Assembly: GCA_019828565.1 (NCBI GenBank) | Contig: JAHDYR010000025.1 | Span: 124,001-188,000, forward strand | From: Carpediemonas membranifera BICM | Lineage: Eukaryota; Protista; Fornicata | DNA length: 64,000 nucleotides | Reading direction: 5' to 3' | Part shown: positions 1-64,000 of the stretch, one piece after another | Numbering within the stretch: position 1 is the stretch's first letter | Layout of the letters: the number at the start of each line of letters is the position of its first letter | Made by a program: the position numbers and the translations under genes | Notes under the pieces: model-generated | Told to the model about the DNA's origin: nothing | Database searches by the model: none | Seen by the model: only the letters and a program-made list of their open reading frames with translations

Positions 1-1
1 G

Positions 2-796
2 GCGCTCGACCGCGAGGTTGCTAGCGCCGGTATGGCGATCAAGTCGTTCGAGAACTCCACGCCTGTCGAGGGCGACAAGTTCGTTGAGAAGGTGACGAAG
101 TTCGTCAAGGACGCACAGGGAGAGATTGACATGCTTAAGAAGCTCAACGGCGACTGGGAGAAGCTCTACGACAAGTTCGTCGAGGCCTACGGCATGAACC
201 TCAACAAGACATCGCCCGAGGAGATCATCGAGATGATGGCTACTTTCCTCAAGACCTACGAGAAGTGCATGCAGGAGAACGCCGCTGACATCGCCAAGCT
301 GGCCGCCGAAGAGAAGAAGAAGGCCAAGCTCGAGGCCGCGCAGAAGCGCAAGGACGCGCTCAAGGCCGCGAGGGAGGCGAAGGAGGCCGCCAAGAACAAG
401 CCGAAGGTGCCCGACGCCGTGGCGACAGTCACCGAGGTCAAGCCGAGCGACCCGATCGAGCCCGCCGCCAGACCAGCCGACGTCGTTGAGGGCGAGGAGC
501 CTGCCGCTCCAGCGGAAGACACGCCCAAGCCTGCGCTCGACCCGATCGAGGAGTCGCCCGACCCGATCCCCGCGGGCACGATCCCACCGACCCCGGCCAG
601 CGAAGACATGCCGCCGCCCAGCGCCTCGATCAAGCCGATGCACGCGGTCAAGCCGTCCTTCAGCGATATCGCCAACTCCGCCGCGGCAGACCAGAAGGGC
701 CTGCTCGACGACCTCATCGGCAGCCTCAGAGACGGTGAAGCCTTCAAGACGATCCGCCCCCGCCGCAACAGGGCGCGGAAGTCGCCGATGTTCTAA
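2..796 (+). CDS. Formin (Diaphanous-like), 3' part: end of FH2 domain plus DAD-like tail; gene begins upstream of window
   Basis: FH2 C-terminal pattern GDKFVEKVTKFVKDA...YG...SPEEIIEMMATFLKTYEK; DAD-like LLDDLIGSLRDGEAF followed by basic RPRRNR; frame open from window start. Confidence 0.75.
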   Translation, partial: ALDREVASAGMAIKSFENSTPVEGDKFVEKVTKFVKDAQGEIDMLKKLNGDWEKLYDKFVEAYGMNLNKTSPEEIIEMMATFLKTYEKCMQENAADIAKLAAEEKKKAKLEAAQKRKDALKAAREAKEAAKNKPKVPDAVATVTEVKPSDPIEPAARPADVVEGEEPAAPAEDTPKPALDPIEESPDPIPAGTIPPTPASEDMPPPSASIKPMHAVKPSFSDIANSAAADQKGLLDDLIGSLRDGEAFKTIRPRRNRARKSPMF

Positions 797-1094
797 GCCC
801 CTTGTCAAGTGTATGTGTAAATCTTATCAGGACGGCCTGAAGCGTGCCGCGTGTCGAATACTTGGAGCAGGACGGCTGTTACAAGAATGAGGATGCTTGT
901 GGCGAACAGGGGAATGGCGCTAGTTGCCGAAGGTTTCCGAAGGTTTAATGGGCTAAGCCCGAAGAATCCGCACTATTTACATGTTAATGAATGAAAAATC
1001 CGCTATTACGCCGGGGGAGGCAAGTCCAAGGCGGCAGGAGCTTCGTCAGGTGAGGGATGCTCCCGGAGGGACCGCGCGCGCAGTGCGGCAGCCG

Positions 1095-1760
1095 TCATCC
1101 GAGCCATCTCGTTCTGCAATGCCCTACCAGAGTAGTTGTACTTGCGGAAGCTCCTAATGGCGTTCTTGGCGCGTTCGATGAACTCGGTCTTATCATCGTC
1201 GGGCCAGGCGAAGAACCTAAAGCGCCCATGCTTATGCCCACATATACGCCCCCTGTCAATGTTAGCTCGTAGACGATGCCAGCGCCGCGCCTCGCAAGGC
1301 TGGGCGTGTGGGCTTGGAGGTCATCAGAGGAAGGAATGAGGATGTCGGAGCTGGGGTCATCCCCCATAATCTCTTCGTAAATCGCCTCACCCCTGGCCCC
1401 GAGGGCGGCAAGCTCTGCTTCACTTGTCTTGGCCCGCAGTTTGGTCCACGAGATCTTGATTCTGTCGCGGTTTTTGAATATGGGCCGAAGGCTCTCCTCC
1501 ATCTCTTCCCAATGGCCATCTAACTTCTTGTGCTTGGTAGATTCCGCATCACCGTGGATAATAGTCAGAAGTTCGACTCGCTTGAGCCCAATGAACGCAA
1601 TGAGGCAATCTTCGATGCCACCTTTCTTGAAACAAATCCTCTTGCGCCTGTTGGGCTTCTGCCTCCGCTTTCTAACCGCTTTCTTCGTCATTGCAACCTC
1701 CGATAACGCACGCCGGAGACCAATCAGACTCCCAATCACATATTTTTGTGTACCGTGCAC
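1095..1760 (-). CDS. Hypothetical basic protein, possible Myb/SANT-like (trihelix/MADF) DNA-binding domain
   Basis: 221-aa ORF, NLS-like KKAVRKRRQK; W..M...L...RDRIKISWTKLRAK resembles the Myb/SANT-like helix pattern; AT-richer codon usage than neighbours. Confidence 0.35.
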   Translation of the reverse strand: MHGTQKYVIGSLIGLRRALSEVAMTKKAVRKRRQKPNRRKRICFKKGGIEDCLIAFIGLKRVELLTIIHGDAESTKHKKLDGHWEEMEESLRPIFKNRDRIKISWTKLRAKTSEAELAALGARGEAIYEEIMGDDPSSDILIPSSDDLQAHTPSLARRGAGIVYELTLTGGVYVGISMGALGSSPGPTMIRPSSSNAPRTPLGASASTTTLVGHCRTRWLG

Positions 1761-1789
1761 CGTTTATATTAGCCGAATAATGACCGAAT

Positions 1790-2884
1790 CTACTGCTCCT
1801 TCGCCATGTACACTGTCGCCGGGTCAACCCCATTAGCCTCCAGGATCTTGCTAGCCGCCTCCCGGGCCTGCTGCCTGAGCCTCTTCCTCTCGCCCTCCTC
1901 TATGAACGCCACCTCGAACCCGTAGTCCGCGACCCTGGCGAGGTCTGCGAGAGTCAACCCGCATTGCTCGTGGACCAGCATGTACTCGTGGGTCAACGTG
2001 ATGTTGGAGACAGTGCGGTTGTCGGTGCAGATCACCGTGGGGAGCCCGGCGTCGAGGTACTGCCGGATGGGCCAGTCGGACATGGTCTTGACGCACTTGG
2101 TCTGGATGTTCGACGTGGGGCACATCTCCAGTGCCACGCGGCGGTTGACGGCGACGGGGACGAGCTCGGGGTCCTCCCTCATCCGGATGCCGTGGCCGAT
2201 GCGCTCGGCCTTGCACTCGACGATCGAATCCCGGACTGAGTCGGCGCCGGCGGCCTCGCCCGAGTGGAGGGTCAGCCTGAGCTCCGGGTGGTTGTGGACG
2301 ATCTCGATCGACGAGGGGTGGGTCTGGGAGATGAAGCCGTGCTCGGATCCGGCCATGTCGAAGGCCACGACACCGTGCTCCATGTGGCGGATAGCGAGGC
2401 GGGCCATCTCGTCAACCTCATCAGCGGGCATGAACCGCATGCCGCACACGATGAAGCGGACAACGATGGGGAACTGTGTCATGGCACGCCGAGCACCCGC
2501 CCAGACGGCTAGCATGACGTCGTCGAGGGTGAGGCCCCTCGCTGTGTGGAACTTGGGAGCAAAGCGGATCTCGGCGTAGGTCACACCATCAATGTGGCAA
2601 TCTTCGGCAAGCTCGAATGCGATTCGCTCGAGGGCCTCGGCATCCTGCATCACGGCGATGGGAATATCGAAGCGAGCGAGGTACTCGTCCAGGTTATTTG
2701 TGTTCTCATCTACGAACATGCGCATCTTCAGCTCATCGAGATTCAAGTTCGGGAGTTCGGCGAGGTTCGCTGGGAGCTCGGCGTTACGAGTCTTCGAAAG
2801 CTCCATGACAGTTGCGGGGCGAACGCTTCCATCGAGATGAAGGTGAAGGTCTGTCTTTGGCAGCTGCCTGATTACTGCTTCCAT
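1790..2884 (-). CDS. ADA: Adenosine deaminase
   Basis: LPKTDLHLHLDGS, YAEIRFAP, TLHSGE, RIGHG, LEMCPTSN and CTDN motifs. Confidence 0.93.
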   Translation of the reverse strand: MEAVIRQLPKTDLHLHLDGSVRPATVMELSKTRNAELPANLAELPNLNLDELKMRMFVDENTNNLDEYLARFDIPIAVMQDAEALERIAFELAEDCHIDGVTYAEIRFAPKFHTARGLTLDDVMLAVWAGARRAMTQFPIVVRFIVCGMRFMPADEVDEMARLAIRHMEHGVVAFDMAGSEHGFISQTHPSSIEIVHNHPELRLTLHSGEAAGADSVRDSIVECKAERIGHGIRMREDPELVPVAVNRRVALEMCPTSNIQTKCVKTMSDWPIRQYLDAGLPTVICTDNRTVSNITLTHEYMLVHEQCGLTLADLARVADYGFEVAFIEEGERKRLRQQAREAASKILEANGVDPATVYMAKEQ

Positions 2885-3063
2885 GTTCGATGACGTCTTA
2901 CGTGGTCCACCTTGTGTGGTCCCCTCTGGTCAAAACTGCCCTGATCAATTCGATCGCGCCAATCGTACCCAAATCCGGTCATCCGTCTCGCCCAGCAGAC
3001 ACTCCATCGCCTCGCATAGTGTTAGAATGAGATTTATGGTACAGAAGCTGTAAGGCAGCCGGA

Positions 3064-4128
3064 TCACACAACGGGTATTGCAATCTCACCGATGAGCTCC
3101 AACAACCGGGTGACAAGGACAGAGCGCTCGCCGATCCCGACACCGACTGCCATGGCGCCCTTGCGTCGGACATGAAGGAGCGCACGGCCGTCGGGCATCA
3201 CCGAGGCTGCTTGGACGGGCCGGTAGAGGGGGTACGCGTACTCCTCGTCGGTCATAAGACGCTCCAGGGCCTCGGGGTGGCTGACCAAGGCGCGGCCAGC
3301 CGAGTCGATCACGAGGCAGGCGTCGAACGGGTCGAGCGTTGCGGGCAGGGACTCGTCCTCCTCGGTCAAGTCGGCGAACGCTGCGGCTACCTTCTCCTTG
3401 AACTGGTCAAGTGGGGGGCATCCCACCGCTAGCACGACGACGTTGGCTGAGCATCGCACGAGGGCCGTGCGACTGGTGACGGCGGGGTTACTGAACGGCA
3501 AGTAAAGCTCTGAGTCAACCGAGTCCTCGCCGTCCTCGAGCGGCAGGACGAACTGGAGCAGGTCCCGCTCGACGGTGTGGAGCCTCATAAAGGCCTCTGT
3601 GGTAACAATGTACTCGCCACGGTAGAGCACAGCCGCCATGCCGAGGTCGAGGGTGTCCAGCGCTGCTGTAAACTTAGCCCTGGTCTGCTTCCCGGCGGGC
3701 AGGAAGAATGAAGCCTCGTGGGCCGCGAGGGTCGGCTGGAGCGGTCGCCCGATGGCGGTAGTGATGGCTTCCTCAATGGCCGAAAACATCTCCTTAAGCT
3801 GCTTAGGCTCGTCAGCGTAGTAGTTCGGACCGTCAGCCATCTCCGTGAGCGACTGAAGTCTGATGAGGAGGTTGCTGACGTGTTCAGCCGACAAGTGCGA
3901 TCCTGAGGGGTGCGCGAAAACGAACATGAACTCGCTGGGCATCATGCGAATGCCAAAGTTCAGGGCGCTCGAGATTACGTAGCTAAATGGGCCTTGTGCG
4001 AGATTTGCAAGCGCAGCTTCATGCATCTCGGGAAGGTCGCCGTGATTGAGCATTGGGATGTTATTTGACAGTGAATAGACAACATTCAATGATGCATCAG
4101 CCACGAAGAAGAGGAAATCGCTTTGCAT
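3064..4128 (-). CDS. Hypothetical protein, possibly Mon1/HPS1/Fuzzy-type longin-domain trafficking factor
   Basis: 354-aa ORF with host codon bias; N-terminal beta-alpha-beta longin-like pattern; family assignment tentative. Confidence 0.4.
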   Translation of the reverse strand: MQSDFLFFVADASLNVVYSLSNNIPMLNHGDLPEMHEAALANLAQGPFSYVISSALNFGIRMMPSEFMFVFAHPSGSHLSAEHVSNLLIRLQSLTEMADGPNYYADEPKQLKEMFSAIEEAITTAIGRPLQPTLAAHEASFFLPAGKQTRAKFTAALDTLDLGMAAVLYRGEYIVTTEAFMRLHTVERDLLQFVLPLEDGEDSVDSELYLPFSNPAVTSRTALVRCSANVVVLAVGCPPLDQFKEKVAAAFADLTEEDESLPATLDPFDACLVIDSAGRALVSHPEALERLMTDEEYAYPLYRPVQAASVMPDGRALLHVRRKGAMAVGVGIGERSVLVTRLLELIGEIAIPVV

Positions 4129-4240
4129 CGTTGAAATGAAAAGGTGCAGAATATGGCACGAGCCTTGCTCAGCTCAAGACACCCTCGCCACATGCCTATA
4201 CATCTATTTACCGTGTCTGTCTGGTGCCGCACAGCCCCAG

Positions 4241-6016
4241 CTACGACTTCTCCGACAGCTCCGGGAACTTCTCCAGGAGATCCGGGCGACCCTTGAGGAA
4301 CGTCTCCAGCGCCTCTAGCTCCACCGCCTCGCCCCACGGCACCCAGGAATCGTGCTTCGGGGCGTCCCAGGGGGAAGCCCACCTGACCCTGAACTTGAGC
4401 GTGCTGAGCTTCTGTCCCTTGGCGGAGACGATGGATGCGACTTCATAGAGATCTTCATCCGCGTCGGTGTTGTCCGGGAGCTCGCTGGGCGTCATGGGCC
4501 GGCTCTCGGTCTCCGCTTGCATTTCCGCGTCCTCCTCTGAATCGGACGAGTGCAGCTTGATCGGCTGGGACGGAACCGCCACGCCACCGCGGGCACCGCG
4601 CACGGAGACGCTGTGCTGGAGCGGATGTGTCCGCTGCCCGAGCCGCTTCACACTCCGGCGGGGGGATGACAGGACGGGCGTGGCCCAACGACTCGAGACA
4701 GGCGTGCTGGGCGACTGCGGGGCGGACCCCGGCCTTGGTGTCGGGCGTATGGCCGAGGCGTTCGTCGTGATGGTCGAGGACATCTGGTGGATCGCCCGGA
4801 GCTTTCTCCGGAGCTCCAGGTTCTCCTCCTTCAGCCGCTGCACCTCCTGCCGCAGCTCCTCGGTGTCTGCGCGTGTCGTCACAGGCGAGCTGATGCCCGC
4901 GGCCGTGGGTGACGCCACCGAGAACCGACGGGCCCGGGGTGAGGCGGGGGTCGCCCTGTTCTGGGCGAGGGTAGACTGTGCCAGGGTCGACTGGACGGTG
5001 GTGTGGATGGGCTTGCCGGCAGCGGCGCTGAGGAACTCGAGCACGACGGTGGTGCGGCCCGCCTCGGTCGCGAGGGGGTTGATGCAGCCGATGACGTTCA
5101 GCGAGGTGCGGGGGTGTTGCTGGAAAGCTGCACATAGCAGCTTGTTGACGGCTGTCTCGGCGAACGGGATGTGCGAGGAGCCCTTCGTAATCGCCTCAAA
5201 CAGCCGCTTCAGCGCCACGTTGTCCAGTCGAATCTGCTGCCCCTCCTCCTTCGACAGCGCCGTGTGGCCAGCATCCAGCGCCTCTGAGCCTGCAAGGTCG
5301 ACGAAAGTCATCCGTCGCTGCTTGCGGCCGTTTTGTTTTGTCATCACAAGCTCGACAAAGAGATGTGACCTGCTACTCTGGATGTTAGACCTCGACTTGT
5401 CCTGCTTGCGGCGCCGCAACACAATGTCCAGCTCGTCCAGGCTCATGACGTCGAGCTGGGCGGCCGGCACCTCGAAGACGTTCGTATCACGCGCAGTGAT
5501 CGGCAGCGGCTTCTTGCTGCGGGACGTCATGTCGTATACGTTCTTCTTGTACACCTGCATGGCCCGGAGCCCGACATTCTGGCGTTGGCGAAGGGCATCC
5601 TCGACGACTCTGAAGATGACTCCGTCCCGGTCGCCGATCATCGTGTGGCTCTTGCCCGAACCCGTGGGGCCATAGACTATGAATATAGAGTTCATGGGCG
5701 CCCGTTGGGTCATGGCGGCATAGACGTCCTCCTGGGTGGTTTCGGGACCCATAACTTGCCCTACGTTAAGCGTGCGAACACGTTGCTTGCCGTTGTAGGT
5801 AAGAGTTACTTCAGAGCCAGCATATGTCACGCATGTGGGATCTGCCTCATTCTCCTTTGGCACAGGACGAATGCGCGCGAATGTCGCAATTCTAGCTTTG
5901 CTCTCGCGGCCAGGAGAAGCTGCAAACGTAACACTTACTGGGCTGAATGGGGAGGCCGCTTCACTATCTGATTGGTGCCCGCATAGGGGAGAGTGAGGCG
6001 AATGCATACCATGCAT
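4241..6016 (-). CDS. Kinesin motor protein with C-terminal chromodomain
   Basis: RIRP, P-loop GPTGSGKS, switch I SSRSH, switch II DLAGSE, HIPF; coiled coil; C-terminal YEVASIV...FRVRWASPW...DSWVP chromo motif. Start placed at ATG 6016 because the ORF extension to 6253 lies inside the inserted element. Confidence 0.88.
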   Translation of the reverse strand: MHGMHSPHSPLCGHQSDSEAASPFSPVSVTFAASPGRESKARIATFARIRPVPKENEADPTCVTYAGSEVTLTYNGKQRVRTLNVGQVMGPETTQEDVYAAMTQRAPMNSIFIVYGPTGSGKSHTMIGDRDGVIFRVVEDALRQRQNVGLRAMQVYKKNVYDMTSRSKKPLPITARDTNVFEVPAAQLDVMSLDELDIVLRRRKQDKSRSNIQSSRSHLFVELVMTKQNGRKQRRMTFVDLAGSEALDAGHTALSKEEGQQIRLDNVALKRLFEAITKGSSHIPFAETAVNKLLCAAFQQHPRTSLNVIGCINPLATEAGRTTVVLEFLSAAAGKPIHTTVQSTLAQSTLAQNRATPASPRARRFSVASPTAAGISSPVTTRADTEELRQEVQRLKEENLELRRKLRAIHQMSSTITTNASAIRPTPRPGSAPQSPSTPVSSRWATPVLSSPRRSVKRLGQRTHPLQHSVSVRGARGGVAVPSQPIKLHSSDSEEDAEMQAETESRPMTPSELPDNTDADEDLYEVASIVSAKGQKLSTLKFRVRWASPWDAPKHDSWVPWGEAVELEALETFLKGRPDLLEKFPELSEKS

Positions 6017-6024
6017 CGAAGGAC

Positions 6025-6058
6025 TGTGCTGCGCAGGATTAGAATTGTTGAGTCCAAA
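6025..6058. repeat. Direct repeat (putative target-site duplication) of E1, 3' copy
   Basis: tgtgctgcgcaggattagaattgttgagtccaaa; 33/34 identical to 8427-8460. Confidence 0.92.
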
Positions 6059-6200
6059 ACACACAGTGATCCAAGCAGCATCAGGATCGCAGTGTGGTTC
6101 ATCATACTCTATCAACCGTGCGCAGCATATCACGCGCGCTGCAGCGCGTGCTTGCTCAACTTCGCAAGTTAATGATAGCGAGGAAGAGCACCTCTCTGGG
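6059..6200 (-). ncRNA. Putative omega-RNA-like scaffold of E1
   Basis: Between ORF end and repeat: stems CACGCGC/GCGCGUG (6131-6150) and CACAC-U-GCGAUCC/GGAUCAC-U-GUGUG ending 1 nt before the direct repeat; position typical of TnpB/Fanzor omega-RNA. Confidence 0.45.
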
Positions 6201-8065
6201 AGTGGAAAGGAGATTGCTCTATCTGATCTGAAGTTGCATCGAAGGTGCACCAATGGATGTTCTCGCTGGCGCTCTTATCTCGGTGAGAGAGATTGAGAAG
6301 TATGTCTCTCTGCTCGGGATGCCGACGTAGCCGTTCAACGCGCCATGGAGCTCCCTCGCACGCGGGATTCTGGCAGAGCATGGTGCGGTGTGTGTGCACC
6401 ACACGTCTGAAGTGTGCTTTGCAGTATGGGCACACGATGGAAGTGCGGAATTCGGAGACCATCGTGACAGTCACGACGACGTTGTGCCGGAGCATTATGC
6501 CAGGAAGTGCTCGAGCAAAGTGGCGGTACGGAGCACAGGAGGGAGTGCCGGCAGAACCGAACAGTGCAGCCCCATACGCGACTTCGAGGTGAATGGGCTC
6601 CGGGGGGCGCCCGCCGAGATCATCCAGGAGTTGACGTCCAGCCCGGGCGAAGTGCTTCTGGCGCAGACAGTGATTGGCAAAAAGTCGCACGGCGGAAACA
6701 CTTTCTCGTCCCCTCGTTGATGATCTGAACGATGTTCTCATGGACAAACCTAATCGACTGTTTGAGAGCCTCTAGACTTGTCGTTTTGAACGATGCTGCG
6801 CTCATATTCACGCGGAAAGAGGGGGTGGCAGTGTAGCCACACTTAGCGAGTACGCCAGATACACTCTGCCCGTCTGGGCGGCGGATCGTGTAGCCGCCCA
6901 GCGACCGAGCACCAGGGTCGAAGCCCATGAGAGCTTGAATGTCCGGGGCAGGAGTAGCCTCGGCGTCATCCTGACCGAGCCGAGCCCGCTTGTTGCTGCT
7001 ACCCTTTTTGTACGTGGGCCGGTCAGCCACCCGACCGCCACTGTATTTCTCGCGACCCACCCAAACCGTCACAGCAACAGAGACCCCGTCTGTCTTCACA
7101 GAGAGCACTCTGCGGAGTTTGGTGATGTCGCCGTGATCACGCTCGTATCTATCAACCTGCTCGTCGGTCAAATTCTTAGTTGCTGACCAATTCACGTGCT
7201 CGCGGGCACCGCTTCATGGCTGGGGTGAGCACTGTCACTCTGCGCTCGATGGTCATGAACCCAGGCCTGACCGGTGCCATCGGCACGAACGGGACGAGCT
7301 TCGGCTCTGGCAGGGCCTGACTGAGCTCGAGGTTCACGGCACGAGTGAGTGTGACCAGCTTGGTCACTGCAGCACTCATGCGCGTGACGCACGACAGCAC
7401 GCCGACGAGAGCCTCGGCCACGGTACCAGTGCGACCCACCCGCTGCTCCTCGGGCAATGCATGTATTTGAGGATGATACCTGCCATGATCGGCGGCTATG
7501 GCGGCAACCTCAGTGTCGAGCTCGCCTTGGGTGTCGAGAAAATCCTGTCGAACACCCGGCCGATCATGGAGGAGCGAACGCACCCGGTCTAATCCAGCAC
7601 GAAGACGGGTCAGGTACCCGGGTGACGCGCGCGAGAGCCAGACCGGGTGGCTGTGGAGTACTCGCCCAACCAGCTCTGAAATGGCGCTGCAATTCCAACG
7701 TAGGCTTCCTTGAAGTCCCGGACGAGTGGGGTTATGTCAGGGTCCCTCCACATCGCCAGGTCGCCAATCCACCTGCACCGATCCGCTGCCTTTGCCTTCG
7801 ACACCTTTTGCTGAGCAATGCTGACGATCTGCTTGAGGACCTCCTGGTCAAACAAGTTGACCGTCCTCGGTGGGGTCACCACGTGCGCAGATCCAGAGAC
7901 GTACGCAAGCAGGCAAGTGAATGTGTACTTAGCCTGCGTGAAAGAACGCATGCCGGGTTCAAGATTTCCTCTTCCTCGCCGCGGCGCGTTGTTATCGCCT
8001 CCACCGTTAATCTCGCCAATGGCCTTGTTAACGGAAACCTTCACCGTGTATATCTTGGAAGGCAT
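6169..8065 (-). pseudogene. Fanzor1-like (TnpB-family) RuvC nuclease, about 630 codons, three frameshifts as assembled
   Basis: VLSVKTDGVSV, RuvC-I LMGFDPG, RuvC-II VSEFRTS, Zn finger CPYC...CQNPAC, RuvC-III HRDKSASENI; pieces in ORFs 7610-8089, 7176-7583, 6620-7195 and 6169-6747. Confidence 0.88.
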
Positions 8066-8426
8066 CGGAGTATATTGAGCTGCCTGCATCGATCATTTCT
8101 TTTCAGGGTTCATCAGCTAGCAGCATCCCTCAAAACACAAGAAACCAGCATCATACAACACAAAGCGTCTTTACTACTAGCTACAACCGCTTTCCACCAC
8201 TAGTGTCTCTCACAACAGACAAAGATGACGACGACGACATGAGCTTCAGACGCCGGCAATGGACGACAGATGAGCGCGTAACAGACGAGCACAGACGCGA
8301 AAGAAGACAGCAGCGTTCGACACAGATGATGGACGACAGACGACGCATCTTTTCGTGCAGACCGACGACTGAAAGCACGAAAGCCCGATGGTACAGACGA
8401 GGGCTGAAGTGGGTGAGTGGAGGTAG

Positions 8427-8460
8427 TGTGCCGCGCAGGATTAGAATTGTTGAGTCCAAA
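8427..8460. repeat. Direct repeat (putative target-site duplication) of E1, 5' copy
   Basis: tgtgccgcgcaggattagaattgttgagtccaaa. Confidence 0.92.
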
Positions 8461-8667
8461 TACCACAACCAGCTTGTCATAAAGTGCGTCGTGAAGTATT
8501 GGCAAGTTGTGAGCCCATCGGGGTCTGTGGTGCTTCATATAGCGTCATATGACAGTCCGAGCAAGTTTTCCCGCCGTTTCGAGACTCGGGTTCTGTCGAT
8601 TCTCCTCAATCTCCACAACAAGCCAAGCAAGGTCACAGGGTCACCGGATTTAAACAGTATGAACTAC

Positions 8668-9240
8668 TTAAAGCTTACGGAACTCGAACTCGACGTCCTT
8701 GGAGGTCATGGTCTTGTAGACAGTGGAGAAGCACTCAAGACGGAACTCGGCGGTGGAGCGGTCGGCGGGGTCGAGGAAGACGTTGATACGGCGGGAAGAG
8801 TCAACGCAGTAGCGGGTCTGCTTGCCGGTGATCTTGACGGGGTAGACGAGGTCCTCGAGGAGGGAGTCGTGGACGGCGGTCAGGGTGCGAGAGTGGGGGC
8901 GGTTGATACGGCCGGCACGGACGCGCTTGGCCTGCTTGGCGACGATGCGGCGGTCAGCGACAACAACAACGGTGCGAGCAAGCTTCTTCTCAAGCTCACG
9001 GACGAGCTTGGTCTGGATCTTCTGGAAGGCAGTAAGGAAGGGAACGGGGACGTAGACAACGGCAGCCATCTCAGTCTCGTTCACCTTAACCTCAACGGCG
9101 CGGGAGAAGAAGAGAGTCTTGAGGGCAGCGCCGAACTCGGCGTGCTGCTCAAGATCAAACACAGCCTCAGCGACGCTGCGCTCAAACTCGGTAGGCTCGG
9201 AGCCATCGACCTTCTTGATCTTCCAGGAGGGGAATACCAT
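8668..9240 (-). CDS. RPS7: 40S ribosomal protein S7 (eS7)
   Basis: KIKK...PTEFE..VA...FDLE, LVRELEKK, RPHSRTLTAVHDSLLEDLVYP, VYKTMTSKDVEFEF; ATG at 9240. Confidence 0.95.
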   Translation of the reverse strand: MVFPSWKIKKVDGSEPTEFERSVAEAVFDLEQHAEFGAALKTLFFSRAVEVKVNETEMAAVVYVPVPFLTAFQKIQTKLVRELEKKLARTVVVVADRRIVAKQAKRVRAGRINRPHSRTLTAVHDSLLEDLVYPVKITGKQTRYCVDSSRRINVFLDPADRSTAEFRLECFSTVYKTMTSKDVEFEFRKL

Positions 9241-9521
9241 GCTATACTGCGACGAGAGCGAAAGGGCCACTTTTGCATGAAAAAAAGTGATGACAGTTTT
9301 GATGAAAGCGATGATTTGTAGTGTTGGGCGCCTACAGGATTTAGTCGCAGCCAGTACGGGAGAAATGGATTGGAATATGTGCTGTGCTGTGCTGACACCG
9401 ACTTATCGCAGTCGACCAGCCTTGTGCGAACAAAGAACAGCCAAAGAGGCCAAAGAGCTGAGAAAAGCCTATAAGCCTTGATGGAACTGTCTTCTGGCTC
9501 TAGACGGCTTTTTTCTCTCTT

Positions 9522-9577
9522 GCGATGAAGTATCATAGAGTGCACAGTGCAAGCAGTAAAGTAACTCTCAATCGTCT
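9522..9577. repeat. Uninterrupted paralogue of the E2 insertion site
   Basis: 9525-9577 identical over 53 bp to 26653-26705 and contains the 30-bp E2 direct repeat; left edge gcgat matches the other E2 flank (24318-24322). Confidence 0.85.
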
Positions 9578-10177
9578 GTTGCAGAGCTTCTTGCAAAACG
9601 TCCGCATTTTAAGACACAAAACTTGGCCTGGGAATTATCTCGGGAACCAACCACATCCTGATCAAACTGCACAGCGCACCGCATTTACCACAGAATTAGA
9701 TCAAATGAATCTGCCAGATGATGGGAATACCGAAGTTATTGACGCAATCGCCAACGTTGTTCGCGAGGAGAACATTGAGCGTCTCGCCCAACCAATGGAG
9801 CCTTACGAGGATGATGTAGACTCTATTGAAGCTATGTTCCGCCTCCACCGGTCTGAATTGAATCTGTGCGAGTTGCCTCCACCCCGGCAAAACTGGGACC
9901 CAGCCTCGAGGCATCTGCTCAACTTTAAGCCCCCGCCGCCCCCTCCTAACTAGATGGGAGTGGTAACGAGACAATGAGACATTTATACGATTGGCATCAA
10001 GCGAGTTAGCTTGGATTAAACGTGCAAGTTGCAGTCGGCGAGCATTTGTGAGACACCAAGAGCAGCAGCAAGCTAATGCAAAAGCAGGACGCATCAATGG
10101 GGTCTCAACATGCCATGGAGCGTCTGCTTCACCCCGGCAGAGTCGGGTCGGGTCGCGTCAGTCACTACCATTTGACG

Positions 10178-11525
10178 ATGCAGACAAACGAAGCCGATCT
10201 TGGTTCTGAGATCTCAGAGCACACAGAGGCCACTTCACAGATAGAGAGTGACTCTGAGCCGGAAGAAGCGTCCGAATTCGAGTTTGGCCTCTCTGATATT
10301 GATGATGACGGTTTGTTCTCCAAAATGAGCTAACGCAGAGCAGATTGAAACACATCCATCGTCCGACAACAGTGGAAACCTTGCCTATCTCGCTGCATGC
10401 GAGTATTTGGACGTTATTCCATCGTCGAATTTCCTCGCACAGATCAACCAAGCCAAGGTATCCTTGCGCCACGACCGCATCGGCCCCAAGGGTGCCCATG
10501 CGATTGCAGAGTGTCTCCGCTTCTCCGAGATTATCAAGGATCTCGAGCTCTCCCAGTGTAACATTAGAGCGGAGGGGGCTGTCTCCATTTTCGACGCGGC
10601 CAAGCTGTCCAACGCCCCTGTCGAGCACCTCCGCCTCTCTGGGAACAGCATCGGCGAGGGTGAGTTCCTGACTCGCGTTTCAGCGGACATGGCAGGGAAA
10701 CTTGCCGAGCTTCGTGATCAGAGCAAGAAGGCTGCCAAGAGACGCCAGATGCGGGGCAAGAAGGAGAAGCAGAAGAAGAAGGAGGAGCCCACTGAGGAGG
10801 AGCTCGAGGAGCGCCGCGTCCAGCAGGAGTGGGAGGACGGTCTGGCCCGTCTCGACGTCTACCAGCGGTCGTCCCCCGCATCCGAGGCCGTGGCCGCGCT
10901 CATCAACGGCACTGTAAGTCTGAAGACGCTGGACTTGTCCCACAACATGCTCACGGACACGTTCATGGACGTCGTCGGCCTGGCCTCGTGGGATGCCGCC
11001 CCCCTCGAGACGGTGTCGTTCGCCCACAACAAGCTGACCGACGGGTGCGCCGAGTCTGTCGGCCGGGTGCTGACGATGAGCTCGGCGGAGACGATGGACC
11101 TTTCGTTCAATCGGTTCGGGGCGGCCTTCGTGACGATGCTGGCCGAGGCCGTCAGCCAGAGCTCTGCGAAGAAGCTCATACTGAGAGGCAACGCCCTCAA
11201 GGACAATGCCGCTGCTCTTCTCACGGCGTTCAACTCACGCCAGACCTTCATCGAGGCGCTCGACCTAACGAGCTGCGGGCTGGGCCCTAAGAGTGCACAG
11301 GAGCTCGCCAAGCTCGTCGCTGGGTCGACATCCCTGAACGAGATCATCGTTGACGACAACACTCTGGGCACCGCGGATGACCGAGAGACGCTCGTCGCCG
11401 CCCTGGAGACGGGTGCGGTCGTGAAGGTCAGCATGCGGGGAGTCCCGCTGACGGCGGAGCAGAAGGAGCGCTTGAAGGGCAAGAACGTCGTGCTCGGTGA
11501 CCGCCCACTGTACATGAAGCTGTAA
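10178..11525 (+). CDS. Leucine-rich repeat protein (RI-like LRR, LRRC74-like); intron 10311-10338
   Basis: YLAACEYLDVIPSS...LRHDRIGPKGAHAIAECL and repeated LxxLxLSxN; 28-nt GTTTGT...CTAACGCAG intron joins the 10076-frame ORF to the 10407 frame; start could be 10076. Confidence 0.75.
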
Positions 11526-11711
11526 ACCGCTTTTCTCTCCGTTGTCCATGCCAGAGCTGCAGGATAGGCCCCATTAATGTGGTAGGCAGACTGTATAGAC
11601 AGCAATGCATCGTTGGCAGTAGTATCCAGCCCATCTTGCTCGACTCAAGGCATCTGACGCGCTCAATTTTCGATCCGATCTTTCGAAGCAGAAGCCCATA
11701 ATAGCGCAGAA

Positions 11712-12326
11712 ATGCCTTGGGGAGACATGGATACATTCGGTAGTGACGAAAACAGCCATACATTTGTCGCTGCGTCCATAGCATTGTCATCTACGCCAGG
11801 AAGTGCTGAATTCTGCCCAATCGAGCTCAGTCTCGCTGATAGGGCGCACAGAGAAAGTTTTGGAACACTCGCGGGCACCTCCAACAACAATGGGATCACA
11901 AACGGCTCTGTTACGCTGGTTTCCGACATTCCGCAGCTGACGAAGCCCTCCGACATTTTCCCCCCGCGCCCCCACCACCGTGCGACGAAGGCGCCGAAGG
12001 TCGACCACTCCGACGATGTGCGTCTGATAGCCCGCGTGGTCTTTCGGACCCTCGGGATGTTTGCGTCGGTCCTGGTTAACATCATCGGGCTGCCAGGGGC
12101 CCTCGTCCTCGTCGGCCAGGCGTCAGGGATCAACCCTCTCCTCTTGCTGTGGATCCCCGGCGCCATGCTCACCGTTCTCTCGCTCTTCATCCTTACGACG
12201 GAGGTTATCTGGCTCAAAACTGCGCGTGAGCTAGACTGGAAGCCCCTCGTCATCCCCATGATGTTCGGCCTGGAGGGGCTCGTGCTGCTCATGACACTGC
12301 CATTTATGCTGGACCATGTAACGTGA
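11712..12326 (+). CDS. Hypothetical membrane protein
   Basis: 204-aa ORF with 3-4 hydrophobic segments in its C-terminal half; 3' end may be extended by splicing. Confidence 0.5.
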   Translation: MPWGDMDTFGSDENSHTFVAASIALSSTPGSAEFCPIELSLADRAHRESFGTLAGTSNNNGITNGSVTLVSDIPQLTKPSDIFPPRPHHRATKAPKVDHSDDVRLIARVVFRTLGMFASVLVNIIGLPGALVLVGQASGINPLLLLWIPGAMLTVLSLFILTTEVIWLKTARELDWKPLVIPMMFGLEGLVLLMTLPFMLDHVT

Positions 12327-12467
12327 GTGATGCCTTCACATGGCGTCCTCCTTGTATATATGCCACATGCTCTGCTGATTATAAATACGTTAAGCCCCTT
12401 GTTGTTTAACAATCCAGTTGACTGCGCCGGAGGAAGAGTTTACATAAGCCAGGAAAGCATCGCCGAC

Positions 12468-13490
12468 TCACATGACACAGCACTGCACCGTCCTGGCGGC
12501 GTCTGGTCCCTGCGTCCGCTTGAACAGCAGCGGCTGCGCCTCCACGCCATCGCCCGTCTGCCGGATCATCACCACGCCGCCCCTGTTCCACGGGAGTCGC
12601 CCCGGGGCGCTGAACACGGTCGTAGTCAGCCCCTCGTGGACCGTGGACAGCCCCTCGGGCGTCACCTGGTGGGACCGGATGATGCCCTTCACCCCCAGCT
12701 GCCGACACACGCCAGCGGACACATCGGGGCCGTACATAACCCCGGCCGCCCTGGCGCTGGGCTGGGTGCCGTCTGTGGGCATTGGGTCGGACCAAAGCAT
12801 GTCCGCCATCGGGCCCGTCGTGGGGCAGTCGACGTGGCGATCGAGGTCCTGGATCGTCTGTAGGTCAACGGTGGCAGGATTCCATGGCCCACCGTGGACG
12901 ACGAGTGCTGTTCCGTGGACGATGGTGGCGATGGGGATGCTCTGAAAGAGGCTCAGCGACTCCTCGTACACCAGGTCGCTGCCGTACCGCGCCCGGACCT
13001 CCCGCTGGAACCCGTACCGAGCCGTGCACTTGCCCGACTCGTGGTTGCCCCTGTTGATCATGACCTTTCGGGGGTCCACCACGAGACGATAGAGCAGCAC
13101 GGCCAGGATCTCGAGGCTGAACGGATCCCGGTCAACGATGTCGCCGTTGATCAGCATCACTGCATCCTCTTCATCAGCAGCTACCATGTACCGCAGGAAG
13201 TCCGGGAACTGGCCGTGCAGGTCCCCGATGACGGCGATGGGGCCCTCAGATGGATCAAGCGTTACAACGTTCGAGCGGCGGTCGAGGATAGTGCGTGCAC
13301 GGCGAATAAGACGTACTAGACTCTCAATGTCTGGGAGGGCGAACCCTTGGCCGTCAATCAGCGCTGTGACGAGTTCTTTGACGCCACTGGCCGTAGGAGG
13401 CCACTGAAGCGAGAAGTATTTCACTTGCTTATCAGGCGCTTCTAGTGGCGTTGCCTGACTCTGTGTTTCGTCCAACAGCCGCTGAGACAT
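12468..13490 (-). CDS. PPP-family Ser/Thr protein phosphatase with C-terminal CaaX (CCVM)
   Basis: GDLHGQ, GDIVDR, RGNHE, HGG, DMLWSDP, IRSHQ, TVFSAP. Confidence 0.9.
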   Translation of the reverse strand: MSQRLLDETQSQATPLEAPDKQVKYFSLQWPPTASGVKELVTALIDGQGFALPDIESLVRLIRRARTILDRRSNVVTLDPSEGPIAVIGDLHGQFPDFLRYMVAADEEDAVMLINGDIVDRDPFSLEILAVLLYRLVVDPRKVMINRGNHESGKCTARYGFQREVRARYGSDLVYEESLSLFQSIPIATIVHGTALVVHGGPWNPATVDLQTIQDLDRHVDCPTTGPMADMLWSDPMPTDGTQPSARAAGVMYGPDVSAGVCRQLGVKGIIRSHQVTPEGLSTVHEGLTTTVFSAPGRLPWNRGGVVMIRQTGDGVEAQPLLFKRTQGPDAARTVQCCVM

Positions 13491-13766
13491 CGCGTTCGAT
13501 TCCGCCGTGTGTGCATAACCTGCGATTTCCACAGATACGTCCGAACCACGCGGACTAGCGGTAGCTTAGTCACCTAAGTCTAGCCATAGCATATGTCTCG
13601 CGTTTTGGAAGAAGCCCCGGCTCTTGTCAGTAACTTTGTTGACCGACTCTGGCCGACACGACGCTGAGTGCTCCCCTCTGCCAAGTGGCCGAGACAATGG
13701 AACGGAGTGATCCGGCTTGCAGTATCTACAACATTTAAACCGCGCATTTATATCAAATTCTGAAGG

Positions 13767-15137
13767 TCACCTCTCCTTCTTCTCGTCGCCCGGGTTGAAC
13801 AGCGCCGGGTCGACCCCCGCCTTCGCGAGTTCCCGGAGCCTTGCGGCCAAGCTAGGGTGGGACGAATGGACGAAATCTCCCAGGGGATCCGGGTCACAGT
13901 CGGACAGGTTCTGCTTGCTCAGCAGCACGAGTCCGGCACCAAGGCCAGTAAGCCCGAGCTTGACGGTGAATCTATCTGCTTGGTACTCGTAGTGGCGGGA
14001 GAGTGCGTTGTCGAAGATGTCCACGGCCATGTTGATCGGGTCGATGAGTTGGAAGAACACGAAGAAGCCGATCAGCGGCGGCCTCGTGTCGAAGCCAAAG
14101 TCGTTGTAGAGTCGCGCGGAGAGGTAGCAGCGGTTTGCGACATACAGCATGAGCAGTGCCTTGATCATCCCGCCCACGAGCATCTTGGGGATGTGGTTGT
14201 GGACGTGGTGGCCAAGCTCGTGGCCGATGACGGCAGCAATAGTGTCGTCGTCCATTTCAGCGAGCATCGTATCGTAAATAATGACGCGCTTCGGCCCGAA
14301 CATCCCCGCGAGCATGGCGTTGCCCTTCGTGGACCGGCGGGACCCGTCGATGACCATGATCTTCTTCAGCTTCATCCCTACGCTCTCAGCAATGCCGTCA
14401 AGCTTCTCCTGGAGCTCCTCGCGGTCCTCGGGCAGGGGCGAGAGTTTGTTGAAGATGGGGATGAAGACAGGCACGACGAGGAACTGGATGGCGACAGCGA
14501 TGACGCACAGAACCAGCCACAGGGGGAGCCAGAAGTTGTTGGGGAGGGCAGATACGATGGCCAGGGCGCCTGCCATGAGGGGGCACAGCAGGGCGTAGCC
14601 GACGATGCGGCTCTTAGCCTCGTCGAGGATGAAAGTGGCCCATGTCGTGTTGTTGAAGTTCCAGCGGGCCTCAATGACGAATGTGGAGTACACGCTAAAG
14701 GGCATTGTGGTGATTGAGGTCAGCTCGCTCATGATGACAATGACAAGGATGGATACAGTGATGTGGTGTACCGGGACCGGCGTGTGCTCGAGGAGATTGG
14801 TGGCAAAGGACCAGGACCAGTTGATGAAGCCGAAGTAGAGCATGGCGATCTCGATGGCGAGTGAGAAAATGGACTTGAGCATCCCGAACGACGTGACCTC
14901 GAGGTTGTAACGATTGCTCCTCTGGAAGGTCTCTTCGGTTATCATACCTTTCAAATAGGCCGGAACACCATTCCTCATGCCCTTGAGAAGACGATTGCGC
15001 GTCCGGATGTCTAGCCAGAGCTCGAAAATGCCGTTCGCGGCAATCATGCAGATGGCAACATAGAGAAGGTTCAGGCTGTAATATACTACTACAGCCTCAT
15101 CATATATCCACTTGAGAGAGGCCAGTGCTGCTTCCAT
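13767..15137 (-). CDS. STE24: CAAX prenyl protease 1 (peptidase M48)
   Basis: Multiple TM helices, IDGSRRSTKGNA, YDT, HELGH zinc motif, SRHYEYQAD, SHP. Confidence 0.93.
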   Translation of the reverse strand: MEAALASLKWIYDEAVVVYYSLNLLYVAICMIAANGIFELWLDIRTRNRLLKGMRNGVPAYLKGMITEETFQRSNRYNLEVTSFGMLKSIFSLAIEIAMLYFGFINWSWSFATNLLEHTPVPVHHITVSILVIVIMSELTSITTMPFSVYSTFVIEARWNFNNTTWATFILDEAKSRIVGYALLCPLMAGALAIVSALPNNFWLPLWLVLCVIAVAIQFLVVPVFIPIFNKLSPLPEDREELQEKLDGIAESVGMKLKKIMVIDGSRRSTKGNAMLAGMFGPKRVIIYDTMLAEMDDDTIAAVIGHELGHHVHNHIPKMLVGGMIKALLMLYVANRCYLSARLYNDFGFDTRPPLIGFFVFFQLIDPINMAVDIFDNALSRHYEYQADRFTVKLGLTGLGAGLVLLSKQNLSDCDPDPLGDFVHSSHPSLAARLRELAKAGVDPALFNPGDEKKER

Positions 15138-15266
15138 CGCCTTGCTCGTCGTCAAGACAAAAGCCGAGACAAAACTGCGAAATGAGAGCATCGCACGGCA
15201 CGGCGACCCTGCCGGGTCAGGGAACACGATCCTGAAACAGCAAACTTTATAAAAACGATTAAAACT

Positions 15267-16277
15267 CTACTCCTCTGCCATGACGACCATGCCGACCTGT
15301 CCCACGTGGACGTCTCCCTTCCCCCGCTGCCCCGCCAGCCCAGCCATCTCGGCACCGGGACTCTGCAGACTCTCCGTCGCCAGGCCCGTCGGGTACGTCC
15401 CATGGTGAATAGCGAGAGAGCAACGGGACCCGACGTCGTCATGGATCCTAAGCGCGCCCTCTGAATGAACATGCTGGTAGCCGGCCACAGCCTCAGGGTG
15501 ACCGCACCCGATTGGGAGCAGGGAGAGGTCCATGGGGCCGAGCTGGGCAATCGTCTGGAACAGACCCTTGTTGTAGCCCGTGTCTCCGGGGTAAAAGAGC
15601 CGCTTGCCGTCGAGCTCGGCCACAAACCCGCCCCACAGCGTCTGGTTCCTGTCATGGACTCCGCGTCGGCTCCAGTGCTGTGCGGGGACGAATGTGACGG
15701 TCATCCCGCCAATATCTGCCCGGTCCCACCAGGAGCACGCGTGGATCCGCTCCTCGGGCACGCCGGCCTTCGTCAAGAGAGGCTCTACACCAGTGCCACA
15801 GACGAAGGTCGGGTGGAACGCCTTCTCGATGTCCCGCATGCTGTCTACGGAGAGGTGGTCGAAGTGGTTGTGGGAGCAAAGCACAGTGTCGACCCCGGGG
15901 AGCTCGGACCAGGCCGTGATGGGGGCCGGGGCCTTTCGTACCATCCCGAGAGGGCCAACACCGGCGTTGCCGAGAATCGGGTCGGTCAGGATTAGGCGTC
16001 CGTTGAGGTTGCACAGGCAGGACGAGTGCCCGAGCCACCATACTGCGAGCTTGCTGTTCATGAAAGCATTGCAGCGCTCCTCGGTGAATGGAAGAGTAGG
16101 AAGTGGCTTCCCCACTGGGTAGTTCAGCGTCTTATCGAGCCTCGTCTTGAAGAACTTCGACAGGTTAGCTCTCTTGAGGGATGCCTGCCAAGGGTTCACA
16201 AATGTGCCCTTCCTTTCATTTCTCGTTGTTCTATACAGGTCAGGTATCTCGAATGAGAACACTCCAGGTTTCACCAT
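15267..16277 (-). CDS. Metallo-beta-lactamase-fold NAPE-PLD-like hydrolase
   Basis: WLGHSS, ILTDPI, SHNHFDHL, VPAQHWSRR, LWGG, FYPGDTGY, LLPIG, IHHGTY. Confidence 0.88.
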   Translation of the reverse strand: MVKPGVFSFEIPDLYRTTRNERKGTFVNPWQASLKRANLSKFFKTRLDKTLNYPVGKPLPTLPFTEERCNAFMNSKLAVWWLGHSSCLCNLNGRLILTDPILGNAGVGPLGMVRKAPAPITAWSELPGVDTVLCSHNHFDHLSVDSMRDIEKAFHPTFVCGTGVEPLLTKAGVPEERIHACSWWDRADIGGMTVTFVPAQHWSRRGVHDRNQTLWGGFVAELDGKRLFYPGDTGYNKGLFQTIAQLGPMDLSLLPIGCGHPEAVAGYQHVHSEGALRIHDDVGSRCSLAIHHGTYPTGLATESLQSPGAEMAGLAGQRGKGDVHVGQVGMVVMAEE

Positions 16278-16830
16278 GTTGATGTTTCGTTCTAACGAAT
16301 CATCATGATTCAGTTTGAGTGATTCTCGGATTCGGCCAAGGTCTACTGGGCAGCCGGGGCCGATATCCTGCAGATGCAACACGCTGCGGGAGTTTGGGTG
16401 CTTCTTTCTCTTCAGGCGCCGACAGCACCCCTGCCGGAGTCTCCCGCTGCTTCGCAGCTGACCGGGGCAGTCCCCGCTCTTCCAGCATTCATTGTGGCAT
16501 ACTGCTTGCAGAAATCAATCGGGATGTCGTGCTCAAAGCTTGAGGTCAGGCCATGTGATCTCTCTCTGACCCTGCCAGGCTGACGCCATGAATCGTGATC
16601 AAATGATTCGATGACCGAAGGGGGGTATGCACCGACCGCGACCACTGTACCGGGCAATGCCACACCACACACGAGATGCGTGGACTCTGAGGCCTTGCTG
16701 CCCAGAGGCCAGAGGCCAATGAGGCAAACCGGCCCAGGTCATGCCGCGACCGGTCGCGTGCTTTTACAGACCGTCTCAAAGAGACCGTGAACCCGCTTCT
16801 GCGAACACTACATTTATACACACAGTGGCT

Positions 16831-18411
16831 TCACTTCTTCTTGGGGCGCTTGACGGGCTTCTCCGGCTTGACAGCAAACGCCTTGACCTTCTTTGCCTTG
16901 GCCTTGCTGAGCGCGCTGTACTCCGCCATCCGCTTGTTGTACTCCCGGGTCAGCCGGGCCGACACCGCGCCGGGCACCTTAGCAGCCTTGGTCCCGCCCT
17001 TGCCGGGCCCGACGAAGTACCTATCAGCGAGCACGTCCATATCCTCCCGACTAATACCAGCCTCGACCATGCGGTCGATGGTCTCGTCTACGATGCGGGC
17101 AACGAGCTCCTTGTCCTTGGCAGCACCGGGGGTCGCCAGGGTTGACAGCCCGGCGTTGATTCTCTCGTACAGGGCGCCAGAGCCGAGGACGTCAGTGGCA
17201 CACGCCTCGCGGTCACACATCACGCCCTTGGCACTCAGCCGGCTCGCTATCTCGCCGGTAAGCCTGACCTGCTTGTTCGTCTTCGAGATCTTGCCGAGCA
17301 CCTCGTATGGGAATGTCAGCTGGTCCGGCCTCACCCCCCGCACGGCGTTCCCGATGGCCATAGCAGGCCCGGCCACTGTCGCTACGGCGTGGTGGGGGGC
17401 GATGGAGTAGTTCTGGGTCGACCCTATGGCGTCACCGAGGATCTCGCCAAAGGACATGGACTCTGATACCACGCCCATGAGGAACTGCTGCGGGCCGGGC
17501 CTCACCTCGCGCAGGAGAGTCAGGTAGTTGTCGTAAAGGTAGAAGGGGGTCATGCCCGTGTCCTTGAAGTACGCCTCCCGACGATCGGTTATGGGGCGGC
17601 CTCGTTCGAACGCCTGGGCGACAGACTCGGCCATGCTGAGGTTAGGCAGCTTTGCGGCGTTGTGTATGTCGTCTCTGGACTTAGCCCCCTCGCCCGACCA
17701 TGTCTGTAGCGAGTGGACGACCTGTCTGATGTCTCCGCGGTTCTCCTCCACTAAGACGCGGAGGAGGGTTGGGTCGACAGTCAGGCCCTCCTTTTGGACT
17801 AGGAGCGAGATGCGGCGGACAAGGTCGTCTGGGTCCGGCTGGAAGAAGGGGATCGGGAGGCAGTACTGGGTCAGTGTCTTGATCGACTGCTTCTCATCGT
17901 CGTTACAGATACAGATGATAGGGATGCGAGACTCTACTATGATACTAATGAGCTCCTGCACACCGCCCCGGTCACCCTGGGACATGCCGTCGACCTCGTC
18001 CATGATGAGTACCGGGCGAGACGTCTTGGCCTGTCTCGCTCCAAAGAAATGGGAGATGGTCTGGTTGTCACGGAGATGCTTCACATGTTCCTCGAGGCTG
18101 CCCTTGGAGCGGACATCAGACGCGTTCATCTCATGGATTGAGAAGCCGAGCTCCTTGGCTGCAACGAGGGCCGTGGAAGTCTTGCCAATGCCGGGTGGGC
18201 CAGAGATGAGTACCGCACGCTTAAACCCTTCGCTACTCTTCGCCTTCTTCTTCGCATCTCGGATGCCTTGGCTCTCTGCACCCTGAGTTTCGCCCTTGTA
18301 CTTCTCAACCCATGATTCAAGCCACCGATAAAGGGTACTGATCGCAGATTCATTGGCAATAAGCTCAGACCTGTGCTGTGGGCGGTACTTGTCAGTCCAG
18401 AGTGCGTCCAT
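16831..18411 (-). CDS. RFC1: Replication factor C large subunit (no N-terminal BRCT region)
   Basis: LWTDKYRP, SGPPGIGKTS, EMNASDVR, MDEVDGMSQGDRGG, PIICICND, GDIRQ. Confidence 0.9.
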   Translation of the reverse strand: MDALWTDKYRPQHRSELIANESAISTLYRWLESWVEKYKGETQGAESQGIRDAKKKAKSSEGFKRAVLISGPPGIGKTSTALVAAKELGFSIHEMNASDVRSKGSLEEHVKHLRDNQTISHFFGARQAKTSRPVLIMDEVDGMSQGDRGGVQELISIIVESRIPIICICNDDEKQSIKTLTQYCLPIPFFQPDPDDLVRRISLLVQKEGLTVDPTLLRVLVEENRGDIRQVVHSLQTWSGEGAKSRDDIHNAAKLPNLSMAESVAQAFERGRPITDRREAYFKDTGMTPFYLYDNYLTLLREVRPGPQQFLMGVVSESMSFGEILGDAIGSTQNYSIAPHHAVATVAGPAMAIGNAVRGVRPDQLTFPYEVLGKISKTNKQVRLTGEIASRLSAKGVMCDREACATDVLGSGALYERINAGLSTLATPGAAKDKELVARIVDETIDRMVEAGISREDMDVLADRYFVGPGKGGTKAAKVPGAVSARLTREYNKRMAEYSALSKAKAKKVKAFAVKPEKPVKRPKKK

Positions 18412-18733
18412 ACCGGAGTTTCGCTTCGCGCGTTCGAGGCTAAACTGCGCTGACTTTGTTCAGGTCTGTCTGGGCGCCAGAGCGAACGTGTGACGTAATT
18501 GACGTGTAGATATGGTATTTACGCGATGACGTGGAACTTTTACCGCATTCCAACCTTTGACGCACTCTGACAACTGCCGGGCTAACCTGACAAAGCCAAT
18601 GGTCATCCCGGACAACGATGGTCATTTTGACGTGTTTGCAGCGTCAGACGGGCCCGGATTCGTCCTTGATCAGACTGCTGGAAGTTTTGTTTGAAAAAAG
18701 ACCGGTACAGGCAGGAAGCTGCGGACGGTCAGA

Positions 18734-21700
18734 ATGCCCCGTTGGATCCGACCGAAGACGTTAGAGCAGTTGCCTGACTTCTGTCTGATGAGCCGTGGCC
18801 TCTCTGCACAGCGAGAACGCTCCAGTCAGGTTCTCTTGGGCGTATGCGTCCTAGACAGCAAATCTCAGTCCAAACCCATGCGCCAGATCATAAAGCGCAT
18901 TACAAGCCACGGCGACATCAAGGTGGTGTACTTCGGCAACTCCACCATCCTCGGCCAGCGTATGACCCCCTCCTCCACCCTCACACAGCCATCGAGAACT
19001 GGCCCGTCGTCGACGTACTCATCTCATTCTACTCCAGCGGCTTCCCGCTCGAGAAGGCCGTGCGCTACGTCGATCTTGTCCGGCCCTTTTGCATCAACGA
19101 CCTGAGGCTCCAACTGTGCCTGCAGGACAGACGCGAGGTCTACTGGCGCCTCAACCAGGCCAAAGTGCCGACCCCGTCGTACTTCGCCGTGTCCCGAGAC
19201 AAGGAGATCATTGACGAGACAGACATCGTGTTCGACGGCGCGTCGATAACGTTCAGGGGGCAGACAATACCAACCCCGTTCGTGGAGAAGCCAGTCGACG
19301 GCGAGGACCACAACGTCTGGATCTACTTCGGCCCCGAGTCGCCATGCGGCCCGGGTGTCCGCCGGCTCTTCCGCAAGGTCGACTGCAAGTCCTCCGAGTT
19401 CTTCCCGGGCCCGTGTGACGTCCGCAGGGACGGGGCATATCTGTACGAGGAGTTCCTCGAGGTCAAGGACGCCAAGGACCTCAAGGCGTACACCGTGCTG
19501 CCCGACTACGTACACGGCGAGCTGAGGAAAACGCCGGCCCTCGACGGGATCGTGGAGCGGGATGACTTGGGGCGGGAGGTCCGCGAGGTGTGCGTGCTCT
19601 CCCACGAGGAGCGGCGTGCGGCCAAGATGATCGGGCAGGCGTTTGGCCAGCGCGTCTGCGGCTTCGACATCCTCCGCAAGCCCGACGGAAGCTTCATTGT
19701 GTGTGACGTGAACGGCTGGTCGTTTGTCAAGGGCGACCACCACTACTACGACCACACCGCCCGAGTACTGAGGCAGCTCGTCATCCAGGCCAAGAACAGA
19801 CTGGTCGCACGATACGAGAACAGGACCGCCGCCCCAGACGAGCCCGACAACGAGCTGGGCACTCTGGAGGCCGTGGTATGCGTGCATCGGTACGCCGACC
19901 GGTCGCCCAAGGGCAAGCTCAAGGTGATGCTCCCCATCAGCCTGCTGAACCGCATCTACGGTCGTCTCAGGGCCCACAGCACGATCAGCGCCGACAAGAC
20001 GCCCCAGAAGGTCCAGGAGTTCCTCGAGGGGCTCCTTAAACTGCAGGAAGAGGGTGTGGCCGACGCACACGCGGATGCCGTGCGGCAGCTGATTGCCGGA
20101 CTGACCAACCCCCACCAGACGCACGTGAGCATCAGCTTTCACCCGCTTGACGACGAGACGACGTTCCTGTCGTCGACAGACTTCGATGAGAGCGCCGTGG
20201 CCGCCGTGGTGCTGAAGTGGGGCGGTCAGCTGACGCATGCGGGCGTCGCACAGACGAGGGACGCCGCCATCGCGTTCAGTGAGGCCCTGCCCGCGGACAG
20301 GCGGGCCGAGTTTCTCGAGGACGCCCGTGTATTCCACGCCAGTGAGGCTAGGGCGGCCAAGACCGCCGAGGTCTTCTATGGCACGCTCGTGTCCGTCAAC
20401 GACGACGCGGACATGCTTCCCACGGCCAAGGCGATGATAGCGGACGACCGCATGCTACAGTGGAAGCCGGGCAAGGTCCGGTCGAAGCGGGCGAGGATCG
20501 AGGAGCGGGTGGTATCCGTGCTCATGGCGGACCGCGTCTTCGGGTTCAAGCCAAGCGACTACACCGACGACGAGATCGCGTCGTTGTTGCCGGCCGGGCT
20601 GAGGGCCATTGGGAACCCGACGGCGGCGCTGAGGGAGCTCCAGAAGGAGATGCAGCGGCTCGTTGGGGATCTGAGGGAGGCCATCGAGCCCAACGGACAC
20701 GCCTGCTCGGACGAGCCACACAAGGCGGTGTTGAAGCGGTGGGAGCTGCTGCTGAGCAAGATCATGACCCCACAGTGCATCGGGACGACGCTCATCAAGG
20801 ACATCTACGACGCCGCCAAGTACGACGCGATACACAACCGCCAGCTGGTGTCCGGGGTGTCGATGGTCTACCCCGTCGTCCACGGGCTGGCCGAGCTCGT
20901 CATCGGGGCTGAGTACGGCATCACCCCGCAGGATAAGCGCAGTCTGGCCAACCGAATCTCGTCGAACCTGCTCAACGCCATCATCACGGACCTGGAGCTG
21001 GCGGTGCATGGGACCCCGCCGATGACGGTCGCAAACACGCGGCCCGGGTCACCTGTGGGCATGGCGCGGCAGCTGGGCGTCTCGGTGATGGAGCCGCCCG
21101 CCACGATCGCCATCCACAACCAGAGCAGTCTGAGAAGCCAGCGGGCGAACTCGATGCTCTCGGACGACGAGTACTACAACTCGGAGCTTAGCCTCGTCAG
21201 CACACCCACAACGGGGGCGCCCAACAGCGTCAAGAGCGACGCCTCCCGGTCATTGACGAACTCTCTTCGACTCCGAGACGAGTCGCCCTTCGACCTCGAT
21301 CCCGACCGGCTCGACTTCGAGGTATCAAACATCGTTCCGCTGTCACAGACCCACATCGACTGGGAGCGGAGGATGCGGGAGATGAGGCCGGACAACATCC
21401 ATCACGGCCGGCTGACGATGTACTTCGCCGACACGTCCCACATCACTGCCCTGACGCGGCTCTTCTTATTCACTCACGTCCCGGGGCTGAGCTTGAACTA
21501 CCGGCCTGTCAGCGACATGAGCTACCTCTCCCACCTCGTCTTCAAGCTCTACCGCAACTGCGCCGGTCGCTATTCCGTCCGGGTTGAGCTGTCGACGGGG
21601 GCGTCCCACAACCCCTTCCAGGCCCTCGGTCAGGACCACGCCCTCCCCATCGACACGGCCCTACCCCTCATCGACTGCATTAAGCTGCCCGTGCTTAGAA

Positions 21701-23277
21701 ACCTGTTCAACCGGCTCGCCCACTCATCCCGGTCACGGCCCGAGGAGACGCTCAAGGGCATCCTCGCTGTGTTCCGGCACGGCGACCGGACCCCCAAGCA
21801 GAAGGTCAAGGTGCGGGTGCAGTACCCGCCGCTGCTGGGCCATCTGGGCGATCTCCGCAAGGACCTCGTCATCAAGGCCGAGTACGAGCAGGACTGGATG
21901 GGCCGCTTCGTCCAGATCCTCGAGGACGCTGTCCACTGCCCAAGGGAGTGCGACACCAACGCCGTGGCCGACTGGGCCGGGGAGCAGCACGGCATGCGAC
22001 AGATCCTGTCCTGCTGCAAGGCGACGTACGACGGCCTTAAGATCCAGGCGAAAGATAAGTCTGACAACAGCGGACCCGCTGCCCTCCTCATCTGCAAGTG
22101 GGGCGGCAGCCTGACCAGGGCCGGCCGACACCAGGCGAAGAAGCTCGGGGCTGTGTTCCGGGAGAGCGTGTTGCCGTCAGACCCCGTGAAGAAGCGGCAG
22201 TTCCTGGCCAACGCCAAGGTCTACACCAACAACGAGCGGCGGGTGCACCGGTCGGCGATCACATTCTCCCAGGCACTGTTCTCGCCGGACCCCATTCCTG
22301 CGGACCTCGTGCAGGAGAACAGCCTGCTCATCGAGCAGCCGCAGAAGATCTCAACGCTCCTCGACAGCACAAAGGCAGAACTCCGCGACGTCATCCTCAA
22401 CCCGCCCGACCTCTACCGGTACCCCAACATGGCGACCGCGTACGACGACCTCTCTGCCCGCCTCAGCCCAGAGCTGCTGGACTACCTCACGGAGAACCCG
22501 AACCCGGAGGCCGCCCTGATCGAGGTCTACAGCCAGATCGAGCACCTCATCCGGGAGCTGGAGCCGCTGCTGGACAAGTACTCGCCCGAGACGAATCTAG
22601 GGCCGCACGAGACGCTCGACCTGATGATGTCGCGGTGGAAGAAGGCCCGGGACGACTTCAAGCACCCCAAGACGGGCGTGTGGGACACCAGCAAGATCCC
22701 GGACATCTTCGACGGGATCAAGTTCGACGCCCTTCACTCCTGCCGCGAGGACTTCCTGCTGGGCTCGCCCATCGTAGACACTCTCAAGTCGATGTATGAG
22801 GCCGTCGTCGACCTCGCCAACATCGTCATCCCCCACGAGTACGGTATGACCGCAGACGAGCGGCTCCGTATCGCGACGTACTCGACGGGCCCGCTGATGT
22901 ACAAGCTCGCCAGGACGGCGGACAACATGATGTTCGAGGCGGTGCCCTCGCTGCGGCTGTACTTCACGTCGGAGTCCCACCTCCACGGCATCCTTAACCT
23001 GCTGCTCATGAGCGGCGTCGAGGGCATGCTGCTGGACAGATCAGACATCCTCGAGCTCGACTTCTTCACCCACGTCGTCTTCAAGGTTTACGAGTCGGCC
23101 GCCTCGCACTTTAGGATCGAGGTTTTCTTCTCGACGGGGGCGACGCACAACCCGTTCAGGGACGGCGACGGGACTGCGCTCTCCGTGGAGGCCCCTGTGC
23201 TGGTGCACGAGGGGCTCTCACCCGCCGAGCTGCAGAAGCTGCTGCCGAGCATCGACTTCAGCGAGTTCCTCCGGTGA
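18734..23277 (+). CDS. VIP1: Inositol pyrophosphate kinase/phosphatase VIP1/PPIP5K with two phosphatase-like domains; intron 18960-18988
   Basis: GVCVLDSKSQSKPM...QPIENWP after removing a 29-nt GTATGA...TCACACAG intron; EKPVDGEDHN, RLFRK, CGFDILR, DVNGWSFVK; RHGDRTPKQK, KWGG, YFTSESH. Confidence 0.92.
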
Positions 23278-23404
23278 CCCAGTTAGTCACTTCTTCTTCT
23301 TCACTTTTGTACTCTTGACGTAAACTTTCCTTGCTCTTGGAGTTGGAGGGCGACAACATATTGGTGCACTTTAAGGTTCATTTTTGTCAAATTGAAACAA
23401 CAGC

Positions 23405-24253
23405 ATGGCTAACCCCGAGAAGTTGTTGAAATCCGCACAAAAGAAGATGAAAAAGAGTGTTCCTATCTTTGGAAAGCGTGATTACCCTGGAGCCATCCAG
23501 GATCTGAAGAAGGCCGAGATCGACTTCAAACGCGCCAAGGACTTCGCATCTCTTGCTGTGTGCTACTCGATGCTTGCTGACTGCTACGAAGGCGAGGACC
23601 AGCTCTTCATGGCCGGATCAGCGGTGTCCAACGCCATTGAGGCCAAGGTCCGCGCCACCCCCGACGCCATTGCCACCATGGTGCCCCAGCTGAAGTCCAT
23701 GGGGGATCGTGCCGTCGACTGCTACAGGTCTGACGGCCGCCACGATGCCGCCGCGGACGTTTATTCCCGTGTGGCCGAGCATATTGCCCCGTCCAACCTC
23801 GACGCCGCCACGGGCATCCTCCTCGACGCCTTCGAGATCATGAAGGTCGAAGACAGGCTGAAGTCCGGCATCCAGTTCCTCAAGAAGGCGGCGCTGCTCT
23901 TCATGAAGCACGGCGAGTACGACCAGGCGATCGAGACGTTCAACGAGGCCATCGAGGTCTACGGCCAAATTAGACAGAACCACAACATCTCCAAGTCCGT
24001 CCTTGCTCTCGTCCTCATTCACCTCAAGCGGGGCGACCTCGACTCGGCCAACTCCGTGGTCGCCGAGCATGCCCAGTATATTGGCAACGACGAGGGCCAG
24101 GTCATCGATAAGCTGCTGATGGCCTTCCAGACGAAGGACCCCGAGCTGCTCGAGCAGGCCAGGGACATGCATATCCTCAAGGTCGTGGATGCTGAGTGCT
24201 TCCAGCTCAGTAGGAAGCTGTTCGTCCAGACGGAGGCGGATGACGTGCTGTAG
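23405..24253 (+). CDS. NAPG: Gamma-SNAP-like (NSF attachment protein, TPR-like)
   Basis: A.KKMKKS.F...DY..A...KKA...FK N-terminus, helical repeats, LVLIHLKRGD, LLMAF..KD.E. Confidence 0.72.
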   Translation: MANPEKLLKSAQKKMKKSVPIFGKRDYPGAIQDLKKAEIDFKRAKDFASLAVCYSMLADCYEGEDQLFMAGSAVSNAIEAKVRATPDAIATMVPQLKSMGDRAVDCYRSDGRHDAAADVYSRVAEHIAPSNLDAATGILLDAFEIMKVEDRLKSGIQFLKKAALLFMKHGEYDQAIETFNEAIEVYGQIRQNHNISKSVLALVLIHLKRGDLDSANSVVAEHAQYIGNDEGQVIDKLLMAFQTKDPELLEQARDMHILKVVDAECFQLSRKLFVQTEADDVL

Positions 24254-24322
24254 TTGATTTCTTAGTCGCGGGTAGGCGTTTAAAAGGTGCGCTTGTTAGC
24301 TTTAAGATGATAGGACAGCGAT

Positions 24323-24352
24323 TGAAGTATCATAGAGTGCACAGTGCAAGCA
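24323..24352. repeat. Direct repeat (putative TSD) of E2, 3' copy
   Basis: 30/30 identical to 26654-26683. Confidence 0.93.
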
Positions 24353-24445
24353 CTGCGTCTCTCCACTTCAATTAGCTTGCCCGGAGGCGAAGACTAGCGG
24401 CTGGTTAGCCATAATTGGTGTATTGGGGTTATAGTTGGGAAGACG
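24353..24445 (-). ncRNA. Putative omega-RNA scaffold of E2 overlapping ORF 3' end
   Basis: CAAUUA/UAAUUG stem enclosing GGCU-AACC-AGCC and GCC-UCCG-GGC (cUNCGg) hairpins; conserved with E3 35790-35860. Confidence 0.6.
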
Positions 24446-26269
24446 GGCTGGATTTCTGAAAGCACTGGCTTGATACTGTGCATCCGTCATGAGGCCGCAA
24501 TCCAAGATGTTCTGTGCAGCATTCTTGTCTCTGTGGGAGAGATTGAGCCAAGTGGTGGTAGTAGGATCGGAATTGAGGCGTTGCTGTCTGTACCATGGAG
24601 CACCTTGACAATTCGGGTTGTGGCATCGCATCGTGCGCCTCGTGTAGCGAGTTCTACGGAACCTCGCGCGGCAGAAGGGGCAGACGAGTGAGGTTCGGAA
24701 CTCGTTAGTCATCCGCCCTTCAGCAGGATGTTGAAAGCTCTCATGATGTGTGGTAGTAAGGTAGCAAAGCGACCATACGGCGCGCATGGGTACACCCGAC
24801 GGGGCGTCTTGAATCTAGCGCTTCCGTAGAAGACAACCAGCCTGGTGGGGGCTGCCCGGGGAGGGGCAATACCGCGAGGGAGTCGCCGAGGAGTCCATCC
24901 TAAGGTGCGAGCAAGCTGCTCCCCAGCTCCGTGGAAGTGCTTTTGACGCAAGATGTGGTTCGTCAGGCGCACTCTGCGGAAGCTCTTGACCATCCCAGCG
25001 TCGAATATTTCCTGCTCGTGGAGGAGCACAAACCTAATCGAGTTTTGTAGACTATCTAGATTTGTACTTTTGAATGACGCAGGAGTCATATCGAACGCGA
25101 AGCTGGGGGTCTTGGTGTACCCACACTTCGGGACCACACCGGAGCTGGTGGTGCCATCTGGGTGGCGGATGAAGAATCCACACAGAGCCCGAGCACCCGG
25201 GTCGAAACCCATGACCTGGGCATCGGGGTCTGGCGCGGGGCGAGCATCTGCGTCATCCACACCCAGACGCTCCCGAGCCTTTCGCTTCATCGTCGGGTTG
25301 CCACTGGCACGTCTGTTGACGTATGGCAGAGCACCAACTTGGACCGTGAGGTCCACGGCGACCCCATCTGTCTTGACAGACAGCACCCGACGGATGTTCG
25401 GAGGAAGAGCCTCCAGCTGCTCTCGCGTCATGCGCTCAGTGGCGTGATGCTCCGGGTCGACCCCAAGTTGGGCAAGCCAAGCCGGGTTCAGCACGTTGAG
25501 AGAACAGGGAACGTGCATGAACCCGGGGCGGACCGGAGCCATCGGGACAAGCGGAACAAGCTTGGGGCCAGCCAGCGGCTTGTCACCCGGAAGAGGTGGA
25601 TGGGCGGTGTTGAATGCCGCAACCATATCCGTGAGCTCTCCCAGAGCCATCAACGATCGCCTTGACAGCGCGTTGTTCGGTGCGCAACCGGGTGATGTCG
25701 TCCCGGGGCACGTCTGGATCACGCTGAGTCAGGGCAGTGTCGACCCGAGTAATGATCTTCGCCAAGCGCCAGCAGTAACCTTCAAGGGCATTGACGAGCC
25801 ACAGCTTGGTGCTCGTGGCATATTCGCCCAGCCACACGTCGAACTCGCGAGGGCACTGTTGACGAGCTGCCCTGAGGGCGGTGCAGAGGCGGATGATGAA
25901 CTCGTCATGCCACAGTGGCATCTCGGCTATTGAGGTGACAACCTGCCGAACTGCGGCGTATTTTTTCGCGCCCAGGAAGCGGTCGACGAGTGAGTCGGCG
26001 GCGAGGTTTCGGTACTCTCCACTTCGTCGGTAGGCGACGATAACGATGGCCTGGTGCAGAGCCTGGTCATGCACGGGCAAGGAGAGATTGGCGTGGTGGC
26101 AACACGCGGCGATGTATGACAGAATGCAAGTGTGAAAGTACTTGGCCTTCGTGAACGAGCAGAGCTTGTTCTCCAATCCGGCGTAGAAGTCCGCGATGAA
26201 AGGAATCACGTTTCTACGGTTATGGAGAATGGAGGATATGGAGAACTTGACCGTATAGATGCTGGTCAT
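24368..26269 (-). pseudogene. Fanzor1-like RuvC nuclease, about 633 codons, two frameshifts as assembled
   Basis: MTSIYTVK start like E1 MPSKIYTVK; PKLVPLVPMAPVRPGF, SVKTDGVAV, VMGFDPG, TNEFRTS, CPFC...CHNPNC, HRDKNAAQNI. Confidence 0.88.
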
Positions 26270-26653
26270 GTGAAGCTCTGCGTTTTGCGGTGAATGAACC
26301 GATTTGATGTGTGTACAACACACATCAAAGACGACAGACGTTTAATGAACGAGACTATGCAGTGATAATGGCGAGAATTAGAAGAACTGAAGTGTTTTAT
26401 CTTCAGGCAGCGGCATAGAAGAGCCCACTGTGCAATGGAAGGCCATGGTGATGATTGCAAGACGTCATGATCAAGACCCCGAAATCCGACAAGCAGAAGA
26501 GAGCGGATGGAAGTAAGATGGGTAGACGATAGGTGGGAAGCTAGTTGCTTGGCGAGAGGACTGGAGAAGCACTGATTGATGACCCCCGACGATGATGACT
26601 GACTATCGAAATATCACTCTCAAGAAGAAGGAAGGGAGAGCGGGAAGGGGTAA

Positions 26654-26683
26654 TGAAGTATCATAGAGTGCACAGTGCAAGCA
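26654..26683. repeat. Direct repeat (putative TSD) of E2, 5' copy
   Basis: 30/30 identical to 24323-24352; extends to a 53-bp match with 9525-9577. Confidence 0.93.
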
Positions 26684-26755
26684 GTAAAGTAACTCTCAAT
26701 CGTCTAGCAGACTTCAGCGATGCTGTTCGCAGCTTTAGGTTGATTTCGCGTTCGA

Positions 26756-27136
26756 ATGGACGAAACAGATCCTCTTGCCAAGATGAAGGCTCTCATTGGG
26801 CCTAAAGGAGAAAAGTCGAAGAGAAAGCGCTCCAGCAAAACGCCAACGAAAAGTCACCATGAGTCCGCTGAACAGGCCACAGACGCACCGGTGCGCCCAG
26901 GAAAGCGGAAGGCCCCTCTGCGCGACACAAAGTATTCCGATTCGGTGAAAGTAGGCGCAACGTCCTTCTATCCAGCTCCTCCGATCCGAAAAGGCGGTCC
27001 GAAAAAAGAGAAATGCCCACATACCTGGCACAACCGGTTCAGCATTCCCCCGGGATGGCGCTGGGATGGGGTAGACCGCTCCAACGGGTTCGAGGTCAAG
27101 AGGGAGGAAGCTCTGGCCGCCAAGTCATCCCGCTGA
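26756..27136 (+). CDS. BUD13: BUD13/CWC26 RES-complex splicing factor (short form)
   Basis: [21 protein letters not shown] signature. Confidence 0.88.
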
Positions 27137-27407
27137 TCGGCCGATTTGATCGGGGCCACGTACTGCCGCAGTGGCAGTGACCTTGCCCTTTGAGGATACC
27201 GGATGGTGCGACTGCCACCAATTTACTTCGCAAGCAACAAAGAGTTGTTCTTTCGACACCAGTTCTTTCGTGTGATGGAAGGCCAAGGAAAAAGCTAGGA
27301 GCATAAAGGACGATGCATGTGGGCACACTCTAAGCAGCAAGGACAGCTCTGAGGTGGCGTTCAAAAGGACCAAATTTTGCGCAGTTTTGGCAGCGTTTGT
27401 TCAGACA

Positions 27408-28434
27408 ATGGCAGCTGGGGCTTATCGAGTGCTTTCTAAGGAGAGAAAGGTGAATCACGCTGCACTTGCAATTGATGACGTTCTCAAGGGTGGTTTAAAA
27501 CGGGTTTGTAGCCATCTGCTCCCTCACACAGGTCCATGGCCTCTCAGCCCTCGATAAAATGGGCGACACACCACCAGAACGGCTGAAACTCTTGAAAACA
27601 ACGGGATATCTCGACGTAATACTCCATACTATCCTTCACGCGCGCTCAGATACGCAGCAGAGTGTGCGAGCCCGGTCACTCGCGATCCAGTGCATGTTCC
27701 GCCATATCCTCGACAACCCGAAGATCGACGAGCTCATACTGTCCCATCCGAACTGCGTTCCTGCCATCCTATCCGTGCTGGACGACATGGCCTCTGTCGA
27801 CGACTGCGTTCTCGTCGCCACGGCCCTCGACTTCTTCGCAGTCACACCGTCACTGAGGCCCATTCTGGTGTTCCACGACGACTTCCTGGACCGGATCATT
27901 CCCCACATGAATTCACCGCTGGATGAGGTCCGCATGCATCTAGTGCGGATGATGAACTACGTCACGCAGGACAGTAGAGTTCTGTTCACGGTGGCCCGGC
28001 ACGAGCAGCTCATAGAGGCCCTGTGCGGGACGTGCGTCATGCTCGATGACGACGCCGACGCTCCCCTGCCGGAAGAGGACGACCCCGAGGAGCTCGCCGA
28101 GCTGCTGGCAGACCTTGAAGATGAAGAGATCCAGCAGCAGGCGGCAGACGCGGGTGTGACGATGAAGGAGTTCATCCTTGGGCCGTCAGAGTCCAGCCTC
28201 TTCGGCCGCAAGGAGGTGGCCGAGGCGCCTACAGTGGAAAGCTACGCATTGAACTGCCTCCTCAACATCGCCCGGCTGCCCGCCAACATCCGGCTGCTGC
28301 AGGCAAACGATCTCTTGCTCGCGGTTGTGATGGAGTTCTCGCAGAAGGCGAAGTCGCTGGTCGATCGCGACATCGCAGGCCAGATCATAGACCTGCTGAC
28401 ACCCGACGAGGATGAGGACCCCGAGGGCGTGTAG
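27408..28434 (+). CDS. ARM/HEAT-like hypothetical protein; intron 27504-27531
   Basis: 28-nt GTTTGT...TCACACAG intron links ATG 27408 in frame to the 27559 ORF; amphipathic helical repeats. Confidence 0.65.
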
Positions 28435-28620
28435 GTCCAGTGTATTGTAAAGCTTCATTCTCGTGCTTGGTTGGCCGGTGGACTTGGTGATCGCTCAGAA
28501 ATTGAAAACTCGACGAACAGGCTCTGCTACCTCCATCGCAACGATGGCACGCCTGACGACTGACTTTTCCCACCCGGTGTCCGAAGGGGCTTAATGCCAG
28601 TCAAAGGTCGACCAACGCTC

Positions 28621-29548
28621 AATTTCACGACTCGAACGCGTTCAGTGATGCCGACCTAGCCCTTAGGCCAGCCAGACGGTGCCACTGCCGGCTGGCTCTC
28701 GTTCGTGCTAAACTGCACATTGTAGAAGCTTTTGGCAAAGCGCAGCTAGAATGAGGTTTGTTCCAACGTCCAGTGCACCATCACACAGCTTTGGCCAGTT
28801 TGGTTCTGGATCGTCGTTTTCGTTCGGCGCGAACGCTGCTAAGCCGCAAGGAGCAGCGACGCCCTCGTTTGGCGCTCCCGCCGGCGGCTTCGGCAGCACA
28901 CCTGCACCAGCAAACACCGGGTTCGGCGCACAGCCCGCATCGGGCGGCAACACTACCGGGTTCGGCGCCTCCACCGGCACTGCTGGCGCGAGCACTGGCT
29001 TCGGCGGCTTTGGTGCGAGCGCTCAGAAGCCCGCTGGAACCACAGGCTTCGGCGCCCCCGCCACTGGCACTTCCACCACCACGACAGGCTTTGGTGCGCC
29101 TGCTTCGGGGTCCACTGGCTTCGGCGCTGCGGCAGGATCTACTGGGTTCGGCGCGAAGCCTGCTGGCACCACTGGCTTCGGCTCCACAGCCACGACCGGG
29201 TCGACTGGGTTCGGCAGCACCACACAGCCGGGTGCGGCCACCACTGGCTTTGGGGCGAAGCCCGCAACGACTGGCTTCGGCGCCTCGACTGGCACAACTG
29301 GCACGGCCGGATTTGGCGCGTCTACTGCGTCAACGGGCTTTGGGAGCTCGACTTCAACTACTGGTTTCGGCGCGGCTAAGCCCGCAACGGGCTTCGGCGC
29401 TTCAACCTCAACTGGATTTGGATCGACCGGCACATCCGGCTTCGGCTCGTCTGGCTTCGGCGCCAAGCCCGCCGGCACCACAGGCTTTGGCGCGAGCACG
29501 GGCTTCGGGTCCTCCAGCGGCTTCGGCCAGCAGGCTCAGCAGCAGGCC
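28621..29548 (+). repeat. Segmental duplicate (promoter, intron and FG domain) shared with 60414-61467
   Basis: Near-identical DNA apart from three in-frame repeat-unit indels (60, 42 and 24 bp) and a few substitutions. Confidence 0.95.
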
Positions 29549-30190
29549 AACATGTTTGGCCTGGCAACGTCCACGCCTGCACCGCCCGTCCAGCAGGCGG
29601 TAGGCAGCGGGTTGAACATCAGCGGCACGATCACGGTGGGGCAGCTCGACGACAACACTCAGAACGCCCTCAAGTCGATCGACAAGAAGGTCAAGGGCTG
29701 CGTCGAGGGCGTTGACGCTGTTGGCCAGGAGACCGGCGCCCACATCGACGCGCTGCATGATCTCATCCGGAAGCTGCAGACGCAGGTCGCCGCGGCCACC
29801 GAGTCCGCCGCCGAGGCGACGAAGATGACCGAGGACCTCGGCAACACCACCGACCGCCAGGCCCGCACGCTGGCGGTTGCCCAGCAGTTCCAGACCCGCA
29901 TGGAGTCGCAGCAGTCGTCCGCGGCGGTGGACTTTACCGGGTACTACCAGGGCGAGGTCGACACGCTCGCCGGGTTGATCTCTGACCTCGAGCGGATGGC
30001 GCGGCACCTCGAGAACGTGCTCGGCGCTGGATCGTTCGAGGTGGAAGACGGTGTGTCCGCGATCCACGAGGCGGTGGAGTGCCAGAGCCAGGCCCTCGTG
30101 CTCGTGGCCAGCCAGGTCGCACGTCTTCACAGGCGGGTGCAGGAAGCGAAGCAGACGCACGGGCGGCGTCTGGGGTTCACGGGGAGGTGA
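28751..30190 (+). CDS. NUP58: FG nucleoporin, Nup58/Nup49-like; in-frame intron 28756-28788
   Basis: GFG repeats then TVGQLDDNTQNALKSIDKKV and coiled coil; 33-nt GTTTGT...TCACACAG intron yields an MSFGQFG start. Confidence 0.7.
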   Translation: MRFVPTSSAPSHSFGQFGSGSSFSFGANAAKPQGAATPSFGAPAGGFGSTPAPANTGFGAQPASGGNTTGFGASTGTAGASTGFGGFGASAQKPAGTTGFGAPATGTSTTTTGFGAPASGSTGFGAAAGSTGFGAKPAGTTGFGSTATTGSTGFGSTTQPGAATTGFGAKPATTGFGASTGTTGTAGFGASTASTGFGSSTSTTGFGAAKPATGFGASTSTGFGSTGTSGFGSSGFGAKPAGTTGFGASTGFGSSSGFGQQAQQQANMFGLATSTPAPPVQQAVGSGLNISGTITVGQLDDNTQNALKSIDKKVKGCVEGVDAVGQETGAHIDALHDLIRKLQTQVAAATESAAEATKMTEDLGNTTDRQARTLAVAQQFQTRMESQQSSAAVDFTGYYQGEVDTLAGLISDLERMARHLENVLGAGSFEVEDGVSAIHEAVECQSQALVLVASQVARLHRRVQEAKQTHGRRLGFTGR

Positions 30191-30336
30191 GGCCACACGT
30201 AAATGGACATAGGCTGTGTCGGATTTGCCGGAATATTTTGACCGTTGTTGACCATAGTACTGAAGCCAGCTTCCGGCGTTTGCATCAGGCGATGAGGCAG
30301 GCATACCGAACCAACCATCAAAAATTCCGATAGATA

Positions 30337-31638
30337 ATGCATTCACTCGCGAATCGAACATATCGAGCGCAATCTGCATCGGGACAACGTTATAATCCAA
30401 GCCATAGCCTTCCAGCGGCCAACAACAAGCGACCTGCGCGGAAATCTTCCTCATTTATATCTGTAGAGCAGGTTGTAGACGAGAACACGCCTTCAAACAC
30501 TGAGAACCGATCCGAGATGAGCATATCTCCCTTCAGGCGCCGCGATTTGCCCCGCAAAGCGGCTCCATCCAGGACCAGCTCGACGCACACAGGCAACCTG
30601 TCTTCACCTGCGAACCACCCTGCAACGAACCTCCGCGGCACGGGCACGACGGTCCGGAAGCCCATGACAGGCGCCGGCCCGGCGCCGTATTTCTCGTTTG
30701 CCCAGCGGCGTTATGTCGCCTCGGGTACTGCTTCACACGGTCCTGACCACGTCATGGAGAGCGACACGGTGAAGGCTGCCGTGCAGGACCTAGACACGAT
30801 GGACGACCTCGCGGCGCAGGTCCGGGCGATCCGGGAGAGGGCGCTGGCGGCCCTCAAGGGCGAAGACTCGTCGGGATCCGAACACAGCCTCGGGGTCACC
30901 CCGGGCTCCGACCGCCCGCCCCAGAACCAGCCGAACGACCTCGCACGGCACCAGGAGGAGCAGCGGGAGAAGCGCCGCAGGTTCCGCGAGGAGACCGCCG
31001 CTGAGCGGGAGTGTATGGTGATGTGCGATATGGTGAAGACGTCGCTCTCGTCCAAGGACCCATCCGAGGACAGCCGCATGGCCCTGTCCCTCCAGGCAGT
31101 CGTCTCGGTGCTCCATCAGGTCCTCACAGAAAACACCCGGTTTGAGTCCGATCCGAAGTCGACGCTGACCGTGCCTGCTGAGGAGGTGGGCAGCTTCTTC
31201 GAGAACAACCCTGACCGCCCGACATCACGCGACATGTTCCAGTTCATGTACAACATCGCCTATCGGATCAGATTCAGGCCCGAGCTCGGGATCGCCGCGC
31301 TCATTTACATTGACAGACTTATCGAGAAGACCGGCATAGTATATGGCCGCAGCACGTGGCGCCGTGTGACGTTTGCCGGCATGGTTCTTGCCCAGAAGGG
31401 CTGGGAGGATTCGTGCTACGACAACAAGGACTACGCCAGGACGTTCAAGCCACTGACGGTTCGCACGGTCAACCGCATCGAGCGGGAGTTCCTGTGTGCC
31501 GTCGGACACGACCTCTCGGTGCACCACCGGGCGTACACAAAGTATGCCAGCCACCTCATGACGCTGAAGAAGGGCGCGTGGTACCTTGGCAACGAGAGGA
31601 CACACGGGGTCGAGCGGCCAGCCCTGGACCTGGAGTAG
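30337..31638 (+). CDS. Cyclin Y-like / PHO80-type cyclin
   Basis: ELGIAALIYIDRL...TWRRV...LAQKGWEDSCYDNKDYA...VNRIEREFL...YTKYA..L. Confidence 0.8.
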   Translation: MHSLANRTYRAQSASGQRYNPSHSLPAANNKRPARKSSSFISVEQVVDENTPSNTENRSEMSISPFRRRDLPRKAAPSRTSSTHTGNLSSPANHPATNLRGTGTTVRKPMTGAGPAPYFSFAQRRYVASGTASHGPDHVMESDTVKAAVQDLDTMDDLAAQVRAIRERALAALKGEDSSGSEHSLGVTPGSDRPPQNQPNDLARHQEEQREKRRRFREETAAERECMVMCDMVKTSLSSKDPSEDSRMALSLQAVVSVLHQVLTENTRFESDPKSTLTVPAEEVGSFFENNPDRPTSRDMFQFMYNIAYRIRFRPELGIAALIYIDRLIEKTGIVYGRSTWRRVTFAGMVLAQKGWEDSCYDNKDYARTFKPLTVRTVNRIEREFLCAVGHDLSVHHRAYTKYASHLMTLKKGAWYLGNERTHGVERPALDLE

Positions 31639-31786
31639 AGATGACTCGGACTGTAAATACCGCGGAACACGGGCTGGCGGGGAGCTGGGATGTGTAGGAC
31701 AGCGGTTGACTCTGATCGCTCCTGACAGCGTATTAAACGCCGTTCTTTTGGAACCGGGCTAACCTGCGAATATTTCGGTTAATAAC

Positions 31787-34171
31787 ATGTCGCAAGCAGA
31801 GCTTTCTAGGCAAGCTGGCAGAACAGCCAGTGGACACACTATTCCTGGGAGGGATGCTATCGTCATTTCCGGTACGTCGTATGACGTGGATGAGCTGAAA
31901 GAGAAGTTCAAGGCCTTCATTCTCCAATACCGCCCCGGAGTCACCGAGGATGATGGGGACGTGGACATGGATGAGCAAAATCCCCTTCGGGGCAAGTATG
32001 TAACGATTCTGTACGAGCTTCTCTCCTATCACGACGGCAACGGCGACCTTCCCATCGATATGCACGAGCTGCACGCCCACGACTCGAGCCTGTACGACGC
32101 CATCGTCCACTTCCCCGGAGCTGTCGTCGCCATGTTCGATGGGGCCATTGAGGAGATCGCCACGGAGCTGATCATCCCATACATTGTTGGCGAGATCAAC
32201 AGCGAAGAGGCCGACGAGGAGGCTGTCGGGCAAATGATGCAGGAGATCCTGAGCCACTGTACTTTCTCCATCCAGCCCTACAACCTCATGGACGCTGATG
32301 TCCGCACGCTCGTCGAGCTCGGGCCCAGCGACGTCGACAACCTCGTCCAGGTCCGCGGCATGGTCACGCGCACCAGGGGGCGCGAGTCTGAGGTCGGCAT
32401 AGCCAGCTTCAAGTGCTCGAACTGCTCCCGGATTGAGAGCCGCGAAATCCTCATGGGCAAGGTCGACCACCCCTCAGAGTGTCCGAACTGCAAGCAGCTC
32501 GGCACGTTCGACATTTACACGCCCGTCAGCGGGTTTATCGATAGACAGAAGATCGTGATCCAGGAGGCCCCCGATCAGATACCAGTCGGAGAGACCCCCA
32601 CCTCGGTCAACGTGCACTTGTCCGCCGCCCTCGTCAACAAGGCCCGCTCGGGCGACCGCGTCAACGTCGTCGGCATCTTCAGAGTCTCCCCAAGACGGTC
32701 GCAGAGGGGCCGTAAGGCGATCCTCTCTGAGTTCCTGACCCATCTTGACCTCGTACACCTCAGCAGGGAGGACCACCTCGACCAGGAAGCCGCCGACGGT
32801 CATTCACGCGACATGCCCCTTGCCGAGACCGAGCAAGATAGAGCAGGCATGGTGCGGAAGATCATCGACTGGGTGAAGGAGAAGGAGGGCCGGCCCGACA
32901 TGGTCTACAACGCCCTTATAGACGCCCTCGCGCCCTCCATCATCGGCCACGAGAGGGTCAAGCTCGGTCTCCTCTGCCAGATGGTCGGCGGCGTGTCAAA
33001 GCTGGTCAACGGTACCAGGTTGAGGGGCGAGATGCACGTGCTGCTCGTTGGCGACCCGGGCGTGGCCAAGTCCCAGCTGCTAAAGCAGGTCCACGACGTC
33101 TCGGCCAGAGGCGTGTTTACCTCGGGTAAGGGCTCCTCCGCTGTCGGTCTGACCGCTGCTGTCAACAAAGACCCCGAGAACGGCGAGATGATGCTCGAGG
33201 TCGGCGCCCTCGTACTCTCTGACGGCGGCATCTGCTGCATCGACGAGTTCGACAAGATGTCCGACCAGACGAGGGCCACGCTACACGAGGTCATGGAGCA
33301 GCAGTCCATCAGCATCGCCAAGGCCGGCATCGTCTCTGCCCTGCGTGCCCGCACCGCTGTACTGGCCGCAGCTAACCCGCGGACGTCTCGGTATGATCCC
33401 AAGCGGAGTGTCGTGGCGAATATCTCGCTTGGACCCACGCTTCTCTCAAGATTTGATCTGATTTACCTGATGCTGGATAATGCCGATGCCGAGACCGATC
33501 GCAACACGTGCGACAACATCCTCCGCATGCAGCTGGGAGACATGGACGTCCAGAAGGCGACCTCATTGCCTGAAGGCGTCACACTGCGCCAGTACATCTC
33601 CATTGCCCGCATCATCAAGCCCCAGCTCCGTCGTGATGCTCGCGACTACATCCAGCAGAAGTACCTCGACCAGAGGTCCGCTGGGTTCCACACGGGTGCC
33701 GTTGCGGTGCTGCCGCGTCAGCTGGAGAGTATGATCCGGATCGCTGAGGCGCTCGCCAAGCTTCGGATGTCATCGGAGGTCACCGCTGCTGACGCGGAGC
33801 AGGCATTCATCCTTGTGCAGGAAGCGCTGCTCAAGGCGGCGACGGACCCCAACACCAACCGACTGGACATGAACATGCTCGCCACGGGCATGGCGCAGTC
33901 GGACAGGCAGCGCCGGGTGACAGTCGAGGTGGCGTGCCGTAACGTGCTCAAGAACAGCCCAGTGATGATGTCGCACGTTGATCTCGTCAAGGCGGTTCTT
34001 GCTGCACTCGAGAACAACGACGAGAAGATCCCCGAGGCGCAGGCCCGAGCCCTGCTGCAGGGGTACCTCAGCGATCGGGCGCGGTTGGCGGAGCACATCT
34101 TCTTCGAGGTCGGGCCGAGGGGCGTCGGCGGGCTCTACGGACTGAAGACGAACGACTACAGGCAGTTCTAA
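31787..34171 (+). CDS. MCM4: DNA replication licensing factor MCM4
   Basis: C4 Zn finger, QEAPDQIPVGETP, GDPGVAKSQ, TSGKGSSAVGLTA, GALVLSDGGICCIDEFDKM, LHEVMEQQ, SRFDLIY, PRQLES. Confidence 0.85.
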   Translation: MSQAELSRQAGRTASGHTIPGRDAIVISGTSYDVDELKEKFKAFILQYRPGVTEDDGDVDMDEQNPLRGKYVTILYELLSYHDGNGDLPIDMHELHAHDSSLYDAIVHFPGAVVAMFDGAIEEIATELIIPYIVGEINSEEADEEAVGQMMQEILSHCTFSIQPYNLMDADVRTLVELGPSDVDNLVQVRGMVTRTRGRESEVGIASFKCSNCSRIESREILMGKVDHPSECPNCKQLGTFDIYTPVSGFIDRQKIVIQEAPDQIPVGETPTSVNVHLSAALVNKARSGDRVNVVGIFRVSPRRSQRGRKAILSEFLTHLDLVHLSREDHLDQEAADGHSRDMPLAETEQDRAGMVRKIIDWVKEKEGRPDMVYNALIDALAPSIIGHERVKLGLLCQMVGGVSKLVNGTRLRGEMHVLLVGDPGVAKSQLLKQVHDVSARGVFTSGKGSSAVGLTAAVNKDPENGEMMLEVGALVLSDGGICCIDEFDKMSDQTRATLHEVMEQQSISIAKAGIVSALRARTAVLAAANPRTSRYDPKRSVVANISLGPTLLSRFDLIYLMLDNADAETDRNTCDNILRMQLGDMDVQKATSLPEGVTLRQYISIARIIKPQLRRDARDYIQQKYLDQRSAGFHTGAVAVLPRQLESMIRIAEALAKLRMSSEVTAADAEQAFILVQEALLKAATDPNTNRLDMNMLATGMAQSDRQRRVTVEVACRNVLKNSPVMMSHVDLVKAVLAALENNDEKIPEAQARALLQGYLSDRARLAEHIFFEVGPRGVGGLYGLKTNDYRQF

Positions 34172-34399
34172 TAAAGGGCTTGGCATGCTGTCTCCGCAGG
34201 GGACTCCCATGAAGGATGTGGCATGGAGCAGCGGGTAGAGGCTCATCGCCTCATCACCGGCCTGACATGTGGCGTGCTGCTTCATATCGCAGGATAAGGC
34301 ATCTGTCGCTGTGCTATTGAAGGGTCAAACAATGTGTTTATACTGCGCAACACTGCCCTGTCTCCCTCCTACTCACGTCTTAAGTCGGTAGGGAGATCG

Positions 34400-35854
34400 T
34401 CTTCTCCAGGGCTTCCACAAAGCGTCTTCTTCGTGGACGTCTTCTTCCAGCAGGAGTTGGCCGGCGTTCACGCCATCCTCGGCAGGGTCAACCCTGTGAT
34501 CCTCGCGTGTCTCCCCTTGCTGTTCTGGGCGGCTCACATGGGTGAGAACGACGGGCTCCCAGTCTCCCAGGCTGCCCCACGCATTCTCTCTTGCGTCTGG
34601 GCAATTGCAGACGGAGTGGAGAAGTTGAGTGGCCTCATCAGCCACTTCAACGGGGAGTACTCGATGTCGCTCCGCCAGCCTCGCCTCGTGCCGATCGTGC
34701 CCATGGCCCCCGTCCGACCGGGCTTCATGGCCCGTGATCGTGAAACGATGGGCCTACTGAACGAGAACTTCTGTCATCGTGGGAATTAATCCCACACTCC
34801 CGCACGCCTCCAAAAAAGACGCTACCGGGACAACCCCAGGTCAATGGGCCGTCTGCTCAGCCTGAGCACCGATGGGGTCTGTGTGGCAGTGACGGTTAAG
34901 CGAGGCGGCCACTATCGGCCACAACATGATGCGAGCATGCCTGTTCGAAAGCGAGCGAGAGGGCGGGAGAAAGAGCGCCCTCGACTCGGGACCAATAATG
35001 CCGATGCTCCGCCCGCGCCGGATCCTGATGCCCACCTCATGGGGTTCGACCCGGGCGCGAGGTCCATCGGATGGTATTACATCAAGCACCCCGATGGCAC
35101 CAGCTCCGGCGTCCTCCCAAAGTGCGGATACACTAAGACGCCAAGTTTCGGCTTTGATATGACGGCCGCGTCGTTCAAGAGCACAAGACTAGTGAGTATC
35201 AACAACTCTATTAGGTTTGTGCTGGACAACGCGAACGACATTTTCGAGGCTGGAATGCGTAAGTCTTTCCGCCGAGTGCGCTTTGCGAACCACATCCTTC
35301 GCCAGAAGCACTTCGCCCGCTGCGGCCAACAGTTGGCTCGGGAGTTCGGTTGGCTTCGCCACCATCCCATCGCCACCCCCATTCGCCTGAAAGTCTTCTA
35401 CGGGAGCTCGGGATTCACCACGCCTGCTGGTATGTTCATTCCTTGCGCGCCATATCGAAAGTTCGCGAGAGAGATAGTACCCCTTCTCAAGGGGTATAAC
35501 ATTGTCGTCGTTCTTAACATGGTTAACGAGGACCGCACCACCGTCGTCTGCCCTCACTGCCACGCCCCCTACAAGCGAGTTCGTCCGCGTGATGACCAGC
35601 ACGTTCACCCACATCGTGTGATGCTCTGCGAAAAACCACAGTGCCGTGGTGCTCAGTGGCGCGCAACAGTTCCTGATGCTCTGAATGTTGATCATCGGGA
35701 CAAGAGTGCTGCAGAGAACATCCTGTGGCGTTCTCTTGCCACGGAAGATGAGCTCAGTGGCTCTCCGTTCAGTTGCACATTGATCCCGCGCCTTCCAACA
35801 TCATTCCAGTATCATCAATTGGCTAACCGCCAACATTCGTCTACGGACGGATGA
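34400..35854 (+). pseudogene. Fanzor1-like RuvC nuclease, lacking roughly the N-terminal 200 aa, with in-frame TAA at 34787
   Basis: PRLVPIVPMAPVRPGF, SLSTDGVCV, LMGFDPG, VNEDRTT, CPHC...CEKPQC, HRDKSAAENI. Confidence 0.85.
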
Positions 35855-35909
35855 GGTTGTACAGTTTGGCACTTTGATCGTTCCTTTCAGGCCCTGTCTT
35901 GGAGGTTCG
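35790..35909 (+). ncRNA. Putative omega-RNA scaffold of E3
   Basis: UUGGC-UAACC-GCCAA (35819-35833) and CAUUCGUC-UACG-GACGGAUG (35834-35853) hairpins matching E2 with a compensatory change. Confidence 0.6.
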
Positions 35910-35920
35910 AACAATGTGTT

Positions 35921-35930
35921 TATACTGCAC
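35921..35930 (+). promoter_or_regulatory. Instance of recurrent start-proximal motif WAWMCTGCR (inside E3 direct repeat)
   Basis: tatactgcac 34 nt before ATG 35955; similar motifs lie within about 50 nt of 12 or more other start codons in the window. Confidence 0.5.
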
Positions 35931-35954
35931 AACAGTCGCCATAATTTTCGGGAA

Positions 35955-38624
35955 ATGCAGCCCATCGGCGAGGAAGAAGACAAAGGGGGCAATGCAGTTC
36001 TACTCTTACATCTTGGCTCGGTCTCGTTACGCTATGAACACACCCACAAAGACCAGTCCTGGCGAGAACACGACGTAATAGCTCAGATACACATAATGGA
36101 CAACAGCACGAAGCGCCATATTCTGAAGTCCGATGCAAATAGGGATGCTGTAACCTGTGGTGAGACGACGAACACTGTACGCGGCTACTCGACGCTCTTC
36201 ACCGGGCCCCTGCCCTTCGTCCAGCCCGTGCTCACCGGTGTCCGGCAGTGGGGGTCCAGCATCTTCTCCTCGGACCCACTGGACTTCAATGAGAGCATCC
36301 TGATTAACGACACGGTGGCAAATCTGGTCAGACCCGGGGTGACTATCATCATCGAGCTGCTCGAGCTGAGGACGAAGACTACGCCCCCACTATACCCCAT
36401 AGCATGGGCATACATCAAGATAGAGACCCTATCGGATGCCAGGGCCGCTCTCAAGGGCGAGCCTCTCGAGCTCCAGCTGCACAGACCGCCCGGGATCACT
36501 GAGGTCGGCAACCCGGCGCCGGGGCTCGGCACCAAGGTCCTGCTCGGGGCGTGGGGCTTCATGACAGCCCCAGCGGTGCCCCCGATTGCTCCAGTGATAG
36601 AGTCGCACGCCCCCGAGCTGATCTCGAAGCAGCCCGAGCGCGTCGACATGGCTGTGACGAGAATGATGAACGACGTCGGCGGGAACCACCACTTCCCGCG
36701 GTCCAGCCCCATCCGGGGGTGCTACATCACTGTGACGCTCAAGGGCACCACGCCGCCCGCCCCCCGCGTGGTGTACGTCCGCCCGATCCTGCCGACCGAC
36801 CAGGAGCAGCCGGAGCCAATCATGACGGCCCGGGCACGCGCAAGGAGGCAGTCGTTCAGCCAGGAGGCCGTGGAGGTGAAGGAGCCCAAGCCGAAGACCT
36901 CGCATGAGCGGCGGGTCGACCTCGTCGGGGCACTGGGTCACGCCCTCGAGAAGGTCGTCGTTGACCGTAGCATGACGCAGTGCAACTGCCTCCCGCTGGA
37001 CACGCGGCCCTTCAGCATCGGCTACGATGCCCGCTGCGGCGTGTGGTCGCCCAGTGGCCTCTTCTTCGCCCTCGCCCTCGCCAAGCAGGGGTCTGCGGAC
37101 CAGCATGTCATCCGCGTCTTCCTAGTAGACTCCACCGACCCTGAGGAGGTCAAGCTCTCGCCGTACGCCGAGTTCGGGACGCACGTCGGGCTGATACACG
37201 GCCTGGCCTTCAGTGCGGACTCCACCTTTATCGCCAGCGCCGGGGCCGACGGCCGTGCCCAAGTATGGCATCTGGCCGGGCTACACGACCCGGCGCCCGG
37301 TCGCCAGCTGACGGTGGATCGCGTGCACGAGTTCCAAAGCACCGTCGGTCTGAGAGCCTCGGTCGACGCCCTGCCGGACTTCAGGTACGCCGTCGACTTC
37401 GTCCCCGGCATGGACAAGATCCTCGTCCACGGCGGGTCGAGCGGAATCATCGCTGTTGGCCGTGTGACCCGTGCGCGGACAGGTCTGATCCCGCTCGGGT
37501 CGTACCAGTGTGCAAGCGGTGTCGCGTGTCTCAAGGTGGTCCCTACCGACCAGCCGGAGATATTCGCGGTCTTTATCGGCATGCTGGGTGATTGCATGAC
37601 GATCCTCAAGATGAGTATGCTCGAGACCGGCATCGAGTTCAGCATCGCGTCTCGACTAACAATCGTCAGCGATGTGCTTGCCTTCGAGTTCCCTACCTCG
37701 CCCAGCGTCACTGTGACGGATGCCGGCTTCCACTTTATGGGGGCTGTCATTGTTCGAACAAGGAATGACGAGATCAAGATGGTCGACCTCGAGCAGCGCC
37801 AGGTTAACAGGCCGGCCTTCAACCCTGTGCTGAAGACGAACGTCATCGAGGGCGGGCACGTTGCCTCACGCATGGCGGTCTCCGGCGACGCCCTCTGGGC
37901 CGGATCGATCCGAGGTCGTCTCTTCGTGTTCGACCTTGCCCAGAAGACGCGGCTCAGCCCGGTCAGAATCCTGGATCTCTCCCCGTCATCGAGGGTCAGC
38001 TTCGTCGCGTCCCACCCGACGCTGCCGCTGATGATCGTGGGGGCACACACAGTCGAGGCGAGCATCACACCGCAGCCGACAGAGGAACAGAAGCGGGTCT
38101 GGAACTCGTGGGAGAGCGACGCACCACCGATGACGGTGTCGGTGTTCAACGATCTGTGCCTCGTCAAGATCGGCGACATGGCAGCAGTCGACCCGAACCT
38201 CGCCAGTACGGCAGCCGCGGCTTTCATGGAGGGAAGGACCCGCAGACGCCGCAGACGGCATGCTGACCGCCTTGAGAGCATAGGCGCGACGCCCGCCCTG
38301 AGCGCCTCCATTCCTGTGCCCCCCACTATGGAGAGGACCGCGCCACTCGGTGATACGATGCGAGCCGAAGACCCGCAGCCTGAAGATCAGAAGCCTGAAG
38401 CTCCGCAGCCCGCGGTCGACCTGGACGCATCCGACGAGGAGCCTCTCGACGCGGGCGTCAAGAAGTCGCCGGCCCTCGCCCCCATCGGAGACCTGGGCGT
38501 GCTGTCTCTCCGGCAACTGGCGCCGTTGGGCCAGACACCCGCCCGAGGGGGTGGCATGTACCTGCCTGGGCTGAGCACGCCGGCCCCAGTGATGCTGGGC
38601 ACTATCAAGGAGGACAAGGGCTGA
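35955..38624 (+). CDS. C2-domain plus WD40 protein, jouberin/AHI1-like (ciliary transition zone)
   Basis: FNESILIND...IIIELLE...IAWAYIK...LQLH (AHI1-type C2 domain) followed by WD40 repeats (HVGLIHGLAFS...IASAGADGRAQVW). Confidence 0.65.
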   Translation: MQPIGEEEDKGGNAVLLLHLGSVSLRYEHTHKDQSWREHDVIAQIHIMDNSTKRHILKSDANRDAVTCGETTNTVRGYSTLFTGPLPFVQPVLTGVRQWGSSIFSSDPLDFNESILINDTVANLVRPGVTIIIELLELRTKTTPPLYPIAWAYIKIETLSDARAALKGEPLELQLHRPPGITEVGNPAPGLGTKVLLGAWGFMTAPAVPPIAPVIESHAPELISKQPERVDMAVTRMMNDVGGNHHFPRSSPIRGCYITVTLKGTTPPAPRVVYVRPILPTDQEQPEPIMTARARARRQSFSQEAVEVKEPKPKTSHERRVDLVGALGHALEKVVVDRSMTQCNCLPLDTRPFSIGYDARCGVWSPSGLFFALALAKQGSADQHVIRVFLVDSTDPEEVKLSPYAEFGTHVGLIHGLAFSADSTFIASAGADGRAQVWHLAGLHDPAPGRQLTVDRVHEFQSTVGLRASVDALPDFRYAVDFVPGMDKILVHGGSSGIIAVGRVTRARTGLIPLGSYQCASGVACLKVVPTDQPEIFAVFIGMLGDCMTILKMSMLETGIEFSIASRLTIVSDVLAFEFPTSPSVTVTDAGFHFMGAVIVRTRNDEIKMVDLEQRQVNRPAFNPVLKTNVIEGGHVASRMAVSGDALWAGSIRGRLFVFDLAQKTRLSPVRILDLSPSSRVSFVASHPTLPLMIVGAHTVEASITPQPTEEQKRVWNSWESDAPPMTVSVFNDLCLVKIGDMAAVDPNLASTAAAAFMEGRTRRRRRRHADRLESIGATPALSASIPVPPTMERTAPLGDTMRAEDPQPEDQKPEAPQPAVDLDASDEEPLDAGVKKSPALAPIGDLGVLSLRQLAPLGQTPARGGGMYLPGLSTPAPVMLGTIKEDKG

Positions 38625-38705
38625 GCTGTGGCTGTTGATGGTTATATATGAGAATGCGAGTCAACTGAGCCTAAATTATCGATAGATTTAATCTTCATTC
38701 GTGAG

Positions 38706-39494
38706 CTAATCAACAGAGGGCTCCGTCGGCTTGGCCTCCGTCTTCGTCCCGAGCAGAGAGGCCAGCTGGGCCCCGAGAGAGTCCCCCAGCTTCGTCGCCC
38801 TCGTCTCGAGCACCCCTGACCCCACCCTGCCCGCCCCGCTGACGGCCGACCAGAGTGCGCTGTCGGGCGCCGTGATCTGGCTGGTGACCTCGCGCGTGGC
38901 CATGTCGAACGTCTTCCAGCTCAGGCTGTTGGGATTGGCCACTTGCTCGGGGGCCTCCTTAACCGCGGCCTCCACGGCGGCGACGCTTGATGTGGCAAGG
39001 ACCCTCGTTGCTGTGCGGAAGACGGAGTTCTTGCGGCAGAGCTGCGTCCACATGATCGAGTCCGGGTCCGAGATCTGGGCCGACAGCACGCGTCCTGACG
39101 TCGTCCCCGTCCTTCTCAGTGGTGAGTCTGAATCGGTCAACTGGTCGACCAGATGGGGCACCGCGCAGCGTGCACCGGTCTGCAGCACCTTCATGCGGGC
39201 CTTGGGGGTCAGGGACTTCGTTACGGCGTGGAATACGTGGCCTACACGATCCGCCTGGCCGTCGGCGTCTTCAAGCCCAAGGAAGATAGCTTCTGATGTC
39301 GCCATCTGAAGCTCCCTGCGTGTCTGCGGATCAAGACTCTTCACTGTGTCGTTGGCAACGCGTCTAAATGTTCCCATGAATGTTTGCCTGCCTTTGCTGC
39401 CAGTGGCCGTGGTCTTCTGCGACGATGGCTGCTTAGCATTGCCTGGTGTTGATGCAGCACTTCTTGAGGCTTCCATTTGTTGAGTTTTAGCCAT
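38706..39494 (-). CDS. Hypothetical protein with internal helical repeats (QI.DPDS.LW-like)
   Basis: 262-aa ORF, host codon bias; QLTDSDSPLR, QISDPDSIMW, QVANPNSLSW, QITAPDSALW. Confidence 0.6.
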   Translation of the reverse strand: MAKTQQMEASRSAASTPGNAKQPSSQKTTATGSKGRQTFMGTFRRVANDTVKSLDPQTRRELQMATSEAIFLGLEDADGQADRVGHVFHAVTKSLTPKARMKVLQTGARCAVPHLVDQLTDSDSPLRRTGTTSGRVLSAQISDPDSIMWTQLCRKNSVFRTATRVLATSSVAAVEAAVKEAPEQVANPNSLSWKTFDMATREVTSQITAPDSALWSAVSGAGRVGSGVLETRATKLGDSLGAQLASLLGTKTEAKPTEPSVD

Positions 39495-39623
39495 CCTTTA
39501 GGACTTTTGGTTCTCGTCAGGCAATTCACCCTGCATTCGCAGGTTCCGGCGGTCGACAGACTTTGCGGAGTCGCCCCCACCGGCATCGCACACAATACAC
39601 ATACCGTGTGTACATTTAGACTA

Positions 39624-40706
39624 TTACAAAGCACTCCCCTGTCCCATCTGGACGAAGTCGACGCTCAGCGACCTATCGAGCGTCCGCGACATACGGCGGG
39701 GGACGGCGGGGGGTGCCCGCTCGGGGATGGAGTCGCGGGGGCCTGGTGGGGCACCCCAGATCTGTGCACGGTGCAGCTTGAGCTCGTTCTTGAGACCCTC
39801 GATCTCTGCTGTCATATCAAAGATTGTCTGCGACATCTTCTGGACCGCTGCCTCTAGCTGTGAGATACGCTTCGTGTCGTCGTTCTCCTGAGGTAGCTCT
39901 AGCAGGGGCCCGATGGACACCGAGGGCGGGAAGTGCTGGAGCGGTGTCCTCGTCCGAATCGTGTGAGTCTCGGCAGCCACGCGGCCCTCAGCAATGGAGA
40001 CGTGCAGCACGATGGCGCCAGACACCGGCACGCCCGCGGTGTGCAGGGCAGTCAGGTAGAGGAGCGACTGGGCGAGGGCGCAGCGGGGCTGGTCGCTGAT
40101 TTTCCACTTGCCCTGCGACGCGTGTGTCTTGAGCTCTAGGATGCACAACCGGCCCTTGGAGTCCTTGAGAAGGGCGTCGGCCTGGCCTCGGATGGGGACG
40201 GGAGCACCGCCGCGGCTGAGCGAGAAGGCCATCGGGAACTCGACAGCGACTGGACGCAGGCCGGACTTGACCAGCCACGCCTCGATGCGGTCGAACAGGA
40301 TGGTGGCAAGTGGGTCGCGGTCGTTGGACTCCTCGCGGAACTGGGGGTTCTGCAGCTTGATGGGGGAGAGGTGTTCCGAGTGCGTCAGCCGCTCAGACAT
40401 GACGCGGTGGAGTGTGTTTCCGGTGACGATGGGGTTGGAGAGGTCGATCTCGGTGCGTGGCTGCTCGATGTTAAACAATGTCTCGAAATGTGTGTCGCTA
40501 GAGAATGGAGTGAAGTAGTTGGCGTTGCCAGCGATAGTGGTAGCACGCTGGAATAGAGCGCCATATTCAGGTTGGCCGTGGAAGCGCCAGTCCTCAAGCT
40601 TAATGTATTTCTGGCTTTCCTGGAGGGTTCTAAGGACGTCCTGCTTCAGAGGACGATGCTTGGCACCGATGGATGTGGCATACGCCAGACTACGAAGGAA
40701 TTCCAT
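39624..40706 (-). CDS. PD-(D/E)XK nuclease-superfamily protein (RecB/Cas4-like core)
   Basis: GNTLH, VAVEFP, IRGQADAL, ILELKT and Q..LY motifs; C-terminal coiled coil. Confidence 0.7.
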   Translation of the reverse strand: MEFLRSLAYATSIGAKHRPLKQDVLRTLQESQKYIKLEDWRFHGQPEYGALFQRATTIAGNANYFTPFSSDTHFETLFNIEQPRTEIDLSNPIVTGNTLHRVMSERLTHSEHLSPIKLQNPQFREESNDRDPLATILFDRIEAWLVKSGLRPVAVEFPMAFSLSRGGAPVPIRGQADALLKDSKGRLCILELKTHASQGKWKISDQPRCALAQSLLYLTALHTAGVPVSGAIVLHVSIAEGRVAAETHTIRTRTPLQHFPPSVSIGPLLELPQENDDTKRISQLEAAVQKMSQTIFDMTAEIEGLKNELKLHRAQIWGAPPGPRDSIPERAPPAVPRRMSRTLDRSLSVDFVQMGQGSAL

Positions 40707-40852
40707 CAGATTTCGGCTTGACGATGTTCAATCAGGTTTGATGTCGGTTATCCTGCGTTCTCGTTACACGTGACCCGCACGCGACATTTGAGCCCCCAAA
40801 CCCCTCTGGTTGGTCTATCCCCACGCCAGTGGCTCTAACTTTTTACAAACAC

Positions 40853-41531
40853 TTAGCAGCACCCTCCGTTGCTGGCAGGCTTCGCGGGGCCGCCGAGGGG
40901 CACGGACTCCGCATGGTCGGGCCTAAACTGCGTGGGGACCCAAGAGGACCCGGCCACGTCGATCTGGGCACGGGAGGCGATGGAGTAAATCTCCTTGACG
41001 AGTTCGGTGAAGGACGCCTCGACGTTATCGCCGCTCAACGCGGATGTCTCGAAGTAGCTAAGCTTCGCCTCGCGGGCCTTCTGCTGGGCCTCGGCGGTGC
41101 TGACGCCACGGAGGTGGGGCTGGTCGGTCTTGTTGCCCACGAGCATGATGGCGATGTCGGGGTCGGCGTGCTCGCGAAGCTCCTTGAGCCAGCGATCGAC
41201 GTTGTCGTATGTTGCGCGCTTTGTGATGTCAAAGACAAGGAGGGCGCCCACGGCACCGCGATAGTACGCGGAGGTGATGGCGCGGTAGCGCTCCTGGCCA
41301 GCAGTATCCCAAATCTGTGCCTTCACAGTCTTTCCTTCCATCTTGAGGTTACGGGTGGCGAACTCAACGCCAATGGTCGATTTGGACTCGTAGAGGAACT
41401 CATTGCGCGTGAAACGAGAAAGGAGGTTGGATTTTCCAACGCCACTGTCCCCAATGAGCACAACTGTGTAACAAATACTGAATGTACGGACGTTTGAACA
41501 GATAATCGTAGTATTCTTCGCTCTCAGCCAT
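40853..41531 (-). CDS. RAB11: Rab11 GTPase; intron 41464-41491
   Basis: [29 protein letters not shown] after removing a 28-nt GTCCGT...TTACACAG intron; [20 protein letters not shown]; C-terminal CC. Confidence 0.95.
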
Positions 41532-41614
41532 CTCAGTCTTTTCGGCCCACAAGACATTTACGCGAAGGACCATAAATACGTAAATCCAGAACGAATCAAC
41601 TCTCACCACAAATC

Positions 41615-43760
41615 TCACTGATGTTCCCTGTAGAACTCCTGCAGCTCTGCCATGGTTTCGGGGCCCCACGGCTTGGAGTCCCGGACGGTCCATTGGGACA
41701 ACCGGGTCTTATTTGCGGGTTCCATAAATCGAGCATCCACGTAAACCACCGCGGCATAGTCGTTCTTGTGCCTGATAGCCCTGCCCGTGCACTGGTTCAC
41801 TGCCCTGAACGCCAGTGCCGCCACGTAGTCTCCGCCGTTGGGCCCGAGATGATCCTTTCGCAGGTTTAGGACGGGGTCAGCGATGTTGGGGTACGGGATA
41901 CCGACCATGAAGACAGCCCTGCCGTACTGGTCTCTGAAGTTGATGCCCTCGCTCACCCGCCCGCTCGACACGGCGAAGAGGGTGGCACGGCCGACGGAGT
42001 CGATGCGGGCCTGGAACGTCTCGAACGATTTGGCCCCGTCGACGTGCTCCCATACGGTCGGGGTGAGCATCTTGGGCATGGCGTCGTGTAGACGCCGTAA
42101 GTCCGCGTATGACGGCACGAAGACAACGCTGCCGCCCGGGACGTGCTTGATCGCGTCCCGGAGGAATGCCCCAACGAGCGGGTACTGCGCGGCCTTGGCG
42201 CCCTGGGTCAGGCGAATGGTCGTGCCACCGACGGCCGTCAGTACCCTCGAGAACAGCCGGTCCCTCGCCACGACGTGGGGAAACGACGCCTCCGTCACCC
42301 GGGCACTGGCGGCCGCGGGGACGACCGTGGCGATCATCTGGGCGATCGGACTGAGTGTTCCCCCGGCAATAGCCACCGCCCCCGCCGCGGTGAGTGGCTC
42401 CATCGGCACCCGGCTGTCGACCAGGATCAACCGGAGGCGGTCCGGGGCTGCGAGCACGCGGTACTGGTTTGGCGCGAGGGACACCGCCTCGGCCAGCCTG
42501 CTGAGGCCGCTGAGGCCGCGGGCTGAAGGCGGTGTCGACCCGGGCGACCCCGGGGCCAGCTCGGTCCGGGAAATGAAGCCGTCGATCTTCTGTATGGCGG
42601 CGGTGTTTTGGAAGAAGTGGATGACGGTCTTCCAGGCGACTGACCCTACCCGATCTCCCAGATCGAGCGGGTGGACGGTCTGCTCGGTCCCGCCCTCGGC
42701 TGGCAGCATCTTGTGCAGAGCCCGCACCAGGGCCAGGAGCTGGGCGAGGGCGGTCTTTGTCGGCTGGGTCAGCCGCTGTCTGTAGTGGGCCATGTACTGC
42801 CGCAGCCCGTTGGCCATACCCGCCAGCGTCTCCTTGGAAAGCTCGAGGTCGTGGCAGGAGGCCACTGCGCCTGCCAGGTTGTGCCCCTCGTCGATGATGA
42901 CGGCGGTATCGGGGCCGACTGCCAAGCCGAGGGCCTGCCGGGCCGGGCCAGAGAGCAGCGTCGGGTAGGGAAGCGCCACGACAGAGGCCGAGGGCAACGC
43001 CTCCCTCGCCGCGAAATAGGGGCACGCATTGTGCTCCTGGCAGGCCTTGATGGCGTCGCTCAGCCCGAGGGGCTCCGTGAGTAGGGCGGATGAGGCCAGT
43101 CGTACGTTCCCGGGGGTCTTGTAGGGGCACCCCTGGCCACTGCACAGCTCCTTGCACGCGTCCTCGATGTCTGCGCTGCGACGTACCGTCTCGTGCAAGC
43201 AAGTCTGCTTCTTAGATGCGAGGGTCACGACAACGGCCTCGTCAGCCCAGGCGGTCTGCTTGAACTCGGACACGAACTGCTCCAGCTGGCTGTGGGTCCT
43301 GCTGCTGAAGATCAGGACCCTAGGGGGCTTGGCGCTGAGGCTATCGGCGAAGAGCTCGTCGACAAGCTCGGTCACTATCCCGGGCTTGTAGTCAATGATG
43401 GTGTCAGGCTCAGCGACATTCCGCTCCATGCTACGGATCATCTTGCGGTTTGCTGCCGTCTCTGTCCGCAGATGGCCGAGCCTCTTGAGGTAGTCCTTGT
43501 ACGCGGCCTTGCCGGATGTGGCCTCTCTCATCCAGTCGGGTAATGCGTGAAAATGTGGGGTGGTACGTACTATCATCGTCTTCTTCAACTTTTCCACCCT
43601 CGGTGAGCCATCGCATGCCAGCACAGATGAGGCATGCCGTCTTCCCGGTACCGGTGGGCGATTCGAAGAAGCCAATGCGTCCTGCCACCAAAGCCTCGTA
43701 TATTGCCTTCATAAGCCCCTCCTGAGTTTCATATGGTTCATATGGGAATCGGAACTCCAT
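41615..43760 (-). CDS. CHL1: Fe-S DNA helicase CHL1/DDX11; intron 43543-43570
   Basis: FPYEPYETQ, FESPTGTGKT, PDW, SRTHSQLEQF, Cys cluster, CPYF, IIDEGHNL, GGTL, SEGINF, VNQCTGRAIRHKNDYA. Confidence 0.88.
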
Positions 43761-43990
43761 GCACGCGTTGTCCGGGCAAAACTGCGGTGCCGCGCCATGT
43801 TGCCACAAGGCCGCTCGTGGTACATCGATCGTTGAGGAGAGCCGCACACCACAGGCAGTGTCAGCCTCGCTAATATCCTGTAATCTCCTGGCATTCGTCA
43901 TCGGTTCAATCATCACAAATTTATAAACGACCGAGGGAAATATAGCTTAGCTCGTCAGGACTCCAGCATGCATGCAACAGCCACCATGTC

Positions 43991-45145
43991 TCACATCCCA
44001 GCGGGGGCCTGCCGGCTGAGCTTGGCCCGGTGCTGCCGGGTCTGCTCGACCTTCCACAGCAGCGCCCGGGCATAAAACTGCTCGCGGGCAAGCTTTCGGA
44101 TGGCACGGAGGCCCTCTGCGGTGTCGACCTCGTCGTCCGCCATGGCACGGTATATGGCGTACATGGCGTCCTCCAGCGCGTTGTTCTCGGCGTTGAGGCG
44201 GGTCACCTGCCGCACAGACGCGTTCATGGAGTCTGTAGCGTCGTCAACGACCGATCGCTGCGTTACATTGTTGTACGCGTCGGCGCTATCGAGGTTCTTA
44301 ATCTGTGTTTCGATTGTCATGAGCTCGGTCTGCATCTGGACGTGCTGCGCCTTCAGGGCCTCGGCGTCACTGGCCCGGCTCACCGCCTGCCGCTGCTGCA
44401 GATCCGCGTACACGTCATTGATCTCGTCGCTGATCCTGGACCCGAACTGGGCGAGCTCGGCCCGCCGATTAAGCAGGTCTCGCCGCATCCTATCAGAGAG
44501 CGTCGAGATGAGCGCCTGCTTGGCCGCCGCGGTCTGTGAACCGTATGTGAGCGGCATATACGAGCTGCTCTCGGGCTGGACGAGGGGCTGCCTGCTGCTG
44601 TACGGACCCCGTTGGGCCTCGGGGTAGAGGGTACCGCTCGGTTTAACCAGGCTGGTGCGGGTGACAGAGGGGCGGGTGGACGACAGTGGCGGGTTGGCGC
44701 TGAACACGAAGCACATTCTGTTGACGAGGCCGAGGAGGTTCGACTTATGATTCCAGTCCTGCGCGTAATCAATCGTCACCTTGCCCGTCGAGTCCACCAC
44801 TGGATGGTTGTGGCGGATGAACATCGTGTCTTTCGGTGGCAGGACGTATGAGAGCGGTGCTACGGCGGGGTACTCAGGGGGGATCCAAAAGCCAACGGGG
44901 GTGTTCCATTTCGACCCTTGGAAGTATACGGGGACGGTGCCCTTGAGCACAATGCAGTGTGCTTGTCCTCCTCTTGATGCTTTGTCTGGGATGACGCCGA
45001 GAACGGCCTCTAAATTTGGGAATACCTTCAATGCTTCAACGATGTGTTTCCTTACAAGACCAGCTTCCTTGTACGTGCCAATCTTGGTTATCAGGGCGTT
45101 AAGCTTCTCATAGAACACGTTTCCGATGCCTAGAGGAGGTGCCAT
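43991..45145 (-). CDS. VPS23: ESCRT-I subunit VPS23/TSG101
   Basis: UEV domain (LKGTVPVYFQGSKWNTPV..WIP..YP..AP), coiled coil, steadiness box AENNALEDAMY...IRKLAREQFYAR. Confidence 0.92.
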   Translation of the reverse strand: MAPPLGIGNVFYEKLNALITKIGTYKEAGLVRKHIVEALKVFPNLEAVLGVIPDKASRGGQAHCIVLKGTVPVYFQGSKWNTPVGFWIPPEYPAVAPLSYVLPPKDTMFIRHNHPVVDSTGKVTIDYAQDWNHKSNLLGLVNRMCFVFSANPPLSSTRPSVTRTSLVKPSGTLYPEAQRGPYSSRQPLVQPESSSYMPLTYGSQTAAAKQALISTLSDRMRRDLLNRRAELAQFGSRISDEINDVYADLQQRQAVSRASDAEALKAQHVQMQTELMTIETQIKNLDSADAYNNVTQRSVVDDATDSMNASVRQVTRLNAENNALEDAMYAIYRAMADDEVDTAEGLRAIRKLAREQFYARALLWKVEQTRQHRAKLSRQAPAGM

Positions 45146-45397
45146 GCAAGTGTTGGTCTTTTTCGATGGGGCTGATCCCGGCTACACTTGATCCATAACA
45201 ATACCGAGCATCAATAACAAGGTCTGGGACGCGCTCAGCCGGAACTCGGTCGATCAGCGCACATTGACTGCCACGCAGTAGCAGGATCAGCATTTATAAT
45301 TCCGGGGTGACCATCCAAGCTAAACTGCGCGGACAATTTGAGTGTTTCTCAGCCACAAACTCGTTGAGTGCATCAGACGCAAATATAAATACCAGCC

Positions 45398-46717
45398 TCA
45401 CATCATGGCCTGGTTGATCTCCCAGACCATGTCAGGCCGCGTCTCCGCGAGGTCATTACTCGCCAAGTGGGCGCAACCCCGGATCAATTCGGCCCTGATC
45501 CTATCTGGGCCGTCGCAGTCGATGTCTGCGGCCCCAGCGGACGCCCTGTCGTGCACACCACGGGCAATGGGGCCTGGGGGGAGCACTTGGGTCTGGCCGT
45601 TACATATGGTGCTGAGATACAGCAGTAAATGATAAAAAAGGCCCGCCCCCACCGAGTCCGGCATGAACTCGAACACCGCGGTCATGTAGCGGTAGATCTC
45701 CCCCGCTGCGTGGTCCGAGGCGTTGGCGACGGCCATGACGAGATCTACTGCGGCCACGGTGGCGAGGGTCGTCTCGTCCTGGGACAGCAGCTGTATGCAC
45801 TCGAGCACATCCGCCTGAGTCACCCCGCGGTCGAGCGTGGCCGCTATCACCTCCGCGTATGAGGGGAGGGCGCCGCCCGACAGCCAGCCCATGACGGCGG
45901 GCCCCTCAGCACCTGCCAGGACGGCGAGCAGGTGGCGCACTGTCGGCCGGCCCCCTACGATGCCCACGGCGGTGTCATTGCCGAGGATGGCCGCTAGACC
46001 CGTCACGGCCTCGAGGAGAGCCGCTTTCACTGTCGGGGTCTGGAGCTGTTGTTGCTCAACGGCCGTGAGGATGGATGCGGCCACGTCCTCAACGACACTA
46101 TGCTCAACCCTGCTCGCCAGAGCCGTGAGCGCCACGAGGGACCCCCGACCCATGGCAGCATACGCCAGGGCGTCCGGGAGTCGGCCTGGCGCTAGTAGGC
46201 CGGGGAGCATGCGGGCCAGGGCAGTGGCTGCTGAGGATGAGGCTGCTATGCGGGCCAGCTGCAACAGGAGGGGCAGGGCGGCGTCGGGGGTGGGTCCGGT
46301 GGCGAGGGCGAGCAGGCCGATGGGAGGTAGGGCCGGCTGGGGAGCGAGGGCGGTGAGATAGGGGATCGTCTGGGCATAAAGACCGTGCTTAAGCGGGAAG
46401 GGTGCGGCAGAGAGGGCGTGTGCTGGGTAGGCGTCCAGCAAGCGAGGAATGGCAGAGCTCGTTGGCGCAGCGGGAAATGATGCGACTACAGCAGCTAAAG
46501 CACATGGGAAGAGGTTCATCTTTGCATGATTGTGCAAAATGGCCATGATATGTACCTCTAAGTGGTCTGAAACTTCTTCCTCAGAGAAAAACTTTGATAG
46601 CTGTGTCGGTGGCGCGAACAGAGCCTCGTGTGCCTGCATGGGGAATTCAGCATCGTGTTTCAACCGTGCAATCCGGGCTTTAAAGGCTGTGAACGCATTA
46701 CCGCTCGGCGTCTCCAT
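45398..46717 (-). CDS. Hypothetical alpha-helical (HEAT-like) protein
   Basis: Long Ala/Leu-rich ORF with host codon bias. Confidence 0.55.
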   Translation of the reverse strand: METPSGNAFTAFKARIARLKHDAEFPMQAHEALFAPPTQLSKFFSEEEVSDHLEVHIMAILHNHAKMNLFPCALAAVVASFPAAPTSSAIPRLLDAYPAHALSAAPFPLKHGLYAQTIPYLTALAPQPALPPIGLLALATGPTPDAALPLLLQLARIAASSSAATALARMLPGLLAPGRLPDALAYAAMGRGSLVALTALASRVEHSVVEDVAASILTAVEQQQLQTPTVKAALLEAVTGLAAILGNDTAVGIVGGRPTVRHLLAVLAGAEGPAVMGWLSGGALPSYAEVIAATLDRGVTQADVLECIQLLSQDETTLATVAAVDLVMAVANASDHAAGEIYRYMTAVFEFMPDSVGAGLFYHLLLYLSTICNGQTQVLPPGPIARGVHDRASAGAADIDCDGPDRIRAELIRGCAHLASNDLAETRPDMVWEINQAMM

Positions 46718-46847
46718 GTACCGGCGTCGCCTTGGACAATCCTGCGGACCACAGATCGAGACCTCGCCGTTGGCCAGGGTAACCACGGCAAGGCACCCGC
46801 TCCCTCATGGCTCAGTATTTATGTATCATATCACAAAGGCCGGGCCT

Positions 46848-48446
46848 TCATACGTTGTCGTCGGCCCCACGCTCACGGGCCTTGCCGAGCTTGAGCTTCT
46901 TCACGTTCTTGATCGAATCGATGAAGCGATCGCCCTTCTTGCCCTCAGTGGCAGTCTTGATCGCCTTGGTGAGGTCGTTCTGCAGCAGCCTGTCGACGAG
47001 CTCATTCTTGCGAGGGAAGATCACCAGCAGTAAGAGCGCAGCCACCGCGATGAAGGGCATAGTGAAATATGCCCAGGGGAAGGCGTGGCGGATGAAGGCG
47101 AGGTTGTCGCAGATGCTGTTGAAGATGATGTTGGCGCTCGTGGCTCTCGCATACACACTGAACGACGTACACAGGAAGCGGACGAGGGCGAGGCTGATGA
47201 GGAGCATGACCATGGCGTTGAACATCAGCGCGTTCGAGTATGTGTTGTGCTTCTCGAGGGGGTGGATGTTGGCGAACAGCAGGATGCGGGTGCCCAGTCG
47301 GGTAACGCCCTTCACCGTGCAGGCCAGGAGGTAGACCGCGAAGACGCTGTAGAGGGCCGTGCCGAGGAATGGCAGGAAGTTCTCGAAGACGCGGAAGATG
47401 AGGTTCAGCCCGGGATGCAGGGGCTCCTCGGGGAGCACGAAGAGGACGAGATGCACCAACCACAGGGCGCTGAGGCAGAAGAGGAGAACGGCGACGACGA
47501 GCTTGCCCCAGTAGAGGAGGGGGAGGTATCTCTTGGCGCCGGTGGAGATCTGGATGTAGTCGTACTCCTTCTCGAGCTGGCGGGAGGCCTCTCTGATGCG
47601 GTTGGGGAGCTTTCGCTCAGCTCTCGTGAGCCTGCGCTTCTTGCCGTCGATGGCGTCCTCCTGCCGCTCCTTCATGTCGTCCGTGTACTTCTGGGCGATC
47701 TCTTTGAGCATCATCGCCCGGTTCCGGAATACGATCCTAAACTGCGCGACTCTGTCGTTCGAGAAGGGGCGTGGCCGGTACCTCCACTCGCTGATGAGGT
47801 CCATGGGGATTGCCACGGCCCCCACTGAGGCGAAGATGATGAAGAGGACCATGCCGATGACCGAGGCGAAGGCTATGACGTGGAGGTGGATCATGAGGTT
47901 GAGGTTGAGCGTCTTGCTGGAGGAGGAGAGGCTCGACACCGTCAGGGCCCCGAGGTCAGAGGCCGAGAAGGACGTGGAGGCAACCAGGTCGGAGCCGTAC
48001 GTCTGCACGGGGATCAGGGCCTCGCCGAAGACGAACCAGGTGATGACGATGACGACGGTGAAGACGAGGAAGAGCCCGGCGGCAGTGAGGACGGCCTTCA
48101 GGAGCTGCTTGATGATGTTGGGCTTCGTGTCGAGAGCCTCGTAGTAGACGATGGCGAAGGGGAGGACGAAGAGCAGCAGAATGACGTCGATAGCGGCGAC
48201 AGCGATCCACACGAAGAGGAAGGGGAAGAGGTCCAGGTCAGCAAAGGCTATGTCGATTGGGAGCAGGAATACGGTGAATAGGGCCATGAATGTACTCGTA
48301 CACATCACAATCTTAGGGATCCATGCCCTGAGCTTGTCCTCTGGGTGTTGGAACGTGAACAAGTACCACAGGCTGAAGAGGATGGAGGCGAGGACGCCTG
48401 AAACGGTGAAAAACGATGTAAAGATTATACCACCGATCGTTGACAT
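46848..48446 (-). CDS. LMBR1-like multi-pass membrane protein
   Basis: QHPEDK, LLPIDIA, PFAIVYYE, AIPMDLI...RP, T..NALMFN; about 9 TM helices; ATG 48446. Confidence 0.85.
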   Translation of the reverse strand: MSTIGGIIFTSFFTVSGVLASILFSLWYLFTFQHPEDKLRAWIPKIVMCTSTFMALFTVFLLPIDIAFADLDLFPFLFVWIAVAAIDVILLLFVLPFAIVYYEALDTKPNIIKQLLKAVLTAAGLFLVFTVVIVITWFVFGEALIPVQTYGSDLVASTSFSASDLGALTVSSLSSSSKTLNLNLMIHLHVIAFASVIGMVLFIIFASVGAVAIPMDLISEWRYRPRPFSNDRVAQFRIVFRNRAMMLKEIAQKYTDDMKERQEDAIDGKKRRLTRAERKLPNRIREASRQLEKEYDYIQISTGAKRYLPLLYWGKLVVAVLLFCLSALWLVHLVLFVLPEEPLHPGLNLIFRVFENFLPFLGTALYSVFAVYLLACTVKGVTRLGTRILLFANIHPLEKHNTYSNALMFNAMVMLLISLALVRFLCTSFSVYARATSANIIFNSICDNLAFIRHAFPWAYFTMPFIAVAALLLLVIFPRKNELVDRLLQNDLTKAIKTATEGKKGDRFIDSIKNVKKLKLGKARERGADDNV

Positions 48447-48765
48447 TTGTTCAGGTTCGCTGCGTTCAACGGGGGCGCGAGGATGTGCTCGCCTGTTGTG
48501 TGTGCCAAATCTGGCAATAAATAATATCGGCTGGATTCGGCGTGGTAGGGCGTCAGGACGCTGGGAGACGGTGTGCTGATCCATGCCATATTTGCTGTTT
48601 CCACTCCAGAAAATCTCCCGCCTCAAATAGCCCGAGATCATGGGTGGCTCTAGTGGCGTATCAGCCCCAAGCAACGCACACATGGTTCCTCACACATGCA
48701 TCCACTACCAACAGACGCTGAGTTCCACCCAGGGAGCCGTGTCACGGATAATGTTTACAACGGGG

Positions 48766-49393
48766 TTACTCCTGCGGCTCGGCGGCCTGGAACGTCGCTT
48801 CTACGTCAGAAACGGGGCAGGGCAGCCTGATGATGTTGCGGGACTTCTCGCCCTCGTAGTTGACGTCGGTGGTGAACTTGACGACCTGGGTGACGTCGCC
48901 GGTGTCGTTGAGCTTGGTGAATGTCCACGTGCCCTGGATGGGCTCGTGGCAGGGCTCGAGGCGGACGCAGGTGAGGGCGATCATCTTGTTGGCGGAGAGG
49001 GTCAGGAGGGCCTCGATGGTGGTGCCGTTGACCTCCTCGCGCCAGAGCCAGCCCATCCAGTTCTCGAGGTTGTCAATCTCGTACTTGATGCAGCGGCGCT
49101 CGCCGAGCTTGCTAACTGCAAGGGAGTGGAAGAGATCGTCCTCGGTAAGGCGGAGAAGAGCACGGCCGTTAATGCCATTCTTGCGGAAAGTCTCAGCGTG
49201 GTGGCGCATCTTGATGCCGTTGAGCCAAGAGCAAACATCACCTTCGCTCCACTCTTCGATGGCTGAGTAAGTCGCGAGGAAAAATTGGATCCCGAGAAGT
49301 GATCGCAATGTCAATGATAACAAGCTTGACAGCAATTCAGTGTCTTAGGACAAAATACATACGGTTGATCAACTTGATTCTGGGAGTACTCAT
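48766..49393 (-). CDS. SAM-domain protein; 100-nt intron 49263-49362
   Basis: PIEEWSEGDVCSWLNGI...FRKNGINGRALLRLTEDDL...LGER; exon 1 ATG 49393 joined via GTATGT...TTACTCAG. Confidence 0.75.
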
Positions 49394-49858
49394 GCCAAGG
49401 GCCGGGGATGGATTGGAAAATGTGGTGGTCAAATCCGACAAAACCAAGTCTTCATCAAATGATTAAGGTCACCTGCACAGAAATTGACTGTTCCAAACTC
49501 AGGAACGCGCATGTAAATCTCGTGTATACATGCTCTGGGATGCATCTCGCCCCTAGCTTGCATCCTCTGCGCGTTCGGGCATGGAATCGCAATGGGTCCC
49601 CAACTCGCTCGAGGACTGCGAGGCCTTGGGCATCCCATTGGGGCAGGTGTTGCAATTGTTTGCAGAGATTTTTGCATGGTCTCGCCATTCGTTTGAAACC
49701 TGCTCGACCCAAATAGATCTCATTATAGATCTTGTCCCAACAACGAAAATTTCACAAATATAAATGCCAAACTGCCAGATGACTCAGCCAGCACAGACGC
49801 TACCGGACATCTACCTGCAATTTCACTAAGACCGCCTTGACCGTTGAAGACTTGATCA

Positions 49859-52476
49859 ATGAGTGAGAAAGGGGCGACAGACGACGCCCGCGTTCAAGAT
49901 GACTACAATCGCTTGGATAGCTCTTCCGAGCCACGAAGAGTTGCTCCCGCCGCTGGCAGGGCCCGGTCGTCCGAGTCGGGGTGAAGTCGGTCAGTCAGAT
50001 GGTCGATGCAGCGGTGGACACCATTAGAGACTATGGACAGGCATATATCAGCTTGTCTGTGATCTTATGCGCATCGTTCTTTGTTGCTAAGGTCTTCGAG
50101 CGCCTCTCGCTGCCCAAAATTACTGCATACATAGCGACAGGCGCCATCGCAGGCCCGCATGTCCTCAAACTCCTAACTAGCGACGACATTAGTCGGCTTC
50201 TTCCAATCAACTACATCTCAATCTCATTCATTGCCTTTGTGGCAGCGTCGGAGTTGGAAATATCGTCCATCAAGCATCACCTTCGCGCCATCCTTGCATG
50301 TGTGGCCGCAGACAGCACGCTGATCCTCATTCTGACCTTTGCCGTCTTCTTCGGCCTGAGTTACTTCATCGGCTGGGCCTCGAACATCACCATCGCCGAG
50401 CGCGTGGCCATGGCGCTCCTCGTCGCCGTCCTCATGATCGCTCGGTCGCCCTCTTCGCTCATCGCTGTCATCAACGAGCTCAAGGCCCGTGGACCGTTTA
50501 CCTCGACGTGTCTCGGCGTCACCATGGTCACGGACGTTCTCGTCATCGTGGCCTTTGCCCTAGGCATGGCCGTCGCTGAGCCGCTGGTCACTAAGTCCTT
50601 CGACTCGGCCGCTGTCCTGGGCCTCCCGGCGACGCTTTTCCTCTCTCTCGTCGTCGGCCTCGTCCTGGCGTGCGTCTTCCACGTCGTCTTCTCCTTGACC
50701 CTTCCGTCCAAGTTCAAGAAACCTCTCCGTGTCATGCGAGCCATGGTCGTCATCGTCACTGGCTGGGCTGTGTACGCGTCCGAGGTGAAGCTCAGCCGGC
50801 TGTCGGTCTCGATGGACTGGGTCGTCAAGATTAGCGCAGAGCCCCTCTTGACGTGCATGATCGCGTCGTTCAGCGTCGTCAACGTCTCCTTGTCCGGTGT
50901 GGTCTTCACATACATCCTCCACGCCCTCGCACCCGCAGTTTACGCCGTTTTCTTCACGTACGTCGGCGCCACGCTCAACCTGGCCGCCATCAGCAGCGCC
51001 CTGGCCCCAGCCCTCGCCCTCGTCGTTATCCGCCTCGTCGGCATCGCCATGGGCAACTTCATCGGCTGCACCGTGAGCCGTCTCCCTCGTAAGGCAGCCT
51101 TGGTCGGTTGGGGCGGGTACATCACCCAGGCGGGAGTCGCCCTGGGCCTCTCCCAGGAGATGGCGCACCTGTTCGACTTCGGCGACGACGTGCTCTCGCT
51201 GTGCATCACGGTGATCGTCATCAACCAGCTCGTCGGCCCCGTCCTGGTCAAGATGGCGCTCAAGCACATGGGTGAGACGTCCCCGACGATTAGGGACATC
51301 CAGAAGAAGAAGAAGCGTGGTTTCATCGGTCATGCGGTGATCATCGGCCGCAACGGGCTCAGTGAGGTCGTTGCCGACCGTCTCGTCAGGTCTAACTGGC
51401 ATGTCGTCCTGGCCGACCACAAGGAGTGCCACGTCAGCCCCACGGACGTCGAGGTCCACAAGCGGGTGCAGGGCGTCAAGGACATCGTCGCCGCCCAGCG
51501 CCGGGAGCCAAGGCGCGGGTCCTTTAGCGACTCCGAGGACATGTCCGAGCCCGTCCGTGTCGGCAGCGACGAGTACCCCGCCCTCGATGCCGTGCCAGAG
51601 AACGAGGAGCCGACGCCCATACCACCGGGCAGGGGCGCGGCCAAGCTCGTGACGGGCATAGAGGCCGACCAGGAGACGCTGTGGGTCGTACGCACAGACG
51701 GGACACTGGAGGACCTCGACGGACTCTTCGCCCCGCCCGCTCCCGGCCCGGCGTCGCCCACGCACCCGCTAAAGGCAGCGGTCAGGAAGCGCGTGCAACT
51801 GATGACCCAGCGTGACCCTCGGCCTTCTGGGATCGCCGAGCTGCCCCAGCCGGACGTGGTCATCTCCCTCATGTCCGACGACACGCTGAACTACGCCGTC
51901 CTCAAGCACGCCAAGGAGGCCGGCGTGACCCGTCTCGTGTGTCGGGTGTACGATCCCCAATTCATCGGTCCCCTGCAGCGTATCGACGCATGTGTGGTTG
52001 ACCCCAGCACGGCGCTCGTAGACATGGTCCGCAGGTTCGTCGAGGAGCCCGACCCCAGCTGGAGCGAGCACGTCAACATCCATAGCTCGGAGCGGGTTCT
52101 CCACCTCAAGGGGGCGCTCCAGTCGCTCGAGGGTGTGCCCCTCGCGGCCCTGGCCCGCCTCGCCCCCGCGGACGTCATGATCTCGGGTGTCGTGCGGCAG
52201 GGCCACTGGCTCGCCGCGGCGTCGGGGACGGCACTGCAGGAGGGCGACAACCTCGTCGCGGTGGGTCATCCCGACTCACTCGACTCCTTCAAGGCGGACC
52301 TGCTGACCTTCTTCGAGCGCGTTAAGAAGGGTACGCAGGACATCACGGCGCCGTCGACACCACACGGCCATGACAGCTTCGGCGTGCAGGCGGTGCAGCT
52401 GGCTCGGGCGCTGACTGGACTGGCACGGAAGGACACGTTCCGGCACCGCATCGACCGGGACAGCAGCTTCGTGTGA
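49859..52476 (+). CDS. CPA2-type cation/H+ antiporter with RCK (TrkA-N/TrkA-C) domains; apparent 1-nt frameshift near 49980
   Basis: LPKITAYIATGAIAGP, ARSPS...INELKARGPFT, TQAGVALGL, GPV; IIGRNGL; C-terminal LQEGDNLVAVG; upstream ATG 49859 reads MSEKG...ESG out of frame at a G run. Confidence 0.8.
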
Positions 52477-53128
52477 GGGCGGTGTGTATACTTGCAATAT
52501 GTAACTCGGGTAAATGACACGCTTCAAGCATAGCATAGCATCTTGGACTGTGTGAGTCTTCTGTGGGGCGGGCTTGTCGGGGCTGAGTCTTCGCGAGCTT
52601 TTGGCCTTTAGGTGGCAGTCCTAAGTCTTCGTTGCCTGAAAAAAGATGTGCCGGAATTATTTTATAATATTTGTCTTCTTCTGTCTCTTCGTCCGTGTCT
52701 GCTTGCCCTTTGGGGCTTGGGTGTCGATCGCCATTCTCATGTGGACGAAAAACACCTGCTGCTCACTGCCCGTCCAATTGTGAAAGTTGATCTGCTTCCG
52801 TGTGTAATGCTCGTTGAGGTCCTCGTTGAGTTTTGCGAGCATCGTCACTTCTCATTCCCTTGTGGCCGAGTCTTCACCACTTTCGACTCACCGCACTCAC
52901 CCCGGGCGTGCACCCTTCCAATAATAATGGACTTGCTTGGTCGACTGCCAGATCACCAGGTCGGGTCAGGCTAAGGCGCTTGACACTGATCCGCCCCACT
53001 GAATAATCGCGAATGCTGCAGTCCGACATCTTATCAAACAGATGTGCATTAATCAGGGAAGACTACCCGATCCTGACGACACAGCAATAGGTTAACCCCG
53101 CAAGATACGAATAAATTTATCATGGACC

Positions 53129-54202
53129 CTAGTCGTCGTGGTCGAGCAACAGGTCCACCCGCCCACGCCCGAGCCCTCCCCTAGGCGTGGTGGCCTCTAA
53201 CAGTGGCTGGTACGCCGGGGTCGGCAGGAGGGGGTCTTCGGACGCGTCAGGGCGGTGGGCGTCCGGCAGGTCTGTCTGGTGCGGGTCCGGGCCGTAAAGC
53301 TGTATGAGGACGACGAAGAGGGTCAGTGGGGCAACCTCGATGAGGGAGAGATACAGCGTCATGAAGAGGTCGCACCCAAGCAGCGAGTAGCCCCAGTTGA
53401 ACAGCCATACCGGGGGGAAGTCGGGCAGCGGGACCACCAGTGTCTCCAAAAGACTCTCCACCGCCCGGGTGCCGACCGAGAAGCCCGCCAGGATGGTTAT
53501 GCCAATCAGCACCAGGAGCTGACGGATACGGTCGTTCTGGCCGGCCGCTAGGGTTGATATGAGCGAGGCCGAGAGGTAGAGCAGAGCTAGCATGACGACG
53601 GGCACGATCTCCGCGTGTGAGATGGCCTCAGACAGGTTCCACCACACGTAGAGCCGCGTGGTCACCAGCCCGACGACAATGCCGACCAGGCAGATCACAA
53701 TGTACGCTACGGCGTGGGCGCTCACTAAGACAGTCGCGGCGACCCTGAATATGTTGAGGCCGGCCCGTGCGGGCGACTGCGGTGTCTTGGACGCCCCCAG
53801 GACCTCCTGCCGCTCGAACGCCTGGCGGACGGCCATGGGTAGCTGGACCCGCGGTACTGGGGCTACATAGACGGCCCAGGTGACGACAGTGAGCCATAGC
53901 CCTAGGAGGAGCCAGGGGGGCATGGTGTTGAGAACCTGGGCGATGAAGTCGGACACGGCGGCCATGTTCTGGACACTGGACACCTGGAACCGGAGCTGGA
54001 TGGATACGATGAGCCCGGCAACCCTGCTTAGGCTCCACAGCATGGTAAGTGTGGATGCGATTAGAAGGAAGTCGTTGCGGGAACGGAGGTTGAAGATGTG
54101 GCCTAGATGGCTGCTTCTACGCCACCACTGGACCCTAGTACTAACATCTACGCTATGTGAGATGATGGGGAGGAACGGACACAGTATAAACGCTGCAAAC
54201 AA
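53129..54202 (-). CDS. Hypothetical multi-pass membrane protein
   Basis: 6-7 hydrophobic segments; true 5' end uncertain. Confidence 0.55.
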   Translation of the reverse strand: MFAAFILCPFLPIISHSVDVSTRVQWWRRSSHLGHIFNLRSRNDFLLIASTLTMLWSLSRVAGLIVSIQLRFQVSSVQNMAAVSDFIAQVLNTMPPWLLLGLWLTVVTWAVYVAPVPRVQLPMAVRQAFERQEVLGASKTPQSPARAGLNIFRVAATVLVSAHAVAYIVICLVGIVVGLVTTRLYVWWNLSEAISHAEIVPVVMLALLYLSASLISTLAAGQNDRIRQLLVLIGITILAGFSVGTRAVESLLETLVVPLPDFPPVWLFNWGYSLLGCDLFMTLYLSLIEVAPLTLFVVLIQLYGPDPHQTDLPDAHRPDASEDPLLPTPAYQPLLEATTPRGGLGRGRVDLLLDHDD

Positions 54203-54478
54203 GGGCTAGCAAGCCGCAGCCGAAGAGGAGGACGATTAAAGCAAGAGATGTGGTTGTATTCTCGTTGTCTGTACAAAGATATGCCGTCCGACGGACGCTC
54301 ATGCTCAGCGACCGGACGTTGGATGATCAGATGAAAGATGAATCGTATCCTGCGAAAAACATAATCGCGAATCTGTCGAGCTACGCTCTCACATGGACGC
54401 ACCAAGTCCGCAACCAGTCGCGCTAGGCTGCGAGTGCCTTGTCAAAAACTGCACGGTGGTAACTACGGGAGGTCGGCG

Positions 54479-55930
54479 ATGGAGGACGAGGACATTGACT
54501 TTGTCCAGCGGGAATTCGCACAAATTCTCACCTACCAAGAGCGAAAAAACAAGGAATTGGAGGAGTCGCTTGTTCAGATCGACGGGAAACACATTGCGGC
54601 CCGATCAGCCATTGAGAAGATCCAACAGACGCTCTATAAGGTTCATTCGATCATCCCAGACAGTATTAAGCCCGAAACACCCGACCAGCTTCGCATCAAG
54701 GAGCTTCTCGAGCCCCCATCGACTGTGAACGCCTTCGAGACGCTCTTCCCCCAATCGCACACCGGCGGCTACAGCTGGCCCGTCCGGCTGGAGTGCGAGT
54801 TCTGTCGGACCGACCGGGACCGGGAGCAGGCAGCGAAGGCCAAGCCGTACTCCTCGTTGTACGACACTCTCACGACCCTCGACGGGGAGCTTGACCTCGA
54901 GGCGGCCAGGGGAAAGTTCGGGGACGACGTCGTGGGGATGATAGACGATGTGGACAAGGAGATCTGGGGCGAGGCCAAGGTGGCGGCCATGGAGTCGGCG
55001 GACCAGAGGATGGGGCGGCTCTTCCCGCACCTGCCCAAGAGGACAAAGGTCGCCACTCTGCCGGGCCTGTCGATCGACCTAGACCGGTACCGGTTAGAAC
55101 ACCCGATGCTGCTCAAAACCCGGGCGGAGCTCGGACCCGTGACCAAGGGCGTCGTCTTCACCGTGAAGCTCCTCGTCGCCGCCCAGCGTCTGAAGGAAGT
55201 CTCCGCTCGCACCCAGAGGCGGCGTGAGATGGTCCTGTCCGTCGGCATCCAGCGCCGCGAGCTTTTCATGTACAGCGGGGCCGAGCGTCGGGAGCTCGAG
55301 CGGGCTGTTGAGATCCAGGAGCAGCGCATTGTCACGGACACCCTGGTGAACGACGTCGCCCGCAAGCAGCTGCTGGTACGGAGCTGCGAGGAGGCGCGGC
55401 GGTGGTACCGGGGCAGCCTCAAGGAGCACTTGCCCCCGAGCCGGGCCGACGTAGACCTGTCCGAGCAGCGTAAGAACAGACTGCAGACGCTGCTCAAGGT
55501 GGAGCGGGCGCAGGAGGAGGCACAGCTCAAACTCAAGACCAAGGCGAAGCCCGTGGTTCGTCGGACTCAGCGGTCAGTGTCGGATGCCGAGCGGCAGCAG
55601 GCTCTGCGAGCACGGTACCTTCAAATGGGCATTCCCCTCGCAGAGGCGAAGAGCCTGGCCGAGTCTGAGATGACTCTGAGCAAGTCAGCCCTGAACAAAG
55701 CGATCAGTGACGATAGACGCCTCAGCATCGTCTCAACGTCGGGGTCCAACTACGTCAGCATGATACAGGACCCCTTCGCCCGGGACGACGAGAGGGAACG
55801 GCCGGGGAAGCGGAGGTCGACCGTCAGCGGTGGCATGGCGAGGGTTCTGAGCCGTAGTCGGTTCCAGACAGTCGCCAGTGCGGAGGAGCTCGATTGCAGC
55901 AGTGTGGAGCCGACCCCAAGGGACGACTGA
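54479..55930 (+). CDS. Hypothetical coiled-coil protein
   Basis: Long ORF with host codon bias; ATG 54479. Confidence 0.6.
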   Translation: MEDEDIDFVQREFAQILTYQERKNKELEESLVQIDGKHIAARSAIEKIQQTLYKVHSIIPDSIKPETPDQLRIKELLEPPSTVNAFETLFPQSHTGGYSWPVRLECEFCRTDRDREQAAKAKPYSSLYDTLTTLDGELDLEAARGKFGDDVVGMIDDVDKEIWGEAKVAAMESADQRMGRLFPHLPKRTKVATLPGLSIDLDRYRLEHPMLLKTRAELGPVTKGVVFTVKLLVAAQRLKEVSARTQRRREMVLSVGIQRRELFMYSGAERRELERAVEIQEQRIVTDTLVNDVARKQLLVRSCEEARRWYRGSLKEHLPPSRADVDLSEQRKNRLQTLLKVERAQEEAQLKLKTKAKPVVRRTQRSVSDAERQQALRARYLQMGIPLAEAKSLAESEMTLSKSALNKAISDDRRLSIVSTSGSNYVSMIQDPFARDDERERPGKRRSTVSGGMARVLSRSRFQTVASAEELDCSSVEPTPRDD

Positions 55931-56050
55931 GTGATATATATATGACCAATACGATTTACTATGGCAGCTATAAACACTGAGTGACAGCATCGCATGATTT
56001 GCACCCGCTTTATGGCAATAAGTAAGAGAGATCCGCGGTTATATCGTACA

Positions 56051-56818
56051 TCACTGCCGGACAATCTTAGGAGTGAAGCTCGTCACCTCCTGGGCGGCCC
56101 CAGACCGCACCGGCACCCGTCGGGGCGTGGGTCTGGCCGCAGGGGTCGTCGGGGCAGGCGTCGGCGTCGGCGTGGGGGCCATGACCGCAGCAGGCTCGGC
56201 TTTAACCACAGCGGGCGGCGGCTTGGTCGGTTCCACGATGAACTTGTCTGCGATCATCTGCTCGAAGCGGGGCATGAGTCGGGACCCGTCCGCCTTGTCG
56301 CGGTGGGCGTGGTGGATGAATCTCATGATCTCGTCCTTGTATGACTCCAGGGAGACTCGGTTGACGTGCTTGGCGGCCAGACCCTCGAAGAACTCGAGCA
56401 CATGTTCGATTGTCGTCCCGAAGTCGTCCCTGGCGAGGGCCTCGACCTGGCGGGGGACGTCAGAGGCAATGCTGCCGGTGTATTTCGAGGCAAAGAACCG
56501 AATGAAGCTAGCTGGAAGAGGTGGGAGCGGGTCCTGTGGCGGTGGTGCCCCTTTCGCTGCGGCGTTCTTTCTTTCAATCGTCTGGGCGAGTGTGTTGCGG
56601 CGTTGGATGAGCTGGTCACGCTTTGTGCTGATAACCTCAATCTGATCATCGATCGTTGCCATGCAATCGTCGAATAGGCGCAGATCCTCAAGACTATTCC
56701 CCGTTTTCATAATCTCAGATGCAAGTAGCGCATTCATTGCTAGCACACAGCTTGCAAGTGATCCATTCGCTACTCTCAGCTGAGATACATCATCTGAGGC
56801 GCCCACACGCTTGGCCAT
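56051..56818 (-). CDS. Hypothetical protein (coiled coil plus Pro/Thr-rich tail)
   Basis: ORF with host codon bias, divergent from TRM1. Confidence 0.5.
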   Translation of the reverse strand: MAKRVGASDDVSQLRVANGSLASCVLAMNALLASEIMKTGNSLEDLRLFDDCMATIDDQIEVISTKRDQLIQRRNTLAQTIERKNAAAKGAPPPQDPLPPLPASFIRFFASKYTGSIASDVPRQVEALARDDFGTTIEHVLEFFEGLAAKHVNRVSLESYKDEIMRFIHHAHRDKADGSRLMPRFEQMIADKFIVEPTKPPPAVVKAEPAAVMAPTPTPTPAPTTPAARPTPRRVPVRSGAAQEVTSFTPKIVRQ

Positions 56819-56990
56819 CAAGCACGCGATCTTCTGTTCCAAAATCCACAATTTCTTGAAAGAAAACGTAAGTCACCCAGCCAGCTGGATAACGGAGCCA
56901 ACTGCATGGTGTTTGGAGTCTAGTCGAGCGCTTGTCTTCATGTCGGTAAAACTGCGAAAGCACCGGAATCACCGTCGCCATTCTACCTAG

Positions 56991-58550
56991 ATGCCGAAGC
57001 GTCGTGAGAAAGTGCGTACTACCGTTGTTGGTGAGAAAGTGGAGGGGCTGGATGGTTTTCGTGTGATCACAGAGGGGAAGGCGCACAGTCTCTTCCCCGA
57101 CGTCGAGAGTGTCTTCTACAACCCGGTACAGGTCTTCAACAGAGACTTCTCGGTCCTCAACCTAATGGTTTTCGCGAAGGAGCGCGCTGAGCAGCTCGGC
57201 GAGAAGTACACCGGTCTGAATGTCCTCGAGGCCCTCAGCGCAACCGGCCTTCGCTCGATGCGGTATGCCCTGGAGTGCCCCGACATCAAGACGCTCACTG
57301 TGAACGACTACGACCCCGGAGCTGTCGAAGTGATTAAGAAGAACATCGAGTACAACAAGCTGGCCGACCTCGACGTCGACGTCCGCCCCAGCTGCGCAGA
57401 CGCCGTCGCGTACATGCATGCCGCCAAGGCCCGCAATGAGGTGCTCGATATCATTGATTGCGACCCCTTTGGCGCCCCCACGCCCTTTGTGGACAGCATG
57501 CTGGCGGCCATCGACCACGGCGGCATGCTCCTCGTCACCTGCACCGACCTCGGGGTCCTCGCGGGCAACCACCCCGGTACATGCTTCGCCAAGTACGGCG
57601 CGGTCGCGTGCAAGACCCCCGCCTGCCATGAGATGGCCCTCCGCATCTGCCTGGCCTCACTCGCCACGGCCGCTGCCCGCTACAAGAAGTACATCGTGCC
57701 GATGGTCAGCGTGTCCGTCGACTTCTACGTCCGCGTCGTTGTCCGCGTCTACTCGTCCGCGGCCAAGGTGAAGGGCACGGTCGGCAGCCTCGGCATGATC
57801 CACCACTGCTCGGGCTGCAAGTCCTGGCAGGTCCAGCCCCTCGCATGCCCCAAGGAGAAGAACGGGAGCACCTCATGGCATGCCTCGACCCTGACGCCGA
57901 CGGGGCGGTGCCCGCACTGCAGCCACCCCCTCATGCTGTCGGGACCGGCATGGATCGGGGCCCTGCATGACAAGACACACCTGGCGAAACTAGAGGCGCT
58001 GCTGGCCACTGCGCCGACTGAGCTACCGCACCTGAAGACGGCCCCGCAGCTGCTCGGGTATGTCCGGGTGATGGCGGCGGAGGTCGAGGCGCCACTGTAC
58101 CACTGCGTCGACACGCTCGTGGCCGTGATGCACTGCCCCTCCATCCCCAGAAACACCCTCATAGCCGGACTGCTGTCTCATGCCGAGAAGCTCGGGAAGA
58201 CGTACGCCGTGAGCCGAACGCACGCCTCCGCCCGGGGACTGAAGATCGACGCCCCCGCGGAGGCCGTGTGGGACGTCCTGCGGGCCTGGGTACGAGAGAA
58301 CCCCGTCAGCAAGAAGGCCGGGCCGAACACACCTGCCCGAGCCATCGCCGCGGGGACGGGGCTAGTGGCGCCAGAGGACATCGACCTGACCCACGCCGTG
58401 CCCGACGGGACGCTGTGCACGGAGGCGCTGTTCCTGCCCAAGCCGGACTACTGGGGGCCGGGGTCCCTGCCTAAGAGGGGGGCGGGCAAGACCAAGCGGG
58501 AGTCGCCCCAGGCCGGGAAGAAGGCGAAGAGCGAAGAGGACGAGGAGTAA
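56991..58550 (+). CDS. TRM1: tRNA (guanine26-N2)-dimethyltransferase
   Basis: VFYNPVQVFNRDFS, LEALSATGLRSMRY, IDCDPFG, GMLLVTCTD, HEMALR, SVDFYVRV, C4 Zn finger. Confidence 0.95.
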   Translation: MPKRREKVRTTVVGEKVEGLDGFRVITEGKAHSLFPDVESVFYNPVQVFNRDFSVLNLMVFAKERAEQLGEKYTGLNVLEALSATGLRSMRYALECPDIKTLTVNDYDPGAVEVIKKNIEYNKLADLDVDVRPSCADAVAYMHAAKARNEVLDIIDCDPFGAPTPFVDSMLAAIDHGGMLLVTCTDLGVLAGNHPGTCFAKYGAVACKTPACHEMALRICLASLATAAARYKKYIVPMVSVSVDFYVRVVVRVYSSAAKVKGTVGSLGMIHHCSGCKSWQVQPLACPKEKNGSTSWHASTLTPTGRCPHCSHPLMLSGPAWIGALHDKTHLAKLEALLATAPTELPHLKTAPQLLGYVRVMAAEVEAPLYHCVDTLVAVMHCPSIPRNTLIAGLLSHAEKLGKTYAVSRTHASARGLKIDAPAEAVWDVLRAWVRENPVSKKAGPNTPARAIAAGTGLVAPEDIDLTHAVPDGTLCTEALFLPKPDYWGPGSLPKRGAGKTKRESPQAGKKAKSEEDEE

Positions 58551-59673
58551 ACGCAGAATAGGTAGTATGGCGTTGTTTAAATGCTGCGGCTGCCATGTTT
58601 CGGTCACCTAGTCCAACGGCCTTTGCCTGAGGGCGTCGATCATGTTCACCTTCGTCTGTACGGTCGGGCAGCAACATCAACGTCTACCACGCTCCCACAG
58701 CACATTAGCCTCTTGTAAACACACCGGTTTGACATCCCCAGCCTCGGTGGAGCACTCAGACGGCAGTACGGCGCCGATTGACGAGGCGGTCGTGAACGGG
58801 ACGACAACTAGATGGTTAGCACCGCAAAGCATGATGCCTACTGCTATCAATCCAGCCCCAAATATGGAAATGATCGATGATAGAAACACTTTGTCAGGGA
58901 AAACGACCACAGACCGCATCATGTCGGTGGGCACGACGACGAAGACAGCGTAGAGCGCAAAAAGCACCCAGACAAACATACCAGCAGCTAAAAAGCGATA
59001 CTTTGCTGCATTCATCCTTGTAGAAACGGCAATTGCCGTGCTATGGGTCTGGGCGAGGTGCACTTTATGGAAAAGGCCAAGTAGTTTGTTTGACACGAAT
59101 CGGCGATCAACCCTGAACTGAGTAGAATGGCCGTGGATCTCATCCAGTGCGATGGGTCGACCTGTCTGAGATCATCAACTATTCGAGTCAGTAACGACTG
59201 TGCGGTGCAAGGAGAGCCTGTGGATGATGTCGGAGTTGCCGGAAAGGAACCGCGTGGGTAGTAAGGTAACAAGTAACTTATCAGATTTGGATCACCGGGC
59301 AGAGTGGCGATAGCACCATCAGGAGGCCACTTGAACACGAAGAAAACAATCAATGAAAATGACGGTGAATGTTACAAAGCGAGTGGTTTCCACCTGGCCA
59401 TTCAGTTTAGGACCGACCAGTGCTGCCCAGTGCTGCCAGTGTCAGCCCAACATGACGTCCCAGTCTGGTCGACTTCACCCCTCGGGACGACCCACAGGCC
59501 AGAGTATCAGTCTAAACGACTCCCGCAGCCTTGATCGGACCAGGAATCCGGGCCCGGGGACACACACTGATTGACAGCCCTATCCGCACCCACGTGACGC
59601 CAACCCAGCCACGGCCCAGTATAGCGCTACACCGCCCGGAATATTTACTGACAACGACATCCGACCAGGCCTG

Positions 59674-60369
59674 TCATCCGAAACCCTCACCCAACCCAAG
59701 CGTATAGCTGCCGTCGTCGGACGTATGCGGCTTCATGAACTGTTCGAGCTGGTCCAGGAGGGCTTGTGTGAGGCTGTCGTCGCCTGACACCTGATGTATG
59801 GTCGCCTGGGCCTTTTGCCATAGCCGCATAAAGGCCTCGGCGTTCGTATCCTCGTGTAATGGCATGCTCGTCGCGTCGCTGACACCGCCGACTGTGATCA
59901 ATGGCAAGTTTGCTGGCAGTACTGGCTGTAATGGCTGAGGCCGGTTGCTGAACGCCTTGGCGAGCTTCTCCAGCCTTGGCGTGATGTACTCGGGCGGGAC
60001 GGGCTGGTGGCCGGTGTGCTCGAGCTGCAGATAGCGGCTGATCTTCCACTTCTTCGTCGTAGATGACTGCAAGTTCGCGTTCACCACCCAGGAACAGCCG
60101 CAGCGTTGTTTCGCGCGTCGGCCTGGGGCTGGTGGCGGGTCATCTTCTTCGGGTCCCCAGCAATTACACCGCAAAGAGATGGAACGGTTGTTATATTTCC
60201 TCTTGAACACCTTAAACCCACGCATTTCGGCGTACAGCTCGATATATCGGAAGGCATCCTCTTTCTCACTGAACGAAAGGCCCGGAGTGAGCTCACACGA
60301 GCCAATATTGCCCAATAGGCTTACAACATCAGGGTGTGGATTCACAATCACACCCTCGTCGGATTCCAT
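59674..60369 (-). CDS. FAR1/MULE-type (WRKY-GCM1) zinc-finger DNA-binding protein without transposase catalytic domain
   Basis: GLSF...DAF..IELYA..RGF.V...C...RCGC.W.V.A...W.I...LEHTGH. Confidence 0.7.
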   Translation of the reverse strand: MESDEGVIVNPHPDVVSLLGNIGSCELTPGLSFSEKEDAFRYIELYAEMRGFKVFKRKYNNRSISLRCNCWGPEEDDPPPAPGRRAKQRCGCSWVVNANLQSSTTKKWKISRYLQLEHTGHQPVPPEYITPRLEKLAKAFSNRPQPLQPVLPANLPLITVGGVSDATSMPLHEDTNAEAFMRLWQKAQATIHQVSGDDSLTQALLDQLEQFMKPHTSDDGSYTLGLGEGFG

Positions 60370-60413
60370 TCCCCCGTTGCTCTGCGGTCTGGTGCGTAAA
60401 AGCATCACACCCA

Positions 60414-61467
60414 AATTTCACGACTCGAACGCGTTCAGTGATGCCGACCTAGCCCTTAGGCCAGCCAGACGGTGCCACTGCCGGCTGGCTCTCGTTCGTG
60501 CTAAACTGCACATTGTAGAAGCTTTTGGCAAAGCGCAGCTAGAATGAGGTTTGTTCCAACGTCCAGTGCACCATCACACAGCTTTGGCCAGTTTGGTTCT
60601 GGATCGTCGTTTTCGTTCGGCGCGAACGCTGCTAAGCCGCAAGGAGCAGCGACGCCCTCGTTTGGCGCTCCCGCCGGCGGCTTCGGCAGCACACCTGCAC
60701 CAGCAAACACCGGGTTCGGCGCACAGCCCGCATCGGGCGGCAACACTACCGGCTTCGGCGCTTCCGCGACCACCACGCCAGCAAACACAGGCTTCAGCGG
60801 GCAGTCCACCGGGTTCGGCGCCTCCACCGGCACTGCTGGCGCGAGCACTGGCTTCGGCGGCTTTGGTGCGAGCGCTCAGAAGCCCGCTGGAACCACAGGC
60901 TTCGGCGCCCCCGCCACTGGCACTTCCACCACCACGACAGGCTTTGGTGCGCCCGCGGCTGGCGCTTCTACGACCACAACAGGCTTCGGTGCGCCTGCTT
61001 CGGGGTCCACTGGCTTCGGCGCTGCGGCAGGATCTACTGGGTTCGGCGCGAAGCCTGCTGGCACCACTGGCTTCGGCTCCACAGCCACGACCGGGTCGAC
61101 TGGGTTCGGCAGCACCACACAGCCGGGTGCGGCCACCACTGGCTTTGGGGCGAAGCCCGCAACGACTGGCTTCGGCGCCTCGACTGGCACAACTGGCACG
61201 GCCGGATTTGGCGCGTCTACTGCGTCAACGGGCTTTGGGAGCTCGATTTCAACTACTGGTTTCGGCGCGGCTAAGCCCGCAACGGGCTTCGGCGCTTCAA
61301 CCTCAACTGGATTTGGATCGACCGGCACATCCGGCTTCGGCTCGTCTGGCTTCGGCGCCAAGCCCGCCGGCACTACAGGCTTTGGCGCGAGCACGGGCTT
61401 CGGGTCCTCCAGCGGCTTCGGCGCGTCAGCATCAACCGGCTTCGGCCAGCAGGCTCAGCAGCAGGCC
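60414..61467 (+). repeat. Segmental duplicate of 28621-29548
   Basis: Same promoter, 33-nt intron (60549-60581) and FG repeats plus three extra repeat blocks. Confidence 0.95.
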
Positions 61468-62178
61468 CTTGCACCACACGTCCCCCCGCTGGCCCGTGCC
61501 GAGCTGATCTCCCACCAGTTGACCCCCGGCGACCCCCAGTGTGTATTCCCCGGCCACGTGCTCTTCAACTACCAGCCGGCGGCCTGCACCCCCAACCCGC
61601 CGCCCGGCCAGGATCCCGCCGTGTGGCGGGCCGTCCAGCGACACAACCCGGACCCGACTAAGTACGTCCCCGTCATTGCCAGGTCGTTCGAGGACCTCCA
61701 GGCGCGTATCCAGTCGCAGCACCAGCAGGGTGACGTCAACACAAAGGCTGCTGAGAGTCTCCGCGAGAGGACGGTGGCCGCCAGTAAGAAGATCGAGCAG
61801 TGCAACAGCAGGGCGTGGGCCGCCCGGCACAGGCAGCTCGAGATGTCCGGGGCGTTGCTTCATTTCATCAACGGGCTCGAGGCCCTCAGGATGACGGGCG
61901 TGCCGGAGACAGCGTTCGAGCAGCAGATGGCCCGCCGCATCGGGGTGCTTAAGGAGAAGATCGCGGGGGAGGGCAACCTGTACGATCGGGCAACCCGACT
62001 CGATGGACGAGTGAGCAACGGACCTGTGGCAGACGATGTCAAGCTCGAGAAGGACGTCGACGAGAAGGTGCGCGGCTGCTTGGAGCAGATGCTGGCCACC
62101 ACGAGAGAGCTGCAGGCGGTGCTCCGCGGCGACAGCAAGGCGATCGGGCAGATCCTGGCGACACAGGACAGTAGATAG
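60544..62178 (+). CDS. NUP54: FG nucleoporin Nup54/Nup57; in-frame intron 60549-60581
   Basis: GFG repeats then PPPGQDPAVW...NPDPTKYVPV...FEDLQARIQSQ Nup54 alpha-helical motif. Confidence 0.82.
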   Translation: MRFVPTSSAPSHSFGQFGSGSSFSFGANAAKPQGAATPSFGAPAGGFGSTPAPANTGFGAQPASGGNTTGFGASATTTPANTGFSGQSTGFGASTGTAGASTGFGGFGASAQKPAGTTGFGAPATGTSTTTTGFGAPAAGASTTTTGFGAPASGSTGFGAAAGSTGFGAKPAGTTGFGSTATTGSTGFGSTTQPGAATTGFGAKPATTGFGASTGTTGTAGFGASTASTGFGSSISTTGFGAAKPATGFGASTSTGFGSTGTSGFGSSGFGAKPAGTTGFGASTGFGSSSGFGASASTGFGQQAQQQALAPHVPPLARAELISHQLTPGDPQCVFPGHVLFNYQPAACTPNPPPGQDPAVWRAVQRHNPDPTKYVPVIARSFEDLQARIQSQHQQGDVNTKAAESLRERTVAASKKIEQCNSRAWAARHRQLEMSGALLHFINGLEALRMTGVPETAFEQQMARRIGVLKEKIAGEGNLYDRATRLDGRVSNGPVADDVKLEKDVDEKVRGCLEQMLATTRELQAVLRGDSKAIGQILATQDSR

Positions 62179-62292
62179 GCTTACTAAAGGACTGAGAGGG
62201 CAAGTGTGGGTCCCGGGCTGCAGGGCATGATTTATTGGTCGAATCGATCTCAAAATTTTCGGTTAAACTGCACCGAAACGGAATTCTCAACA

Positions 62293-62700
62293 ATGACGAC
62301 TGAGCCAGCAATAGCTTCAAACCCTGCAGCGGGAAACACAGGAAACACGAATACTGAGCGGCCTATGACTGCTGAAAGCACTACAGGCAGCTGCAAAGCC
62401 GCTGATATGAACACAGCTTCTCGCCCGAGCACCGTTAACCCCAACGGCGCTGCGAGGACCACAAATGGGAAGAGAAATCTCCCTGAGCGTTTCCGGGATC
62501 CCTCCAAATTCAAGAGCTTCGCGAAGAAGCAGCACCCGCTCTATACCACGACCTCCAGCCAGATCGGCGCCCGCGTCCCGTCCGCCCACGAGCTGCCGAC
62601 CTCGTTCTATGGCAAGAGTGGCCGTTTCACCACAGGTCTGGCCGGTTTGTTCTACCGAAACAACGGACTGAACACCTCTGCCGACAAGCCCAAGGTCTAG
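62293..62700 (+). CDS. Pierce1/2-like (DUF4490) ciliary microtubule inner protein
   Basis: QHPLYTTTSSQIGARVPSAHELPTSFYGKSGRFT...YRNNGLNTS. Confidence 0.78.
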   Translation: MTTEPAIASNPAAGNTGNTNTERPMTAESTTGSCKAADMNTASRPSTVNPNGAARTTNGKRNLPERFRDPSKFKSFAKKQHPLYTTTSSQIGARVPSAHELPTSFYGKSGRFTTGLAGLFYRNNGLNTSADKPKV

Positions 62701-62922
62701 AGGCGCGTGTATCAAAGCAAGTAAACATTCTATCGGACTGTCCCATCGGTATCGTTTTGTGCTCCATGGACGATAAGCTGGGTCCGAGGTGGGACTGGGT
62801 CTCACCCACCCCGATACTGCCACGTCGGGGGAATCGGGCATGGCAGGCTATGCCTCGGGCGGGTCCTAGATATTCTCGGGCCGAATCAGATCTTCTCTGG
62901 CTAACCCCGTGGAACTCCGTCG

Positions 62923-64000
62923 ATGCCAGCCTCGTCGCGACTTATTGGCATCGTTAGCCTTCTAAGACAGCTCACTGAGCTCTCAAATGACAAGTATTCT
63001 GCAACAGCGGGCCTGATCCCCGCACATTTGACATCCACACTGCGCCTTCTCGAGCAATCGCTCTCACGGCCGCCGTCTCCCGTACAACTTGATGCCGACG
63101 ATAACCTGGATATCCTTGCGGAGATTGAGCACCTCCTTGTGGCTCTTGAGCAGCTCCCCCAGTTTGAGCAACGAGCGGCTTGCCTCGGCCTCCTGAAGCA
63201 CGCTGTCCTCTACATCCGCAAGCCCCCACGCACAATCAACCTGGATGTACCCCTAGACAAGCTACCCGACGCGATCTTCACTCTGGCGTCCCCTATTCTC
63301 TCCGCCGTCATCATCACGGCGAACGCAGGCCCGGACGTCTGGTTCCTGTGCCAGAAGTTCGCCCTCATGAAGGTACAGTTCGAGAATGGACGCAGACGCA
63401 TCTTCCGCGATGGTCTTGAGACTATCGCCTTCGCTGGCCGCGTCTACTGCAAGGGTGTCAACGTCAACGGGCAGGTCGGCATCGGCAGCGACGTGCCCTT
63501 CATTCCTGAGCTAACCCGGGTGCGGCGGGTCCCGCCCCTCATCGACGTCTTCTACGGCGACACGTGCGTCTTCGGCATCACCGCCACCCACAAGCTTTGG
63601 GCATGGGGCGCCAACTCCTATGGCCAGCTGGGAGTCGGGTCGACCGAGGGCCGCATCAGCAGTCCCATGCGCGTGAGGCTGCCGGCCGACTGCAAGCCCT
63701 ACCTGACCCGCTCAACCCGCCACTCGACGTTTATCGCGACCAACAAGGGCTGGTTCGCCACTGGCCGCAACATGCTGGAGCAGCTGGGACTAGGGCACCG
63801 CCAGTTCGTCCGCACGCCCCAACGCATCAACTTCGGGTCCCACTTGGTGTCAGACATCTACAGCAACTACGACAGCACGTTCGCCTGGACAACGAGCGGC
63901 GAGGTCCTCAGCTGCGGATGGAACGAGTACGGGCAGGCCGGGACGGGCGGGGCCGAACGGACAATCCGGTGGCGTCCCGTGGTCCTGCCGTCGGTCGACC
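62923..64000 (+). CDS. RCC1-repeat protein (runs off the window; not in supplied ORF track)
   Basis: Open frame from ATG 62923: VYCKGVNVNGQVG, LWAWGANSYGQLGVG, FATGRNMLEQLGLG, VLSCGWNEYGQAG. Confidence 0.85.
   Translation, partial: MPASSRLIGIVSLLRQLTELSNDKYSATAGLIPAHLTSTLRLLEQSLSRPPSPVQLDADDNLDILAEIEHLLVALEQLPQFEQRAACLGLLKHAVLYIRKPPRTINLDVPLDKLPDAIFTLASPILSAVIITANAGPDVWFLCQKFALMKVQFENGRRRIFRDGLETIAFAGRVYCKGVNVNGQVGIGSDVPFIPELTRVRRVPPLIDVFYGDTCVFGITATHKLWAWGANSYGQLGVGSTEGRISSPMRVRLPADCKPYLTRSTRHSTFIATNKGWFATGRNMLEQLGLGHRQFVRTPQRINFGSHLVSDIYSNYDSTFAWTTSGEVLSCGWNEYGQAGTGGAERTIRWRPVVLPSVD

Follow-up and report, generated by a model that had tools for sequence, protein, structure and literature searches.

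Fanzor1-bearing mobile elements of Carpediemonas membranifera with ends that probably derive from Ty3/Gypsy LTRs

Fanzor1-only non-autonomous DNA transposons, such as SPu-1 of Spizellomyces, the ascovirus SFav-1 group, MCi-2 and MCi-5, carry a single Fanzor1 ORF with a DPG motif and a shifted glutamate, end in a structured 3′ region, occur in multiple copies and are mobilised in trans (PMC3627910). The three element families described here, E1, E2 and E3 of the free-living protist Carpediemonas membranifera, resemble them in their single Fanzor1 ORF and multiple copies and, probably, in a structured 3′ end and mobilisation in trans. Unlike those transposons (PMC3627910), however, E1–E3 have no real terminal inverted repeats (TIRs) and show an unspecific 5-bp target-site duplication (TSD), TG...CA termini that match a Gypsy LTR, a polypurine tract (PPT) and an internal copy of their terminal 26-34 nt, and they appear to target promoters at a fixed distance, with no fixed TAM at the target. 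The Helitron2-type elements CRe-1,2,3 of Chlamydomonas also have Fanzor-only cargo, and some of their copies lie between long direct repeats. Those repeats are variable, insertion-specific TSDs after TTTT (PMC3627910), whereas the repeats of E1–E3 are constant, element-encoded and distinct from the 5-bp TSD.

Ginger1 and Ginger2/TDD transposons are comparable in their TGTNR-type ends, 4-5 bp TSD and, probably, Gypsy-like integrase chemistry, but possess TIRs of 40-270 bp and a transposase of their own (PMC2836005), in contrast to the 3-6 bp inverted matches, direct repeats and PPT of the present elements. Ty3/Gypsy, TRIM and LARD elements share with them TG...CA ends, a 5-bp TSD, a PPT directly before a TG...CA module, and solo modules. 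They differ in that the end modules of E1–E3 are alike only in the first 26-34 nt, no primer-binding site (PBS) was seen by eye, and the cargo is an antisense Fanzor gene. A 2026 review states that no Fanzor-encoding retrotransposon is documented (PMC13565253), and our literature search found no paper covering both Fanzor and Carpediemonas.

The window, i.e., the whole 64-kb stretch of C. membranifera DNA that was analysed, contains three Fanzor1-type genes with direct repeats. As the initial annotation had proposed, the coding regions are divergent and of Fanzor type (GFDPG, E(F/D)RT(S/T), C4 finger, HRDK and TDGV were all found), long direct repeats accompany each of them, and the elements hold no second ORF. 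The proposed absence of TIRs stands except for terminal inverted matches of 3-6 bp. The repeats do not mark the element boundaries, as had been assumed. The elements run past the inner repeat to a TG terminus (8467 in E1, 26716 in E2, 34310 in E3), and the true ends, which read TG...CA, lie 7-33 bp outside the repeats. The sequences previously compared as element 5′ ends (CTACCTCC, TTACCCCT and CTGCCCTG) are internal and represent the reverse complement of the PPT.

E1 (6025-8467, minus strand, 2443 bp, TG...CA ends) has a 34-bp direct repeat at 6025/8427 with 97% identity. The outer, 3′-terminal copy (6025-6058, minus strand) is the 3′ strand of a long terminal hairpin, a candidate omegaRNA, and contains the host promoter-like motif at 6033-6042 of the plus strand. 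The inner copy and a terminus matching the Gypsy LTR start form a mini-LTR-like left module (8427-8467, minus strand), which is 41 bp long in the window copy and 92 and 169 bp in other copies. The PPT (8411-8426, plus strand) abuts the inner repeat, antisense to Fanzor, and the Fanzor1 coding region (6169-8089, minus strand) is frameshifted and in several pieces. E2 (24323-26716, minus strand, 2394 bp) has a 6-bp terminal inverted match, an 83-bp internal deletion and a perfect 30-bp repeat (24323/26654, 100% identity), and it is flanked on the minus strand by the TSD ATCGC (3′ copy 24318-24322, 5′ copy 26717-26721). Its 63-bp left module (26654-26716, minus strand) consists of a terminus that matches the Gypsy LTR end in reverse complement, a variable spacer and the 30-bp inner repeat, which the PPT (26630-26653, plus strand) abuts; the Fanzor1 coding region (24368-26269, minus strand) is frameshifted. 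E3 (34310-35934, plus strand, 1625 bp) is a 637-bp deletion derivative that recurs at two other insertions. Its repeat (about 34317-34352/35899-35934) measures 36 bp at 89% identity with a 25-bp core, and the TSD GTCGC lies at 34305-34309 (5′) and 35935-35939 (3′), both on the plus strand. The left module (34310-34352, plus strand, 43 bp, TG...CA) includes the inner repeat, abutted by the PPT (34353-34376, minus strand, antisense to Fanzor). A C-terminal Fanzor1 ORF (34844-35854, plus strand, 336 aa) that retains the zinc finger and all of the RuvC triad is followed by a terminal hairpin (35855-35934, plus strand), which is closed by the outer repeat and is likewise an omegaRNA candidate (z about -4.2 to -4.5). 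All three window Fanzor ORFs are broken or truncated.

Of 45 end pairs, 29 have a TSD of exactly 5 bp, compared with 0.4% in the shuffled-pair null, and none scored at 4 bp or above 5 bp. For the E1 flanks and the integrase loci, the assessment used positions and 70 extracted loci; E1 ends are thinly sampled. The fixed 5-bp TSD and the TG...CA termini together exclude IS605-like hairpin ends and Crypton or Replitron-type recombinase ends. The repeats, with 191 genome-wide matches for E1 and 231 for E3, had been taken as insertion-specific but are the same in all copies of each family; these sequences of 25-34 bp are part of the element rather than target-site duplications. Many of the copies are solo ends, deletion derivatives or chimeras. 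Identical deletions recur at separate TSD-intact sites. Copies with a dead Fanzor are mobile, and the earlier description of transposase-free mobile families with a Fanzor1-type nuclease is borne out.

Genome-wide, at least 150 rve and at least 150 RT matches were scored, many of them ordered RT then integrase. A resident 96-bp Ty3/Gypsy LTR (L063/L035), which occurs in pairs about 4.3 kb apart, starts with the same 10-13 nt as the E1 left end, and its end corresponds to the reverse complement of the E2 left end at 9/10 nt. The PPTs of E1–E3 resemble that of the helper Gypsy, the last 5 nt of the E1 tract plus TGTG being identical to the Gypsy PPT/LTR junction. In all three families the tract lies beside the inner repeat, antisense to Fanzor, in the same register as in Gypsy. 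We propose that E1–E3 are three non-autonomous families that took their ends from the short LTRs of Ty3/Gypsy retrotransposons resident in this genome and are inserted in trans by a Gypsy-type integrase, and assign a probability of about 0.72 to this reading as a whole, the origin of the ends included. Read antisense to Fanzor, one end is an LTR-like module truncated to its first 26-34 nt, and the other a PPT followed by the complete TG...CA module. The integrase, presumably Gypsy-encoded, would generate the 5-bp TSD and be tethered, possibly through a host DNA-binding factor, so that it inserts 11-12 nt away from a promoter-proximal motif of the host. The three would then be high-copy Fanzor families on LTR-derived ends that have their insertion geometry in common with a resident Gypsy.

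The motif lies 11 nt from the insertion in 16 of 19 motif-bearing E3 flanks and 12 nt from it in 19 of 20 for E2. Of 29 host ORF starts, 12 are also preceded by it at a distance of at most 60 nt, compared with a background of 3.9% (p = 3e-10), and it is probably promoter-proximal in the host, a candidate core promoter element of the lineage. In the window, it is located 10 nt outside the left end of E1 (8478-8487, minus strand), where a kinesin ATG follows 8 nt past the right end; 12 nt outside the left end of E2 and 17 nt upstream of the ATG at 26756 (26729-26738, plus strand); and 11 nt upstream of the left end of E3 (34289-34298, plus strand), behind which the next host ATG is at 35955. The end of the L063 Gypsy LTR lies 12 nt from a motif copy inside an E1 repeat, an observation on one LTR only. 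Position-specific insertion near promoters is known for Ty3 and Tf1, and the fixed 11/12-nt spacing seen here provides a defined motif for studying integrase tethering.

As to how the elements multiply within this LTR-derived scheme, we slightly favour the copying of an antisense RNA by a non-canonical form of reverse transcription: the strand primed at the PPT would restore the outer repeat with the inner one as its source, and the remainder of both ends would be inherited unchanged. Repeat variants at most 12 nt from the terminus appear at both ends of one element: the E1 variant end pairs are A/A 10, G/G 2 and G/A 3 (Fisher p = 0.095), the E3 variant forms 4 both-end pairs among 28 copies, and L015 has one private variant common to both ends. 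Discordant pairs occur in both directions, and 6 copies have inherited an outer-only variant located 23 nt in. Intron loss was considered as proof that RNA is involved and rejected, as none of the deletion junctions could be placed on GT-AG ends on either strand. Tentatively, and somewhat against the odds, E1–E3 may be the first retroelements with an OMEGA nuclease, their antisense RNA being copied by Gypsy RT with non-canonical strand transfer (PPT-primed rebuilding of the first 26-34 nt only, without U5 copying). A Gypsy integrase tethered at promoters would then integrate them, and their ends would re-supply the promoter motif that they displace.

A less probable competitor retains the LTR-derived anatomy but has the elements now move as DNA only, by cut-and-paste with an integrase that is either Ginger/TDD-like or a free one of Gypsy type. 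In this view the PPT and the inner repeat would be relics kept alike by gene conversion, and the Fanzor would serve restorative homing after excision. It accounts for end modules that are never homogenised, for the inheritance of the outer-only variant, and for chimera L022, which joins an E1 left to an E3 right end with a 4-bp TSD-like match despite the differing repeats. The 5-bp TSD of TDD-4/5 and the TGTNR rule of Ginger ends (PMC2836005) also agree with it, as does the homing model, which favours excising elements (PMC13565253). However, Ginger TIRs of 40-270 bp (PMC2836005) contrast with the 3-6 bp here, and a PPT in exact register with a near-perfect inner copy, in three families ~45% identical in protein and different in repeat sequence, is left unexplained. 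No Ginger partner was identified, the integrase loci being judged from their positions. In public contigs, neither a circle junction nor an empty allele was seen; the host flank differs there at 7 sites, which may represent another isolate or a paralogue, and the depth of these contigs cannot rank element parts.

Regarding the cargo, the published Fanzor1 pattern (DPG in RuvC1, the catalytic E placed six residues ahead of the zinc finger, RD..N in RuvC3; 10.1101/2023.08.09.552727) fits P0011, P0015, P0002, the L005 ORF and window E3, none of which matches the Fanzor2 pattern; P0016 misses it through a C-to-R change in the finger. A structure model of modest quality (mean pLDDT 60.5) has SpuFz as its top match (E = 1.5e-7, probability 1.00, TM 0.34-0.36), and the Atlas score for the Fanzor1 assignment is 0.98. 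Relatives outside are distant in sequence (best E 2e-6), and Pfam, NCBIfam and PDB sequence searches gave weak matches only (Cas12f1-like_TNB, E 0.03-0.08). The proteins of the three families are about 45% identical, and their repeat sequences are different. The cargo is best described as a Fanzor1 gene, with a candidate omegaRNA that would end in the outer repeat. In all three families this repeat pairs as the closing stem of the terminal hairpin, whose folding z is about -4.5 in E3, -3 in E1 and only -1.6 in E2. Such pairing is expected of a scaffold and speaks against the improbable view that the outer repeat is a guide and the inner repeat its target, a self-targeting Fanzor yielding solos and chimeras. 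The frequent solos, deletions and chimeras would suit that view, as would the TTTAC-like word that E2 retains just before the inner repeat, but E3 has no conserved word there and the inner repeat bears no cut scars.

At 14 E3 and 14 E2 sites, neither the TSD nor the 5-6 nt preceding it showed conserved bases. Without a fixed TAM beside or in the TSD, ordinary Fanzor homing is not obviously possible, which suggests that this highly divergent Fanzor1 uses a TAM that is very relaxed or displaced, a property that would be of interest for tool development. C. membranifera is without NHEJ (PMC8516963), and the selective role of the Fanzor would probably be homing by homologous recombination in such a cell. 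Why a mobile element keeps an RNA-guided nuclease would be directly testable in this cultured protist.

A canonical TRIM-like non-autonomous LTR retrotransposon with tiny LTRs would explain the TG...CA ends, the 5-bp TSD, the PPT, the solo modules with TSD (L018, L033, L055 and window 9526-9591) and the abundance of Gypsy helpers. This account is largely refuted and very improbable, as LTR pairs should be identical at insertion, whereas the two end modules have only the first 26-34 nt in common and each family has its own fixed end differences. The end modules are fully alike in 0/38 elements, which rules out canonical LTR reverse transcription. Inspection by eye also revealed no tRNA-type (TGG-type) PBS in the elements. 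The two helper LTRs examined show none either and have short palindromes in that place. There is practically no chance that the 25-34 bp repeats are unusually long TSDs from a new integration chemistry, as the initial annotation suggested: although each window element has its own repeat and long TSDs are described for 5′-truncated Helitron-type Fanzor elements of Chlamydomonas (PMC3627910), the same repeat recurs at every insertion of a family, an outcome named beforehand as counting against that model. The real TSD around full elements is 5 bp and calls for neither a widely staggered cut nor RNA-templated repair.

The window copy of E1 has the non-matching flanks CTGGT and GTCCT, suggesting either a recombinant or a small deletion. 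The segment 9525-9577 was considered as an empty target site and rejected. It is a solo E2 left module (9526-9591, minus strand, 66 bp), which has its own 5-bp TSD with one mismatch and lies 12 nt from a promoter-like motif (9604-9613).

Re-alignment within the window places the direct repeats of the three Fanzor-bearing element families at 6025-6058/8427-8460 (E1, 97% identity), 24323-24352/26654-26683 (E2, 100% identity), and 34317-34352/35899-35934 (E3, 89% identity, with a core of 25 bp), in agreement with the initial annotation. The TnpB/Fanzor-motif coding regions described there are found between the repeats in all three, though broken or truncated, with the motifs TDGV, GFDPG, E-x6-CxxC, and HRDK. 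One of the 40 elements examined has a stop-free frame of at least 600 aa, and some of the breaks may be assembly errors. The E2 repeat is present a third time in the window, extended by 23 more identical bases (9525-9577), as part of a solo E2 left module (9526-9591), the left module being the TG...CA unit of leader and inner repeat at the Fanzor 5′ side. This copy gives the first hint that the repeat is owned by the element.

The genome search covered 24,237,836 bases in 69 contigs (the published Carpediemonas membranifera assembly has 24.2 Mb and 69 contigs, and the organism lacks NHEJ; PMC8516963), and yielded 123 matches to the E3 protein and 228 first-look candidates apiece for the E1 and E2 DNA. 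At the loci examined, all copies within a family carry the same repeat at both positions, inside the left module (inner repeat) and at the 3′ end of the element (outer repeat). The E1 and E3 repeats occur 191 and 231 times in the genome, with 0 control matches in either case, and homology between copies extends beyond the inner repeat as far as the TG terminus. An exact 5-bp TSD is present in 29 of 45 left/right terminus pairs and one with a single mismatch in 4 more, against 0.4% matching for shuffled pairs; none of the 45 has a TSD of 4 bp or one longer than 5 bp. Several failures reflect recombination (loci L008 and L011, with swapped flanks) or nesting at the end of another element. In the window, the E2 element (24323-26716) has the TSD ATCGC, the E3 element (34310-35934) GTCGC, and the solo E2 left module a TSD with one mismatch; the E1 element (6025-8467) is without a matching TSD. 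The initial annotation had taken the 25-34 bp repeats for long TSDs. Homologue collection shows the same repeat in all copies, an outcome that it had itself set against this reading, and a long-TSD integration mechanism is thus ruled out by family-wide repeats and 5-bp TSDs.

Three loci (L013, L022, and L032) and one protein (P0015) are chimeras, in which the left part of one family passes into the right part of a different one inside the conserved RuvC region; a TSD-like match of 4 bp is retained in L022. A patchwork insert within an E2 copy (L063:2655-2990) combines a long leader of E1 type with fragments of the E3 3′ end and the E1 5′ region, followed by an E1 3′ half; it is a case of template switching between the three families.

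The reported absence of TIRs holds, as terminal inverted matches are no longer than 3-6 bp. In each element, a purine tract antisense to Fanzor immediately precedes the inner repeat, and the TG...CA module measures 41-169 bp in E1, 59-68 bp in E2, and 43 bp in E3. Reverse transcriptase and integrase (rve) matches are abundant in the genome, often in Gypsy order. A 96-bp LTR, with 16 occurrences and several pairs ~4.3 kb apart, adjoins an integrase/chromodomain tail at L063 and a gag start at L035. The E1 left end equals its first 10-13 nt, the reverse complement of the E2 left end matches its last 10 nt at 9 of 10 positions, and the E3 left end matches 7 of its first 10 positions by eye; its junction with the polypurine tract (PPT) is similar to those of E1, E2, and E3. 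Such likeness in sequence indicates that the ends of all three probably come from Gypsy LTRs. Two additional Gypsy families occur at L023 (1-1500 and 2400-3828): in one, a gag-protease start follows a short LTR, with a palindrome in the place of the tRNA primer site; the other is represented by three tandem 472-bp copies of an integrase/chromodomain tail. Several rve matches lie in open frames of recurring length (639, 654, and 655 aa), some of which could be stand-alone integrases.

The elements share their end chemistry with Ginger, whose TIRs are, however, long. They fail the two-identical-LTR test and are therefore not classed as TRIMs; they work like Gypsy-dependent non-autonomous elements and constitute a new type of carrier for a known nuclease family.

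Copying by the canonical LTR route is excluded, since not one of 38 elements has the whole left module again at its right end; no TGG-type primer site was seen in the elements. Sequence does pass between inner and outer repeats. At an A/G position lying 6 nt from the E1 terminus, paired ends read A/A in 10 cases, G/G in 2, and G/A in 3 (Fisher p 0.095), and an E3 variant located 12 nt from the terminus (n = 28) occurs at inner and outer positions alike, with 4 both-end pairs versus an estimated ~1 by chance. At L015, a private variant at 7 nt is common to both repeats. By contrast, 6 copies have a variant 23 nt in that is confined to the outer repeat, and pairs with disagreeing ends are seen in both directions. 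Gene conversion between the repeats fits this sharing. The pattern is also compatible with a PPT-primed step in which the inner copy serves to rebuild the outermost bases, its trace being blurred by frequent recombination. Within the Gypsy-integrase model, we give an RNA route a probability of about 55%. Insertions at separate TSD-intact sites have internal deletions in common, so that dead copies are mobile in trans; no splice ends were found at these deletions, and no empty site or circle joint in the contigs of four public runs. At the SNAP gene (23900-24253), 7 sites distinguish these contigs from the window and two of the four runs lead into a different 3′ region; they may come from another isolate or a paralogue.

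The TnpB/Fanzor identity of the proteins is borne out. The three family proteins, with ~45% pairwise identity, match the published Fanzor1 pattern but not that of Fanzor2, and are assigned by the Atlas to DUF8286/Cas12f1-like_TNB clusters (0.96-0.98); one predicted structure, of modest model quality, has the Spizellomyces Fanzor as its top match (E 1.5e-7). Close relatives are all annotated Carpediemonas membranifera; those beyond the genus are distant (best E 2e-6), the catalytic columns nonetheless being common. The intact triad in three divergent families suggests recent selection for nuclease function. The terminal 80-200 nt are predicted to form structures more stable than those of shuffled sequences, with z to -4.5 in E3 and about -3 in E1, and weakly so in E2; the outer repeat would close the terminal hairpin, in keeping with a candidate omegaRNA scaffold. 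In known Fanzor1 systems, the 5′ TSD forms part of the TAM (PMC13565253). At the examined sites, no conserved bases were found in the TSD or just before it, so simple homing would require a very relaxed or displaced TAM.

A host promoter-like motif (consensus about GCAGKWTAWG) precedes the E3 left end by 11 nt in 16 of 19 motif-containing flanks; at the E2 left end it stands 12 nt away, on the opposite strand, in 19 of 20. In 3′ flanks the motif is rare. Of the 29 host ORF starts in the window, 12 have it at most 60 nt upstream, in either orientation, versus 3.9% for random stretches (p 3e-10), the starts being first-ATG guesses and one site belonging to the training set. Each family's repeat holds a motif copy, which explains the nesting at element ends; the Gypsy LTR end at L063 is 12 nt from the copy in an E1 repeat, the E2 spacing (n = 1). 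E1 and E3 lie between a motif and a host ATG, and their outer repeats bring a further copy of the motif to 15-40 nt before that ATG, which would spare the host gene. The kinesin gene (4241-6016), with a C-terminal chromodomain-like tail, has its ATG 8 nt past the E1 right end, so that E1 cuts it off from its promoter-like motif. Two FG-nucleoporin genes, Nup62-like (28621-29527) and Nup54-like (60414-61422), share ~1 kb of near-identical 5′ sequence including the promoter region and then diverge, which points to a probable recent FG-domain duplication or conversion.
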